Part shown: positions 1 through 64,000 of the stretch, in pieces
How positions within the stretch are numbered: position 1 is the first letter of the stretch
Layout of the letters: each line of letters starts with the position of its first letter
Assembly: GCA_963745035.1 (NCBI GenBank)
Contig: CAVUVW010000014.1
Span: forward strand, 544,001-608,000
Length of the DNA: 64,000 bases
Source: an uncultured delta proteobacterium
GTDB taxonomy: Bacteria > Desulfobacterota > Binatia > UBA9968
Reading direction: 5' to 3'
The notes under the pieces: model-generated
What the model was told of the DNA's origin: nothing
Databases searched by the model: none
What the model saw: the letters and a program-made list of their open reading frames with translations, nothing else
Position numbers and translations under genes: made by a program

Positions 1-2
1 TC

Positions 3-422
3 GCCGTGGTCGCGGCGAGCCCCAGCGGGCCATTTGGATTGATTAAGGAAATGTTTGCGGTCGGCAAAATGCTGGCCGAGGTCAAAACGCAGGGCGCCTC
101 AAATGAATTGGTAAAGGCGCTAGTGTCAGAACTTGAAACCGGAGCCCGCGACCAGTCAGCATCGGCCGAACTTCAGGACAAGTCGCCGGACCAAGTCAAG
201 AGTTTGGCGATCCAAAACCTGGGGCAGATCACCGCGCTCCTCGAAAAGAAAGCAACGCCTGAAGAAGTCCAGGGATTTAAACAATGGCTGGTCGCGGTGG
301 CGCAAAAGGTCGCCGAGGCGGCCAAGGAAGGCGGCTTTCTCGGTTTTGGCGGCACACAGGTGAGCGATCAGGAAGCGACGACCATCAGAGAGTTATCCAC
401 GGCGCTTGGGGTCAAGACGTAG
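3..422 (+). CDS. conserved hypothetical protein (5'-truncated by window edge)
   Basis: Open frame from the edge to TAG 422; contains AAKEGGFLGFGGTQVSDQE, a motif of a widespread hypothetical family. Confidence 0.75.
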   Translation, partial: AVVAASPSGPFGLIKEMFAVGKMLAEVKTQGASNELVKALVSELETGARDQSASAELQDKSPDQVKSLAIQNLGQITALLEKKATPEEVQGFKQWLVAVAQKVAEAAKEGGFLGFGGTQVSDQEATTIRELSTALGVKT

Positions 423-491
423 TTCACTTATAAGGCAAGCGTAGTCGCCACCCTGCGGCGCTCAGCGGAGTCCGCAGGGATGCGGTGGCAA

Positions 492-647
492 ATGTTCTGC
501 GTTGCTCAAGGCGCGCACCCCGGCAGCCGCGTAGTGGGGCAGTGGTTGCAGAGCTTCCGCGAATTTCCGCCGCGCCAAAAGCCGGGCAGCTTCAATCTCG
601 ACCAAGTGATGGAAGCGGTGACTAGCCATCAAGGCAGCGGCACGTAG
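492..647 (+). pseudogene. arylsulfatase C-terminal remnant
   Basis: 531-647 translates VVGQWLQSFREFPPRQKPGSFNLDQVMEAV...*, matching the C-terminus of the intact sulfatase at 26561 (VVGRFLATFKDYPPRQKAASFTVDQVL); rest of the gene is absent. Confidence 0.75.
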
Positions 648-844
648 TGACGCGTACCGGCACTCGCTGAAGCAAAAAACACGAATCGACAATATTGGCT
701 ATGGCGAGATCGGCGTGTACGGCGGCCCGCGGCGTACCGCCGCGTTCCAGGCGTTCACGAAAGAAAATCCGCCCATCTTCATGGCCACGACGGATCCGCA
801 CACGGCGCCAGATTAATGAGATGTGAGCAGAAAGGAGAAACTCA

Positions 845-1846
845 ATGAGGCGCACAATAATAGGCCCAATGAAGATGGCCGCGTACTTATTATTTTCGCT
901 GGTGATTACCCAAGCGCATGCCCAGACGAGCGCACTCCCGTCCTGGAACGACGGCAAGAGCAAGCAGTCCATTGTGGAGTTCGTGAAGCGCGTCACTACG
1001 AAAGGCGCAAAAGACTTCGTCCAGCCCGCCGAACGGATCGCGGTATTCGACAACGACGGCACGCTTTGGGCCGAGCAGCCGATCTATTTCCAGCTCGCCT
1101 TCGCCCTGGACCGGGTGAAGACGCTCGCGCCGCAACACCCGGAGTGGAAGGAAAAGGAGCCCTTTGCGTCGCTCATCAAAGGCGACGTGAAAGGCGCGCT
1201 GGCAGGCGGCGAGAAAGCGCTCGTGGAAATCATCATGGCGACGCACGCGGGAACGACGACCGAGGAATTCGAGGACATCGTGCGCGACTGGTTAACTACT
1301 GCAAAGCACCCAAAAACAGGGCGGCGTTACAACGAGATGATCTACCAGCCGATGGTCGAGCTGCTTCGCTACCTGCGCGCAAACGGATTCAAGACGTATA
1401 TCGTTTCCGGCGGCGGCGTCGAATTCATGCGGCCGTGGGTGGAGAAGGCCTACGGCATCCCGCCCGAGCAGGTAGTCGGGAGCACGATTAAGACGAAGTT
1501 CGAGATGCGCGACGGAAAGCCGGTGATCCTACGGCTGGCGGAAATCGATTTCATCGACGACAAGGCAGGCAAGCCAGTGTCGATCAACAAGTTCATCGGA
1601 CGGCGCCCGATCTTCGCCTTCGGCAATTCCGACGGCGATCACGAGATGCTTCTCTGGACGGCGGCCGGACGCGGCGCGCGCTTTATGGGTATTGTTCATC
1701 ACACCGACGCCGAGCGCGAGTGGAGCTACGACCGCACATCGTCCATTGGCAAGCTCGACAAGGCACTCGACGATGCCAGAGCGAACGGTTGGACGGTAAT
1801 GGACATGAAGAAAGACTGGAAGCGGATATTCGCGTTCGAGAAATGA
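845..1846 (+). CDS. secreted HAD-superfamily hydrolase (nonspecific acid phosphatase-like)
   Basis: Signal peptide ending AHA-Q; HAD motif I FDNDGTLW, motif II IVSGG, motif IV FGNSDGD; SD AAGGAG upstream. Confidence 0.9.
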   Translation: MRRTIIGPMKMAAYLLFSLVITQAHAQTSALPSWNDGKSKQSIVEFVKRVTTKGAKDFVQPAERIAVFDNDGTLWAEQPIYFQLAFALDRVKTLAPQHPEWKEKEPFASLIKGDVKGALAGGEKALVEIIMATHAGTTTEEFEDIVRDWLTTAKHPKTGRRYNEMIYQPMVELLRYLRANGFKTYIVSGGGVEFMRPWVEKAYGIPPEQVVGSTIKTKFEMRDGKPVILRLAEIDFIDDKAGKPVSINKFIGRRPIFAFGNSDGDHEMLLWTAAGRGARFMGIVHHTDAEREWSYDRTSSIGKLDKALDDARANGWTVMDMKKDWKRIFAFEK

Positions 1847-2020
1847 AACTGGGTCTTCAGCAAGTATCATGGCGCGCCGACGAAAAAACAAACGCCCCTC
1901 GACAAAAACTTCAAACGAGGGGCAAACAGAAAGATCCCAAAAAGGTACGTCGCATAGATCGAGCCAAGCGAGAATACGAATCATCTCGCTTGGTGTTGCA
2001 AGTGCGATCGCGGTGGGCTC

Positions 2021-2230
2021 GTGGCTTATTTGGCTTTTCAGAATCGTCCATTGGTCGGGGTTGGCGCGATAGCCGGCAGAGCCGGTACGGCGGCTGCGGT
2101 TTCCGGGGCAAGCACGGTTGTGAGCGAGGTTTTTTTTCAGACCGTCGAGGCAGACGCGAGGCGAACCGCCAGAGAGATTGCCGATCATATGGCCGGCTAT
2201 TACAAGGAGCGCGGTTGGCTTACGCGTTGA
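2021..2230 (+). pseudogene. DUF4410-like protein C-terminal remnant
   Basis: TVEADARRTAREIADHMAGYYKERGWL resembles the C-termini of the 15832 and 40895 paralogs (AKATADAIAEELRIRFRQRGWI; QVARYLSEFFAKQGWI). Confidence 0.6.
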
Positions 2231-2493
2231 AATTCTTGGTCGCGGCGGTGAGCCACGGCGATCCAAACAGAGCCCGATGGAGTCCTGCTGCTCCAAGGAG
2301 TGACGGGTGGCGAAAGAGTCGGAGCAGGTGTAGGACGGTCAGCGAGGCGCTAGACAAGGCTAGGCGACAAGAACTAAACATGCCTCTGGGCCTGACTCGT
2401 CCCTGTGTTGGGGCTCGCCGCGCGGTGCTGTTCGAAGTGGACCGGCTTTGAAGCGTATACCGGGCTTTTGGCCCGAGCCACAGGAGTTACCCG

Positions 2494-3129
2494 ATGGGAC
2501 CATCTCCTGAAAACACCCGACCCTCCGCTGATGAGGCGTTGGCGCGGCTGATGGATGGGAATCGACGGTTTCTCCGGGGCGAGGCGCGCACTGGCGCCTT
2601 CCGGCGAGAGACACTGGCCGATCTCGCCAAGGCCCAGCGACCCTACGCGACCATCCTCGGTTGCAGCGACTCGCGCGTGGCGCCCGAGTGGATTTTCGAT
2701 ACCGGCCTGGGAGAGCTGTTTGTGGTGCGCGTTGCCGGCAACATTCTCTCGCCGGAGATTGCAGGGAGCCTGAAGTATGCGGGGTCGTATCTGGAGACAC
2801 CGTTGTTCGTGGTACTCGGCCACGAGGGATGCGGGGCGATCAGCGCGGCGCTGGCTACCAAGCACAAGGCGGAGCAGTTCCACTCTCGGGTTCAACTGCT
2901 GCTGGCGAGCATCGTCCCCGGCCTTCCAGATCTCGATGTGCAGCTTTCTCCCGAAGAACAGTTGTCGCGTGCCGTCGAAGGCAACGTGCGGTGGACGGTC
3001 CGGCAGATCCTGGATTCGCCGGAGGGACAGGCGCGTGCGGCGGAAGGGCGCATGAAGATCGTCGGCGCGGTTTATGAAATCGAAACGGGTAGCGTGAGAT
3101 TCTTGCCCCCGGACGCGTTTCGGGGGTAG
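2494..3129 (+). CDS. beta-class carbonic anhydrase
   Basis: GCSDSRV and GHEGCGA zinc motifs, VRVAGN. Confidence 0.93.
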   Translation: MGPSPENTRPSADEALARLMDGNRRFLRGEARTGAFRRETLADLAKAQRPYATILGCSDSRVAPEWIFDTGLGELFVVRVAGNILSPEIAGSLKYAGSYLETPLFVVLGHEGCGAISAALATKHKAEQFHSRVQLLLASIVPGLPDLDVQLSPEEQLSRAVEGNVRWTVRQILDSPEGQARAAEGRMKIVGAVYEIETGSVRFLPPDAFRG

Positions 3130-3132
3130 ACG

Positions 3133-4836
3133 ATGAGCGTGACCGCTGATCCTCGGGCCTCCGCGTCATCCCGGAACGTCCTACGCGGCGATTTTTTCGG
3201 CGGCGTGGCGGCCGGCGTCATAGCGCTGCCGCTGGCGCTCGCCTTCGGCGTCGCGTCGGGACTGGGGCCAGCGGCGGGCCTTTACGGCGCCATCGCGACC
3301 GGCATCGTCGCGGCGGTGTTTGGGGGCACGCCCGTGCAGATCACCGGCCCGACGGGCCCGATGACGCTGGTCGTGGCCGGCGTGGTGGCGACGAACACGC
3401 TTCCTTCCGGCGCGGTCGACCTTCCTCGCGTCGTAGGGATCGTTGTGCTCGCCGGGTTGCTGCAGATCGCTCTCGGGCTGTTTCGGGTCGGCGCCTACAT
3501 CCGTTACGTTCCCTACCCCGTCATCTCCGGGTTCATGAGCGGCATCGGGGTGATCATCATCCTTCAGCAGCTGTTCCCGATGTTTGGCGCGGAGCCGCCG
3601 TCGTCGGACCCACTGTCGATCCTCCGCCAGTTGCCCCTGCTAGGCGGCAACGTCAAATGGGGTGCCGTTGCCGTATCGGCCTTGACCATCGCGACGGTCT
3701 TCATCCTGCCGCGATTCACCAAAGCGGTTCCGGCCTCGCTCGTGGCGCTCGTGACGCTGACGGCGTTGGCGGTGTTGCTGAACCTCGACGTTTCGGTGAT
3801 CGGCGAGATACCGTCAGGGCTGCCGAGCCTGGTGATGCCAGCGCTGGACTTTCAGCAGGTGCCTTCGTTGACGGCCGCCGCGCTCCAGCTGGCGTTCCTT
3901 GGGGCAATCGACTCGTTGCTGACGTCGCTCGTCGCCGACAACCTGACGCGCACGCAGCACGACAGCAATCGTGAACTCGTCGGGCAGGGCCTGGGAAACA
4001 TCGCCGCCGGTCTGATCGGCGGAATTCCCGGCGCCGGCGCCACCATGCGCACCGTCGTCAACGTCGAGGCCGGCGGGAGAAGCCGGCTATCGGGTGTGAT
4101 CCATGGCCTGTTCCTGGCCGCCGTGCTGCTCGGCCTGTCGGGCCTCGTCCAGCATGTTCCCCGCGCCGTCCTTGCGGGTCTGCTCGTTGCCGTCGGGATC
4201 GGCATCATCGACTACCGCGGCATCAGCCATATCCTCAAGGTGCCACGGTCGGATGCGTTCCTGATGCTCTTCGTCCTCGTGCTGACCGTGTTCACCGATC
4301 TGATCATCGCGGTGGCCGCCGGCCTCATCGTGGCGTCGTTCGTCTTCATGAAGAAGGTAAGCGACATCACCGAACGGCAGACGACGCTTTCGCCGGTCGC
4401 CGATGAACCTTGGGCGGATGAGCTGACCATCCCGGACACGATCCGCAACAAGCTCCTCATCAAGCACGTCGACGGGCCGCTCTTTTTCGGTTTCGCCAGC
4501 CAGTTCCTCGACATCGCCCGTCAGGCGGCGACGCAAAGCAGGCTCCTGGTTCTGCGCATGGACCGCATCTCCTACATGGACCAGACAGGCGTCTACGCGC
4601 TGAAGGATGCCCTGACGAGACTGATTGCGGCCGGGGTGCGCGTGCTGGTGGTGGGCGTTTCCGTGGCCCACCGCGATCTCCTCGAGACGCTGCAGGTGAT
4701 CCCGGCGGTCGTTCCCGAATCCGACGTCTTCAGCGACTTCGACACATTGAAGAAGGCACTTGTCGTCAGCATCGGGAAGATGCAGGCGAAATCGAGCAGT
4801 CGCTTAGGAGAAACTCAAGGCAGTGTCAGCGGATAA
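3133..4836 (+). CDS. SulP family anion (bicarbonate/sulfate) transporter with STAS domain
   Basis: LPLALAFG, ITGPTGPM, DSLLTS, GAGATMRT, C-terminal GPLFFG and YMDQTG STAS; directly follows the beta-CA gene. Confidence 0.93.
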   Translation: MSVTADPRASASSRNVLRGDFFGGVAAGVIALPLALAFGVASGLGPAAGLYGAIATGIVAAVFGGTPVQITGPTGPMTLVVAGVVATNTLPSGAVDLPRVVGIVVLAGLLQIALGLFRVGAYIRYVPYPVISGFMSGIGVIIILQQLFPMFGAEPPSSDPLSILRQLPLLGGNVKWGAVAVSALTIATVFILPRFTKAVPASLVALVTLTALAVLLNLDVSVIGEIPSGLPSLVMPALDFQQVPSLTAAALQLAFLGAIDSLLTSLVADNLTRTQHDSNRELVGQGLGNIAAGLIGGIPGAGATMRTVVNVEAGGRSRLSGVIHGLFLAAVLLGLSGLVQHVPRAVLAGLLVAVGIGIIDYRGISHILKVPRSDAFLMLFVLVLTVFTDLIIAVAAGLIVASFVFMKKVSDITERQTTLSPVADEPWADELTIPDTIRNKLLIKHVDGPLFFGFASQFLDIARQAATQSRLLVLRMDRISYMDQTGVYALKDALTRLIAAGVRVLVVGVSVAHRDLLETLQVIPAVVPESDVFSDFDTLKKALVVSIGKMQAKSSSRLGETQGSVSG

Positions 4837-4850
4837 ACAAAGATGCGCGA

Positions 4851-5666
4851 CTAGTATTTTTCGGGTACGAAGTTTCGGCCTTCCAAGCTGGCTTGGTCAT
4901 CGTAGGCGCCTTTTTTCGAGCGCCGAGGCAGTTTCACTTTTTCCTGGGCTACCTTTTCGTAGGGAATGAGACTCAGGAGATGCGAAATACAGTTGAGGCG
5001 CGCCTGTTTCTTGTTGTCTGAACGCAAGATGTACCAGGGCGCATACGTTGTATCCGTCGCCTCTAGCATCTTGTCGCGTGCATGAGAATAGTCGTACCAG
5101 CGGCTGCGCGATGGCAGGTCCATAGGGCTCAGCTTCCACTGCCGCAACGGATCGTTGATGCGCGCTTCAAAACGGCGCTCCTGTTCGTCATTGCCAACTT
5201 CCAGCCAATATTTGATCAGCTGAATGCCTCCGTCTACGATGAATCTTTCGACCTCTGGGCAAAGTTCGAGGAAGCGGCGGTACTCTTCTTTCGTGCAAAA
5301 CCCCATCACTTGCTCCACGCCAGCGCGGTTGTACCAACTGCGGTCGAAGAGTACGATTTCGCCCGCCGCAGGAAAATGCTCGATGTAACGCTGAATATAC
5401 ATCTGCGACTTCTCGCGGTCCGACGGGGCGGGGAGCGCGACGACACGAAACACGCGCGGACTCACACGCCCTGTGATCGCTTTGATGGTACCGCCCTTCC
5501 CGGCGCCGTCACGTCCTTCGAACACGACGATGATCCGCATGCCCTTAAGCTTGACCCAATCCTGAAGGCGGCAAAGCTCCGCCTGCAGCCGCCGCAGTTC
5601 CTTTTCATATTGTTTACGTTTAAGCTTGGGCCGGCGCTTGCTTATTTGGTCTTTAGCCATGGGCAT
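4851..5666 (-). CDS. ppk2: polyphosphate kinase 2
   Basis: FEGRDGAGKGG Walker A, FDRSWYNR, WKLSPMD. Confidence 0.95.
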   Translation of the reverse strand: MPMAKDQISKRRPKLKRKQYEKELRRLQAELCRLQDWVKLKGMRIIVVFEGRDGAGKGGTIKAITGRVSPRVFRVVALPAPSDREKSQMYIQRYIEHFPAAGEIVLFDRSWYNRAGVEQVMGFCTKEEYRRFLELCPEVERFIVDGGIQLIKYWLEVGNDEQERRFEARINDPLRQWKLSPMDLPSRSRWYDYSHARDKMLEATDTTYAPWYILRSDNKKQARLNCISHLLSLIPYEKVAQEKVKLPRRSKKGAYDDQASLEGRNFVPEKY

Positions 5667-5779
5667 CGCTTCTTGATCTCACCAAGTAACATGGTTATCC
5701 ATCTTCGCTCCCTCGATCTCCGTCGGCCAGCGGACTGCGTGTTGATCTGATAGATCGAGGGATAACGGGCGCGGGCGTG

Positions 5780-8505
<2,726 letters not shown>

Positions 8506-8598
8506 AGGGCACGCTTCTTTCGTAAAAACGGCAAGTCAAACATGTATACATAGTGGCTGAACAAGAGTGTCTCCCGCTTTTGTTTCAAGGCTTTACCC

Positions 8599-10507
8599 TC
8601 ATAGCAGATCGGCCAGACCTTGCATGATCTCGTCCTGCACCTCGGGTTTATGCAAGCCTCCTAGATGACCTCCGGAAGGAAAAAACTGCACGTTCTTTTC
8701 GCCCAGAGTGTTGCTTATCCATTCGATGTCTTCCTTGGCAACGAGAAAATCGTTGCGGTTGGCAAAGTGCCGGATCTTGCCGCTTGCCCTCAGAGCGTCG
8801 CCAATCGAACGCAGATCGTTGAGCTTGAACATCTGCTCCGCGCTCTGAATTGCCGCCTCCTGCTTCATATAGTAGGGAATCACGAAGCCGTAGACATACT
8901 CCAGCCAAGAATAGTCGAGGATTTCTTCATAGGCGGGGCTGCGCCGGAACCAGCTTCGGTCGGTTTGTAAGATGCCCGAGTCCCGGCGGGTTTGAGAATT
9001 GTAAATGATCGCGGCGAGCGTCAAGCGATAGGTCAGGCCGATGATAAACTGAGCTTCAATTTCCGTCAAAGGCAGCTCGACATCCGGCTCGAGTTGTCCC
9101 TTGGCCAGGCTGAGGGTCTTCTGAAGGATGTTTTTGATGCGGCCGGCGCGCTCTTCAGGCGGGAAGGCCAGCGGCGCGTTATAAAAAGCGTCGAGCTCCT
9201 CCATGCCTAGCCTCAGTTGCACCGGCGCATCAAGGGTGATGTAGCGATCGAAGCTAACGAGCTTGTTCCCTCCGCTTTGTTCTGCGGCAGCAATAAAAAA
9301 AGCATGAAACGCTCCCATTGAATAGCCCATCAACACGCGCTTGGTTATGCGACCGGGAAATTGCGTGGCGAGGTCTCGATAGACCGCGTCGAGAGCGACG
9401 TGTGTATCGCGCGCGTCCACCGGAGTGTGACCCGGCATGGCAGCAGTTAATGCGCGTTCCATGAATTCCCAGTTGTAGGCGCTGCTGAGAATAGCCACTG
9501 AAAATCCTCGGCGATAAGCCATCTCCGCTAGCGCCAGCGCACTGCCGCTGTAGCGATGCCCGCCTAAGCCGGGCAAGACAAATGTGAGCGGTGCCGGTTT
9601 GTCCTGCAGTTTGAAATTGTAGGGCAGGTTTCTTCCCGTAGACGGCAGTGAAACCTCTCGTGTATCGATCGTCGACAGAAAGTCAGCATCTTTGACGTTC
9701 AAAAATAGCAACCCTAAACTTTCTACCGCAGCGGCTTTTTCATCCCCATACTCGAAATCTTCAACGCTTATTGACCGGTTCAACAACCATACAATCCTTG
9801 AGATAGCGTACGGGTCATAGGTCGACTCGGTAAATTGTTTATAAGACTCGACGGAATCGGTTAGCTCGTTAAAGGTAAATGCCAGACGGGGGAGAAAGAA
9901 ATAGCTTAGAGGATCGGTCAAAGAGTCCGGCCATAGGCCGAGCGCATCCCTTAGCGTTGACGGACCGAGTAGCGGCAACATTAAATACGCCGAGGGGTTC
10001 CAGCCCCAGGCGGCGAACACTTGGCCAAAATCCTCCCGCGATGGCTTAATGCCCCATTCGGTGGCGGGATCGAAGAAGCCGAGCAGTCCCACCGTCGTAT
10101 TGAGGACAAAGCGCAGCGTTTCATCGCCAGCGCCGGCTAGCCTTACCTTGAAGCAAATTGGCTAATAGATGGCGTGGATAAAGGATATTCGTACCGAAAC
10201 GCGTCAGACTATCGCGCACGGGTTTGGGTATCAAAAAGCGGTAGCCCTTGGCCAACGGGTCGGCAACTCCTAAAATCACGCCGTGATTGAAAACGCCAAT
10301 ACTTCGGTTCATCCGTTCGAGCGGATCCGAAAATTCGATGAATTCACGGGCATCAATCTCTGTCTTTTGGAATTGCTCAGCGCCCGGACCGCCATAATTC
10401 GACCAGTCGCGACGGTGCACGGTGTGACTGCAGCCCAAACATAGAAGCCCCATGAACATCCATGTTGCGTAGCGGTTCTTGCAAAACTGAAGTCCCAGCA
10501 TAAACAA
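8599..10507 (-). CDS. MlaA/VacJ lipoprotein fused to an alpha/beta hydrolase domain (frameshift ~10141)
   Basis: Lipobox LGC; DPLERMNR, RFVLNTTVGLLGFFDPA, EDFGQ and LPLLGPSTLRD (VacJ); then PGLGG, GYSMG nucleophile elbow and GGHLG. Confidence 0.8.
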
Positions 10508-10600
10508 ATCGTTTTTCTCGCGTTCTGCCAGTCTCGCTCTTGGTCTCTCTCAGTTACTTGCTTATGGCCGCTTCGCTACCAGCCCCCTTAGCCCTCCAAC

Positions 10601-10620
10601 AATTGGACCTTGGTCCAATA
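10601..10620 (-). promoter_or_regulatory. 20-bp palindromic operator, copy 1 (leftward promoter)
   Basis: AATTGGACCTTGGTCCAATA; on the minus strand TGG-TAGCGA follows, hexamer 22 nt downstream. Confidence 0.75.
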
Positions 10621-10765
10621 GATCATCCGGCGTTCGCAGGCATACCCGCGGGAGCAAGCCGTACTCGCGACAAGTCTCTATTTGAGAAGTTCAACAGTGA
10701 GAGAGAAGCGACTCCGCGTAAGCAAAATTCAAAACCCCGTTCGCCTCGGTGGGTCGGAATCTTGA

Positions 10766-10785
10766 TATTGGACCAAGGTCCAATA
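10766..10785 (+). promoter_or_regulatory. 20-bp palindromic operator, copy 2
   Basis: TATTGGACCAAGGTCCAATA; TGA-TAATTT, hexamer at 10806 (20-nt gap); upstream of the DUF3604 operon. Confidence 0.8.
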
Positions 10786-10998
10786 GTCCTGCAATTCATT
10801 CCTGATAATTTGCCCCCGGCGGCGATCCGTCGAGCGACGAGATGGTTGCACAGCTATGGCAAATCTCAGCGCTTTCGGCTTTTGGCCCGAGTAGACCGAG
10901 ACGCAGCATTTTTCGGAGCAGCGTACGGCTGGAAGTTCGGAGCCATCGCTATGAGTGCAGTTGCAAACAGCGTCAGCAAGCAAAGGATGGCAAAAACA

Positions 10999-12981
10999 AT
11001 GGCGAAAAAGAAATTACTGCTAAACTCAGCAAAAAACATCAAACGCCGTACCTTCATGAAGATCGCCGCGGCGACGGCTGCCGGCGTCGCCGTACCAGTG
11101 TTGGCGCAGATGCAGACCGACGTCGGTACGCTCGATAAGGAGCAAGCCGCTAAAGCCTTCCCCAGCAAATCGCCGTACTCGCCGTACGCGGGACACGATT
11201 TTCCGACCCGGCCGTTTTTCGGCGACACCCACACACACACGTCGTTCTCGATGGATGCCGGCGCTTTCGGCGCCCGGCTCGGTCCGGCCGATGCCTACCG
11301 CTTCGGCAAGGGACAAGAAGTTGTCGCCTCCAGCGGCCAGCGCGCCAAGCTCTCGCGTCCGCTCGATTTCATGGCGGTCACCGATCATTCAGACCAAATG
11401 GGATTTTTCCCGGATCTCTTCGCGGGCAAGGCTGAAATACTCGGCGATCCGGCGGGGCGCAGGTGGTACGACATGATTCAGTCGGGCAAGGGCGCGGAAG
11501 CAGCCGTTGAAATTATCGTGGCGTTTTCCCAGGGTACCTTCCCTAAGAAGCTGCAGTATTTGCCGGGTTCGTCGGCGTACCGCAGCGCCTGGCGCGAAAC
11601 GATCAAGACAGCGGACGATGCTAACGACCCCGGCCGGTTTACGGCCTTCATCGGCTTCGAGTGGACCTCGAACACCGGCGGCAACAATCTCCACCGAAAC
11701 GTCATCTTTCGCGAAAACGGAGAGCGCGCTCGTTTAGTCGAGCCGTTCACCGTTTATCCGCCGCTCGGCAGCGATAATCCGCGCGATCTCTGGAAATGGA
11801 TGGCGATGACGGAAGAAAAAACCGGCAGCGAAGTGCTAGCGCTGGCGCACAATGGCAATCTCAGCAACGGCCGCATGTTCCCGATCATCGAGTCGTTCAC
11901 AGGTAACAAGATCGACCGTGCTTACGCCGACGGCCGCACTCGCTGGGAGCCGCTCTACGAAGTGACGCAGATCAAAGGGGACGGCGAAACCCATCCGTTC
12001 CTTTCGCCCAACGATGAGTTCGCCAACTTCGAGCGCTGGGACAAGGGCAATCTCGATCTCAGCGAACCGAAGAAGCCCGAGATGCTCGAGTTCGAATACG
12101 CTCGCTCGGCGCTCAAGAACGGCCTCAAGCTGGAAGCAGAGCTCGGCGTCAATCCTTACAAGTTCGGTCTCGTCGGCAGCACCGACACGCACACCGGGCT
12201 TGCCGCCGTGGAAGAGGATAATTTCTTCGGCAAAGCGTCAAACTCCGAGCCCGGCCCGGACCGCGCTATTCATCCCTGGCTTAAGGCACCCAGCGGCGCA
12301 GTGATCATGGGCTGGGAGCAGACCGCTTCGGGCTACGCCGCCGTCTGGGCCACGGAAAATACTCGCGCCGCGCTTTTCGACGCTATGAAGCGCAGGGAAG
12401 TTTATGGCACCACCGGCCCGCGCATGATCGTGCGCTTCTTCGGCGGATTCGATTTCGAGGCGAGAGACGCGCAGACCCGCTTGCCGGCGAGAATCGGCTA
12501 CACCAAGGGCGTGCCTATGGGCGGCGATCTGTCGAACGCGCCCAAAGGCAAGGCGCCGACGTTTCTCGCCGCCGCTCTGAAAGACCCGATCGGCGCCAAT
12601 CTGGATCGCTATCAGATCATCAAAGGCTGGCTCGACGCCAAGGGCCAGCCCCACGAAAAGATCTACGACGTCGCATGGTCTGGGGCACGCAAGCCGGATC
12701 CGAAAACCGGCAAGCTGCCCTCGGTGGGCAATACGGTGGATGTCGAGAACGCGACCTGGACCAACACCATCGGCGCAACCGAGCTGATCGCCGTGTGGAG
12801 AGATCCGGAATTCGATCCGGCGCAGCGCGCCTTTTACTACGGCCGCGTGATCGAGATTCCGACGCCGCGTTGGACCGCCTACGACGCGAAATATTTCGGC
12901 GTCAAGATGCCGAAGGAAGTGCCGATGACCACCACCGAGCGCGCCTACACTTCACCGATCTGGTATACGCCGGCGAGCTGA
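10999..12981 (+). CDS. Tat-exported DUF3604 protein (PHP-like metallohydrolase fold)
   Basis: Twin-arginine signal KRRTFMK; GDTHTHT, VTDHS, HRNV, HNGNLSNG, GSTDTH and ERAYTSPIWY; the ORF-track start at 10540 is overextended across the promoter. Confidence 0.88.
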   Translation: MAKKKLLLNSAKNIKRRTFMKIAAATAAGVAVPVLAQMQTDVGTLDKEQAAKAFPSKSPYSPYAGHDFPTRPFFGDTHTHTSFSMDAGAFGARLGPADAYRFGKGQEVVASSGQRAKLSRPLDFMAVTDHSDQMGFFPDLFAGKAEILGDPAGRRWYDMIQSGKGAEAAVEIIVAFSQGTFPKKLQYLPGSSAYRSAWRETIKTADDANDPGRFTAFIGFEWTSNTGGNNLHRNVIFRENGERARLVEPFTVYPPLGSDNPRDLWKWMAMTEEKTGSEVLALAHNGNLSNGRMFPIIESFTGNKIDRAYADGRTRWEPLYEVTQIKGDGETHPFLSPNDEFANFERWDKGNLDLSEPKKPEMLEFEYARSALKNGLKLEAELGVNPYKFGLVGSTDTHTGLAAVEEDNFFGKASNSEPGPDRAIHPWLKAPSGAVIMGWEQTASGYAAVWATENTRAALFDAMKRREVYGTTGPRMIVRFFGGFDFEARDAQTRLPARIGYTKGVPMGGDLSNAPKGKAPTFLAAALKDPIGANLDRYQIIKGWLDAKGQPHEKIYDVAWSGARKPDPKTGKLPSVGNTVDVENATWTNTIGATELIAVWRDPEFDPAQRAFYYGRVIEIPTPRWTAYDAKYFGVKMPKEVPMTTTERAYTSPIWYTPAS

Positions 12982-12983
12982 GG

Positions 12984-13028
12984 GAGGGTCGAGGGGGGAA
13001 AAGCGACGAGGGTCGAGGGACGAGTGAG
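12984..13028 (+). repeat. heptamer array, left arm (GAGGGTC/GAGGGAC)
   Basis: gagggtc gaggggg gaaaagc gac gagggtc gagggac gagtgag immediately after the DUF3604 stop. Confidence 0.8.
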
Positions 13029-13383
13029 TCAGAGCGGACTAGAGAGCTTCGGCGCGTACCAAAAAGCGCGACAATTGTTTGATCTCGTCGCCGCGGACAT
13101 GGAGACAGTCAAGACAAATCCTCTCTGCTATCGGCTGGTATCACAACAAATGGGCAGTGCGGATTCCATCTGCGCCAACATCGAAGAAGGTTATGGAAGG
13201 TTGAGCCGGGTTGAGTATGTCCGCTTCCTCGATATCGCACGGGGCTCAGCTCGCGAAACCCGCGGGCGCTATGAGCGGATGAAGCATTGGCTAAACGAGA
13301 ATGTAGTCCGTCAACGGATCGAATTGCTCGATGAGATCATCGGCATATTGACCAGCTCTATTGAAAGGATGAGACGAAGGTGA
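13024..13383 (+). CDS. four helix bundle protein (23S rRNA IVP / Avd-like family)
   Basis: AYQKA...LVSQQMGSADSICANIEEGYGR...YVRFLDIARGSARET family signature. Confidence 0.9.
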   Translation: MSQSGLESFGAYQKARQLFDLVAADMETVKTNPLCYRLVSQQMGSADSICANIEEGYGRLSRVEYVRFLDIARGSARETRGRYERMKHWLNENVVRQRIELLDEIIGILTSSIERMRRR

Positions 13384-14378
13384 AAGGCCACGAAATCGTT
13401 TCGAAAAACGACCTAGGAGACGCCAACAGCACGACAGCATCACTCTTCCCCTCGACCCTCGACACTCGACACTCTTCACCCGACACCCGACCCTCGTCCC
13501 TCCGGCGATTTCTCCGCGAGCCGCTGCTGCATTTCCTGTTGCTCGGCGCATTGATCTTCGTGGCGTTCAAATTCATTTCTCGCGAGACCAGCGAACCGGG
13601 AAAGATTCTCATCACTCAGGGCCGCATCGAATCGCTCGAAACCGCGTTCAGCCGCACCTGGCGGCGGCCGCCGAGCGCAAGTGAATTGGAAGGCTTGCTT
13701 CGCGACTACGTTCGCGAAGAAGTTTTCGCGCGCGAAGCGGTCGCCCTCGGACTCGACAAGGACGACACGATCATCCGCCGGCGGCTGCGCCAGAAACTGG
13801 AGTTCATCTCCGAAGACGTCGCCGCCTACGCCGAGCCCACCGATGAGCAATTGAACGCGTATTTGAAAGCACACCCCGACACGTTTCGCGGCGATCGCCG
13901 GTTTAGCTTTAGCCAGGTGTATCTCGACCCGCAGCGGCGCGGCGCCAATCTCAGCCGCGATGCGGCGCAAGTACTCGCGCAGCTCGGTCGTCCTGGCAGC
14001 AAAGTTGATCCTGCAACGCTCGGCGACTCTCTCCTGCTCGAGAACGAGTTCAAGGCGCTGCCGGCGAGCGAAGTGGTGAAACAATTCGGCGAGAAGTTTG
14101 CCGCGTCGCTCGGTGAGATGACAACGGGACAATGGCGCGGGCCGATCGAGTCCGGCTTCGGCGTGCATCTGGTTTTGTTAAGCGAGCGCACCGAGGGCTC
14201 GCTGCCGGCGCTGGAAGACGTCCGCGCCGCGGTGCGGCGCGAATGGACCAACGCGCGCCGGATGGAAGCGAACGAAAAGTTCTATCAAACCCTGCTGCAA
14301 CGCTACATCGTGACCATCGAGCGGCCGGAAGTTGCGAAAAGCGCGGGCGGGAAACAAGTCGCCGAGGCGCGACAATGA
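13380..14378 (+). CDS. PpiC/rotamase-type peptidyl-prolyl isomerase domain protein
   Basis: LREPLLHFLLLG membrane anchor, LGLDKDDTIIRRRL, WRGPIESGFGVHLV; first ~40 aa derive from the inserted repeat region. Confidence 0.85.
   Translation: MKGHEIVSKNDLGDANSTTASLFPSTLDTRHSSPDTRPSSLRRFLREPLLHFLLLGALIFVAFKFISRETSEPGKILITQGRIESLETAFSRTWRRPPSASELEGLLRDYVREEVFAREAVALGLDKDDTIIRRRLRQKLEFISEDVAAYAEPTDEQLNAYLKAHPDTFRGDRRFSFSQVYLDPQRRGANLSRDAAQVLAQLGRPGSKVDPATLGDSLLLENEFKALPASEVVKQFGEKFAASLGEMTTGQWRGPIESGFGVHLVLLSERTEGSLPALEDVRAAVRREWTNARRMEANEKFYQTLLQRYIVTIERPEVAKSAGGKQVAEARQ
13447..13502 (-). repeat. heptamer array, right arm (8 units, reverse complement of the left-arm unit)
   Basis: tcccctc gaccctc gacactc gacactc ttcaccc gacaccc gaccctc gtccctc. 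Confidence 0.85.
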
Positions 14379-15453
14379 ACAGAATCGGGGTGACACGAGT
14401 GTCGGGTGTCGAGTGTCGTACCGCGCTCTCGCATGTCGCACCCTTTGCTTACTTCTGTTTCTTTTTTCCGGATTTCCTCTGTTCGCGCACGAAGTGCGCC
14501 CGGCTTATCTGGAGCTGCGTCAGACCGGCGCCGAGACTTACGACATCTTGTGGAAAGTGCCCGGGCAGGGAGAAGATCTGCGCCTGGGACTTTACGTGCA
14601 ACTGCCGGAGAGCTGCTCGAACCTGACGCAACCGCGCGGCGCTTTCGCCGCCAACGCTTATACCGAGCGTTGGAGCGTCCAATGCTCGGGAGGCTTGAGC
14701 GGCGGCACGATCCGCATCGCCGGCCTCTCGGCGACAATGACCGACGTTTTGGTGCGCATCGAGCGAGTCGAGGGCTCGACCCAGATCACTCGCCTCACGC
14801 CGGCGACTTCCTCATTCGTCGTCGAAGCCGCCCCGAGCCGAATGGAAATCGTCCGTACCTATCTCATTCTCGGCATCGAGCACATTTTAACCGGCGTGGA
14901 CCATCTGCTGTTCGTGCTCGGCCTCCTACTGCTGGTGCGCGGATTCGGCCGGCTGGTCAAAACGGTGAGTGCATTTACCGTCGCGCACAGCGTCACCCTG
15001 GCCTTGGCGACGCTCGGCTTTGTTCATGTTCCCTCTCCGCCAGTGGAAGCGGTGATTGCCTTGAGCATCGTCTTTGTCGCCAAAGAAATTCTCCGCAGCC
15101 GCGGCAGGTCTTCGTCCTCCCAGCCCAGTCTGACGGAGCGCCAGCCGTGGCTCGTCGCATTCTCTTTCGGGTTGTTGCACGGGTTGGGATTCGCGGGCGG
15201 ATTGAGCGAGGTGGGATTACCGCAAGGACACATCCCGCTCGCGCTGCTGCTGTTCAGTATCGGCGTCGAGGTCGGCCATTTCGGTTTCATCGCGGCGGTG
15301 TTCGCATTGATGGCGCTCGGTCACCGAGCGATGCAATGGCTGCGCTTACCGCAAACATCGCTTCATCGATCCGCCGTGCTCCGACTGCTGCCGCCGTATG
15401 CGATTGGCGGCACGGCAATGTTCTGGCTGATTGAACGAATCGCGGCGTTTTGA
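14375..15453 (+). CDS. HupE/UreJ family membrane protein (apparent frameshift near 5' end)
   Basis: AHEVRPAYL, GIEHILTGVDHLLF, FTVAHSVTL, FGLLHGLGFAG; ATG 14375 overlaps the upstream stop but is out of frame with the body. Confidence 0.85.
14388..14417 (+). repeat. heptamer array (GAGTGTC type)
   Basis: gggtgac ac gagtgtc gggtgtc gagtgtc. Confidence 0.7.
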
Positions 15454-15831
15454 ATCACGGAAGTCGGAAATGAGTCATAAGTCGCAACCACGTTGAACGC
15501 AAACGCGATGCACGGATGAAAAGCTGTTTTTTGCAGACGACGTCCGACGCACCAACCAGAGAGGAGGTATGACAAAGGCGAAAGAAGTTAGGCTATCTAA
15601 AAATATGGCGGATTTGCCGCGAAGGCTCACGTTAGGATGGCAACGAGAATTCCACGCGAGATTACCCCGCCGAACTCCATAAAGACAGGAAGCAGCACGC
15701 CGAGATTTTGACGTCGCGCGGCAGAATGAGCTCCCGCTTTATATCGGATGGGAGCATAATAGCCGTGGCAATTTGTGAGACGGAATAAGCTTCGAGGTGT
15801 AAGCCAACCTAACTGCATTAGGAGGTTCGCT

Positions 15832-16542
15832 ATGATCACTCGGAATCGTGCAATATCAATCTTTTTCGCCTTAGCCGTGCTTTCCGGATGCGCGTCGACG
15901 AAGGTTACCCAGCAAACACCCAGGGTAAACGGGGGGCTCGCCCGCCCCAATCAAATCTGGGTCTACGACTTCATCGCCGACCCGGCCAAGGTCCCCGCCG
16001 ATTCCTATATTAGCGCCGATCTCAGTGCGCCGACCACGCCTCCGACCGCCGAGGAACTGGAAACCGGGCGTAGGCTTGGCGCCATCATCGCCAAAAGCCT
16101 GGTTGCGCATATCCAGGCCATGGGTCTTCCCGCAGTGCAAGCCGGTCCGGGAGCAGCGCCACAAGTTGGCGAGGGTGTAATGCGTGGCTATTTGGTCTCG
16201 GTCCAGGCCGGCAGTGGGGCCAAGCGTTTTGTGATTGGATTCGGCGCCGGGAGCTCGGAAATGTATACGGTGGTGGAAGGCTACGAGATGACGCCCGAGG
16301 GCTTAAAGAAAGTTGGATCAGGGACGCTTAGTTCGTCTGGAAGCAAGACGCCCGGCATTATCGCGCCGGGCGCTGTCGCGATTGCGACCGGCAATCCGCT
16401 AGGACTGATCGTGGTTGGCGCGACGAAGATTTATGGCGAGGCGAGCGGCAGCAATACGCTTGAGGGGAGAGCCAAGGCGACCGCCGACGCAATTGCAGAG
16501 GAGCTCAGGATCCGATTTCGGCAGCGCGGCTGGATCAATTGA
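15832..16542 (+). CDS. DUF4410-like lipoprotein
   Basis: SD AGGAGG, lipobox LSGC, RPNQIWVYDF, RFVIGFGAG. Confidence 0.8.
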   Translation: MITRNRAISIFFALAVLSGCASTKVTQQTPRVNGGLARPNQIWVYDFIADPAKVPADSYISADLSAPTTPPTAEELETGRRLGAIIAKSLVAHIQAMGLPAVQAGPGAAPQVGEGVMRGYLVSVQAGSGAKRFVIGFGAGSSEMYTVVEGYEMTPEGLKKVGSGTLSSSGSKTPGIIAPGAVAIATGNPLGLIVVGATKIYGEASGSNTLEGRAKATADAIAEELRIRFRQRGWIN

Positions 16543-16583
16543 TTCAATATCAAGTTCATTTCGCCTGAATAGCCGATATTGCG

Positions 16584-16624
16584 GATGCCTTTGCGCGGCC
16601 ATCGCCGTACGGCCGAGGCCTCAG
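16584..16624 (+). repeat. 41-bp direct repeat, copy A (partner 22814-22853)
   Basis: gatgcctttgcgcggccatcgccgtacggccgaggcctcag; 2 mismatches and 1 indel versus copy B. Confidence 0.85.
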
Positions 16625-17109
16625 GGCCGGGCCTCAGGTTGGACGAGCCGCACGAAGACGAGGAAGGACAGGGAGAGGTACCACGTGAGCGTGGCCAGAT
16701 GCGGCCAGGCGACACCTAGCCAGACGCAGTTCACCAGCTGCGCCGCCATGCACACCACGCTGCCGGTGTACGCCCCCGCGATCACCCACCGCTCTCGGGC
16801 GAGCGTGTCGGCGTCGCGGACGACGCTCCGCGCCCGGATCACCATAAGCACGAGTTGCAGGACTACGGAGCAGCCGCTGGTGGAGGACCACACGGTCGGC
16901 TCGGCGAGCCCAGTGGAGGCCAGGATCAGGGGTAAGGCGCTGAGTATAGTGCACCCGCCGCTTGTCAGGAGCAGGACATATAGGAGCTGGCGCTCGCGGT
17001 ATGACCACGCGCCCTGCCCGCGGTTCCCGAGGGAGACCACGATGCCGGAAAAGCCGGAGATCGCGACACCGATCTGAATGTAAGTGATCAGCAGGCTTTC
17101 CGCGGTCAT
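16621..17109 (-). CDS. hypothetical integral membrane protein
   Basis: 162 aa, about five hydrophobic segments, QIGVAISGFSGIV; SD GGAGG upstream. Confidence 0.75.
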   Translation of the reverse strand: MTAESLLITYIQIGVAISGFSGIVVSLGNRGQGAWSYRERQLLYVLLLTSGGCTILSALPLILASTGLAEPTVWSSTSGCSVVLQLVLMVIRARSVVRDADTLARERWVIAGAYTGSVVCMAAQLVNCVWLGVAWPHLATLTWYLSLSFLVFVRLVQPEARP

Positions 17110-17269
17110 CCGACCTCCCGTTCCTCACCGAAAGCGGACAGCTCTCCCCTACCCGCCCGTCCTTCTCGTCACCTTGCTGCTGACGCTGGGTCGAACCAGT
17201 TATACACGGGTCGGGTTTTTCGGATATTATTATCGGCAAAGTTTTCCGACAAGAGGGAGATTTTCTCCC

Positions 17270-17325
17270 TCGACAGTGGGAGGTACTTGTTCTGCCCAGG
17301 TTCAGGCACAAAACGAGCACAGCCG
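17270..17325 (+). repeat. 56-bp inverted repeat, copy A (partner 22712-22767)
   Basis: 48/56 identical to the reverse complement of 22712-22767; contains GGCACAAAACGAGCACAG. Confidence 0.85.
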
Positions 17326-17465
17326 GAATCGGCCCTCGCCTTGCCAGCGGCCTTTGCCGATATTGATATCCACAAAAGACAGTCTGTATATTACTGGTTA
17401 GGCCCCCAGAGAGTTGAGCAAGAGGCTGGAAAGCGAGCCCAAGCGACCGCAGATGACTGGGTCAG

Positions 17466-17620
17466 CAAGGCATCGGCATTGGCAAGCAGCAGTTCCTGCT
17501 GGAGGAGACTGTGCGGGCGCGGTCGACGTGATGCGTCAGATCAAGGCCACGCTCGATCCCCGCAACATCCTCAATCCCGGGAAGATACTGGCTTCGCCGA
17601 TCGAGCAATTGCGCAGATGA
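17466..17620 (+). pseudogene. FAD-linked oxidase (GlcD/D-lactate dehydrogenase type) C-terminal remnant
   Basis: QGIGIGKQQFLLEE, frameshift, then GAVDVMRQIKATLDPRNILNPGKI. Confidence 0.75.
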
Positions 17621-17706
17621 TTTCCGTGACAGCTGTTCAAGAGGCGATGCACAACTCTAGGCAGGGCACGCCGGGAGATCGATTTCAGCCGGGGATGGAT
17701 AGCCGG

Positions 17707-19092
17707 ATGAAGTGCGAGCCCAAGCTAGTGTCGATACTTGCGCGGCGATCTCTGAGGCCGGTGCTGATCGCGAGCTTACTCTTGGCGGCAAGTGTCACGG
17801 GGTTGTCTGGCTGCGCGATGATCAGCAAGCTGACTGGTGCAGAAGACGAGGCCGAGGCCACGAAGCTGCAGGAGCTGCAGCTCAAGGTCATGCGTTTCGC
17901 CGACGAATATGCGGGAGGAATCAGCGAACCGATTACACGCTTTCAGACGGAGACGCAGGATGCCGCGGAGCGGCTGGCCGCCCAGAATTGGAGACTGTCT
18001 CAGGCGACGTCTGCCTATACGATTGCCACGGGCCCCAACCCCGTGAGCAACGCGCTCGACATGGTGGTGCTTGCCACTTTGAGTCGAATGGTCATCGAGG
18101 ACTCGAGGATTCAAGACAAATACGGCGAGCGCGCCGTGCCACTCCGCGATGCGCACCGCAATCTGGAACGTGGTGCCTGGGCGCTCGCGTCCGAAGTCCT
18201 GACCGAAGGGCAGATTGAGCAGTTGCGCCAGGTGATCGAGGAATGGCGCCTAAAGAATCCCCATGTGAACGCCGTGGCGTACGTTTACTTCAGGGACTTC
18301 GCCCGCGCGGTCGGTCGCCCGAGACCTGGCGAGTCACAATCGAGCGGTAACCTGTTCTCGCTGATCGGCATCGACCCGTTGAGCAACCTGGATCCGGCCG
18401 TTCAGGAAATCGCCCAGACGCGCAATCTCGCCGAGCGCACGATCTACTACCTGCAACGTTCACCCAGACTGCTCGACATGCAGGTCGAACGCCTCACGTA
18501 TCAGATCGCTAGCATGCCTGAGACCCGAGACGCGCTGCTGGATGTGGATCGTGTCAGCCTGGCAGCGGAGGCAGTTGGCAACGTCGCTGGGCAACTTCCG
18601 GCCCTGGTGGCTCGTGAGCGTGAAGCCGTGATCAGTCAATTCATGCGGGAAATGGCGGCGCGGCAGCAGCAGATGTTGGCGCTGGTCAGCCAGCTCAGAG
18701 GCGCGCTCGAAGCCGGAACCGCGACATTCGATTCGCTGCAGGGCACTTTACGCGGCATCGATTCGCTGTTCGGTCGGCTCGACAAGAACGAGAAGTCCAC
18801 TGCGCCTGCCATACCTGCCAAGCCGTTCGACATCGCCGACTACGCCAACGCCGCGCGCGAATTTGCCGCGACGGCGAGGCAGCTCGAATTGCTGATGGTT
18901 CAGCTCAACGCCGGCGCGCCCCAGGTCGGCGACCTGGCCCACCGCACGGTGGCCGACATGCGCGCACTCGTGGATTTCGCCTTTTCGCGGCTGATCATTT
19001 TGGTCGTGGTTCTGGTCGCAGCCGTGTGGATCGCCGCTCTCGCCTATCAGTTGGTCGTTCGACGCATCGGCATTCGGCGGAACGCAGGATGA
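17707..19092 (+). CDS. hypothetical lipoprotein with coiled coils and C-terminal TM helix
   Basis: Lipobox LSGC, VMRFADEY, NALDMVVL, C-terminal hydrophobic helix; start approximate. Confidence 0.75.
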   Translation: MKCEPKLVSILARRSLRPVLIASLLLAASVTGLSGCAMISKLTGAEDEAEATKLQELQLKVMRFADEYAGGISEPITRFQTETQDAAERLAAQNWRLSQATSAYTIATGPNPVSNALDMVVLATLSRMVIEDSRIQDKYGERAVPLRDAHRNLERGAWALASEVLTEGQIEQLRQVIEEWRLKNPHVNAVAYVYFRDFARAVGRPRPGESQSSGNLFSLIGIDPLSNLDPAVQEIAQTRNLAERTIYYLQRSPRLLDMQVERLTYQIASMPETRDALLDVDRVSLAAEAVGNVAGQLPALVAREREAVISQFMREMAARQQQMLALVSQLRGALEAGTATFDSLQGTLRGIDSLFGRLDKNEKSTAPAIPAKPFDIADYANAAREFAATARQLELLMVQLNAGAPQVGDLAHRTVADMRALVDFAFSRLIILVVVLVAAVWIAALAYQLVVRRIGIRRNAG

Positions 19093-19337
19093 GGAACCAG
19101 GCGGCCTGACCGGCAAGACTTGACTTGCCGAATCCTCCTAGCCATCGGAGCCATCCACGGCGCAGCGCCCGGCTCTGTGTGCGCTCGCTGTGCACGTCAA
19201 GGATCTCATTCAGTGCTTGTTTTGAGATTGATCACCAAATCAAATTTACGCCAGTGAGCACTTGGAAGTGCTGAGGATCAAGCCGATTGCAAGCAATCCG
19301 TCGCTGGCCCTTTTGCGCTGCGCGGTGAACGGCGCCA

Positions 19338-20459
19338 TCACTTGACCGGGATCGTCAGGAGCGGTGCGCCCTGCACCCCTCGTGTCGCCTCGGAGAGACG
19401 GGTCATGAAGAGCATCTGGATCTGCAGGAACGCCCGTTTACTTGCTAAATCCGTGTCGTCCACATAGTACCACCAGCCGCGATGCTGCACGGCCACGTTG
19501 GCCTGCCTCGGCGCGCTGCTGCTCGAATGGATGCGCACGATTGGGCCGAGGGTCCCCGAAGCTTCCAGAGGGACCGAGCGTACCTGCACGAGGCCCTCCT
19601 TGACATGCACGCCAGGCACCTCGATCGACGCCGCCACGCTCTGCAGGATCTCCGCGACCGAGCGAGTCTGCACGGCCAAACCGTCGAATTTTCCGTCCCG
19701 GACGCCCAGGACCAATGGTATCCGGATCGTGCTCTCCTGCGCCGGGTTGCCATGCAACTCCAGAAGACGCAGGAGTTCCTCCACCTCGGCGATGTGGCCC
19801 GGCGCATAGTGCGAGAGGATCAGCTCGTAGCGTCCGGGCGCGCCGCTCTCCTGCACCCACAGCGCCATCCCGAGCTCGCGGAACTGCGCCAGGAGCGTTG
19901 CCACTCGATGAAAGGCGGTCCGCTCCTCTACCGTCGCGCCCACACCCAAGCGCAGTCCATTCATGCGTTCGACCAAAGTCAGGAGCACCATGAGCGCGCC
20001 CTCGCCAACGGCTCCCTGCATCGCCAACACCAGCGTCTCCAGCGTGACGGGCGCGAGCCATTCGCGCAGGAACGCCTGCGCGTCGACGGGCGCGTAGGAG
20101 ATCAAGGGGCTGTCCTCGTAGCTGACCCCCGCCGAGAACGGAACCAGGGCCCCCGCGTAACTCGCGGACGACCCGAAGCCCGCCTCGCCTGTAGCTTGGG
20201 TGCTGAACTTAAGGCCCGCGGTGACGCTCGAGACAGCGAGCAGACCAATGGGATCTGAGTACCGGAGCCGCACGATGAGGCCAAGCGTCTGCTCAGAACT
20301 CGTCCGTGCGATGACGTCGTTATAGGCGCCGCGGCCCGCGCCCAAGGCCGCCGGGCCCAGGATCTGGCAGCCCGTAAGTGGGAGCCACGCGCATAGGACG
20401 ACGATCGCTCGTAACTGAAGCACACGTGTAAGAACGGCCACAAAATCGTCCATGATCAT
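19338..20459 (-). CDS. conserved hypothetical lipoprotein
   Basis: Lipobox LTGC, YNDVI...EQTLGLIVRLRY, AVQHRGWWYYVDDTDLASK, PLLTIPV. Confidence 0.75.
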   Translation of the reverse strand: MIMDDFVAVLTRVLQLRAIVVLCAWLPLTGCQILGPAALGAGRGAYNDVIARTSSEQTLGLIVRLRYSDPIGLLAVSSVTAGLKFSTQATGEAGFGSSASYAGALVPFSAGVSYEDSPLISYAPVDAQAFLREWLAPVTLETLVLAMQGAVGEGALMVLLTLVERMNGLRLGVGATVEERTAFHRVATLLAQFRELGMALWVQESGAPGRYELILSHYAPGHIAEVEELLRLLELHGNPAQESTIRIPLVLGVRDGKFDGLAVQTRSVAEILQSVAASIEVPGVHVKEGLVQVRSVPLEASGTLGPIVRIHSSSSAPRQANVAVQHRGWWYYVDDTDLASKRAFLQIQMLFMTRLSEATRGVQGAPLLTIPVK

Positions 20460-20632
20460 CTCAACTTGTTTGCTGGTTGCGCTGCGAGTCATCACTGATT
20501 CGAACACATAATAACAAATAGTTCTGGCAAAGTTGTGGCAAAGTCACGGCACAAAAAGGTACAAATCACCATGGCCGGTGACAATTTGCATTTGGTTTAG
20601 AAATTTCCCTAGCTGCGACCAGCAGTTCAACT

Positions 20633-21556
20633 CTAAAGTCCCGCGCCCCAACGGAATTGCCAGACGATCCCCACCAAGTCGAAGTCGCTGCCGGTCTTCG
20701 TGTAAACACCCGTGCTGCCGTAGAGTTTGACCGAGTTATACCGGTTAACCGGCAGGGTCAAGGTAAGGCCCACGCGGGCGTTCGCGAGGGTTTCGCCTTT
20801 TTTTCCGTCGATGGTCGGGCGCCCGCCGGTATAGTAGAGACCATCGAGCCCCACCCATATCCCTGGAGTAAAGGAGTAAATGAGATGGGCCTGCACAGAA
20901 TAGATCGGGCTGACTTGCAGAGTTTGGCCGTCGAGAAAGTCGCTATTGTCAGTGTAGAAACGTACCCCGGTGGCGAGCTCCAAGGTCAACGGTCCAAGTG
21001 TCTTGGAGACTCCGACCTCCGGCTTGAAGGACCAACGATTGGTGCCGATGTTTAGCAGTTTGTCGGAGTCGTACTGCCCGAGGGGAGCAGTCACCTCGAG
21101 CATCGTTCCAATGATCACATCCGGCTGGAAGTCGCGAAACTCGTCCAGCGAAAGCGACGGACCCCCGTAGAGCAGCATGGAAAAACGGAACCTCGGATCG
21201 CCGAGTCCGGAAACATCCCGCTTGCGCGGCTGCCCGACTAGTGTGGCGCTTCCAGATGCCCAGGTATAGGGTAATATCACGTCGAATTTCCCCGACCGGC
21301 CCCACAAGTCCAACGTCCGCACGTAGGCAAGGACGGCGCTGTTAAGCGTAACCTCGGTATCTTCCAGTGGCACCGACGCGTCCGTGCCCACAGTGCCTTT
21401 CGCATACGCATACCCGCCGATCAAGAAGTTGAGTCCCACCGGCGTATTCGCGAACGCCCTCGGTTCGAGGTCCTGAGCGTGGGTCTCGACGCTCGCAGCC
21501 GCCAGCGCAACGATCAGCCAGCCAAAAACGGAGAGCCTACGAAAGCGCGCCGGCAT
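20633..21556 (-). CDS. outer-membrane beta-barrel transporter (MetA-pathway/phenol degradation-like family)
   Basis: Signal peptide then QDLEPRAFANTPVG, GLGDPRFR, PLGQYD...NIGTNRW, C-terminal WQFRW. Confidence 0.8.
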   Translation of the reverse strand: MPARFRRLSVFGWLIVALAAASVETHAQDLEPRAFANTPVGLNFLIGGYAYAKGTVGTDASVPLEDTEVTLNSAVLAYVRTLDLWGRSGKFDVILPYTWASGSATLVGQPRKRDVSGLGDPRFRFSMLLYGGPSLSLDEFRDFQPDVIIGTMLEVTAPLGQYDSDKLLNIGTNRWSFKPEVGVSKTLGPLTLELATGVRFYTDNSDFLDGQTLQVSPIYSVQAHLIYSFTPGIWVGLDGLYYTGGRPTIDGKKGETLANARVGLTLTLPVNRYNSVKLYGSTGVYTKTGSDFDLVGIVWQFRWGAGL

Positions 21557-21923
21557 AGCCCCTGCATCGCTCCCCAGGGTGTACAGATAGAGTTCGGTGC
21601 GCTGCTTCGATGATTTCGGCATACGACTCTGTGGAGTGGCTGGAGCGCGCGCACATTCGACTCTAGCGACTTCCTCCCGGCACCGCGGCGTGTTCAAGCA
21701 GGATGCGCCGGATCTCTTCGATGGCCTGTGGATTTCCCTGCACTGCGTGACTTGAACGCACCACCAGTTCGGAAGCCGCCTCGAATCCCCTCCAAGAGAA
21801 TGGAATGTTGGAGTAATGGAATGCTGGGGCGGGGACTGCTCTTACGGTAATCTGCTCTTGTCATTTGATTGCGCGCGCTCGTCCTCACTCTGTCGTAAAT
21901 GGACGCACGCGACCGTGACGCAC

Positions 21924-22691
21924 CTACTGATTCAGATGCGTATGTGCGTAGCGCAACGCATCGGCGGAGACCTTGAGCATGCCGTCGAACGGCCCATCCA
22001 TCTCCAATACGAGGAATATGGCGCCGCCAACAGACAGCGCGCAAACGAAGAGGACCGTAACAACCATGGCGTTCCGAGGAGCGAACAACCCGAAACTCGC
22101 GAATGTGATCGTAAGCCAGAACAGGAGGATCGCAAGGAACGGCATAGGAATTGACGACCCGGTGCTAGCCATTGCAAGCCACCTGCTTTGTAAGATCGCT
22201 TCCGCGAGGTCCAGCGCCCGCGCCTGGAACGCCCGCTGGGAGTCGTCCTGCGGCTTCAGACCCCGGACTGCGTCCGCGAGTCGCTCAGCTGCTAACGCTG
22301 TGCCCGAGCGCATCGGGTCCAGATCGGCTGGCTTGGATGAGCCCTGCCCCCAAACCATGTCGATTCGAGCCCCAACCGCGCGCTGCAAGCCCTTGCGAAT
22401 CTCGCCGGTCTCGGACCCGTAGCGAGCAAGTACGCGGTCGAGAGCGAGGAGTTGAGTGGCGGTTTGCTTCACGGTTGTGTCCACAGCATCAAAGGAACTC
22501 TTGGCCGAGGCGGTGACGAGGCCAAGAACGAGGGCGGTCATCGTGGCGATGAGCCCGACGCCAACCTTCACCGTATCTCTCGACTCAGCGTCGAGCCAAT
22601 GTTCTGGTAAGGCGGCGCGCAACCACATTCCGAGCAGGGCTCCCGCGAACGTACATGTGAACACGATAATCCCGACGATAGTAGCATCCAC
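21924..22691 (-). CDS. DUF4239-like membrane protein
   Basis: LPEHWL...VGLIATMTALVLGL...AKSSFD, LEMDGPFDG; GTG start inferred. Confidence 0.75.
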   Translation of the reverse strand: MDATIVGIIVFTCTFAGALLGMWLRAALPEHWLDAESRDTVKVGVGLIATMTALVLGLVTASAKSSFDAVDTTVKQTATQLLALDRVLARYGSETGEIRKGLQRAVGARIDMVWGQGSSKPADLDPMRSGTALAAERLADAVRGLKPQDDSQRAFQARALDLAEAILQSRWLAMASTGSSIPMPFLAILLFWLTITFASFGLFAPRNAMVVTVLFVCALSVGGAIFLVLEMDGPFDGMLKVSADALRYAHTHLNQ

Positions 22692-22711
22692 CGTTCTGGC
22701 TCCGACTTTCT

Positions 22712-22767
22712 CGGCTGTGCTTGTTTTGTGCCTGAACTCGGGCAGAACATACACCTTCCATTGTCGA
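22712..22767 (-). repeat. 56-bp inverted repeat, copy B
   Basis: Reverse complement tcgacaatggaaggtgtatgttctgcccgagttcaggcacaaaacaagcacagccg. Confidence 0.85.
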
Positions 22768-22768
22768 A

Positions 22769-22805
22769 GAAAAAGCAAGCGGGCCTCGAAAAGGGTCGGC
22801 CCACC
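22769..22805 (-). terminator. putative rho-independent terminator
   Basis: Minus strand: GGGCC...GGCCC stem followed by GCTTTTTTC. Confidence 0.45.
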
Positions 22806-22813
22806 GATTACTT

Positions 22814-22853
22814 GATGCCCCTGCGCGGCCATCCCGTACGGCCGAGGCCTCAG
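22814..22853 (+). repeat. 40-bp direct repeat, copy B
   Basis: gatgcccctgcgcggccatcccgtacggccgaggcctcag. Confidence 0.85.
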
Positions 22854-23021
22854 TGTATTCGACCCTCAGTTTCATTCTAACTTAGTCGCTAATCTCTGGA
22901 TCGCGGTATGTAACGATGTCTGAACTGAAACTCGGCGTACTTCGCCGTACCACCATTCGACTCCTATCTCTCTTCCCCGTCGAGAGTGTTACCGACTCCC
23001 ATTGAAATCGATTACTGCAAA

Positions 23022-23041
23022 TATTGGACTAAGGTCCAATA
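23022..23041 (+). promoter_or_regulatory. 20-bp palindromic operator, copy 3
   Basis: TATTGGACTAAGGTCCAATA; TAGATA at 23063 (21-nt gap); upstream of porin 1. Confidence 0.8.
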
Positions 23042-23216
23042 TCCAGCTTTGCTGCACTTCGATAGATAACTTGCGTTTCTGGTCGGCAAAAACCATGGTC
23101 GGCAGCAGCGCGATGCATGTCCCCGACGCACGCCAGTGCACTTGCAAGCCACTCACCTCGCAGATTCATCGCTTAAATCCACAACGTACAAATCTCACAG
23201 ATTCGGAGCACCATTC

Positions 23217-24599
23217 ATGAAGAGAACTTCAACTGTCCTGACTGCGATATTTCTTCTAACACTTTCGATCGGTGCGCAGTGTCATGCGGCGGACGCGCCG
23301 ACTGCAAATCCCTACTCGGGAGATCTATGGACGCGCTCGACGCTCAGCGGCGACTGGTGGGGTTTTCGCAACCAGCTTGCTGAAAAAGGCGTCACCCTCG
23401 ACATGAGCCTGACTCAGGCCGCGCAAGGCATCGTTCATGGCGGCAAAGACACCGGCTGGCAGTACGGCGGCGGACGCGGCGACATCATCCTCAATCTGGA
23501 CACGCAGAAACTTGGTCTTTGGCCCGGCGGGTTCTTGAACGTGGAAGCGGAAGGCAACTTTATTCCGGACGATACTTTGCGCAAATCGATCAACGGCAGG
23601 ACCGGTGCACTCATGCCGGTGAATAGCAATCAGTCTTTTCCCACTGCCGGCGGGCGACAACTTCAATTTCCCCGCTTTGAATTTTACTCAATTTCTGTCG
23701 CCTTACTTCGGCTTGACTATCGGCAAATACGCCACCGTCACCTCCAATTCCGGCGACATGAATGACTTTGCCCATGGCAAAGGCGACACCCAGTTCATGA
23801 ACACCGCATTGAACTTCAATCCGATGATAGTCTGTGACCATGCCTTACTCCACATTGGGCACCGGGCGTGATCGTATTGCCGACCAAGGATCCCAAGCAG
23901 GCGATTGTGAGCTTTTTTGTAATGTCATCGACCGGCAAAGCCAGCACCAGCGGCTTCGATGACTTGAATGATGACAATTTGACGTTTGCCGGTGAGGGCC
24001 GCGTGAGGACCGACTTTTTCGGCCTCACCGGGCATCAGCTTTTAGGCGCGACTTATTCCAACCGGAAATTCACTTCGATCGACCAGAACGCACGCTTCAT
24101 ATTCGAGAACGGCGCATTTGAGGAGGAGAAAGGCTCTTGGAACGTTTACTACAACTTCGATCAGTATTTTTACGAACCGAAGAAAGGATCTGGCGAAGGG
24201 ATCGGAATTTTTGGCCGCTTCGGCGCTTCGGACGGTGATCCTAACTTCATGCATTTTTTCTACAGTCTGGGGATTGGCGGCAAAGGCGTTATCCCGAACC
24301 GTGAACGCGACCGTTACGGATTCGGTTTTTACTACATCGATGTCAAGAATCCGAAACTCCAGGGCCTATTTCAAACCACGAAGTTGTTGCGCGATGAGCA
24401 CGGGTTCGAGGCTTTCTACAATATCGCCATTACGCCGTGGCTGGAGCTCACACCGGATATCCAGGTCGTTCGAGGGGCGCAGAAAGAGAAGGTTACCATC
24501 GGCACCCGTCCCGGACCCTTGGGACTACCCTTCATCGCCAGCCGAAAAAGCATCGGGACGGCGACGGTCTTGGGTGTGAGATTGAAGATGATCTTCTAA
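23217..24599 (+). CDS. OprB-family carbohydrate porin, copy 1 (two frameshifts ~23650, ~23835)
   Basis: Signal peptide, TLSGDWWGFRNQLAEKG, EAFYNIAITPWLELTPDIQ, C-terminal Phe; colinear with the paralog at 36104. Confidence 0.85.
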
Positions 24600-24637
24600 T
24601 TATGCCGGATTCCACTCTTCGTAACCCATCCATATCC

Positions 24638-24657
24638 TGTTGGACCAAAGTCCAATA
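24638..24657 (+). promoter_or_regulatory. 20-bp palindromic operator, copy 4
   Basis: TGTTGGACCAAAGTCCAATA; TGC-TAGACA, hexamer at 24680 (22-nt gap). Confidence 0.78.
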
Positions 24658-24718
24658 TACGGCGGCGGCGCCGCGGTGCTAGACAGAGTCACGATAAACC
24701 ATTTAAAAGGAGAGAGAG

Positions 24719-25285
24719 ATGAAGAAAAATATTTTAGCAGTGTTGTCGGCAATGATGCTGATCGGCGGGATCAGTTGCGCTCAAAATAAAGAAGCCGCTA
24801 CGAGGCCCGGCGTTGTGACTGTCGATGTCGTTAAATTGAGCGGCATCGTGAAAGCGATCGATCGAGACAAAAAGATGGTGACCGTCGAGGGGTCGGGCGG
24901 CAGAACGGTTGTGATCGATGCCACGAACGCGAGAAACCTCGATCAGCTGAAGGTCGGCGATAAAGTCAATTTGACGTACACCGAAGAAGTAGCGCTTTTC
25001 GTGAGAAAGTCAGACGATCCCCCGAGCGTGACCGAATTGCAAAACGTGGAACTGGCCCCGAAGGGTGAAAAGCCGGGAGGTGTAATCACCAAGACGATCG
25101 AAGTGACCGGCAGCGTCGAATCCATTGACATGAATAATCGGACCGTCGCATTGAAGGGCCCGGCCGGAAATGTCCGGACATATAAGGTGGGTCCAGAGGT
25201 AAAGAGGTTAAACGAGGTAAAAATGGGCGATCAAGTCGTGCTGCGGGTTACCCAAGCCGTGGCGCTGTCGGTGGGGAACCCCTGA
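24719..25285 (+). CDS. exported/lipoprotein with two tandem OB-fold-like repeats
   Basis: SD AAGGAG; GIVKAIDRDKKMVTVEG...LKVGDKV repeated as GSVESIDMNNRTVALKG...VKMGDQV. Confidence 0.8.
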   Translation: MKKNILAVLSAMMLIGGISCAQNKEAATRPGVVTVDVVKLSGIVKAIDRDKKMVTVEGSGGRTVVIDATNARNLDQLKVGDKVNLTYTEEVALFVRKSDDPPSVTELQNVELAPKGEKPGGVITKTIEVTGSVESIDMNNRTVALKGPAGNVRTYKVGPEVKRLNEVKMGDQVVLRVTQAVALSVGNP

Positions 25286-25479
25286 ATAAGAGCTCGAGCA
25301 AGAAAAAAATAATCGCCAGGCAAAGTTGACAGGAAGGCCCAGGGAGCGAGAAACTCCTCACCCCCCAGGCCTTCTTCTTGGCGCACTGATCGTCGCCCGA
25401 TTACTGGGAATTTGGCTGTCGAATCGCGGCTTCGTTCCTTTTCCGCGCGGGGGAAAGTCAATTAGAGCGACGACGGTGG

Positions 25480-25595
25480 CAAGCAAAGCTGAGTTTAAAA
25501 AGCTACTTGGTCAATGGCACAGGCCGGACGGCGGTTATGATTGGCGATCAAAAGTATCGCCGCCGATGGCTTGATTGGTGCGGGCTACTTCACTA
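25480..25595 (+). pseudogene. fragment of a conserved hypothetical protein (GxWxRPDGGY family)
   Basis: FKKLLGQWHRPDGGY, frameshift, LAIKSIAADG.I.AGYF, then truncated. Confidence 0.5.
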
Positions 25596-25631
25596 AACAG
25601 CCTGATTAAGACGCACTGCTGTACTAAGTCG

Positions 25632-26290
25632 ATGCGTGCGGACACGTGCGTGTGGATTGTCCTGCTCCTGTTGCCCTACTGGTGCTTCTGGGCAAATTCT
25701 CAAGCCGCAGAAGTCGAAGAGCCTTTCAGGGTGATGATCCTGCGCAATACCAGCCAGTACCTGCCGGCGGGTATTCTTCAGGACCGTGGGATGCGCGAGG
25801 CCTTTGCTGCCAAGGGTACCCGCCACGTAGAGTTTTTCGTCGAGACAATGGACACGATGTGGTTTGATCGATCGGAGATCGAGCCAGAGTTCTTGTCGCT
25901 TTTCGAAAGAAGTACGGCAGCCGCAAAATAGATTTTCTCATGGCTGCGGGGGCGGACGGTTGGATGTTGCACAGCGACTTCGTGAGGTATTGCTGCGCGG
26001 GGTACCGATCGTCTTTTACAATGTCGCGGAAGATGCGCTGCGCGGACGCGCAATTCCACCGGATATTGCCGGCGTAGTCTTGCGGTTCGACTTACCTGGC
26101 ACCTTGAGCTTGGCGAAGCGTTTGCACCCGAATGCACGGCGCATCGTCGTTGTGAGCGGGACATCGCCCTATGATCGAAATTGGCTGCGCCGGGCGCGGG
26201 AAGCGCTGCGGTCGTACGAAGGCTGGCTCGAAGTCTCATACTGGTCGGGCCAACTGCTTCAACAGCTTCTCGAAAATCTCCGAAATATTT
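25632..26290 (+). pseudogene. truncated periplasmic sensor domain of a two-component histidine kinase (ABC substrate-binding-like N-terminus)
   Basis: RVMIL...EFFVETMD...KY..RKID...VPIVF...GVVLRFDLPGTLSLAKRLHPNARRIVVVSG; frameshifted; no TM or kinase domain follows. Confidence 0.6.
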
Positions 26291-26443
26291 CTCTAACGTT
26301 CCCTCCGGAAGTCTCGATCTGGCGTAACTCGATAATTTCGCTAAGATGTCGCGGTTGGCGCAAAAAGCCGTAGCCGATTCAGGCCTTGCGCTTCTCGCCG
26401 AACATCTAAACCTCCCGTGCTCCTCAACTCTTCTGAACCGCCG

Positions 26444-26463
26444 TATTGGACCAAAGTCCAATA
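26444..26463 (+). promoter_or_regulatory. 20-bp palindromic operator, copy 5
   Basis: TATTGGACCAAAGTCCAATA; TGA-TAGTTT, hexamer at 26484 (20-nt gap); upstream of the arylsulfatase. Confidence 0.8.
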
Positions 26464-26560
26464 GTCCTGAATTTCGTGCCTGATAGTTTTCCGCAGAACG
26501 CAATGATGGTTTGGCGGAATTGCACCAATCGTTTTAAAGACAAAGAGAAAGGAGAAACTA

Positions 26561-28075
26561 ATGGCACAAGCAAAATCTAACAAACAACCGAATGTCCTCG
26601 TGATTTGGGGCGACGATATCGGTTACTGGAACCTCAGTTGTTACAGCCGGGGGATGATGGGATATCAGACGCCCAACATTGATCGCATCGCCAACGAAGG
26701 GATGCTGTTTACCGACTGCTACGCCGAACAGAGTTGTACGGCGGGTCGAGCGGCTTTCATCATGGGGCAAAGCGTCTTTCGCTCGGGACTGAGCAAGGTC
26801 GGCTTGCCGGGCGCCACCGCGGGAATGCGCGCGGAGGATCCCACCATTGCCGAGTTGCTCAAGCCGCTCGGCTACGCCACCGCCCAATTCGGCAAGAATC
26901 ACCTGGGCGACAGAGACGAACATCTGCCGACGATGCACGGGTTCGACGAGTTCTTCGGCAACCTCTATCACTTGAACGCCGAAGAAGAGCCCGAGCTGCG
27001 GGACTATCCGACGGAGAAAGACTTCCCCAATTTCAGGAAAAACTTTGGCCCGCGCGGCGTGCTCCACTGCTGGGCCGACGGTAAGGGCGGGCAAAAGATC
27101 GAAAACACCGGACCGCTGACGAAAAAGCGCATGGAGACGATTGACGACGAGACTGGAACTGCGGCGAGAGACTTTATCAATCGTGCGCACAAAGACGGCA
27201 AGCCGTTCTTCGTCTGGTACAACACCACGCACATGCATTTTCGCACGCACGCCAAGCCGGAGAGCATGGGGCAGTCGGGAAGATGGCAGTCGGAATACCA
27301 CGACGCGATGATCGACCACGACAAGAGCGTCGGCGAGATGCTCGCGCAGCTGGACCAGCTCGGCATCGCCGAGGACACGATCGTCTTCTACAGCACCGAC
27401 AACGGGCCGCACATGAACAGCTGGCCCGACGCCGGCATGACTCCCTTCCGCAGCGAGAAAAACACCAACTGGGAAGGCGCCTTCCGGGTTCCCGGGATGG
27501 TGCGCTGGCCCGGCAAGATCAAGGCCGGCTCGGTCTCCAATCAGATGATCAGCCACATGGACTGGCTGCCCACGATTCTAGCCGCCGCGGGCGAGCCGGA
27601 TATCAAAGAAAAGCTGCTGAAGGGCCACACTGCCGGAGCAAAGACGTTCAAGGTCCATCTGGACGGCTACAATCAGCTTCCCTTCCTGACCGGCAAGACT
27701 GACAAAGGCCCGCGCGACGAGTTTTTCTACTTCTCGGATGACGGAGATCTGTTTGCTATGCGGTACGACAACTGGAAGTTCGTTTTTGCGGAGCAGCGCG
27801 AACAAGGCACCTGTCAGATCTGGGCCGAACCGTTCGTGCGGCTGCGGCTACCGCATATCTTCAATCTGCGGACGGATCCATTGGAGCGCGCAACCATCAC
27901 CTCGAACACGTACTGGGACTGGATCTTCGATCATGCCTTTCTGTTGGTGCCGGCGCAGCAGGTCGTGGGCCGGTTCCTGGCGACGTTCAAGGACTACCCG
28001 CCGCGGCAGAAGGCGGCGAGCTTCACCGTGGACCAGGTTCTCGCGCAGCTGCAGGAGGGTGGCGGAAGTCACTAA
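26561..28075 (+). CDS. arylsulfatase (Cys-type, formylglycine-dependent), no signal peptide
   Basis: PNVLVIWGDDIG, SCTAGRAAF, GKNHLGD, STDNG, WEGAFRVP. Confidence 0.95.
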   Translation: MAQAKSNKQPNVLVIWGDDIGYWNLSCYSRGMMGYQTPNIDRIANEGMLFTDCYAEQSCTAGRAAFIMGQSVFRSGLSKVGLPGATAGMRAEDPTIAELLKPLGYATAQFGKNHLGDRDEHLPTMHGFDEFFGNLYHLNAEEEPELRDYPTEKDFPNFRKNFGPRGVLHCWADGKGGQKIENTGPLTKKRMETIDDETGTAARDFINRAHKDGKPFFVWYNTTHMHFRTHAKPESMGQSGRWQSEYHDAMIDHDKSVGEMLAQLDQLGIAEDTIVFYSTDNGPHMNSWPDAGMTPFRSEKNTNWEGAFRVPGMVRWPGKIKAGSVSNQMISHMDWLPTILAAAGEPDIKEKLLKGHTAGAKTFKVHLDGYNQLPFLTGKTDKGPRDEFFYFSDDGDLFAMRYDNWKFVFAEQREQGTCQIWAEPFVRLRLPHIFNLRTDPLERATITSNTYWDWIFDHAFLLVPAQQVVGRFLATFKDYPPRQKAASFTVDQVLAQLQEGGGSH

Positions 28076-28091
28076 TGACGCAGCGCTGATC

Positions 28092-28166
28092 GAGTGTCGA
28101 GAAAAATGACAAGTGACGGGTTCCGAGGGTCGAGTGGTTCGAAAAACTCTTCCCTCGGCACCCGTC
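28092..28166. repeat. heptamer array with opposing arm (empty cassette hairpin)
   Basis: gagtgtc...aagtgac gggttcc gagggtc gagtggt; 28115-28129 pairs with 28152-28166 at 14/15 positions. Confidence 0.7.
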
Positions 28167-28219
28167 CGTGAAATGAGTAAATTGCTACGGCAAAAAACAA
28201 TTGCGTCGAAAGTGAACGA

Positions 28220-28606
28220 ATGGAAGAAACCGGAATTAAGCCCGAAGATCTGAAACTGAGCGACAGGCTTGCGGTTGAACGGACAGTGTTGGCGGCAGAC
28301 CGAACCATGCTGGCCGGGGTGCGCACATCGTTGTCGTTTATCGGTTTCGGATTCACGATATTCAATGTGCTCCGGTACCTCCATGAGCACGGCCCCGCGA
28401 AAGGCATGCGGCCTGACACGCCGAGGAATGTCGGCCTCTTCATGCTTGTGGCGGGAACCGTGCCCTTGTTTGTCATGATGATCCAATATTACCGGACGTT
28501 GCAGCGGATGGGCAGGAAAGAGAGCGTCTTTAAGAACCCGAATTTCCAGATGGCCCTGCGTCATTTTTTTGCTTGGGAGCATTCTCTTGGTCACTCTTAT
28601 AAGTGA
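28220..28606 (+). CDS. DUF202/YidH family membrane protein (possible 3' frameshift)
   Basis: LAVERTVLAADRTMLAGVRTSLSFIGFGF. Confidence 0.85.
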   Translation: MEETGIKPEDLKLSDRLAVERTVLAADRTMLAGVRTSLSFIGFGFTIFNVLRYLHEHGPAKGMRPDTPRNVGLFMLVAGTVPLFVMMIQYYRTLQRMGRKESVFKNPNFQMALRHFFAWEHSLGHSYK

Positions 28607-28879
28607 CATTATTCTGCTGTGAAAAAACGGCAACAAAGATCAACTTGAGCTTTGTGTTCAGGTTTATTCTGGGAACAGTGGAAGGCTAGATCCGCTTCAG
28701 AAAGCGATGAACACACAAGAAGGATTCAACTAACAGTTCTTCTCATCCCAACAGCATCCCGTAGATCGAAGATTCGACAACGTACGATGCCGGCGGTCAC
28801 GCATGGCAGAGGTAGGTGTGCCTACGGTCAGGCCATCGCGAAAAATTGAAAGAAAGAAGCAATCAATGAGTTTTGGAAA

Positions 28880-29254
28880 ATGGATATGATCCGCGAGCTT
28901 ATTCAGCTTGCGGCTCAGGCGATTGAAACGTTGGCCGTGGTGATCATCGTGATTGCGATCGTGCATGGAACGATACGCTATCTCATTCGCATTAACCAAC
29001 AGGCGGGTGACGCATATGGGCAACTTAAGGCTCAGCTTGGAAGGGCGCTACTGTTGGTGCTGGAGATTCTAGTGGCGGCCGATATCATCAGGACCGTCGC
29101 TCTCGACCCGAACCTTCGAAATGTCATGATCCTGGGGTTGCTCGTCGTCATACGAACGCTTCTTAGCTGGTCAGTGGTTGTTGAGATCGAAGGGCGTTGG
29201 CCGTGGCAGGGCGCCGAGGGACGAGGAGTAAAGAGTGTCGAGCGTAAAACGTGA
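28880..29254 (+). CDS. DUF1622 family membrane protein
   Basis: LGRALLLVLEILVAADIIRTV, IRTLLSWS...EIEGRWPWQ. Confidence 0.9.
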   Translation: MDMIRELIQLAAQAIETLAVVIIVIAIVHGTIRYLIRINQQAGDAYGQLKAQLGRALLLVLEILVAADIIRTVALDPNLRNVMILGLLVVIRTLLSWSVVVEIEGRWPWQGAEGRGVKSVERKT

Positions 29255-29351
29255 CGCGTCAAGAAAAGAACAATTTTGCAGGAAGATTTCTTTTGAGCGA
29301 CTCCGTTATCTCTCTTGCTTCCTGTTCAAGTGACCCCGACCCTCGTCCTTT
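29209..29351. repeat. heptamer left arm (29209-29246) and short right arm (29332-29351)
   Basis: gggcgcc gagggac gaggagt aaa gagtgtc gagcgta ... gacccc gaccctc gtccttt. Confidence 0.6.
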
Positions 29352-29380
29352 TCAAGGGCGAGCCGAGGAGAGAATAGTCG

Positions 29381-29758
29381 ATGGAAGAATTACTGATGCG
29401 TATAGGGGAAGACTTGGCTGGGCGATTGCACGGACCCATGAGGTTTCGTTTGTTACTTCAACCTACGATGGCTGTTATCTTCGCCATTCGCTCCGGATTG
29501 AAGGATGCACGCGAGGGACGTCCGCCGTATTCCTGGGCGCTCCTCACCGATCCGTCACATCGCGCCGCGCTTTTGCGCGAAGGTTGGAAGAGAATCTCGA
29601 AAGTTTTCATCCTCGCCGTGGTGCTGGATGTGATTTACCAATACCTCGTGTTTCGCTGGTTTTATCTGGGAGAAGCCCTAATCGTTGCGTTTATTCTCGC
29701 TCTTATCCCGTATTTGCTGATCCGCGGTCCGGTGGATCGCATCGCGCGACGCGGATGA
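29381..29758 (+). CDS. conserved hypothetical membrane protein
   Basis: GRLHGPMRFRLLLQP...GLKDAREGRPPY, PYLLIRGP; SD GAGGAG. Confidence 0.8.
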   Translation: MEELLMRIGEDLAGRLHGPMRFRLLLQPTMAVIFAIRSGLKDAREGRPPYSWALLTDPSHRAALLREGWKRISKVFILAVVLDVIYQYLVFRWFYLGEALIVAFILALIPYLLIRGPVDRIARRG

Positions 29759-29968
29759 AGTTGCGCGCGAGTTTCAAGAGGAAAGCTTTTTGTTGTCAAA
29801 CAACCTGAAACGAAGAATCGTTTTTTCCATATCGGGTTTCATGTGTGAGGCGGTTATTCGGATGGGGCGCATGTGCTTCGGGAACCAAGTCAACGGCAAG
29901 CGCGAATAGCGTTCTCTTGCCTGAGTCTCTGGATATGAAACGGACAGTGCGACAGAGGATGAGGGTCG

Positions 29969-30614
29969 ATGCAAATGATCCGTGACGAATCGCGCTGGCC
30001 TCCGGTGCTTTCGATAATTGTTGTATTCTGCTTGCTGACAACGATACCCGGCCACGTACACGCGCTGCCGGTTTGGGTTTCCTATCTGGCCATGGTTGCG
30101 CTCGTCGTGCCGATGGCTGCCGTCGCGCTTACCAAAGGGAACATACGGTGGCTCGGCATCGAGCGAATCATAATTCTATTCTTTGCGGCGGTGTATGTTG
30201 TTAACACCATCGTGGAGCTGGCGGATATGATCGGGGTCATCACTCTCCATCGGACGGGGAACAATGCCTTCGCGCTGCTTTCTTCAGCCGTTGCCATATG
30301 GGTGGTGAATGTCCTGGCCTTTTCGTTGCTGTACTGGCAGATCGATCGTGGCGGCCCCTACGGTCGAGCGCGCAAATTGAGTGTCAGAGCCGGATTGGGT
30401 CTTTCCGCAACCGGAGCCCCAGGACTTGCCGCCAGATTGGCGGCCATTGTTCCTCGATTATCTCTATCTTGGATACAACACCGCGACGGCTTTCAGTCCC
30501 ACCGATGCCTTGCCCCTCACGCATCGCGCCAAGATGCTGATGGTGATCGAAAGTACGATCTCGCTCTTGACGTCGGTCATCGTCCTGTCGCGCGCCATCA
30601 ATGTGCTGCCGTAG
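29969..30614 (+). CDS. DUF1345-like membrane protein (frameshift ~30385)
   Basis: ESRWP, NVLAFSLLYWQIDRGGP, then PDWVFPQ...FLDYLYLGYNTATAFSPTD. Confidence 0.8.
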
Positions 30615-30743
30615 CGGAATACGGGATGCGATTGCAGATGCGGAGGCGAGGTTCGAGCTGCGCGAGGTGGTCTGCTCCGGGGTGGAGTTGTGGCGGCAGT
30701 GCTCGGGACCGTTCTGAGGATGCGATGAAGAGTAAGGACGACG

Positions 30744-30812
30744 GGCACCGGATTCGGCGACTTCAACCCGACGTACTTCTTTTCGCCTGCAAAGCCAGGT
30801 GAGCTGATCTGA
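30744..30812 (+). pseudogene. short internal remnant of an outer-membrane transporter ('neuromedin U'-annotated family)
   Basis: GTGFGDFNPTYFFSPAKPGELI*, resembling the GxGDxNPxFFLSPAKPGKLIWG motif. Confidence 0.5.
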
Positions 30813-30831
30813 TGGTGTTTTAAGAGGCGGC

Positions 30832-30866
30832 GAGGGACGAGTGTCGAGTGACAAGAGTCGAAGCTC
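30832..30866 (+). repeat. heptamer array, left-arm orientation
   Basis: gagggac gagtgtc gagtgac aagagtc gaagctc. Confidence 0.7.
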
Positions 30867-30940
30867 GGTGCCGATTACTGAACAGACCGCGAAACAGAAC
30901 TGTCGACAGCCTCTGTCTGACGCGGCGAGTACTTTTGGCA

Positions 30941-32275
30941 ATGCTGCTCAAGCTGTCATTGAGCGCGGGGATTGCCGCCGCACAAGGGCAGGCAAGTTCT
31001 CCGGTGAGTCCGTCCTTTTCACCCGGACCCTCAGTCCGTTGTCCATCGCCGGGCAATCCCCACAAGCAATACTTCGAATGCTTGGGAAGACCTTTTGATT
31101 TCAGCGAGCATACGCTGACGCAAGACTGGGCGGGATTTCGCAGCGAGCTGGCTAGCCTTGGAATCATGCCGACGGCGTCCTACACGACCCAACTCTTCGG
31201 CAACCCAAGCGGTGGCCAGTCGCGGGGATTCACCTACAGCGGGACGTTGCAAACCTCGATATTCTGGGACCTCGACAAGCTCATGGGAGTTCCCGGCCTT
31301 TCGTTCAATATCAGCGCGGCTTGGTCCACCGGGAAGAGCCTTTCAACCGACCATGTGGAAAACATCTTTCCGGTTCAGAGCGCCTACACCGCTCCGGGCA
31401 ATGGCACGAACAACTTCACTCTAGGCGAGCTCTATTTGCAGCAACAATTGTTTAACGATTCGCTCACCATTGCGGCGGGACGCCTGACGCCTCAGCGGAC
31501 CTTCGCCACCATGCCGGTGCTCAATCAGTATATCAACGGAGGCATCAATCCTGTTCCAGGGCATCTCAGCATAAACGACCCGAGCTTTACCGCTTATCCG
31601 CCGGGCGTGGAATGGGGTATTCAAGCGCTTTACAACCTCACCCCGAGGGTTCAGCTCGTCGCCGGGGTGTTCAACACCAATCAAAACTCTGCCGCTGGCG
31701 CCAAGGGAGGGCTCGACTTTAGTTTCCAGCAAGGCAACCGCGGTGCGCTTTCGGTAGTTCAGATAAATTACCTCTTGAACCACGCCCCCGAAGACAAAGG
31801 CATGCCAGGGCAGTACAGCTTCGGCGGCCTGTACGACAGCAACAGGTTCGCCAGTCTCCGAAAAACGAACGCCTCAGCAAGCGGCACCTACAGCATCTAT
31901 GGTCTGTTTCAGCAAATGATTTATCGCGACGGTGATGCCAGTAGCCAGAAAGGTCTGACGGTTTGGGCGGAGACTGCCATTGCGCCTAAATCGAACGTTA
32001 ACACGATGCCCTATTTCGTGGGCGGCGGGTTGAGTTACCAAGGCGCGATTCCCGGCCGCGACAACGACATCGCTTCGGCAGGGGTAATTTACGGGGCCTT
32101 TAGCCGCTACCTTCCACGCACGACGGCCGAGACGGTAATCGAGGCAAATTACCAGATCAACTTAAAGCGCTGGCTCTCCATAACGCCGGATTTGCAGTAC
32201 ATCATCAGACCGAGCGGAAGCAGCGCAATCGGCGACGCGTTGGTATTGGGCGCTCAAGTGGCGATTAGTTTTTAA
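30941..32275 (+). CDS. OprB-family carbohydrate porin (divergent third copy)
   Basis: LTQDWAGFRSELASLGI, IPGRDND, ETVIEANY...LSITPDLQYIIRP, C-terminal Phe; start approximate. Confidence 0.85.
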   Translation: MLLKLSLSAGIAAAQGQASSPVSPSFSPGPSVRCPSPGNPHKQYFECLGRPFDFSEHTLTQDWAGFRSELASLGIMPTASYTTQLFGNPSGGQSRGFTYSGTLQTSIFWDLDKLMGVPGLSFNISAAWSTGKSLSTDHVENIFPVQSAYTAPGNGTNNFTLGELYLQQQLFNDSLTIAAGRLTPQRTFATMPVLNQYINGGINPVPGHLSINDPSFTAYPPGVEWGIQALYNLTPRVQLVAGVFNTNQNSAAGAKGGLDFSFQQGNRGALSVVQINYLLNHAPEDKGMPGQYSFGGLYDSNRFASLRKTNASASGTYSIYGLFQQMIYRDGDASSQKGLTVWAETAIAPKSNVNTMPYFVGGGLSYQGAIPGRDNDIASAGVIYGAFSRYLPRTTAETVIEANYQINLKRWLSITPDLQYIIRPSGSSAIGDALVLGAQVAISF

Positions 32276-32316
32276 CGCTGAGGTGAAGGCTCAAGACGCT
32301 GATGGACAATTAGCAA

Positions 32317-32400
32317 CAACACTTTCACAAAAGGTCGGCGAAAGTGTTTTTCGTTGCCGGTGACGATGGTGAGGTTGTATCGACGGGCGGTAGCCGCAAG
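32317..32400 (-). pseudogene. vapC: VapC/PIN toxin C-terminal remnant
   Basis: Minus strand LAATARRYNLTIVTGNEKHFRRPFVKVL matches the PIN motif AAtA..h.LtlvT.N.khF. Confidence 0.7.
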
Positions 32401-32578
32401 GTTTGTTCCGTGCTCATGACTTCCCGTTCAACTGCGGAATCCGGGTTGAAGATCTGATTTTCTCAAAAGGTAATGTGCTAGCGCAAGGTAAGAATCTAGA
32501 TCTCTATGCGAGATCGCGCTGCCTCCTGCCGCAACGGACGAGCACGTGGCGCGCTGCCGAGGCCATCCAATTCTCGCG

Positions 32579-33577
32579 CTACGTCAGCGGCACCGGCTTC
32601 GGCAGCCCTTGTCTGAGCTGTTGGGAGAAGGCGGGATCTTTGTCGAAGGCGTGCGCGCGTTCGTTCACGCGGGAGAGCTTTTCCAAGTCGGCAAACGGTT
32701 TCGCCGTATCGATGCGGCCGAGTTGGTAGAGATAATCAGGTACATAGCCGCTCAGCAAAACTTTCCACGACATCGGCGGCGACTCGGGATTTACTCGCGT
32801 GTGCGTGAGAATGGTCGTCGTGCAGTTGGTCGTCAGTGTATTGTAAAAGCGCGGGTGCTCGCACAGGTCGTTCATCGCCCGAATGTAATCGAGAAAGCTC
32901 CGCCGGATGTTTCTCTGCGGCGTGCGCGTGCGGTAGACGTAAACATCTTCCTGTGGCTGACGATAAGTCGTGCGGACACCGATCACGTCTCGCTCGTCGG
33001 CCACGACGTAGTAAAGCTCGTATCGGCGAAAAAAACCCGCCAGAGTCGAATAACTTTCGCCCTTTTCCTTACGTGTCTCGATCGACACCGCCAAGTAATC
33101 CTGGTCTTGGAACCCGAAGCTGACCATGATGTGAGCGGTTGCTTTGCCTGCCCAGTAGACGGCGATGATATCGACGGAATCGAGTTTGCGAAGATCGTAG
33201 GTGCGCTCTTCCCAGCGCGGCGTAAAGTCGCTCTCGCTCCGGTAGTCGAAGTTTCTCACGCCGCGGATCGTGACCAGATCACCGTTGACGGTTGCGTGCG
33301 GTGTGACCGAGACTTCAGGTTGCCAGTCGCGATCGTTAGAGGCGGGTATGCGGCGGAACAAGATCACCAACACAGCGAAGATAGCGAGTGCGGCAATGGC
33401 CGTTCTGGCCGGGCTCGGCAGCAGTGCAAAGGCGACAATAGTCGCCGTGCCGTAGGTCGCGGCGGCAAAAGTGCGCCACCGCGCCGGCAACAGCGGCGAA
33501 AAATACAATGCGCCGACTCCCCACAGCGTGATCGCCGTTATCGTGATCCCAAGTAAAATGTTAATGAAAACTCTCAC
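32579..33577 (-). CDS. DUF4105 (Lnb N-terminal-like) membrane protein
   Basis: SNDRDWQPEV, VRNFDYRS, AHIMVSFGF, FYNTLTTNCTT. Confidence 0.88.
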   Translation of the reverse strand: MRVFINILLGITITAITLWGVGALYFSPLLPARWRTFAAATYGTATIVAFALLPSPARTAIAALAIFAVLVILFRRIPASNDRDWQPEVSVTPHATVNGDLVTIRGVRNFDYRSESDFTPRWEERTYDLRKLDSVDIIAVYWAGKATAHIMVSFGFQDQDYLAVSIETRKEKGESYSTLAGFFRRYELYYVVADERDVIGVRTTYRQPQEDVYVYRTRTPQRNIRRSFLDYIRAMNDLCEHPRFYNTLTTNCTTTILTHTRVNPESPPMSWKVLLSGYVPDYLYQLGRIDTAKPFADLEKLSRVNERAHAFDKDPAFSQQLRQGLPKPVPLT

Positions 33578-33667
33578 GCAAGCCTAACTCTATGCTTCGA
33601 GTGAATCAGGCAAATCTTTAGTCTTCTCATCGCGGCGGGTCGGCCGTGAAGCGGCCGGGCATCTTTG

Positions 33668-35552
33668 TTATGCGATTTCCAATGGGGAAACTGTCTTGAC
33701 TGTTGGCGACATCACTGAGGGAGTCTTAAAAAGCACCGGATCGAGCCGGGCCAGCAGTTTGTGGATTTTGGGGATCTGAACGAGCGCGGCCCGTTCGCCG
33801 ACCGTAAAAAGTTCCCTTGCGCGCATGAACTCCGACAGGTCGAAATCGATAACTTCGGGCTCGATCACGATCTCCGCCGGTCGCACGCCAATGGCGTTGA
33901 GGCTGAAATTCTGCACTTCTAGGGTGCGCAGCAGCGTCTGCAGGTTTGACGGAATTCGCATGCCGAACGTGGGCGTATCCGGCTTATTGGCGCCAAACTG
34001 CCTTGCGATTTCGGCCGTAACGCTGACGGCGATCACGAAGTTGCACCCCTGAGCGATAAGCACGTCGGCGGGAATATTATTCACCAACCCGCCATCGATC
34101 AGGGCCTGTCCGTTGCGGCAGATGGGGGCCGCAAGCATAGGCAAGTTGATGCTTTCGAGGATCGCATGCGCGGCGTCTCCCTGATCGCGGACCACCGCTT
34201 GCCCACTCACCAGATCGGCGGTAATCGTGAGACACGGTACCGCCAGTTGCTCCAACTTCCAGTCGTGCAGGTATTTTCGCAGCATCGGATCGAACTGGCC
34301 GCGGCGATATTTGTAGAGAAGGTACCAGTAGCCGCCGCTGGGAAGCTGGCCGAAGATCCACGGGGGGGTCAGATCGGCGGCGAACCGGCTGGCTAGATAT
34401 TCGCAATCCAGGCCTGCGGAATACATGACCCCGGTCATCGCCCCCGCGCTCGTGCCGGCGACCACATCGACGACGATGCCATTCTGATCGAGGGCGTCGA
34501 GCACACCCAGATGCGCCATGCCGCGGGCAGCCCCACCGCCTAGGGCCACGCCGATCCTGATGCCCCGCAGGTAATGGACCAGGCGCTCCATGCTGTTGGA
34601 ATGCGCCTTTCCCCAGGGATGCGGAAGCGGGGATGCGCAGATTTTGAATTCCCGGCTCGCGAAGTTGCGCAGTTCCGGTACCGCGGGCACCACGCCACTG
34701 CCCTCGTCCAGCTCCCACACGATGGCGATCTTGTCGCGCCAGCCTTGTGACGCCAAGTTCAACGCGCGCAATCGCTCTATGGCTGAGTCGATCTCATGCG
34801 GCCGAATAAACACCAGGGCGCAATCGGCTGGCCGCAAGAGCACGGCCCAGTCCAAATTTTGAGCAGCAGTAATATCGACGACGATGCGTTTGGCGTGATT
34901 CCACTCAGCAATCTGGTCGGCGCATCTCTGCCACCTCGATGAGCCGGTTGTCCTTCAACAGTGAACGGAACCCCACATCGGGCATCGACCGCCAAGAGTC
35001 GGCGTCGCTGAGAACGCAGATGGCTTCGCCCAACTCTTGCAGCCGCCCAATGATCTTTTGGGCGAGGTTGCGGGTCGCCGGGGATTGGTGGAGCATTGCG
35101 ATCACCTTCGGCGACTGCCCGGCGGTAGGCTCCAGAAAGCGCCGCCGCAGGCTGCGGGCGTAACTCTGCAACCATTGCCGGCGCAGGTCGGGGTGCAGGA
35201 GCACCAACTCCATCGACTTTTCATGATCCAAACGCAGGATCGTCGAAGGCTCCAGCGCGAAAATTCGGACGGGGATGGATTCGCCAAGGCCGCCCAGTAT
35301 CATGCCGTACTGCTCGCCGCGCTCGAACATCTGAAAGAGATGCTCATCGCCGCGCGAGTCCACACGCACGCTCTTCAGCCGACCCCGGAGTATAAAGCAG
35401 ATTGAGCTGAGGGGATCGTTAAGCTGGTGGACGACCGCAGCAGTGTCGTAGTTAGTGATCGTCCCAAACCGGGCGATTTCCCCGAGTGCAGTGTCGCTGA
35501 CGCCGCGAAAGTATTCATGTGCCTTGAGGAGGTCAATTACGTCGTTGTCCAT
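33668..35552 (-). CDS. cyclic-nucleotide-binding patatin-like phospholipase (frameshift ~34915)
   Basis: N-terminal cNMP domain (FILRGRLK, GEQYG); patatin GGGAARG, GTSAG, DGG. Confidence 0.85.
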
Positions 35553-35747
35553 AGCACTCCTTTTGATGTCCTACGAATGGCCGCGGCCGCGACGGTCTTC
35601 ACCGGTTGACTGCGATGGCCGAGCCGGGCGTGCCTCCTTCCAACACCTTGGTCAAAGCTTGGGAGAGGAATAATTCTTTCGCGAAAACTACCTCCGTGAA
35701 TCCTCGTGGCTTGACTGCTTCTAGTAGTAAACAACGGCTTTCGTGCC

Positions 35748-35767
35748 TATTGGACCAAAGACCAATA
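35748..35767 (-). promoter_or_regulatory. 20-bp palindromic operator, copy 6 (probably leftward)
   Basis: TATTGGACCAAAGACCAATA; minus-strand TACTAG begins after a 21-nt gap. Confidence 0.7.
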
Positions 35768-35948
35768 TCCAGGGCATGACACAGGGAACGCACCCAGTAT
35801 ACTGCCGAAGTCACGGCTGGCCAATTAAGAAGATGAGCCGCCCGCGCTAGTACGCAAATAGCCGGCGACTTCTGGACGTGCCCGTCTGTGAGCAGCGAAT
35901 GGCCGGAATTTCTCGAACAATCTTTGCTTAGATGCAGCGAGCCCGCCG

Positions 35949-35968
35949 TATTGCACCAAAGTCCAATA
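35949..35968 (+). promoter_or_regulatory. 20-bp palindromic operator, copy 7
   Basis: TATTGCACCAAAGTCCAATA; TAGAAA at 35990 (21-nt gap); upstream of porin 2. Confidence 0.75.
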
Positions 35969-36103
35969 TACAGATTTGCTGCTATTGGCTAGAAAGGACG
36001 GTATTACGCGAACTCAGACATAATTCATAATTGACGGCGATGTATCACCGAAATTTGCATGTTATCGAGCATTTTTAGGGTGACTTTAGTTAAGATAAAC
36101 ACA

Positions 36104-37460
36104 ATGAGCGGAACGGTTTTACTGTTTTGCATCGCCTTTTACCGCGCAGCTCTGGGCGGGCGAAGCGGCATTGTCGGCGCCATATTCCGGTAATCTTCTG
36201 ACCCGCACCACGCTCAGCGGCGATTGGGGTGGATTGCGCAACGAGTTGGCCGCCAAAGGCGTGACGATCGACATGAGCCTGACTCAGTCCGCGCAAGGCA
36301 TCGTTCACGGAGGCAAAGACACCGGCTGGCAGTACAGCGGCGGGCGCGGCGACATCATCCTCAACCTGGACACGCAGAAACTCGGCCTCTGGCCTGGCGG
36401 CTTTTTTAACCTCGAAGCGGAAGGCAATTTCATCCCCGCAGATAATTTACGCAAGTCTATCAACGGCAGAACCGGCGCGCTGATGTACGTCAACAACAGC
36501 CAAATATATCCGACAACCGCGGGCGACAACTTCAACTTGCCCGCATTAAACTTTACTCAAAATCTTTCACCGTACTTTGGTTTGACGATCGGCAAGTATG
36601 CCACAATCACCTCCAGCTCTGGAGATATGAACGAGTTTGCCCATGGCAAGGGCGACACGCAATTCATGAATATGGCATTCAACGTGAATCCGGTTACCGC
36701 CTTGACCGTGCCCTATTCCACCTTGGGAACCGGGGTGATCGCGTGGCCGACGAAAGATCCTAAGCAGGCGATATTGAGTTTTTATTTAATGTCATCGACC
36801 GGCAAAGCCAGCACCAGCGGCTTCGATGACTTGAACGACGACAATTTGACCTTTGCCGGCGAGGGGCAAATGAGAACGGACTTTTTCGGTTTGACCGGAC
36901 ATCAGCTTTTCGGCACGATTTTCTCGAACAGGGAATTTTCGTCGATCGACCAGAACGCGCGCTTCATCTTCGAGAACGGAGCTCTCGAAGGCAAGAAAGG
37001 CTCGTGGAACGTTTATTATAACTTCGACCAGTACGTCTACGAGCCTAAGAAAGGATCCGGAGAAGGCATCGGAATTTTTGGCCGCTTCGGCGCATCGGAC
37101 GGCAATCCCAACTTCATGCATTTTTTCTACAGCTTGGGGATCGGCGGCAAAGGGGTGATTGCCAACCGCGAACGCGACCAGTACGGCTTTGGTTTTTACT
37201 ACATCGACGTCAAAAATCCGGAACTTCGAGGTTTGTTTCGGAGCATCAAGTTACTGCGCGACGAGTACGGCTTCGAGGCTTTCTATAATATCGCCATCAC
37301 GCCGTGGCTGATGCTGACTCCTGACATTCAAGTTGTCCGAGGCGCGCAGAAGGAGCAAGTCACAATCGGACGCAGCCTCCCGGGAGTACCGTTCATCGCC
37401 AGCCGGAAAAGCATTGGCACCGCGACGGTTCTCGGACTGCGCATGCAGATGGTGTTCTGA
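36104..37460 (+). CDS. OprB-family carbohydrate porin, copy 2 (frameshift in signal peptide)
   Basis: Close paralog of 23217-24599; ATG 36104 gives MSGTVLLFCIAF, continuing after a frameshift as AQLWAGEAALSAPY. Confidence 0.88.
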
Positions 37461-37520
37461 AAAGGAAAGAGGTCGACGAACGAAAGAGAATAGACAACCA
37501 ACAAAAAGGACCAACTCAGA

Positions 37521-38258
37521 ATGACACGACTGAAAATTGCACTCGGGTTCATCCTGCCGCTTGCCATCGGCTCGACAAGTTCGGTGCTGGCGCAACATTG
37601 GAGCTATGAGGGCGACTCCGGACCGCAGAACTGGGGCAAGCTGGATGCGAAGTTTGCCGTTTGCGCCAGCGGCAAGAACCAGTCGCCCCTCGACCTCAGA
37701 AACTTTGTCGAGGCCGATTTGAAGCTGCTCAAGCTCGACTACAAGGCAGGTGCCGCGGACATCGTAAATACCGGCCACACGGTGCAGATCAATTACGCCC
37801 CCGGAAGCGCTCTCTCCGTCGACGGCATCAGTTTCGAGTTAAAACAATTCCACTTTCATTCACCCAGTGAAAACAAGATCAATGGCAAGCAGTTTCCGCT
37901 CGAGGGCCACCTGGTGCACGCCGATAAAGAGGGCGATCTCGCGGTTGTAGCGGTTATGATCGAGGAAGGTGCGGCCAATCCTCTGCTCACCAAGCTCTGG
38001 GAGAAGATACCGAAAAAGGGTGAAAAAGGGCCGGTCCCCGGCGGATTGAGCGTAACGCAACTGCTGCCGAAGGGTCGGGATTATTACCGCTTCGACGGCT
38101 CGCTCACGACGCCGCCGTGCAGCGAAGGCGTGCGCTGGTTCGTCATGAAGCGCCCCTCCACCGCTTCGAAGGCGCAGATCGAGCAGTTTTCCAAAACTCT
38201 GGGCTTTGCGAATAACCGCCCCGTGCAGCCGGCCAACGCGCGCGTCGTTCTGCGATAG
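37521..38258 (+). CDS. cah: periplasmic alpha-class carbonic anhydrase
   Basis: Signal peptide, HWSYEG, QSP, QFHFHSPSE, EGHLVH, GSLTTPPCSEGVRW, NNRPVQP. Confidence 0.95.
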   Translation: MTRLKIALGFILPLAIGSTSSVLAQHWSYEGDSGPQNWGKLDAKFAVCASGKNQSPLDLRNFVEADLKLLKLDYKAGAADIVNTGHTVQINYAPGSALSVDGISFELKQFHFHSPSENKINGKQFPLEGHLVHADKEGDLAVVAVMIEEGAANPLLTKLWEKIPKKGEKGPVPGGLSVTQLLPKGRDYYRFDGSLTTPPCSEGVRWFVMKRPSTASKAQIEQFSKTLGFANNRPVQPANARVVLR

Positions 38259-38611
38259 CGCGGCTACGGGAGAATTTGCATGCAGTGTTCGGCCGCAAAT
38301 TTCGAGTCGGGGGGCATGGTAGGATTTCGCCGACGCTGTGCAGGTCCGAAGCGATCTCGCGGCCGCGGTTTACCATCCGGTGCATGGCTGAGGGTCTTGT
38401 CCTTTCCTTTGTTGCAGTGTGAAATCCGTTTGTTGCGCGACGGGTGGATCGGATGAACGCGAAGATCTATCGAGAATTTCTCCACGAGGACAGAAAGGTG
38501 GCCTTTCCGAGAGCTGATAGCCGTTCGCTAGCAGACACCATTGCAAGCTCTAAGACTGCCAAACAACTTAAGATGAGTAGAAGCGCTGCTCGGCAACGCG
38601 GCGTGAACAGA

Positions 38612-40261
38612 ATGATGATTCTAAGGATCATGCGGCAGATGTTGTTGGCAAGCGGTTGGGCGTTGGTGTGGATCATGGTGAGCTTTGCGCCGCCGGCGTT
38701 CGCCGCGGAGGGAACTCAGGCTTCGGGTTTAGATGCGGAGCTGCCGTCCGCGCCCGTCGAGGTCGATGGCTATGTACTTTTTCGTGTGCGCGGCGCGTCG
38801 TTTTTTCCGGCGGAAAAACGCGCCGCGGCCATTGCAGAACGGATCGAGGCCTTCGCCGCTGACCCGAGCGTACGTGCCGACGCCGTCATTCCCGTCGAAA
38901 TTGAAAACGGCATTGCGATCATGGCGGGAAGTCAACGCTTGATGGTGGTGGTGGAAGAGGATGCCAAGCTGGAGTCCGTTGACCGCACGGTGCTGGCAAA
39001 GGGTATCGCGCGCAGCATAAGTCAGGCTGTTGCGCGGCATCGATACGCGCGCAGCCAGGAAGCGCTGATTCATAGTCTCCTGCTTGCCGCCGGCGCTACC
39101 CTGGTCTTCGCGGCGTTCATCGCACTCGTCCTATGGCTGTCAAGGCGATTGCACGCGGGCTTGGAGCGACGCTACCACAAACGCGTTCACTCGGTGGGCA
39201 TCCAGTCTTTTCAGATCGTCCGCGCCGAACAGATCTGGGGCACGCTCAAAAGATTCATCAATGGAACACGCCTGGCGGTTATCTTGGTGATGGGTTTTCT
39301 CTATCTGCAATACGTGCTCGCCTCCTTTCCCTGGACGCGAGGAGCTGCGAATCGATTGCTCACTTACGTCCTCGGTCCGATTGGCACGATGGGGCGGGGC
39401 ATTGCAAACGAGATCCCGGATATCATCTTCCTGGTCATCTTGTTTTTCGTCACGCGCTACGTGCTCAAATTGCTGCATCTCTTCTTCGCCGCGGTCGGGC
39501 GCGGCGAAGTCTCGTTTGCCGGTTTCGACCGTGACTGGGCCGATCCGACGTACAAGCTCCTGCGATTGGGGATCGTTATTTTCTCGGTGGTCGTCGCCTA
39601 TCCTTATATCCCCGGCTCAGGCTCGGAGGCGTTCAAAGGAATCTCCATCTTCGTCGGCATCGTTTTCTCGTTAGGCGCGTCCTCCGCCGTTGCAAATATG
39701 ATCGCCGGTTACATGCTGACCTACCGGCGCGTTTTCAGAGTCGGTGATCGCGTCAAAATCAACGACATCATGGGTGACGTCATTGAGACCCGGCTTCAGG
39801 TGACGCATCTGAGGACCGTCAAGAACGAGGAGGTGATTGTTCCCAATTCCACCATCCTCAGTAATGAAGTGGTGAACTACAGCTCGCTGGCGCGCAGAGG
39901 AGGGCTGATCCTGCACACCAACGTCGGTATCGGTTACGAAACGGCGTGGCGCCAAGTCGAGGCGATGCTCCTGATGGCCGCTGAGCGCACTCGCGGCTTG
40001 ATGAAAGATGCTCAGCCCTTCGTTCGTCACCAGGCGCTCAACGACTTTGCGGTGAACTACGAGATCAACGTTTACTGCGATGACGCCCAAAAGATGGGAG
40101 AGATTTACACCGATTTGCACCGGAATATCCTCGACGTGTTCAACGAATACGGCGTGCAGATCATGACTCCGGCCTATGAGGGTGATCCGCAAGAGCCAAA
40201 GGTCGTGCCAAAGGAGCAGTGGTTTAGCGCGCCGGCGAAAGTCGGTGCCGAATCAAAGTAG
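38612..40261 (+). CDS. MscS-family mechanosensitive channel with periplasmic N-terminal domain
   Basis: AYPYIPGSGS, FRVGDRVKI, VIVPNS, VQIMTPAYE; start approximate. Confidence 0.88.
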   Translation: MMILRIMRQMLLASGWALVWIMVSFAPPAFAAEGTQASGLDAELPSAPVEVDGYVLFRVRGASFFPAEKRAAAIAERIEAFAADPSVRADAVIPVEIENGIAIMAGSQRLMVVVEEDAKLESVDRTVLAKGIARSISQAVARHRYARSQEALIHSLLLAAGATLVFAAFIALVLWLSRRLHAGLERRYHKRVHSVGIQSFQIVRAEQIWGTLKRFINGTRLAVILVMGFLYLQYVLASFPWTRGAANRLLTYVLGPIGTMGRGIANEIPDIIFLVILFFVTRYVLKLLHLFFAAVGRGEVSFAGFDRDWADPTYKLLRLGIVIFSVVVAYPYIPGSGSEAFKGISIFVGIVFSLGASSAVANMIAGYMLTYRRVFRVGDRVKINDIMGDVIETRLQVTHLRTVKNEEVIVPNSTILSNEVVNYSSLARRGGLILHTNVGIGYETAWRQVEAMLLMAAERTRGLMKDAQPFVRHQALNDFAVNYEINVYCDDAQKMGEIYTDLHRNILDVFNEYGVQIMTPAYEGDPQEPKVVPKEQWFSAPAKVGAESK

Positions 40262-40371
40262 AACAGGAACACCGAACGATCTGACCCCCTCTATTTCAGC
40301 ATTCGAACCGTAGCGCTCAACGCAACGAAAAATCTGTTTGAGCTGCACATTCCAATCTTCTGTCCGTTTCT

Positions 40372-40391
40372 TATTGGACCAAAGTCCAATA
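40372..40391 (+). promoter_or_regulatory. 20-bp palindromic operator, copy 8
   Basis: TATTGGACCAAAGTCCAATA; TAGATT at 40413 (21-nt gap). Confidence 0.8.
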
Positions 40392-40894
40392 TACGCGCTT
40401 GATCGGGTTCGCTAGATTTCAAATATCGACGCTATCGGTATCTCGAGCCTTACTCGGGATCGCTTCTTGGACGAGGAAGCGAAATCTACGTGCAACATCA
40501 TCCGAGCAAAAGTCATCAGGAAAAGCCGGGCGAATTTTATGATGACGTTGCACGGATTTGGATGATTGCGCTGCCGGCGTATGCTTCCGCGGTTAGATCC
40601 ACTGCACGGTTCGCCGAAGCCCTGCAAGTTCGCGGTTCGTTGGAATTGGCGGTGGTCTCCGAACGAGACTTCGAGCCACGCAGCAGCGGCAGTTGCGCGT
40701 CGCGCATCTACGGCAAAGCTTCCAGCAATCTGCCCTGGACGATTTTGTCGCGGGCACGATACGACCAGGAATGGCACGATCGAACAGGTGCTATTCGACA
40801 GCATGAGCCGCGATGACGCGACCGAAATCGCCACCGTGAGCTATGCCAGTATGCATCATCAACCATGGTCGCCATTCGTCGAGGAGATCATCTC

Positions 40895-41636
40895 ATGAAG
40901 ACAACCACCCTGCGATGTTTGGGAGTCTTGGCGTTTTGTTTTTTCGCTGGCATGCGGCCAGACCGGAGTTCGCGAAGCCAAACGGATTCCGCAAACCGAT
41001 CTGCCGCGACCCGGCCGGATCCTCGTCTATGACTTCGCGGTGAGCGAGCAGGAAGTCAAAGGATATCAGGAAATCATGCGGCAACAGCCGGCGATCAAAG
41101 ATGTCGCCGAGCGTGAACGCCTGGTTGCGCAAGAAGTCAAGGATGCGCTGGCGGAGGAGTTGGTCGATGCATTAAAGCCGCTCGGATTCATCGTCGAGCG
41201 GGTGCCGCGCGGTACTCGCGTTAGCGATCACGATCTATTGATCGTCGGCCAGTTCATGACCGTCGAAGAAGGCAATCCGTCAAAGCCGTTTACGGTGGGC
41301 TTCGGCAGCGGCGCTTCGGGTGTCGGGACGGAAGTGCAGGTATATCAGGCGCCGCAATCGCGCAGAGTGCTGCAATTGATGACGCAATCGGACAGCGGCA
41401 AGCTGCCCGGCGCGGCGCCTCTGCTGGGCGCGGGGGCGGTAGCGCAGGGAGGAGTCAGCGCCGGAATGGCCGTGCCCAAGGCCACCGTTTCCGGCGTGAA
41501 AACATATCAATCGGTTGTCGCCCGGATGGCTGCAGCAAGCGGCAATCAGGTGGCACGTTACCTATCCGAGTTTTTTGCCAAGCAAGGATGGATCAGATCG
41601 GATCAGGTGCGAAAAGCGACGGTGATCACTGAATAG
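40895..41636 (+). CDS. DUF4410-like lipoprotein (frameshift in signal peptide)
   Basis: SD GAGGAG, MKTTTLRCLG, then LACG...LPRPGRILVYDFAV, VGFGSG, FFAKQGWI. Confidence 0.78.
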
Positions 41637-41722
41637 TTTAGCACGGCAGATGACGACAAGTTCCGCACGCAGGGAAGGATGGCGCCAGAGAAAAACCAAG
41701 AATTCGCTGGCCGAGGAGTCAG

Positions 41723-42115
41723 ATGACAATGGTTCAAGCACTGATGAAAATAGCACTGGCTAGAGCAATGCAACCGACTGCTCGCCGATGGCTCGGTATT
41801 ATTATCGTCGCAACGATCGCGTTTACCGGGTGCGTTGTCTACGAGCCGGTGCCTGTGCCGGCCCCGAGCACATTCGATCGTTCCTGGAACGCCGCCCTCG
41901 CCGCGGCACAGGACGAGGGCGTGCGGATTACTTCCGAGAATCGAGGCAGCGGAGTGATCCTGGGTTCTCGTAACGAGCAGGAGGTCACGATCAGCGTTCA
42001 GTCCCAGGCCGATGGCGGTGCGCGCGTGGAAATCAGTGCGCGCGGGCCGAAGGGCGCCGACACCGGCTTGGCTAATCGAATTTCCCGCGCCTACGACCGG
42101 CGCATGGGGAGATAA
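41723..42115 (+). CDS. hypothetical lipoprotein
   Basis: Lipobox FTGC, FDRSWNAALAA. Confidence 0.7.
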   Translation: MTMVQALMKIALARAMQPTARRWLGIIIVATIAFTGCVVYEPVPVPAPSTFDRSWNAALAAAQDEGVRITSENRGSGVILGSRNEQEVTISVQSQADGGARVEISARGPKGADTGLANRISRAYDRRMGR

Positions 42116-42158
42116 CACGCAGTTCGGATGGTCGCTCACGAATCTAAGGAGTACTCAT

Positions 42159-44042
42159 TTGGATCGCCATTCAATTCTATGGGTGCTGACGGCGCTACTG
42201 TTTCTGGCGGCCGGGTGCGCGACTCCGATCGGCGTCAATCAGGTCGATCGCGCTGTCGCGTATCGTTCGCTCACCGCCAATGCGATGTCGGCGGGGAGGG
42301 CAAGCTCTTTTTCGGCGCGCGAGCTGATGAACCGCGACTTGTACCAGCGCTTCGATGAAGATCCTGAGAATGCTCTCGCCGAACTGCACGCCGATCTGGC
42401 ACCGCAGGGCGATGAGGACCGCCTCTTCGCGCTCGCCGAGCTTTCTTTTCTTCACGCACTGAACAGCGGCAATCGCTCGTACTATCTCGCCGCGGCCGTC
42501 TACGCGTACTCGTTTGTCCTTCCAGGCAAGCGCGGCACCTCGCCAAGGGGCATCGACCCGCGGCTGCGTTGGGCGGTGGATCTGTATAACCAGTCGCTCT
42601 CCCAGGCTGCGAAATCGGATGAAGGACCCTACGCGGTCCCTATGGGCGGTACGTTCAAGCTTCCGTTCGGCGAATTGACCGTGGAATTCGACGAGCGCGA
42701 TCTCATCTGGTCGGGCTTCCGCATGAAGGATTTTATTCCCGCGGCAGATGTGGAAGTGCGTGGCTTGCGCAACCGCTACCGGACACCCGGCATCGGCGCC
42801 GCGCTCGCCGCTTCGATCGAGCCGATTGAGGGCGTGACGGATAAAAGCTCCATGCGCATTCCGCCCAGGCTCAGGATTCCCGTCACGGCCTTTTTGCGGC
42901 TCGACGATCCGCGCGCCGCTTTGGCTTCCGGCCGGTTGAAAGGGAAATTGGAATTCTACACGCAGGACTCGAGTCGGTCGCTCAAGATCGAAGGACTGGA
43001 CGTTCCGATCGAGTACGAAACCACTTCCGCTCTGGCCCTTACTTTGGAAGGCTCGCCGGTTTGGGATTTCGAGATCGCCGGTTTTCGCTCCGGTGACTTC
43101 ACCATCGGTGGAGCAAATCTCCGCGAAGGTCTGTTCATGCTCCATCCGCGCAAGGCCGGCCGGACCCCGGTCGTGCTGGTGCACGGAACAGCTTCGAGTC
43201 CGGCACGGTGGGCGGAGTTGGTGAATGAATTAGAGAACGACCCGCGATTTTGGCAGAATTATGAGATTTGGCTGTTCATGTACAATACGGGTAATCCCGT
43301 CGCTTATTCAGCGATGCTCCTGCGCGAAGCGTTGACCCGCGTTGTCAAAGAATTGGATCCGGACGGGACCGATCGGGGACTCCAACAGATGGTCGTCATC
43401 GGCCATAGCCAAGGCGGTTTGTTGACCAAGATGACGGCGATCGACAGCGGCATGCACCTCTGGCCTTTCAAGGTGCCGGCCGAAGAATTGGATGTCGAGG
43501 CGGAAAGTCGTGAGCTTCTGACCAATGCATTGCTGATCAAACCTCTGCCGTTTGTCCGCCGGCTGATCTTTATTGCAACGCCGCACCGGGGCAGCTATCA
43601 GGCTCTAGGGCTCTTGGGCAATTTGGCCTCCTGGCTGGTGCATCTACCCGGCCGCTTTACCAAATTGAGCCTGGAGCTGTTGACGCTCCAGAGCAAGGGC
43701 ATTCTTCTCGCCCCGGTGACCGGCATGCCGACCAGCGTCGATAATATGAACCCCAATAACCGCTTTATTCGAGCCTTATCGGCGATTCCCATCGCTCAGG
43801 GAGTAGTCGCCCACTCGATCGTCGGTGTCGATGGCAGCGGCCCGCCGGCGGAGGGTGGCGATGGTGTAGTCAAGTATTCCAGCGCTCACATCGACGGTGT
43901 CGAGTCGGAGAAGATCGTGCGCTCGGGGCACTCCATGCAGGGCAATCCGGAAACCATTCAAGAGGTGAAGCGCATCCTGACCGAACACGCCCAAAAAATT
44001 GCGGCGGGCGTTGAGAGCGGCATAGCCGGGTCCTTGCAGTAA
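42159..44042 (+). CDS. alpha/beta hydrolase lipoprotein
   Basis: SD AAGGAG with TTG start, lipobox AAGC, VLVHGT, GHSQGG, IATPHRG, GDGVV, GHS. Confidence 0.88.
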   Translation: MDRHSILWVLTALLFLAAGCATPIGVNQVDRAVAYRSLTANAMSAGRASSFSARELMNRDLYQRFDEDPENALAELHADLAPQGDEDRLFALAELSFLHALNSGNRSYYLAAAVYAYSFVLPGKRGTSPRGIDPRLRWAVDLYNQSLSQAAKSDEGPYAVPMGGTFKLPFGELTVEFDERDLIWSGFRMKDFIPAADVEVRGLRNRYRTPGIGAALAASIEPIEGVTDKSSMRIPPRLRIPVTAFLRLDDPRAALASGRLKGKLEFYTQDSSRSLKIEGLDVPIEYETTSALALTLEGSPVWDFEIAGFRSGDFTIGGANLREGLFMLHPRKAGRTPVVLVHGTASSPARWAELVNELENDPRFWQNYEIWLFMYNTGNPVAYSAMLLREALTRVVKELDPDGTDRGLQQMVVIGHSQGGLLTKMTAIDSGMHLWPFKVPAEELDVEAESRELLTNALLIKPLPFVRRLIFIATPHRGSYQALGLLGNLASWLVHLPGRFTKLSLELLTLQSKGILLAPVTGMPTSVDNMNPNNRFIRALSAIPIAQGVVAHSIVGVDGSGPPAEGGDGVVKYSSAHIDGVESEKIVRSGHSMQGNPETIQEVKRILTEHAQKIAAGVESGIAGSLQ

Positions 44043-44214
44043 AGAGCGACTTTGCCCTGTCAATCAATACATCGATTGCGATGCGGATGGACATGCGAAT
44101 CTTATTGTTGTACGCAGAGTACGTTTCGCGTGCTCGCACGCCCGTGCTGGGAAAACTGGATTGCAGCGCGCTGCGGCGCCAGACAATGGGTTTGGGTCAT
44201 GGGAGGTAATTGAG

Positions 44215-44655
44215 ATGAATTCGAATCTCTTCAGGTCGGCCTGCGTTTCTCTGACGCTCGTCATGGCTCTCGGCTCGAGCTCCACGCTCTATGCCATCGA
44301 CAATAATCACCGGTACTTCGCCTACGGCCTCGGGCAACGGAGCTGCGAAGACTACGTGAAATTCAGAGAGAAAAAACTTGAATCCCTAGAACAAAAGCAC
44401 GAACGCTACACGAGGGATGAGCTTTACGAGATCGTCGATCGGATCGTCGAGCACTGGATCGCCGGGTTTCTCACCGCGCACAACTTCTACGTGAGCGACA
44501 CTTATGATGTCGCCGGAAAAACCGACATCAACGATATAGAGGCGCGGCTGGAGAAAAGCTGCCGGGCCAATCCGAAGCAGCGCTTCGCCGAAGCCATGAT
44601 CTCGGTCGTGCAGCAGCTCAACCCCCAGCGAGTAAGGGCGGAAGGCGTCAAATGA
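44215..44655 (+). CDS. hypothetical exported protein (two Cys)
   Basis: SD GGAGG, signal peptide, GLGQRSC...WIAGFLTA...CRANP. Confidence 0.75.
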   Translation: MNSNLFRSACVSLTLVMALGSSSTLYAIDNNHRYFAYGLGQRSCEDYVKFREKKLESLEQKHERYTRDELYEIVDRIVEHWIAGFLTAHNFYVSDTYDVAGKTDINDIEARLEKSCRANPKQRFAEAMISVVQQLNPQRVRAEGVK

Positions 44656-44710
44656 GAATCATGGGAGGTCTGAAACTCGGTGTGGCAGAGAACCCGTTAA
44701 GGAGTCAGCA

Positions 44711-45043
44711 ATGAAAGTGACCAAATGTCTTTCAGCGATGATCTTGACCATCTTGTTTCTAGGATGTTCGGAACCTATGACGACGCGGGAGAAGGGCGCG
44801 GTGGTCGGCACGGTCGGCGGTGCCGGCTTGGGTGCAATCATCGGCAGCGCCACCGGTAATGCCGGCGCCGGTGCCGGGATCGGCGCCGCCGTCGGGCTTC
44901 TCGGCGGAGCGGTGATCGGCGATCAGATGCAGGCGCGCCAGCAACAGGATGCGGCAGTGCAACGACAGATGCAGGCGCAACAAGCCGAGATCGATCGCCA
45001 GCAAAGGGAGTTGAACCAACTCAAGGCACAGCAGGCGCGCTAG
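44711..45043 (+). CDS. glycine-zipper lipoprotein
   Basis: Lipobox LGC, GAVVGTVGGAGLGAIIG...GAVIG, Gln-rich tail. Confidence 0.85.
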   Translation: MKVTKCLSAMILTILFLGCSEPMTTREKGAVVGTVGGAGLGAIIGSATGNAGAGAGIGAAVGLLGGAVIGDQMQARQQQDAAVQRQMQAQQAEIDRQQRELNQLKAQQAR

Positions 45044-45194
45044 GCCGCTGTCCGTTCAGGATGGAGGATAGATAAAACGTAATCCGGGTCTTATGCGGGA
45101 ACTTGAACATCGCACCACGAGCGCAGTTTTCATCCGTTCTGTCTCGCTGCCTGCCTATATAGCGCTCGCCGGCAACAATTTCTCGTTTGCCCTC

Positions 45195-45214
45195 CATTGG
45201 ACTAAGGTCCAATA
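45195..45214 (+). promoter_or_regulatory. 20-bp palindromic operator, copy 9
   Basis: CATTGGACTAAGGTCCAATA; TAAGCG at 45236 (21-nt gap). Confidence 0.78.
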
Positions 45215-45324
45215 CCGTCACTTTTTTGAATTCGCTAAGCGTTAGCTGGCGAGGCTGCTGGAACCCGTAAAGCAGCTCCAATGGTGGTCGTGCGCACGCT
45301 TCACGGTTCTTCTGGAGACGAACA

Positions 45325-45778
45325 ATGACATGGAGACATTTTGCATTAATAGTGGGACTTGTCGCGCTGTTGGGGGGCTCTGCGGCCGATGCTGGGCAGA
45401 CGGCTGATGGCACGGTGAAGATCACGCAGTAGATCGGTCGCGGAAGGAATCGGACTCACGTGGGGTGAAGGCGTGTTGACCTACAAGGGCAACAATTATC
45501 CGTTCACCTTTCACGCCAGCGGGCGACTGCGGGACGTGGACGTCAAAATGACCGCCGCGGAATTGTCGGGGCAGGTTTTCAACTTAAAAAATCTCGACGA
45601 CTTCAATGGCAACTACAAGGCGAGCGAAGGGGATAAGACGGGCGATGGCGGGGGTACTCGCGCCAGCATCAAAAATCAAAAGGGCGTCGTTGTAAACCTT
45701 GTTTCCACGGCGGAAGGCCGTAAGTTCAGCGTAATGCGTGAAGGTGTGGACATCGAACTCAAGAGTGCCAAGCCCTAA
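45325..45778 (+). CDS. small exported protein, DUF1134/EipA-like (frameshift ~45428)
   Basis: Signal peptide, GTVKIT, frameshift, SVAEGIGLTWGEGVLTYKG...VFNLKNLDDFNGNY...NQKGVV. Confidence 0.65.
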
Positions 45779-45926
45779 ATTCGGCGGGTAACGAAATGGC
45801 TGACATCATCCGGCCAAAAGGCGCGGTATAGCCATTTTTGTTGAGCTCGCAGGTCTTGCGCGTGCAGACGGGGCTGCGAAGGATCACTCGTCTCGGCTAG
45901 CCCGGAACAGGAACAGAGGAGGCTCT

Positions 45927-46298
45927 ATGCCATTTACCATTATCGACGCGGCCGGGCCGGTCATCACCGCCAAGATCAGCGGCGAGCTCGGCAAATCCGA
46001 GGTCAATCAGTTGCAGGCCGCAGCGCTCGGCGCGATCAAGCGTCATGGCCGAGTCAACGCGCTCTTCATTCTTGAAAACTTTCAAGGTTGGAAACAAACG
46101 GGCGACTGGGGAGACATCACCTTCATGACCGAGCACGACGACCAAATCGGTAAAATCGCCGTGGTCGGAGCGGAAGACTGGCGAGATATGATCTATGCCT
46201 TTCTTGCCAAAGGCTTTCGGCAGGCGCAAGTCGAATACTTCCTGCCGCCCGAGCTCGCGAAAGCACGCTCCTGGCTGGAGGAGAATAACCGCTCCTAG
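45927..46298 (+). CDS. STAS/SEC14 (SpoIIAA-like) protein
   Basis: ISGEL, ENFQGW, KIAVVG, ARSWL; SD GAGGAGG. Confidence 0.85.
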   Translation: MPFTIIDAAGPVITAKISGELGKSEVNQLQAAALGAIKRHGRVNALFILENFQGWKQTGDWGDITFMTEHDDQIGKIAVVGAEDWRDMIYAFLAKGFRQAQVEYFLPPELAKARSWLEENNRS

Positions 46299-46312
46299 CA
46301 GCGCGGATTGCC

Positions 46313-47008
46313 GTGCCAAACCTCAGGCCAATATTGCGATTGTTTGTCGGACTCGGGACCGTCCTGGTTTTTTCCTCTTGCTCGATACAGCCTCAAATTC
46401 CCAGCATGGCTGACCATCAGGTCGAAAGCATGCTCCGCAACGAAGCGGCGGCTATGCTTACGGCCGTAGAGGGTCGCGAGAATCCGACCACGTATCGCTT
46501 TTTCCTTTCCGAGTTCCCGCGCAAAGATATTCTCGGCATGAGTGTCGGCAACGGGCGGATCTACATCAGCTACAAACTGGCCACTCTGGCATTGGCCGAT
46601 CCGGATCATCGCTGGTTGCTCAGACAAACGCTGGCCCATGAGATCGCCCATGAGACCGCCGGCCATGCCAACCAAAAAAGCCCAGTGTGGTTCAACCAGG
46701 TTTCTGCTGCTGGCCCGTCCGCACGCGACATCGGTCTACCCTGGTATGTGCGCCTGGTGAACTACTCGATCGAGAAGGAGCTCGAGGCGGATCGGATCGG
46801 ACTCGGCTACTGGAGTAAGCTCGGCTGGAATTGCCGGATCTGGGTGCGTATTCTCAAAGACCTCGAGAAGCAAAACTATCGCGGCGACGATTTCCACCCC
46901 ACCGAGCGCCGATTGCAACAAGCCGAGAGCGTCTGCGCGGCCGAGGGCCGCTATCGGGCGGTCGTCGCGCCGATCGATAGTGTCTCGTTGCCTTCATCGC
47001 CAGATTGA
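46313..47008 (+). CDS. M48-family metallopeptidase lipoprotein
   Basis: AHEIAHE, ELEADRIG, HPTERRL. Confidence 0.8.
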   Translation: MPNLRPILRLFVGLGTVLVFSSCSIQPQIPSMADHQVESMLRNEAAAMLTAVEGRENPTTYRFFLSEFPRKDILGMSVGNGRIYISYKLATLALADPDHRWLLRQTLAHEIAHETAGHANQKSPVWFNQVSAAGPSARDIGLPWYVRLVNYSIEKELEADRIGLGYWSKLGWNCRIWVRILKDLEKQNYRGDDFHPTERRLQQAESVCAAEGRYRAVVAPIDSVSLPSSPD

Positions 47009-47098
47009 GTTAAGCGGACTGATCGCGAGTCCTTGCTGCTTAAGCGCCGCGCGCTCAAAGCAGGACGCTGTCGCGCAAGGATTCGGCATTGCGGCCCC

Positions 47099-49262
47099 GT
47101 GAGCTCTTCCAATAAAATCCTGATCGGACTTTGCGCCGGTGCCTTCGTCGGAATTTTCCTCGGCGAGCACGCCGGTGTGTTCAAATTCGCCGCGGATGGA
47201 TTTGTCAAGCTGCTGCAGATGACGGTGCTGCCGTACATCACTCTCTCGATCGTCACGAGTCTGGGAACTTTGAATTATACGCAGGTGAAGATCATCGGCC
47301 TTCGCGGTGGCGCAGTGCTTGTCGGCCTGTGGTGTCTCGCCCTGATTTTTACATTCCTGATCCCATTCGCATTCCCGGCCCTCGAAACCGCGTCATTTTT
47401 CAGCTCGACCCTGATCGCAGAGCGCCGGCCGTTTAATTTTGTCGATCTGTTCATTCCATCCAATCCGTTTCATGCGCTGTCGAACAACATTGTCCCGGCG
47501 GTCGTTCTGTTCTTTATTTTTTTCGGTGTCGCGCTCATCGGCGTGGAGCGCAAGCAAGTCGCGCTCGACGTTTTTAACGTCGCCAAAGAGGCCTTATCGA
47601 AAGCGACCAAAGCCATCGTGACTTTGACGCCTTATGGGGTTTTCGCCATCGCCGCAAATACCGCGGGCACCTTGAACCTCGACCAACTAGCCCGAATTCA
47701 GGTTTACCTGATCACGTACGTGATCGTTGCTCTCCTCGTGGCCCTTTGGGTATTGCCCGGTCTGGTCGCGGCGCTCACCCCCTTCAGCTATCGAGAGGTG
47801 CTCGGGCCGACGCGAGACGCGCTGATCACGGCATTCGTGGCGGCAGATTTGTTCATCGTCCTGCCGATCCTGATCCAGGCATGCAAGGACCTGTGCGAGC
47901 GTCATCAGCTCGTCGACGAGCGGACAAGGGCGCTGCCGGAATTGATCGTGCCCACGTCCTTCAATTTTCCCCATACCGGCAAGCTCCTCTCCATCAGCTT
48001 CATCTTGTTCGCCGGGTGGTTCGCCGATGCGGCGGTGCCGTCGTCGGAATATCCGCGCCTGGCACTGGCGGGTCTGCTTACGTTCTTCGGTAGTCTCAAT
48101 GTGGCGGTGCCGTTCCTGCTCGACCTGTTCCGCATCCCAACCGATACGTTTCAGCTTTTCCTGGCCACCGGCGTCATCAACTCAAGATTCGGCTCGCTGC
48201 TCGCGGCGGTCCACACGGTGGCGGTGGCGCTGCTCGGAAGCGCGGCGATTGTCGGTGCGCTGCGCTTCCGTCCGGCGCGCATCGCCCGCTATGTTGTGGT
48301 TACGGCCGGAGCTAACGGCTGTGATCATTGGTGGCTTGCGAGTAGTTTTTGACACCGCCCTAGCGGGAAGCTTTGCGCGGTGAGGAGCTGGTCTACGGAA
48401 TGCGTCCGCTCATGACCGCTGGTGATGCGCGGCTGTTGAAACCCGCCGAGCTTGGTGAGGGTGGAGAAGCGGCTGCGTCGGCGGGACCGCGGCTCGACAC
48501 GATCACACAACGTGGTACGCTCCGCGTCGGCGTGTTTGCTGATCGCCTGCCGTTCGTTTTCATCAACCGAGAAGGTCATCTGGTCGGGTTCGACGTCGAG
48601 ATGGCCCAGCTCCTTGCCCGTGATCTTGGAGTCATTGTTGAATTCGTCGAGATGGAAGCGGCCGGTCCGCGAAGTGCCCCCTTGTTGGCGGCGGGCATAT
48701 CGATGTGGCCATGACGGGATTTCCAGTGACGCGCGGCGCGCCAGCCAAATGCTTCATTCCGAGCCCTACCTGGAGGAGACCCTTGCGTTCGTGGTGAAAG
48801 ATCAACTGCGGGAGGAGTTTTCCAGCTGGGCTAACATACGGGAGCTCGGTAGTTTCTCTGTGCTGATTCCTGCCTTGCCGTACTTTATCGATGTGATAAG
48901 AACGCGCGCGCCACTGCTGAAGCTCACAGTGGCGGCCTCCATGATGCAAATCGAGCAGGCGATTAGAAATGGAACATCCGATGCGGTCGTGCTCCCCGCC
49001 GAGCGCGGCTCGGTTCTGAGCCTTGCTCTATCCAAAGTACACCGTGGTTGTGCCGGAACCGGGAATTGTCAAAATACCACTCGCCTATCCGGTGGCCCGC
49101 CGCGATCACGAGTTGGCAACGTTTCTAAATACCTGGATCGAGCTGAAACGGCGCGACGGCACCATCGAGGCTCTCTACGAGCCATTGGATCTGGGAAAGC
49201 AGGCAACCAGAAATCGGGCCCGCTGGTCGGTCATTCGCAACGTGCTCGGCTGGGTCGACTGA
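47099..49262 (+). CDS. cation:dicarboxylate (DAACS) symporter fused to an SBP family 3 domain (several frameshifts)
   Basis: FVKLLQMTVLPYI, FIPSNPF, SFNFPHTG; then RGTLRVG...VGFDVEMA...HSEPY...FLNTWIELK, RWSVIRNVLGWV. Confidence 0.8.
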
Positions 49263-49298
49263 TTCCTAGCGGAACAGTCAATACGAAATTCCCTGCGC

Positions 49299-49318
49299 CA
49301 TTGGACCAAGGTCCAATA
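49299..49318 (+). promoter_or_regulatory. 20-bp palindromic operator, copy 10
   Basis: CATTGGACCAAGGTCCAATA; TATCTA at 49340 (21-nt gap); upstream of the RND operon. Confidence 0.8.
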
Positions 49319-49442
49319 TCCGCAACTGACGCATTTCGATATCTAACGCTAAAGTCCGGCGGTGGTCTTTATAGCAATCGCGGACGATCGCGGATAGGAA
49401 TGGTGCGCGTACCGTAGAACATTCGATAGAGAACGCGCTTAT

Positions 49443-50625
49443 ATGCTGGAGGATCTCGTGAAAGTGAACCGTCTTACGTCACATAAAGCACGACTGCTGC
49501 CCATGCTGAACTCGATATATGCCTGCTGTGCGCTGGCACTAGCCGTTGCGTGCTCCAAAGAGGAGCCGCCGCCGCCTCCTCCGCCGGAGGTCCAGGTCAC
49601 TGCGGCCGTTCAGAAAGATGTGCCGATCTACATCGAGCTTGTCGGCGCAACGCTGGGGTCGGAGGATATCGAAATCCGCGCTCGCGTGGAAGGCTACCTT
49701 GCTTCGGTCAACTTCACCGAAGGCGCCTTCGTCAAAAAGGGGCAACTCCTTTACAAGATCGACCCCCAGCCCTTTCAAGCGGCATTGGCCCAAGCCCAGG
49801 CCAATTGGAGACCGCTCAAGCCCGGTTGGAAAAGACCAATAACGATGTGGCTCGGTATAAACCACTGGCCGAGCAGAAGGCGGTGAGCCAACAGGAGCTC
49901 GACAATGCGTTGTCGGCTCAAGAGGCGGCGCGGTTCCAGGTTACGGCCTACGATGCGCTGGTTTCCAAAGCCAAACTCGATCTTGCCTACACGACGATTA
50001 CCTCGCCGGTCGATGGTCTCATTGGGACGACGCAGAGGAAAGTCGGCAGCTTGGTGGGACGCGGTGAAAACACCTTGCTCAACACGATCTCGCAGGTCCA
50101 TCCGATTCTCTTCCGCTGCGCCATCGCCGAGGCGGAGTATCTGAGAATCGCCCGCCGCGGCGGCGATAGGAATAGATCTCTCGAGAAACAATTCGGCGTC
50201 GAGCTGATTCTCGCCGACGGAACCGTCATCCGCACAAAGGACGGCTCGACGCCATCGAACGCGCGGTGGATCCAACGACCGGCACTCTCACCGGGCAGTT
50301 TAGCTTTCCCAATCCTGAGCGGATTCTGCGCCCGAGCCAGTACGGGCGAGCACGATTCGTCACCGATCTGAAGGAAGACGCCGTTCTGATACCCCAACGC
50401 GGAGTACAGGAGATTCAAGGCCTGTATAGCGTCATGGTCGTCAAGCCGGATTCGACGGTGGAGCAGCGTATGGTGAAAGCCGGCGAACGCGTCGGCAGTT
50501 TGTGGGTCATCGAGTCGGGCATCAAGCCGGGAGAAAAGGTCGTCGTGGAGGGCGTTCAACGAGTCCGCCCGGGAGTGCAAGTGAACGCGAAACCGGAGAA
50601 GCCGCAAGAAACGATCGCCAGCTGA
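49443..50625 (+). CDS. RND efflux periplasmic adaptor (frameshifted)
   Basis: Lipobox VAC, EIRARVEGYL, GQLLYKIDP, ITSPVDG, VDPTTGT. Confidence 0.85.
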
Positions 50626-50681
50626 GACCAAACGCGCCGCCGCTGGAAGGCCCTGCCAAGGACGCGAAAGGAAAGTAGGCC

Positions 50682-53600
50682 ATGGCAAATTTTTTTATCC
50701 GCCGGCCCATCGTCGCCATCGTCATTTCCATCATCATGGTTATGATGGGGCTTTTCACGCCTGAAGGGGCTCAGCGTCGAGCAGTATCCATTTCTCGCCC
50801 CGCCCACCATTCGCGTGACGGCGACCTACCCCGGCGCCTCGGCCGTGGCGGTCGAGCAATCGGTGGCGACCCCCATCGAGCAGGAAGTCAACGGCGTCGA
50901 CAAGATGATCTACATGAAATCGTCGAACACCAGCGACGGCCGCATGCAGCTCGACGTCAATTTCGAGGTCGGCGTCGATCAGGACACGGCGAACGTCTTG
51001 ACCCAGAACCGGGTCTCGTCGGCGCAGGCCCGGCTGCCGCAGGAAGTCGTGCAGCAGGGAGTCACCGTCAAAAAGCAAAGCCCAAGTATTTTGATGCTTA
51101 TCTCTCTCTACTCGCCGAAGGAAAGCTACGACGCCAATTTTCTGATCAATTATTCCGGCATCAACCTGCGCGACCAGATACTGCGGATTCCCGGGATCGC
51201 CCAGGTCGATCTCTTCGGCGGCGCCGACTACGGCATGCGCATCTGGCTGCGCCCGGACCGGCTCGCTAATCTCGCCGTCACTCCTGCCGACGTGATCTCG
51301 GCAATCAGGGAGCAGAACCTGCAGGCGCCGGCCGGGCGCGTGGGCATGGCGCCCTCTCCCAAGGACCAGGAGTTTACCTGGACCGTGAGCGCACCCGGCC
51401 GTCTCGTCAATCCGGAGGAGTTCGAGAACATCATCATCCGCCAGACCCAAACCGGCGCGCAGATTCGAGTCAAAGACGTCGGCCGCGCCGAGCTCGGCTC
51501 GCAGGACTACAACTCCTTCGGCCGTCTGGATGGGAAATCCGCCGGCACCATGGCCGTCTACCTGCTGCCGGGCGCGAACCAGCTCCAGGCATCCGAGGCG
51601 ATTTACGAAACCATGAACCGTGCGAAAGCGCTGTTTCCGCCGGACATGGACTACAAGATCGTCTATGACACCACGCCCGCGGTCGAAGGCCTCCATCGAG
51701 GGGATCGTTCATACGTTTCTCGAGGCGATCGTCCTGGTCACGCTCGTCGTCTTTATTTTCCTGCAGAATCTGCGCGCGACCATCATCCCGCTTATCACCG
51801 TGCCCGTGTCGCTGATCGGCACGTTCATTTTTTTCCCGGCTGCTCGGCTTTTCGGTGAACACTCTTTCGATGTTCGGCCTCGTGCTCGCCATCGGTATCG
51901 TCGTCGACGATGCCATCGTCGTCGTCGAAGCGGTGATGCACCACCTCGAGCACGGCATGAGTCCCAAGGGAGGCGACCATCCAGGCGATGAAGGAAGTGT
52001 CGGCCCCGGTCATCGGTATCGCGCTCATCCTCTCCGCCGTGTTCATTCCCGTGGCGTTCCTGGGCGGCCTCACCGGACGCATGTATCAGCAGTTCGCCCT
52101 TACCATCGCGATCTCGGTGCTGCTCTCGGCTTTCAGTGCCTTGTCGCTCTCGCCGGCGCTCTGCGCCATGTTCCTTGCGCGCGCCAAAACCGGCGCGCGG
52201 TCCTCTGGGAAAATTTTTCGGCGGATTCAACTGGGTCTTCGAGCGCTCGACGACAAAGTATGTCAACGCCACCCGGCTGCTCGTGCGGCGGTCGATGCTG
52301 ACGATCGTGATCATCGCTGGAGTGGCTGTCGGGAGCGGGCCTCTTCGGTACCGCGCTGCCGGCGGGTTTCATTCCCGAAGAAGACCAGGGGATGTTCGGC
52401 ATCAACGTGACGCTGCCTCCCGCCGCATCGCTCGAGCGAACCGGCAGAGTTTTGTCCCAGGTGGAGCAGATCGTGGCGAAGACCGAGGGAGTCGACGCGT
52501 TTACGACGCATCGGCGGCTATGGAGTCGTGACCAGCACGTATCAGCCCAACTTCGGCTACGATCTTCGTTCGTCTGAAGCCGTGGGATGACCGACATACC
52601 GAAGCACTGCACGTGCGCGGCATCATGGCGACGCTTGCAGACCGCAGCTAGCGAAGATTTCCGAGGCGATCATCTTTCCGTTCAATATCCCGACGATTTC
52701 CGGGTTTGGCGCATCGGCGGGCTTCAATTTTCTGCTGCAGGACCGCAGCGGCTCGCTCACCGTGCAGCAGCTCGGCGAGCTGTCGCGCCAGTTTCTCGAC
52801 GCGGCGCGCAAACGGCCGGAGCTCGCCAATCTCTTCACCTCCTTCGATCCGCGCTATCCCGCAAATCAAAGTTGATCTCGACCGGGAAAAGGCGCGCAAA
52901 CTCGGCGTACCGGTCAATGAGGTGTTCCAGGCGCTGTCGGCGGTTATGGGCGGCACCTACGTGAACGACTTCAACCGCTTCGGCCGCTTGTTCCGCGTCT
53001 ATGTACAGGCGGATGCCGACTATCGCCGCAAGCCCAAAGATATCGGCGACATCTACGTGCGCAGCGAAACCACCAAAGGCATGATTCCGCTTTCGACGCT
53101 GGTCACCATCACTTCGGAAAGCGGCACCGAAGTCACCAATCGGTTCAATCTGTTCCGCTCGGTGGAAATCAACGGCGTTCCCGGCCGCGGCTTTACCTCC
53201 GGCCAGTCGTTGGCAGCGCTGGAAGAGGTGTTCAAGGAGACGATGCCGAAGGAAATGGGTTTTGCCTATTCTAGCCTTTCCTATCAGGAGAAGGTGGCGC
53301 CGCCGGCGCGGCCCGACGTTCGTTCTCGCCATCGTGTTCGTCTTCCTGCTGCTCGCCGCCATGTATGAGAGCTGGCGCTTGCCCTGGGCGGTTTTGCTCG
53401 GCTCGCCGCTGGTTGCCCTGGGCTCGTTCTTCGGCGTCTGGCTGATGGGCTACGACAACAACGTTTACGTTCAGATCGGCAATATCATGCTCATCGGCCT
53501 CGCGGCGAAAAACGCGATCCTGATCGTCGAGTTCGCCAAAGCAAAACACGAAGAAGGCATGTCGCTTCAAGAGGCCGCTTTGGAGTCGGCGCGCCTGCGC

Positions 53601-53849
53601 TTCCGGCCGATCCTTATGACTGCGTTTGCGTTCATCCTGGGCGTGGTGCCGTTGATGATCGCGAGCGGCGCAGGCGCCGGCGCGCAGAACGTGATGGGGA
53701 CTGCGGTCTTTTGGGGTATGTTGGTCGCCACTGCTCTCGGCGTTTTCCTCATCCCAGGAAACTTTGCGTTTGTCATGGGTCTCGGGGCAAAGAAGAAGCA
53801 AGCTCCAGTGGCGGTTCCCACTGTGCCATCGCACGAGGGGGCGCACTAG
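50682..53849 (+). CDS. HAE1/AcrB-type RND permease (multiple frameshifts)
   Basis: [49 protein letters not shown]. Confidence 0.88.
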
Positions 53850-55248
53850 ATGGCACACACTTTACTCGCGTTGATCGTCGGCTTGGTGCTTAGTGGATGC
53901 ACCCTGGGGCCGGACTATCTTCGGCCCAAGTTATTGATCCCGAATAATCACCGCGGAGTCGTCACGGCGCCTCAGGCGGAATCGCTCGCGGACATACCCT
54001 GGTGGGAGCTGTTCAAGGATCCCGGTCTTGCAGCAGCTCACCCGTGAGGCGATCGCCAACAATTATGATCTGCGCGACGCTGCGGCGCGCGTCGAAGAAG
54101 CCAGAGCCCAGGTCGGCGTGGCGCGCTCGTTTCTTTACCCACAATTCAGTGCCAATGCCGGCGGCAGGGCGGAGCAGGTGTCCCGCAGCACGGACCCCTC
54201 CCAGGCCGTCAACGGCAATCGGAATTATCAAAATTGGTTGCTCGGATTGAGCATGGCGTGGGAGCTCGATGTGTTCGGTAGAATCCGCCGAGAAACCGAA
54301 GCGGCCACCAACCTGTTTCTGGCAACGGAACAGGGGCGCCGCGGGGTGCTGATCACGCTGATCGCCGACGTCGCGCAGTCCTATTTCGCTTTGCGCCAGC
54401 TCGATCTCGAGCTCGAGATCAGTCGGCGGACACTGAGGGTCAACGACGACACCGTGGAATTCTACCGTCGGCGCCTGACCGGCGGAGTGTCCAACCAGCT
54501 CGAGCTCGACCAATCCATCGCGAACCGCTCGCGCACTGCGTCAAACATCCCGGAGATCGAGCGCCAGATCGCAATCCAAGAGAATCTCATCAACTTTCTC
54601 GTCGGGCGCAATCCCGGACCGATCCCTCGTGGCGCAGCATTGACGGATCAATACCAGCCGCCCACCGTGCCCGCAGGATTGCCGTCGGATTTGCTCGAAC
54701 GGCGACCGGACGTGAGGGCTGCCGAGGATGTGCTGGCGGCAACCAATGCCAACATCGGCGCCGCCAAAGCGCTCTTCTTTCCGAGCTTCTCGCTGACTGC
54801 GGCCCTCGGCGGCACCAGCCACGATCTTTCGAACATTTTCGACCAGCGCGCGGCGGTCTGGTCGGTCGCGGGCGGCATGCTGCAACCGGTTTTCCAGGGC
54901 TGGCGGATTTTCTCCAATTACGAAGCGACCAAAGCCCGCTTCGACCAGGCGCTGGCACAGTACGAAAGGGCGGCGCAAAACGGCTTTCGCGAAGTCGCGG
55001 ATGCGCTGGTGAGCGTCGAGAAATTGCAAGAGTTGCGAGTCGAGCTGGAGAGAAGCGTCGAGGCTCTCGGCAACGCCGCACGCCTGTCGCGACTGCGCTA
55101 TGACACCGGCCTCGCAAATTACTTGGAAATTCTGATCGCGGACCAACAGCTTTTCGATCAAGAGATTTTACTTGCCCGCGCTCGGGGCGCGCAGCTGACC
55201 GCCGTGGTGCAACTCTACCGCGCTCTCGGCGGCGGATGGGAGCCATAA
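53850..55248 (+). CDS. NodT/OprM-type outer membrane efflux lipoprotein (frameshift ~54022)
   Basis: LSGCTLGPDY, WELDVFGR, GLPSDLLERRPDV, LYRALGGGW. Confidence 0.88.
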
Positions 55249-55445
55249 TTCGAAGTTCAATTCGTTCAAGTGGCTCGGAGAGTTAAACCGTTTTGCCCAT
55301 GAGTATCATCACGTTGTCGTCGTTCTCGTCGCAAGATATCGCTCAGAGTATTGGACTCATGGAAATGAGTGTTTGGTAGGGAGTCCGCCGATCAAAACTA
55401 AAGAATGATGTTCTCAGCAGCTAGAAAAACACAGAGGAGGGTTTC

Positions 55446-55892
55446 ATGAGGAGAATCATGCTGTTTTTGCAAGTCAGTGGGTTCATCCTCGGAGTCCAAG
55501 CAGCGCTTGCTTGTGCTGTTTTTGCGGCCAGCGCAAAGGCTCAGTGGTCGCCCATCCCGATCGACGACGTGAAGAGCATCTCCGGAAATTGGGAAGGGCT
55601 CATGATTCGAACGCCGACAGCCAAAAACGACGATTGGGTGAACGTCAGCATCCAAGATAACGGAGACTACGAATTTGCCTCTTATCGGACCATCGGCGTG
55701 TTCAGCGGTAAAGGCAACTTGGCCGTGAAAGACGGCAAGGCCGTGACCCAAAGCGAAAGGGGCACCGCGACGCTGCAGCTCTTCACAGAGCCGACCAAGG
55801 GCGAAAACATGCTGAAAGTCGAGAGCAAGGGAAAAGACGGTATCTCTTATCGAGCCGAGCTGAGGAAGGCGAAGCCGCGCAAACAAAAATAA
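55446..55892 (+). CDS. hypothetical exported protein
   Basis: SD GAGGAGG, signal peptide, DVKSISGNWEG. Confidence 0.75.
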   Translation: MRRIMLFLQVSGFILGVQAALACAVFAASAKAQWSPIPIDDVKSISGNWEGLMIRTPTAKNDDWVNVSIQDNGDYEFASYRTIGVFSGKGNLAVKDGKAVTQSERGTATLQLFTEPTKGENMLKVESKGKDGISYRAELRKAKPRKQK

Positions 55893-55949
55893 CGAGGGTC
55901 AGGCCAAGTCGATATCTTCAAAGGGGCAACCGCTAACTGAATTGCGATC

Positions 55950-56411
55950 ATGAATCCTGAAACAGGCAGAAAAGTTGGCGCGATCATTTTCGGCGCGGTT
56001 GTCGGGCTCGGACTCGGTGTCGGCGCATACACTCTTCTTTATGCCAAGGGTTGGGCTTACTTGACCAATGACCCGGCGGCCTGCGCCAACTGCCATATCA
56101 TGCAGGGGCATTTGGATGCGTGGATCAAGTCGACTCATCGGGCGGTTGCAACCTGTAACGACTGCCACACGCCGCACAACTTTTTCGGCAAATACTATGT
56201 CAAGGCGGATCACGGCTTCTGGCACTCCTACGCGTTTACCACGGGCAACTTTCACGAACCGATTCACATGACGGCGCGCAGCCAACAAGTTACCGAAGGC
56301 GCGTGCCGCAACTGCCACGAGGAAATTGTCCACGCCATCGAAACCATACAAAGCAACGGCGGCCAATTGTCCTGCATCCGCTGCCATGGCTCGGTCGGCC
56401 ATCCTATGTGA
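55950..56411 (+). CDS. nrfH: cytochrome c nitrite reductase small subunit
   Basis: N-terminal TM helix, four hemes CANCHIM, CNDCH, CRNCH, CIRCH. Confidence 0.93.
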   Translation: MNPETGRKVGAIIFGAVVGLGLGVGAYTLLYAKGWAYLTNDPAACANCHIMQGHLDAWIKSTHRAVATCNDCHTPHNFFGKYYVKADHGFWHSYAFTTGNFHEPIHMTARSQQVTEGACRNCHEEIVHAIETIQSNGGQLSCIRCHGSVGHPM

Positions 56412-56442
56412 CCTAGGTACAAGAAAGGACGGTGTTCCATTC

Positions 56443-57858
56443 ATGAGCGCGCAAAGCAATCCGCCCGAACGGCCATTAAATTGGCCGAGGTTCCTGCTGT
56501 TTGTCGGCGTCGCGGCACTCATCACCGCGGGCATTGCGGCGCTCCTTGTAAACATCTTCGAGCGCAAGCAGGAGGCACGCAATCCGTTCTATCGGGTCGT
56601 CGAGTTGACCGACGACACAGAAGATCCGGCGGTGTGGGGGAAGAATTTTCCGCTGCAATACGACGACTACAAAAGAACCGTCGATCAGGTGCGCACCCGC
56701 TTCGGTGGCAGCGAGGCGCTGCCGCGTACTCCGAGCAAGGTCGATCCGCGCTCGACGCTTTCACAATCGAAGATCGAGGAAGACCCACGCTTGAAAGTAA
56801 TGTGGGCCGGCTACGCCTTCGCCAAAGACTTCCGCGAGGAGCGCGGTCACGCTTACATGCTCGACGATCAAACCTTGACCGAACGGCAAAAGGTGGTCAA
56901 GCAACCGGGCACATGCATCCAATGCCATGGTTCGGTCTACGTGCCCTACAAGAAGGCGGGAAACGGCGACATCATCAAAGGCTTCGAGAAATTGAATCAG
57001 ATGCCTTTCTTCGAAGCCCGCAAGCTGGTCTCGCACCCGGTGAGCTGCATCGATTGTCACGATTCGAGCACCATGCAATTGCGCGTTACCCGTCCCGGTT
57101 TCATCGAGGGGATCCGCGCCTTCAAAGCCTCACAGGGAATTCAGAATTATGACGTCAACAAGCAGGCGACGCGCCAGGAAATGCGCGCGTATGTCTGCGG
57201 CCAGTGTCATGTCGAATATTATTTCAAGGGAGCGGAAAAGCGGCTCGTGTACCCATGGGCCAAAGGGCTCAAGGTCGAAAACATCCAAGCTTATTACGAC
57301 GAGGAGCAGTTCAAGGACTGGACCCATGCCGACACGGGGGCTTCCACGCTCAAAGCCCAACACCCGGAATTCGAGCTGTGGAGCCAGGGCATCCACGCGC
57401 GCTCGGGCGTGACCTGCGCCGACTGCCATATGCCCTACAAACGCGAAGGCGCGCTCAAGATCAGCGACCACCACGTGCGCAGCCCGGTGCTCAACATCAA
57501 CCGCGCCTGTCAGACCTGCCACAAATGGCCCGAGGAAGAGCTCAAGGCGCGCATCGAGACAATTCAGGAGCGTACCTTCAAGCTCCGCAATGTGGCAATG
57601 GACGCGCTGATGGATCTGGTCAAGGATCTCAAGGCGGCGAAGAGCGCCGGCAAGACCGACAAGGAGCTAGCCGCGTCGCAGGATTTTCAGCGCAAAGCGC
57701 AGTTCTATCTCGACTTCGTCGAGGCGGAAAACTCCACCGGCTTTCACGCGCCGCAGGAGGCGGCCCGGATACTCGGTGAGTCGGTGGATTTCTCCAGGAA
57801 GGGTCAGATTGCGCTGCGCGATGGTAAAGGTGGAATGGGATCTCAAACGGCTAAATAG
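56443..57858 (+). CDS. nrfA: ammonia-forming cytochrome c nitrite reductase, CXXCH heme-1 variant
   Basis: WAGYAF...ERGH, five hemes CIQCH, CIDCH, CGQCHVEYYF, CADCHMPY, CQTCH; KAQHPEFE; AENSTGFH. Confidence 0.93.
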   Translation: MSAQSNPPERPLNWPRFLLFVGVAALITAGIAALLVNIFERKQEARNPFYRVVELTDDTEDPAVWGKNFPLQYDDYKRTVDQVRTRFGGSEALPRTPSKVDPRSTLSQSKIEEDPRLKVMWAGYAFAKDFREERGHAYMLDDQTLTERQKVVKQPGTCIQCHGSVYVPYKKAGNGDIIKGFEKLNQMPFFEARKLVSHPVSCIDCHDSSTMQLRVTRPGFIEGIRAFKASQGIQNYDVNKQATRQEMRAYVCGQCHVEYYFKGAEKRLVYPWAKGLKVENIQAYYDEEQFKDWTHADTGASTLKAQHPEFELWSQGIHARSGVTCADCHMPYKREGALKISDHHVRSPVLNINRACQTCHKWPEEELKARIETIQERTFKLRNVAMDALMDLVKDLKAAKSAGKTDKELAASQDFQRKAQFYLDFVEAENSTGFHAPQEAARILGESVDFSRKGQIALRDGKGGMGSQTAK

Positions 57859-57925
57859 TCAATGTGATCCTACCGTGAGGATCAATACGCATCCAGAGAG
57901 GGAACAAAGGGGGAGGGTGACGCTT

Positions 57926-58756
57926 GTGTTTAAGATTCTAGCTAATCGCGTTTGGTACGGGATCCTGGCGCCTTGCTTGATCGTTTTTGCTTCATCGGGT
58001 TGCATTGTCAACACTTACCAACCGCCTAAACCGGAGCCGCCGCCCCCAGCGTCGGGCACTCTGCTTAAATCTCAGTTACGAGTCGGCATTTCACCCGATT
58101 ACATGCCGCTGGCTTTCAAAGATCCGGCGTTGGGACTTGTGGGAGTGGAAGTAGACTTTGCCGAAGGAATCGGCAACGGGCTTGGAAAAAAGATAGTTTT
58201 CGTCGAGACCCCGTTTCCCGAATTGATCCAATCGCTGCTTGAAGACCGCATCGACATGATTATGTCCGGCATGACAATCACCAAGGAAAGGGCCGAACGG
58301 ATAAGCTTTACCGATCCTTATGCGCGCATCGCTCAGATGGCACTGGTGCGCGCCAAAGATCGGTCCGACTTTCCCAACGCGCAGTCCTTTTATCGACTAA
58401 CTTCGAAGGTCGGCTACGTGCAAAAAACCAGTGGCGAGCTGGCGGCTAGAACGTTCTTTCCGCAAGCGACCATAGCGCCTCAGCCAACCATTGAGGCGGG
58501 CGTTGCGGGCCTGCGCAAGGGGGAAATAGCAGTATTCATCCATGATGCACCTACGGTTTGGCGCATTGCCGGCAATCCGAGCGAAAAAGAGCTGGTGGGG
58601 TTGTACTGGCCGTTGACACAAGAGTCGCTGGCCTGGGCGGTGAGAAAAGACGACGAGCCTTTGCGGTTTGCGCTCAATCGCGAGCTTGACAATTTGAAGT
58701 TAAGCGGCCGCTTAAAACAAATACTGTCCAAATGGGTTCCTTTAAGAATCTGGTAA
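57926..58756 (+). CDS. SBP family 3 (polar amino acid type) substrate-binding lipoprotein
   Basis: Lipobox SSGC, LRVGISPDYMP, DMIMSGMTITKER, FTDPY. Confidence 0.85.
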   Translation: MFKILANRVWYGILAPCLIVFASSGCIVNTYQPPKPEPPPPASGTLLKSQLRVGISPDYMPLAFKDPALGLVGVEVDFAEGIGNGLGKKIVFVETPFPELIQSLLEDRIDMIMSGMTITKERAERISFTDPYARIAQMALVRAKDRSDFPNAQSFYRLTSKVGYVQKTSGELAARTFFPQATIAPQPTIEAGVAGLRKGEIAVFIHDAPTVWRIAGNPSEKELVGLYWPLTQESLAWAVRKDDEPLRFALNRELDNLKLSGRLKQILSKWVPLRIW

Positions 58757-58890
58757 GCAACGCGAGCGCATTAGGACCGCATCAAACTGCTAAGCCTAAT
58801 CCGACCCTGATTGCGCTGCGCGACGGCAGAAACGAAACAAAGTCGGCGGTCGCAAGATAGCCAACTCGGACTCACGTTAGGGAGGCCTTT

Positions 58891-59076
58891 ATGAATAACG
58901 TGGTTCATATCGGCACGCGATTGGAGAAAGAGCGAAAACGTCGTTGGCCCAACACGCTGGCGATGACGGTGGGTCCACTGTTGTTGCTGATCATCTATTT
59001 TCTTCTGCTCGAACAGAACGGATTTCCAATTCTTGATCTGAACGGTGACGAGCAAGTCGTCGAAGCGACGCCGTAA
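58891..59076 (+). CDS. small hypothetical membrane protein
   Basis: SD GGAGG, 61 aa with one TM helix. Confidence 0.55.
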   Translation: MNNVVHIGTRLEKERKRRWPNTLAMTVGPLLLLIIYFLLLEQNGFPILDLNGDEQVVEATP

Positions 59077-59156
59077 GCCGCTCGATAGCACTGACCAAGC
59101 GCTTGTCGGAAGCGTCAAGCAACTGACGCGATGCGGCAATCGCTCAGGGATCTACG

Positions 59157-59176
59157 TATTGGACCAAAGTCCAATA
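59157..59176 (+). promoter_or_regulatory. 20-bp palindromic operator, copy 11
   Basis: TATTGGACCAAAGTCCAATA; TATTGG at 59198 (21-nt gap); upstream of the FDH operon. Confidence 0.78.
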
Positions 59177-59363
59177 CCATGCTATCTAAGCTTCGAATAT
59201 TGGGAGTCATGCTGGTCGCGCGGCGATCCGAGCAGACATTGATGAATTGAAGTCCACTGCATCGAACGTGCGACGTAATACCGAAGAAGCGTAGCACCCC
59301 GAGATCTACTCCTGATCACCTTCCGCGTCTGCGTAGACCTTTTGAAAAATAGAAAGGCACAAG

Positions 59364-62300
59364 ATGAAAAAAGCCGATGGAGAGGAGCAAAGGCCGGATG
59401 GTCACGATGACGCGAAGGCGGCATCGCTGAAGCCATCGCGGCGGCAGTTTCTCAAGGGGCTGACTACAGGCACCGTCGCGATCAGCGCCTTGACTCAGTC
59501 GGGCTGCGCTCCCGCCGTTCCTCCCCTCAAAACCCGCGGCGCGACCAATACGACGACGGTCTGTCCCTTCTGCGGCGTCGGCTGCGGCCAGGTGGTCTCC
59601 GCGCGCGGCGGCAAGGTGATCCACATCGAGGGCGATCCGGACCATCCGATCAGCGAAGGAACTTTGTGCAGCAAAGGCGCGGCCGGCATCCAGGTAGTGA
59701 ACAATTCGCGGCGCCTGCAAAAGGTGCTCTATCGCAAACCCAACGGCGCCAAATGGGAAGAAAAAAGCTGGGACTGGGCATTCGAGCGGATCGCCGCGCG
59801 AGTCAAAGAAACACGCGACAAGACCTTCAAGCAATCCCTCGACGGGCGTGTTGTTAACCGCACCGAGGCGATCGCTTGTCTCGGCGGCTCGGCCTTGGAC
59901 AACGAGGAGGCTTACCTCCTCGTGAAACTGATGAGGGCCCTCGGCCTGGTGTACGTCGAACACCAGGCGCGGCTCTGACACAGCTCCACGGTCGCCGGTC
60001 TGGCGGCCTCGTTCGGCAGAGGGGCGATGACCAACCATTGGGTCGACATGCTCAATGCCAATGTCGTCCTGATCATGGGCGGAAACCCGGCGGAGGACCA
60101 CCCCATCGCGATGAATTGGCTGGCGCGCGCCAAAGAGCAGGGCACCTACATCCTGCACGTCGATCCGCGTTTCAATCGCACCAGCTCGATCGCCGACGTG
60201 TTCGCCAAACTGCGCTCGGGCACCGATATCGCGTTCGTCGGCGGCATGATCAACTACGCCATAGAACATAATCGCATCCAGCAGGAATACGTACGCGAGT
60301 ACACCAACGCCTCCTGGATCGTCGGCGACGGCTACAGCTTCACGGACGGGCTGTTTGCCGGCTACGATCCCAAAACCAGCCGCTACGATCGATCCCAGTG
60401 GATCTACGCGCTGGACGCGCAGGGACGGCCGCGGCGCGACCCTACGCTCAAGCATCCCCGCTGCGTGTTTCAACTATTGAAGCAGCACTTCTCGCGCTAC
60501 AACCCCGACGCGGTGTGCCGGATCACCGGCACACCGAAAGAAAACTACCTGAAGGTGTGCGATCTCTACACCTGGACCTATGCTCCCGACCGGGCCGGCA
60601 CGTGGCTCTATGCCATGGGCACCGCGCAGCACAGCCACGGCACACAGAACATCCGCTCCTATGCCATCCTGCAGTTGCTACTCGGCAATATCGGCGTCGC
60701 CGGAGGCGGCGTCAATGCGATGCGCGGTGAGTCCAACGTACAGGGTTCCACCGATCAAGGCCTTAACTATGATGGCCTGCCAGGATACCTGCGGCTTCCG
60801 GTGGAGGGTGACATAGATTTAAAAACGTATCTTTCACGTGTAACGCCCATCAGCCACGATCCTACCAACAGCGCGAACTGGCTGCAGAACACGCCGAAGT
60901 ATGTCGTCAGTTTGCTGAAAGCGTGGTGGGGCGAGCACGCGACCAGAGAGAATGACTTCGACTTGGCTCACCTGCCGAAGCTCGGCAGTGGATTTCAAGG
61001 ACAGGGCTATGCGTTTCTCGCGCTCACCCACGCCATGCTTGCCGGCGAAATCAAGGGACTCTTTTGCTTCGGCCAGAACCCCGCGGTGGGCGGCGCCAAC
61101 GCGCGCTTGATCCGCGCCGGACTGGATAAGCTCGAGTGGATGGTGGGCGCGGACTTATTCGAGCACGAGACCGCGGGCTTCTGGAAGCGGCCGGGCGCGG
61201 ATCCGGCTCGAATTCCCACCGAAGTCTTCGTTCTGCCTGCCTGTTCCGGCGTCGAAAAGGAAGGCAGCATCGTCAACAGCGGACGCTGGGTGCAGTGGCG
61301 TCACCAGGCCGTCAAGCCCATCGCAGACAGCCGCCCCGACCTCGACATCGTCGACGGCCTCGCCAAGGCGATGAAGCGTGCCTACGAGAAGGACGGAGTA
61401 TTTCCGGAGCCGATCCGCCATCTCGCATGGGACTATGGAGAGCACGCCGACCCTCATCGCGTCGCGCGCGAGCTGAACGGGCGCTTCTTAGTCAATGTGG
61501 CTGAAAAGGACGGTAAAGAGTTCACTGCCGGCAAGCAGGTGCCGGGCTTTGCACAGTTGCGCGACGACGGCAGTACGATGTCGGGGAACTGGATCTACTG
61601 CGGCGGTTACACCGAAGAGGGCAATCTGGCCGCTCGGCGCGATACCACCGATGCGCCAAACAAGATCGGACTCTCTCCGAAATGGGCATGGACGTGGCCG
61701 ATGAACCGGAGGATTCTCTATAATCGCGCATCGGTCAATCGCAAAGGCGAGCCGTTCAACCCGCGCAAGTGGGTGATTCGCTGGAACGCCGAGAAGAATG
61801 CGTGGGAGGGCGATGTGCCCGACGGCGGCATGCCGCCAGGCGAGGCCAATCCCTTTATCATGCTGGCATCCGGAGTCGGACAGCTCTATTCGCCAGACCT
61901 CGTGGACGGTCCTTTTCCCGAGCATTACGAGCCGGTCGAGAGCCCGGTGAAAAACCCGTTCTCGAAAATTCAATCGAGTCCGTGCGCGCAGGTCTGGCAT
62001 TCCACCGAATTCGATCGCTATGGCAAACCCGATGTGTTTCCGATCGTCGCGACGACATACCGGGTTTCGGAGCACTGGCAGACCGGCGCCATGAGCCGCA
62101 ACATGCCCTGGCTTGCCGGCCTGGTACCGAGCCCCTTCGTCGAGATCGGCACCGCCTTGGCGAAGCGCCAAGGAATCGAGAACGGCGACAAGGTGATCGT
62201 CAGCAGCGCGCGAGGTTCCATCGAGGTCTACGCGCTCGTGACCGAACGGTTCCAACCGTTTTTTGTCGAAGGCCAGATGATCGACGAGATCGGCCTGCCA

Positions 62301-62435
62301 TGGCACTGGGGCTACGCCGGTCTCGTGCAGGGCGACATCTGCAATGATCTTACCGCCAGCGTCGGCGACCCCAACTCATACATCCCCGAGAGCAAAGTAT
62401 TTCTCTGCAACATCAAGAGGAAGGACCGAGCATGA
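59364..62435 (+). CDS. fdnG: formate dehydrogenase-N alpha subunit, selenocysteine-containing (UGA 59976-59978)
   Basis: Tat signal SRRQFLK, CPFCGVGC...LCSKG, EHQARL-U-HSSTVAGLAASFGRGAMTNHW in one frame, RGESNVQG, TTYRVSEHWQTG. Confidence 0.95.
59979..60008 (+). other. bacterial SECIS element
   Basis: Stem GGTCGCC/GGCGGCC with GGTCT loop beginning after an 11-nt spacer from the UGA, as in the E. coli fdhF SECIS. Confidence 0.88.
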
Positions 62436-63241
62436 GCACACCCGCAGTGAAGCCGAAAGCGATGATTCAGGACAATACCCGGTGCATCGGCTGCCGCGCG
62501 TGCATGGTGGCCTGCAAGTCTTGGAATGACCTTCCGGAGGATAAGACGGACTTTTTCGCCGGCGACGGCTATCAGAACCCGCGCGATCTCGACGCCAACA
62601 ACTACAATCTCATCACCTTCAATGAGATCGTGACCGGCGCCAAGCCCGACTGGGTGTTCGGGCGCCAGCTCTGCATGCACTGCGAGCATCCCGCCTGCGC
62701 GTCGGCGTGCCCGACCACGGCGTTGACCAAAACGCCGATCGGCGCCGTCGTGTTCAACGAGGACCGCTGCATCGGCTGCCGCGCCTGCATGCAAGCATGC
62801 CCGTTCATCATTCCCAAATACGACTACAACAGCTTCGCGCCGAAGATCCACAAGTGCACGTTCTGCGCCGACCGTCTCGAGGTTGGCATGGACCCGGCCT
62901 GCGCGACCGTGTGCCCCACCGGCGCGATCAGTTTCGGCGATCGCGAAGATATGGTGACCGAAGCGAAGCGGCGCATCGCCGCCGCTCCGGGCACTTACAT
63001 TCCCGAAATCTATGGGCTGGAAGAGGTCGGCGGCACCAGCGTGCTGCACCTTTCTTCCGTCCCGTTCGAGCAGATCGGTTACATCACCAACCTGCCCAAG
63101 ACGCCCATGCCCGACCTCACGCACCGATGGCTACGCGTCACGGCTCCGGTGTTTGCCGTCTTGTACGCAGTGTTCGGCGCCCTGAATTGGATCGTGCGAC
63201 GACGCATGCGCCGCCAAGGCCACGAGGGAGAGCACGCATGA
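62432..63241 (+). CDS. fdnH: formate dehydrogenase iron-sulfur subunit (FdnH/HybA type)
   Basis: CIGCRACMVAC, CMHCEHPACASACP, CIGCRACMQACP, KCTFC...CATVCP, C-terminal TM helix. Confidence 0.88.
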   Translation: MSTPAVKPKAMIQDNTRCIGCRACMVACKSWNDLPEDKTDFFAGDGYQNPRDLDANNYNLITFNEIVTGAKPDWVFGRQLCMHCEHPACASACPTTALTKTPIGAVVFNEDRCIGCRACMQACPFIIPKYDYNSFAPKIHKCTFCADRLEVGMDPACATVCPTGAISFGDREDMVTEAKRRIAAAPGTYIPEIYGLEEVGGTSVLHLSSVPFEQIGYITNLPKTPMPDLTHRWLRVTAPVFAVLYAVFGALNWIVRRRMRRQGHEGEHA

Positions 63242-64000
63242 ACTGGCGCATCCGGCTGACGTGGTGGGATAAATTGCTGCTCGCGATCATTGCGGTGGCC
63301 GCCGTCGTCGGCTTCGTGCGGTTCGCGACCGGCATCGGCACAATCGCCAACATCAACAACGCCTACCCGTGGGGTTGGTGGGTCGGCTACGGCATCATGA
63401 CGATGATCGCCATCGGAGGTGTCGGCTTCACGATCACGGCCTTGGTCGAAATCCTCGGCGTGCACCGCTACCACTCTTTTTTGCGTCCGGCCGTGCTCAT
63501 GGCTTTTCTCTGCTATATCAGCGCGATCACCATGCTCATGGTGGAACTTGGCCGGCCGTGGAAAGTCTGGTTGGTGCTGGTTTCCTGGGCGCCGACCTCG
63601 GCGCTTTACGAAGTCGGCTGGTGCGCATTTTTGTATCTGACTGTGCTCGCTTTGGAATTCGCGCGGGTCCCTCTCGAGCAGGCCGGCTGGCGACGCGCGT
63701 TTCGCATCGTGAGCGCGATTTACATTCCAATCATGCTCCTCGGCGTGACGCTGTCGCATCTGCATCAGTCATCGCTCGGCACTTTGATGACGCTTATTCC
63801 GCACAAGGTGAACGAGCTTTGGTGGTCGGATAATTTGCCATTGGTCTATCTCTTCTCCGCGATGATGGCCGGACCGGCGATGGCAATCCTCGAGCATCTC
63901 GCGGCGGCGCGTTGGCTCGGCTTCGAGCCGCGCATGAATCTGCTCGCCGGCCTCGCGCGCATCGAAGCCTGGCTCGTCGGCCTCTTCTTCGCCTTCCAGA
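63238..64000 (+). CDS. NrfD/HybB-type membrane anchor (3'-truncated by window edge)
   Basis: ATG overlaps the upstream stop; NNAYPWGWWV, ELGRPW, SALYEVGWC, LSHLHQSSLG. Confidence 0.88.
   Translation, partial: MNWRIRLTWWDKLLLAIIAVAAVVGFVRFATGIGTIANINNAYPWGWWVGYGIMTMIAIGGVGFTITALVEILGVHRYHSFLRPAVLMAFLCYISAITMLMVELGRPWKVWLVLVSWAPTSALYEVGWCAFLYLTVLALEFARVPLEQAGWRRAFRIVSAIYIPIMLLGVTLSHLHQSSLGTLMTLIPHKVNELWWSDNLPLVYLFSAMMAGPAMAILEHLAAARWLGFEPRMNLLAGLARIEAWLVGLFFAFQ

Follow-up and report, generated by a model that had tools for sequence, protein, structure and literature searches.

A 20-bp palindrome as the predicted operator of a StyR/FixJ-family response regulator in a bacterial accessory island

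Introduction

The consensus ATAAAC-N4-GTTTAT has been published for the binding sites of StyR and TodT (PMC5874301). For EL222, the LOV-HTH protein of Erythrobacter litoralis, the measured consensus is RGNCYWWRGNCY (PMC10521638), and activation was obtained in E. coli with an EL222 site standing at the lux-box position (PMC5001607). The core of the box bound by DosR (DevR) of Mycobacterium tuberculosis has also been published (PMC2275270). In a cryo-EM activation complex the DosR box is centred at -43.5, and residues K179 and K182 of DosR read the DNA (PMC13486717).

Here we analyse a stretch of 64,000 nt (the window) within contig C14 of the genome under study, G000, of which C13 is another contig. 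The window is the middle of a 162-kb accessory island (C14, about 510200-672200), the position of which differs among relatives. The original prediction described eleven copies of a palindrome in the window as a candidate regulon; the copies are real, but they make up less than half of the set, since the genome has 24. In the open-access literature, covered mostly by search listings, no description of this box or regulon was found, and exact spellings of the 14-nt core appeared only in an unrelated yeast identification assay.

Results

The box is a 20-bp palindrome, TATTGGAC-YAAR-GTCCAATA, with arms TTGGAC and GTCCAA, a GGAC-N4-GTCC core and TATT/AATA flanks. The scan recovered exactly the eleven window copies that had been predicted, with at most one mismatch in the arms of each, and relaxing it to 3 mismatches added none in the window. 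In 100 shuffles of the window the mean was 0.07 boxes and the maximum 1. The copies, with the distance past the box at which a TA begins, are as follows (window positions).

10601..10620, minus strand: box; TA at +23 (10578, TAGCGA); faces a split MlaA-lipoprotein/hydrolase gene (Pfam MlaA)
10766..10785, plus strand: box; TA at +21 (10806); faces a DUF3604 (TAT signal) - PPIase - HupE/UreJ operon
23022..23041, plus strand: box; TA at +22 (23063); faces the first OprB porin (frameshifted)
24638..24657, plus strand: box; TA at +23 (24680); faces a 188-aa secreted protein at 24719
26444..26463, plus strand: box; TA at +21 (26484); faces an arylsulfatase (CTAGR motif) and DUF202/DUF1622 genes
35748..35767, minus strand: box; TA at +22 (35726, TACTAG); faces a split cNMP-patatin gene
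35949..35968, plus strand: box; TA at +22 (35990); faces the second OprB porin, an alpha carbonic anhydrase and MscS
40372..40391, plus strand: box; TA at +22 (40413); faces DUF4410 and lipoprotein/hydrolase genes
45195..45214, plus strand: box; TA at +22 (45236); faces small secreted, SpoIIAA-like and dicarboxylate symporter genes
49299..49318, plus strand: box; TA at +22 (49340); faces an RND efflux operon, with nrfHA-like genes farther downstream
59157..59176, plus strand: box; TA at +22 (59198); faces formate dehydrogenase-N, with an in-frame TGA at 59976-59978

The YAAR spacer ascribed to all copies needs one amendment, as box 10601 reads CTTG, that is, YAAR on the minus strand. Box 35748 is used leftward although its spacer reads YAAR rightward, the sole exception among the 24. 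Intergenic placement was borne out, none of the 23 copies on C14 lying inside genes kept by a codon-score gene caller. Several boxes do overlap mechanical ORFs: 10601 and 10766 fall in the upstream extension of the DUF3604 ORF, whose relatives align from 10999; 49299 falls in a frameshift fragment; and 26444 and 45195 meet minus-strand ORFs in frames that the codon-score caller rejected.

A scan of the whole genome at up to 2 mismatches returned 24 boxes, 23 on C14:510407-670001 and one at C13:352881. Of these boxes, 23/24 sit in one 162-kb island and are concentrated in 2.2% of the genome. The EL222 consensus is matched by 22/24 of these boxes; the 12-bp consensus alone has 231 matches genome-wide, and the island accounts for 22 of them. 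Genes with a box ahead of them encode a single-domain receiver, proteins that are secreted or belong to the envelope, sulfatases, porins, an RND pump, formate dehydrogenase-N and fumarate reductase; the island also contains genes for nitrite reductase, PPK2, glycogen phosphorylase and phosphoketolase. The box recurs in about ten phyla.

The TA-initial hexamers were all found where predicted, the TA beginning 21-23 nt past the box, rightward in nine cases and leftward in two. Across the genome, a TA at +21 to +23 occurs on the gene side of 24/24 boxes and on the opposite side of 1/24. Among exact boxes of other genomes the figures are 101/110 on the YAAR side and 19/110 on the other. This spacing would put the box centre at -43.5 (range -42.5 to -44.5, from inferred start sites), in agreement with the predicted position near -43 over the -35 region and equal to the centre of the DosR box in its activation complex. 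On this model transcription would begin 33-35 nt past each box, for example near window positions 10818, 23075, 26496 and 59210. A two-fold site and a fixed centre near -42/-44 (24/24; 101/110) are thus consistent with the proposed class II activator geometry. The -10 region is biased towards G at +20 and TA at +22/+23; outside the TA it varies between phyla, and most copies lack the final T of the -10 element. A sigma70 consensus scan of window positions 22500-27000 gave one site against 2.5 expected, and none at a box. Two public metatranscriptomes, available as contigs only, shared 0.05 of words and were uninformative on start sites, levels and habitat.

The predicted FixJ/NarL-type activator encoded elsewhere has a candidate outside the window, within the island, and a box lies at its own locus, as sought. 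The features concerned are listed below, together with a second, truncated regulator.

C14:515370-519149: multi-PAS sensor kinase, 1259 aa, with one FixL/DosP-like heme-PAS domain, left of the window
C14:519224-519871: StyR/FixJ-family response regulator, helix EKTIKVHRAR, proposed reader of the box, 24 kb left of the window
C14:519937: box preceding a single-domain receiver gene (C14:519996-520436)
C14:510193-510426: truncated second regulator and box, at the left border of the island

The candidate regulator consists of a receiver and a GerE domain (Pfam), follows the kinase gene and lies about 66 nt ahead of the box. Among 12 GerE matches in the genome it is the only intact StyR/FixJ-type regulator; the others were judged by eye to be receiver-type, remnant or sigma-like. 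Among structural relatives of the kinase PAS domain, those named are the heme-PAS domains of DosP and FixL, with a His and an Arg aligned, which may act, as in DosP, as the proximal heme His and the distal Arg. Kinase residues about 750-880 are the candidate heme-binding stretch. This pair is present in 5/13 kinases from the same genus and in 0/7 from the family of genome G047, and the sensor domains differ in other lineages. A single-sequence model of the PAS domain (pLDDT 39) was not used.

The box and the cognate receiver-GerE regulator co-occur across genomes. Within the genus, 12/13 EKT-type regulators are followed at a distance of 82-515 nt by a box with no more than 1 mismatch. When 116 loci were picked by the DNA motif, 20 StyR/FixJ-type helices were found, all EKT[IV]K. 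In loci picked by protein, a box with at most 2 mismatches accompanied 11/29 EKT-type regulators versus 0/53 others in metagenomes, and 4/8 versus 0/41 in the family of G047, with 5 rows left unparsed in these counts. The metagenomic EKT-type loci without a box, many of them short, number 18/29 at 2 mismatches and 13/29 at 3. A sample of the class gave the GG core at 8/9 EKT-type loci besides that of G000, versus 1/23 others (one more has a 3-mismatch box). In family f1, boxes and regulator are both present in the same 3/14 genomes.

The same-genus exceptions are G006, G011, G044 and G045, which carry 5-13 boxes each and in which three kinds of search found no EKT-type StyR/FixJ regulator. An assembly gap is possible, because the box clusters of G011, G044 and G045 run to contig ends and the receiver partner is missing too in three of the four; G044 is 99% complete in 20 contigs.

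The type of recognition helix is associated with the box sequence. K-type (EKT) helices occur with GGAC-N4-GTCC in 30/52 cases and with the ATAC box in 0/52, whereas I-type (EIT) helices occur with a sister box, ATAC-N4-GTAT, in 19/57 and with the GGAC box in 1/57. In one parse of the helices, 6 rows that could not be read were dropped. The I-type box is not general: none lies in the 30 kb around loci L180 and L181, two lie in L179, and a TA at +21 to +23 follows only 9/25 copies. None of the 10 loci whose FixJ-like helix carries E at the second position had a box. Fisher values overstate the association, because the regulators are related. On a tree of the regulators (quick method, 166 rows, the regulator of G000 omitted, 65/163 forks open), the K label needs 7 changes, 3 of them forced by strong branches. 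We claim no origin or direction of transfer, because the forks are partly open and the G000 regulator is omitted.

Discussion

We propose, with a probability of roughly 0.85, that the box serves as operator for the StyR/FixJ-family response regulator whose gene lies at the head of the island. This reading is preferred because of the spacing, the clustering, the association of helix with box, and the fit of the core to EL222 and DosR; sequence, spacing, clustering, gene neighbourhood and the box-helix association are directly seen. The neighbouring multi-PAS kinase would phosphorylate the regulator, whose dimer would occupy the box around its centre at -43.5, across the -35 position, and recruit sigma70 RNA polymerase to promoters with only a weak (T)G-N-TA-type -10. 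The GGAC half-site would be recognised by two helix lysines, equivalents of DosR K179 and K182, and one switch would turn on about 24 promoters, that of its own single-domain receiver among them. Activation and co-induction of the box-bearing genes are, for now, inferences from the DNA. Given the FixL/DosP-like heme-PAS domain of the kinase, the signal in this genome may plausibly be low oxygen, with odds a little under even.

Among other possible readers, the NarL-type regulator of the core genome at C13:1399914 might bind the box, alone or additionally. Its helix, EKTVKTH, has the DosR-like lysine pair. G044 and G045 encode this protein and G006 a close paralogue (KKTVKTH), and in these genomes no island regulator was found. 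However, the protein occurs equally in genomes without boxes, namely G015, G008 and G007; no box lies near its gene, and in islands of unrelated phyla the boxes adjoin StyR/FixJ-type genes. We therefore regard this regulator as an improbable reader.

The box could also be a repressor operator over the -35 position, either TetR-like or of the same regulator, or belong to the island AraC protein (C14:542308). The consensus of Thermus FadR, TTRNACYNRGTNYAA (PMC5597230), resembles the box, but the centre of the FadR site is 3 nt and that of the box 4 nt. The AraC/QhpR-like gene ends 125 nt ahead of one box, and FixJ-family proteins can repress elsewhere, as StyR does at STY3. Nevertheless, the fixed spacing to a weak -10 without a -35 is an activator arrangement, no TetR-family member was found among the island proteins scanned (a subset of the ORFs), and the box sequence follows the StyR/FixJ helix type, which makes a repressor or AraC operator very unlikely.

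The strictly fixed spacing and the biased -10 region would also suit a -35-type determinant of an alternative sigma factor. A 20-bp two-fold palindrome, however, implies a dimeric reader, the island proteins scanned include no sigma factor, and the -10 region apart from the TA differs across phyla, so that such a determinant seems highly improbable. The notion that the boxes serve a mobile element or recombinase as its ends or targets, and play no part in transcription, draws on their clustering in an accessory island of variable position, but the spacing and the link to the regulator largely refute it, and it has a negligible chance of being right, given unrelated box flanks, one-sided fixed spacing to the TA, no tyrosine integrase found in the island, no tRNA gene in the window and no direct repeat longer than 14 nt between the island ends.

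An operator of the StyR/FixJ-type regulator entails a mechanism that is conventional, indeed textbook; the regulon is undescribed. The box would mark a stress or low-oxygen gene set common to many soil and sediment bacteria. The predicted switch ties together recurring uncharacterised envelope, sulfatase and anaerobic-metabolism genes of uncultured soil and sediment lineages and of cultured Paraburkholderia and Caballeronia, one such carrier being Paraburkholderia phenoliruptrix BR3459a (BUPH_RS30445). The match of helix to box ties the StyR, EL222 and DosR sites to one AC-N4-GT scaffold, and allows regulons to be predicted from protein sequence in a large paralogous family, including a candidate box for EIT-type regulators.

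More tentatively, the island may be one instance of a DosR-analogous low-oxygen/dormancy regulon of Gram-negative soil and sediment bacteria in some ten phyla, carried in accessory islands under one box and read by a one-residue code, in which K specifies GGAC-N4-GTCC, I specifies ATAC-N4-GTAT, and A and R perhaps TTAC and TGYAC, the basis of those assignments being A-type 3/9 and R-type 1/8 (perfect cores) and mixed counts for V-type helices. We hold this broader view to be rather doubtful as a whole. If true, the code would predict sites for many uncharacterised StyR/NodW-like paralogues, and DUF3300/DUF2950, DUF3604, DUF4410 and DUF1622 would gain a physiological context.

Among known systems, the island pair is likened to the subfamily of StyS/StyR, TodS/TodT and NodV/NodW. 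Of solved structures, StyR comes closest to the island regulator (E 4e-59). StyR activates from a position near -40; it has V where the island regulator has K, and governs one catabolic operon as against the roughly 24 promoters proposed here. The resemblance to the StyR box seen in the original prediction extends to the inner AC-N4-GT, but the rest of ATAAAC-N4-GTTTAT is not matched; by sequence, the EL222 consensus and the DosR box core are the closer characterised matches. Of the NCBIfam models, FixL and FixJ rank first for the island kinase and regulator, although at 422 of 850 and 216 of 255 bits neither protein reaches the curated cut-off. The kinase resembles FixL in its heme-PAS-like domain with aligned His and Arg, but has 1259 aa and extra sensor domains.

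The helix of EL222, EKTVKMH, is close to EKTIKVH of the island regulator. EL222 reads its signal via a LOV domain, whereas the island system has a receiver domain and a kinase instead, and compared with the EL222 consensus the island boxes form almost perfect palindromes of 20 bp that have TATT/AATA flanks.

DosR is only distant kin of the StyR/FixJ-like island regulator (helix-turn-helix E about 1e-3), and DosR N183 is V in the latter. The outer box arms differ, and DosR needs tandem box pairs, whereas the island boxes are mostly single. The sensor DosS is GAF-based; the DosR sensors are GAF-heme kinases, while the island sensor is PAS-based. On the other hand, the DosR box is a 20-bp palindrome, TTSGGGACTWWAGTCCCSAA, with the same GGAC-N4-GTCC core as the island box, and the E-K-T-I-K of the island helix fits DosR K179-T180-x-K182 by residue pattern. 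DosR places many targets under one two-component switch, and the same is predicted for the island set.

A real palindromic element and its predicted promoter geometry

The box, a 20-bp palindrome with a GGAC-N4-GTCC core and an asymmetric YAAR spacer, is a real element. The original prediction placed eleven copies in the window, and all were recovered where it put them, with 0-1 arm mismatch (0.07 in shuffles). Its proposed genome-wide scan, as a check against random placement, gave 24 copies in the source genome (G000; ≤2 mismatches), 23 of them between C14:510407 and 670001, in the 162-kb accessory island whose middle part is the window. The YAAR spacer is directed to the downstream gene in 23/24 copies, and on the gene side a TA begins 21-23 nt beyond the box in all 24, against 1/24 on the far side. 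If this TA opens the -10 hexamer, the box is centred at -43.5 ± 1. Two boxes in opposite orientation, 28 nt apart and each with its own TA, stand between divergent genes at C14:651362-651409 (L018:3362-3409); the window holds two divergent pairs with wider spacing, 10601/10766 and 35748/35949.

Regulatory features of the source genome
C14:510193-510348, truncated regulator HTH at the left border, followed by a box (stretch to 510426; L013:10193-10426)
C14:515370-519149, 1259-aa PAS kinase, upstream of the intact regulator
C14:519224-519871, intact receiver-HTH regulator, recognition helix EKTIKVHRAR, followed by a box
C14:519937, box, and C14:519996-520436, single-domain receiver, downstream of the intact regulator
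C14:611247, degenerate NarL-like fragment, third GerE match of the island
C13:352881, lone box outside the island, preceding OmpA-like and phospholipase D-like genes (read by eye)

The candidate regulator tracks the box

GerE matches number 12 in the source genome, three of them in the island. A FixJ/NarL-type response regulator encoded elsewhere had been proposed as a possibility, and a LuxR/FixJ locus carrying the motif was to be sought; C14:519224-519871, outside the window and with a box downstream, answers to both, its closest solved structure being StyR and its EKT-type helix tracking the box. We assign the box, as a predicted operator, to this StyR/FixJ-type regulator, and consider the assignment strong (probability about 0.85).

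Regulator matches occur in 14/30 same-genus genomes; 13 are EKT-type, and 12 of these have a box (≤1 mismatch) just downstream. An exact-pattern scan of species genomes returned at least 116 motif stretches, where arithmetic assuming equal base frequencies predicts about 9, and all 20 StyR/FixJ-type helices in these motif-chosen loci read EKT[IV]K. Among the matches listed (80 titles) are Binatia, Desulfobacterota, Paraburkholderia/Caballeronia, Alpha- and Gammaproteobacteria, Verrucomicrobia, Acidobacteria, Planctomycetes, Rokubacteria/Methylomirabilis, Aminicenantes, Bacteroidetes and Actinomycetes. In 79 metagenome loci chosen by protein, with a pattern biased to EK/ER helices and with DNA playing no part in the choice, a box lay near 11/29 EKT-type regulators and 0/53 others (16/29 and 1/53 at 3 mismatches). 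The protein-chosen family of genome G047 gave 4/8 against 0/41 (7/8 against 0/41 at 3 mismatches) and a class-wide sample the same pattern. Kin regulators are not independent observations: on the tree, the K label falls into clusters (7 changes). Genome G091, with 16 paralogues, had no box; the 9 paralogues read were all EIT-type. At least three EKT-type copies and 19 boxes occur in G180, whose two-contig genome belongs to the same class (L386-L389); every one of these regulator copies lies within a box cluster or next to one.

The palindrome core varies with the first helix residue of the regulator. When perfect XXAC-N4-GTxx cores were counted around protein-chosen regulators, K went with GG at 30/52 (0.5 expected), I with AT at 19/57 (0.2 expected), A with TT at 3/9, and R, in few cases, with TGYAC. 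The sister palindrome beside EIT-type regulators, consensus approximately ACCTATACCAAAGTATAATT, was seen at L188, L190, L193, L201, L213, L222, L223, L226, L172, L422 and L423, mostly just downstream of the gene, as is the GG box after EKT-type genes. A frameshifted EVT-type StyR/NodW-like regulator lies at L009 (C25, ~574-1121); a search of the whole source genome for a sister box with TAT, CAT or TAA arms found none. NodW itself has an EIT helix. Excerpts of PMC5596368 name no NodW binding site.

Thirteen same-genus genomes have at least 5 boxes, and in four of them (G006, G011, G044, G045) the EKT-type regulator was not found; three of these lack the receiver partner and three the kinase core. 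A second reader, such as a core NarL-type protein with helix EKTVKTH, may serve such genomes. Box clusters in G011, G044 and G045 run up to contig ends, so the missing regulator may reflect assembly gaps, or else loss. In G044 a box (L381:9813) precedes the homologue of C14:499909, a gene without a box in the source genome, possibly a core gene recruited into the regulon.

Island and conserved targets

The DUF983 gene (C14:509814-510194) and the C14:672207 homologue stand in this order, at most ~1.5 kb apart, in 10/27 same-genus genomes, so that some 162 kb is extra at that spot in the source genome. Island GC is host-like, and no tyrosine integrase was found inside. Boxes of relatives are also clustered, frequently at different genomic positions; G003, for instance, has 9 in a stretch of 97 kb and G004 has 7 in one of 35 kb. 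The truncated regulator and box directly after DUF983 are possibly the scar of an earlier regulator cassette; this border site holds the regulator cluster of G018 and G043, and different inserts in other relatives.

Cargo includes MlaE/D, MlaA, OprB porins, MscS, an RND pump, SulP and DASS carriers; DUF3300-DUF2950, DUF3604, sulfatases and a sulfatase-modifying enzyme; two PPK2, carbonic anhydrases, aspartase, glycogen phosphorylase, phosphoketolase and Zwf; and NrfA-like nitrite reductase, formate dehydrogenase-N and fumarate reductase. The nrfH/nrfA-like pair (window 55950-57858) and the fumarate reductase-fumarase-aspartase-DASS cluster (L016:6786-16764) would give the organism, probably a member of Candidatus Binatia to judge by the label on its regulator's named close relatives, an anaerobic respiratory capacity located in the accessory island. 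Formate dehydrogenase-N alpha (window 59364-62435) has an in-frame TGA at 59976-59978 (context RL*HSSTV) and then a stable hairpin, consistent with selenocysteine. Many window genes are split by frameshifts: glucosidase (5780-8505), HupE/UreJ (14406-15453), porin (23136-24599), cNMP-patatin (33668-35552), symporter-binding protein fusion (47033-49262) and RND pump (49443-53849). These are probably assembly errors, decay being the alternative. A PF05635 four-helix-bundle '23S rRNA intervening sequence' protein (window 13024-13383) is inserted between DUF3604 and a PPIase gene, and a PIN-domain-like toxin-antitoxin pair, recognised by eye, adjoins an AraC/QhpR-like regulator (L015:946-1622).

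Excluding kinases and regulators, 121 island proteins match 49/80 longer motif loci of other genomes, some of them Binatia, so that the sharing is not wholly cross-phylum; four control regions of the source genome, each with about twice the residues, matched 11, 0, 0 and 2 loci. First genes downstream of boxes (69/71 candidates scanned, 21 without a Pfam match) include sulfatases, OmpA, MlaE, receivers, DUF3300, PPK2, superoxide dismutase and glycolytic enzymes. Boxes also lie near an EKT regulator on the symbiosis plasmid of Paraburkholderia phenoliruptrix, one of them upstream of a DUF3300-DUF2950 pair and beside glgX and glgP. According to PMC4653623, two RNA-seq studies on root-nodule bacteria reported induction of this pair.

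The signal

One PAS domain of the 1259-aa kinase matches the heme-PAS domains of DosP and FixL, the His and Arg residues being aligned; its top match is a multi-sensor kinase domain. Together with the anaerobic respiratory cargo, this likeness suggests low oxygen as the signal; a role in general stress or in stationary phase is just as probable. The His and Arg pair is kept in 5/13 same-genus kinases, some stretches being cut short, and in 0/7 from the G047 family; a second island kinase is MASE1-PAS. The output module is conserved and the input variable.

Comparison with known systems

The literature searched yielded no published description of the box or regulon, and membership in the DosR, StyR-box, EL222 or FixLJ systems was rejected by feature-by-feature tests of each. 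The sites of StyR, EL222 and DosR, as excerpts of the papers cited here give them, fit a common XXAC-N4-GTxx scaffold. StyR binds ATAAAC-N4-GTTTAT (PMC5874301), so the StyR-box likeness first proposed holds for the AC-N4-GT scaffold and fails for membership; StyR activates from about -40 (PMC2442086), and its helix has V where the island regulator has K. EL222 binds RGNCYWWRGNCY (PMC10521638), which 22/24 boxes satisfy, through a helix reading EKTVKMH rather than EKTIKVHRAR, and its site swapped in for the lux box gives activation (PMC5001607). DosR (consensus, PMC2275270) uses K179, K182 and N183 to read GGGACT, and its box has its centre at -43.5 (PMC13486717), equal to the centre inferred for the boxes. 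By analogy, the box is predicted to work like the class II activator site of DosR or EL222.

Follow-up and report, generated by a model that had tools for sequence, protein, structure and literature searches.

A four-helix-bundle gene between inverted short-repeat arrays is very probably a transposase-free mobile cassette

A 119-aa four-helix-bundle gene of the IVP/S23p family, bracketed by inverted arrays of heptamers, has entered the first codons of a PPIC-type PPIase gene in the window, the whole 64,000-nucleotide stretch of DNA analysed here. We regard this cassette as a likely mobile element because close relatives of the gene and its repeats occupy many unrelated junctions without a transposase, and we put the probability that it is a mobile unit at about 0.95.

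All parts of the locus lie on the plus strand. The upstream host gene encodes a DUF3604 protein (ORF limits 10540–12981; PF12228, 815.8 bits), whose true start is probably later than 10540, near a TAT-like signal matched at aa 166–186 of the ORF. The left arm (12984–13028), a purine-rich array of the 7-mers GAGGGTC/GAGGGAC, begins 3 nt past the DUF3604 stop. It is present as originally described but thinner, with three strict units only (GAGGGTC twice, GAGGGAC once) besides partial ones, and a purine run divides them; left arms of relatives have more units and an ATG-bearing spacer that is missing from the window allele. The left arm supplies the GTG start of the IVP gene (13024–13383), the stop of which overlaps a second GTG, at 13380, from which the PPIase gene (13380–14378; PF13145) can be read in frame, as had been predicted. 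The PPIase gene is split at its first codons. A spacer (13384–13446) follows, its in-frame translation forming the new PPIase N-terminus, and leads into the right arm (13447–13502), eight in-phase reverse-complement heptamers (TCCCCTC GACCCTC GACACTC GACACTC TTCACCC GACACCC GACCCTC GTCCCTC) through which the PPIase frame stays open. This array, also seen as predicted, stops exactly where the conserved part of the PPIase, RRFLREPLLHF, starts at 13503. The whole unit of left arm, IVP gene and right arm measures ~520 bp, and the GC content of the IVP gene is 53%, against 61–62% in the flanking genes. No Rfam match was found in 10000–16000.

Contigs of the DNA runs X2 and X3, from one study, cross 12924–13618 and 12924–13556 with 2 and 1 differences, respectively, so the cassette is not an assembly artefact. 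In run X1 of the same study the cassette is mostly uncovered (61% of the run read). Downstream, the HupE/UreJ ATG (14375–14420) overlaps the PPIase stop and is out of frame by one base in the window; X1 and X9 contigs have an extra A after 14380, and the frame offset may therefore be an assembly slip. A lone left-type array of three units (14397–14417, plus strand) lies at the 5′ end of the HupE/UreJ gene, encodes part of its N-terminus and is also found in alleles without the cassette. Another isolated left-type array of the cassette's own unit is located at 30832–30852, with no partner arm seen. On the minus strand at 8599–10507, an MlaA lipoprotein match is divided between two ORFs, and a hydrolase-like region is fused to the second of these.

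In profile searches, the 119-aa ORF matches PF05635 at 61.5 bits (cut-off 33.8) and TIGR02436 at 67.8 bits (cut-off 24). It is the only ORF in the cassette, which encodes no transposase. The predicted structure of the IVP protein (pLDDT 93) has a four-helix fold, with 2GSC and 2RLD among its top 10 matches (TM 0.82 each). The original prediction had related the protein to Avd; the relation lies in the fold (TM 0.74 to 4DWL, 13% identity, E value 0.29), and a common function is only a possibility. With a median dN/dS of 0.108 over 377 pairs, the IVP protein evolves under purifying selection. For pairs at different sites, dS is near 0.5, so that movement, though real, is slow.

Comparison with related alleles indicates that the cassette is an insert. 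Among 80 DUF3604 loci, 42 have a PPIase match downstream and 38 have none. The IVP gene is not a constant member of this operon in relatives: 41 of the 42 DUF3604-PPIase junctions are without an IVP match, the remaining one holding a deleted IVP remnant (the G019 allele), and the gap is at most 100 nt in 32 of the 42. A PPIase match is present in 18 of 151 related genomes, six of them close (79–93% aa) besides the window's own. Two of these six alleles are empty (G004, G085) and four hold damaged cassettes, with decay by internal deletion among them: the G018 allele has a frameshifted IVP gene and a nested 9-mer hairpin, G019 has an internal deletion and a right arm that is partly gone, and in G078 and G027 another hairpin stands in place of the IVP core, the G078 right arm again being partly gone. 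At the junctions L083, L086 and L088, the decaying IVP gene is invaded or replaced by other repeat hairpins. Contigs of runs X6 and X9, from two studies, join 12973 directly to 13515 with an empty-type N-terminus; the one from X6 has 16 mismatches over 377 bases of the PPIase gene. Another joint, 13021–13449 with 8 letters between (X5, depth 2), possibly belongs to another locus and was left uncounted.

Empty alleles have MESSLVKQLMREP, or something close to it, as their PPIase start. The former ATG GAA of the PPIase gene is still present left of the left arm in G018, G019 and G078, which places the point of entry at about codon 3–4 of that gene. The proposed insertion into the operon thus stands as an insertion, but its site, judged from these alleles, is within the PPIase 5′ end and not between genes. 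No target-site duplication is visible, empty and filled alleles having diverged at the junction, and no empty/filled pair gave base-exact ends, all being too diverged; no base-exact empty site was found among the paralogous flanks searched.

In each of the 10 filled alleles, which come from five genomes and five metagenome loci and are not all independent, an ATG or GTG in frame with REPL overlaps a TGA, and this restart is kept over seven spacer lengths of 57 to 168 nt. Operon translation is preserved at this junction, as had been proposed, but elsewhere an open overlapping restart occurs at only 7 of 35 arm-bearing loci. The restart is therefore best seen as local repair by the host, and a built-in restart was rejected as a general design. 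Within the window's IVP subfamily, 48 of 73 stops overlap ATGA/GTGA, and only 10 of these open at least 100 aa.

The gene and its arms travel together. For the IVP protein, 291 metagenome relatives were confirmed, and the best 80 of them (59–89% aa) were analysed further. Within these best 80, at least two units per arm are found in 55 of the 67 close homologs having both flanks, and 5 of the 80 are located in the DUF3604-PPIase operon. Representative other neighbours, from 23 scanned proteins of which five gave no match, are a kinase with a response regulator, radical SAM, FGE with a sulfatase, DUF1622, a deaminase, an N-acetyltransferase, a globin, DHDPS and DUF2950. Together with the empty alleles, the presence of this subfamily at many unrelated junctions bears out the prediction of a transposase-free inserted unit. 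For 61 IVP pairs of at least 84% identity, counts over which are not independent, both flanks are shared in 19, neither in 17, only the downstream one in 21 and only the upstream one in 4; at most unshared flanks the alignment stops in, or just inside, the arms. Among 166 candidate stretches of viral contigs, no relative was confirmed.

The same junction was also occupied by several lineages, to judge from the trees. The six IVPs found at DUF3604-PPIase junctions are spread over four separate places in the IVP tree, and monophyly of this group, which was named before the tree, is rejected (AU p=0.0013). In the PPIase tree, the window's PPIase is sister to the empty G085 allele (100/100) and outside a filled clade (99/100). 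The flanks are mosaic, however, and some of the discordance could be due to ordinary homologous recombination between islands. A second, intact IVP cassette, with the unit GGGATAC/GTATCCC, lies at the PPIase-HupE junction of G078 (L086, G078:C577). Translation from an ATGA overlap turns its right arm into the N-terminus of HupE.

The two arms of the window cassette can pair over 57 nt with 72% complementarity. Their duplex energy is −67.5 kcal/mol, compared with −50.0 ± 4.9 kcal/mol for shuffled arms, and none of the 500 shuffles reached so low a value. The expected folding of the unit is thus found for the arms, but the whole 551-nt stretch, folded as RNA, has no unusual stability against shuffles (z = −1.0). 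Left and right arm compositions show no significant correlation, and the unit, CGRGKGN, looks more like a degenerate motif than an optimised stem of RNA. In-register matches at the variable unit position had seemed significant; they were dropped, as the alignment had been optimised for matches. By a crude genome-wide count, there are 8 unit doublets against 8.2 expected, and the unit of the window cassette is therefore rare in this genome.

Arms of this kind are a general feature of the family. Profile searches give 18 PF05635 matches in the genome, and at least one PF05635 gene occurs in 53 of the 61 genomes of the host's family. We scored 43 IVP loci, made up of 13 from the own genome (after merging two pieces and leaving out four fragments), the 29 top loci from the family survey and the second G078 cassette. 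The window locus has an arm score of 50; among 1903 small control ORFs, a set that still contained IVP genes, the median is 19 and the 99th percentile 33. Scores above this 99th percentile were obtained for 35 of the 43 loci, in agreement with the prediction that paralogous four-helix-bundle genes are flanked by arrays; unit length ranges from 6 to 9 bases, and different loci have different units. One high-scoring control, a GIY-YIG gene amid several inverted repeats (L221, C19:109500–110350), was left out of the count, its repeats being non-tandem. Ten of the 18 genomic matches lie within C13:1773–1800 kb, where an insert of 2040 nt, resembling a group II intron and holding a broken RT, interrupts an IVP gene (C13:1787249–1789573).

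Stop codons mark the preferred sites. Of the 35 IVP cassettes, 30 lie at most 25 nt from a stop codon on their own strand, and stop adjacency is seen in 18 of 32 cassettes, whereas a mirrored control gives 2 of 32. The genome also contains 119 gene-less hairpins of like design with a period of 7–9. With gene calls that are rough ORFs, 80 of 112 such hairpins start at most 25 nt from a stop, and in roomy spacers 17 of 37 lie at most 15 nt from a stop (5.7 expected); divergent spacers are avoided, with 7 of 119 against a background of 22% (p 3e-6). Some abundant hairpin families are without an IVP partner in the genome. Paralogous ABC binding-protein genes have different unit families at one post-stop position; tandem paralogs of this kind are found at C17:181–204 kb (part in L222) and on other contigs, and the loop of one hairpin in that region holds the ATG of the next gene, with the right arm translated as its N-terminus. 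All three GxxExxY (PF13366) loci (C11:223391, C2:55008, C13:808681), two of them broken, are likewise bracketed by inverted 8- or 9-mer arrays.

In the mechanism that we favour, at roughly even odds, the protein binds the repeats of its own arms and a host recombination activity joins these arms to DNA beside a stop codon. A promoterless, transposase-free unit of ~520 bp would land in this way in the first PPIase codons. The IVP protein may assemble into an oligomer like that of Avd and recognise the degenerate unit CGRGKGN, and since no promoter-like site was found in 12700–13700, it is likely to be expressed by read-through from the host operon. Joining would take place on DNA, with imprecise ends and no clear target duplication. 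The gene-less hairpins would be deletion derivatives, possibly moved in trans, and the in-frame PPIase restart would have been selected by the host after insertion. A step at the DNA level is favoured because the arms show no G-U excess and no significant correlation in composition, no intact PF00078 RT was found and the repeats of Y1 transposases differ: longer genomic matches to the latter carry other inverted repeats and not the cassette arrays. A RAYT was rejected as mobiliser, its flanks also differing from the cassette arrays, and no candidate catalytic partner with cassette-type arms was found in the genome.

A route through RNA is the strongest alternative, and one that we consider unlikely; here, the arms would pair in the transcript, RNase III would free the unit, and the Avd-like protein would recruit a host RT to copy it into new sites. 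The fold common to IVP and Avd, for which homology is also argued in the accessible text of PMC10053308, suits this route, as do the orientation of the cassettes, which run with the upstream gene and abut stop codons, and their varying unit numbers. In the available parts of the respective reports, Avd and its RT produce cDNA from RNA (PMC6182149) and RNase III cuts the Coxiella IVS at its first heptamer (PMC4990558). That these nearest characterised relatives act on RNA counts against a DNA-level step. On the other hand, the Coxiella IVS is described there as rapidly degraded once excised (PMC4990558), and the whole element here folds no better than shuffles. Sense-strand arm mismatches have no bias of G-U over A-C (70 vs 65; 104 vs 90), with 1 G-U and 4 A-C at the window locus itself, which leaves the predicted excision or processing from the mRNA unsupported. 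The search for an intact PF00078 RT found none in this 92.6% complete genome, its sole matches being one broken RT on another contig. Over the cassette, the RNA runs X18 and X19 give scattered short contigs (contig-level, 5–7% of words).

The IVP gene might instead be a passenger kept for its benefit to the host, in REP-like hairpins moved by another enzyme. The gene-less hairpins far exceed the IVP cassettes in number and include families without an IVP, the GxxExxY loci share the design, and IVP genes are reported within cas operons, with no comment on arms in the accessible text (PMC3936711). We judge this still less likely than the RNA route: arms are found on most IVP genes, with several different units, while the window subfamily retains its own; the filled alleles of close relatives are all broken (4/4), which would be odd for a useful gene; and an enzyme bearing such arms was not found in the genome. 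It is improbable, finally, that the cassette is mainly an intervening or regulatory element of the mRNA, its stem being cut or tuning the expression of the DUF3604-PPIase-HupE operon. A stable duplex is possible between the arms and the in-frame restart is kept in every filled allele, but the restart preserves the host gene with or without a stem, nearly all DUF3604-PPIase junctions do without a cassette, and in kin the cassette decays, down to the partial loss of right arms.

REPIN-RAYT systems comprise a gene within inverted repeats and many gene-less hairpins of those repeats near gene ends. The many gene-less inverted hairpins near 3′ gene ends described above are a similar feature, but the cassette encodes a four-helix bundle in place of a Y1/HUH transposase, and its arms are tandem arrays of short units. 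Cyanobacterial STRR heptamers are a possible further lead for comparison. The closest known element is the ORF-bearing IVS of 23S rRNA, and the cassette is a variant of the IVS design outside rRNA. According to PMC4990558, the 23S IVS of Coxiella encloses an S23p ORF in terminal inverted repeats and has tandem heptamers, in varying number, before the start codon. Both elements thus combine a PF05635 gene with terminal inverted repeats and upstream heptamers of variable number, and both are sporadically distributed, with decay of the ORF in some strains (PMC4990558). Unlike the IVS, the cassette lies in a protein-coding operon between DUF3604 and PPIase flanks, and not in rRNA helix 9, 25 or 45; it is found at many unrelated junctions, with an ORF under purifying selection across sites. 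With the same build outside rRNA, it therefore works like an IVS and is not a member of that class.

Paired opposite-strand hepta- and octanucleotide arrays of several families lie 3′ or 5′ of genes in Geobacter metallireducens and were interpreted as binding sites of the global regulators IHF/HU (PMC2700814). As tandem 7- or 8-mers in inverted pairs, they resemble our gene-less hairpins; in contrast to the cassette, the accessible part of that report names no four-helix-bundle gene and proposes no mobile unit (PMC2700814). Avd, described in the available text of PMC6182149 as a pentameric, positively charged barrel that binds DGR RNA, shares the four-helix fold of the cassette protein, whereas the cassette, unlike a DGR, has no RT gene adjoining. 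No description of arm-bracketed IVP genes outside rRNA was found in the searched literature, whose coverage left out most subscription papers.

We tentatively suggest, with somewhat less confidence than in the mechanism itself, that PF05635 proteins are specificity factors of widespread and undescribed transposase-less mobile elements. Each subfamily would read its own array of 6- to 9-base units, insert beside stops, seed hairpins and shuffle operon modules at its arms; the rRNA IVS would be a member that landed in rRNA, and the Avd of DGRs a domesticated copy. This offers a testable function for a protein family that is very common and whose function is unknown, a possible origin for the ORF-bearing intervening sequences of rRNA, and also a source for the paired hairpins of short repeats taken for regulator sites in Geobacter. 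The window locus provides matched empty, intact and decayed alleles. If the suggestion is true, genes would move and operons be shuffled by a new route, through a transposase-less element of 500 bp with stop-start junctions as its targets.
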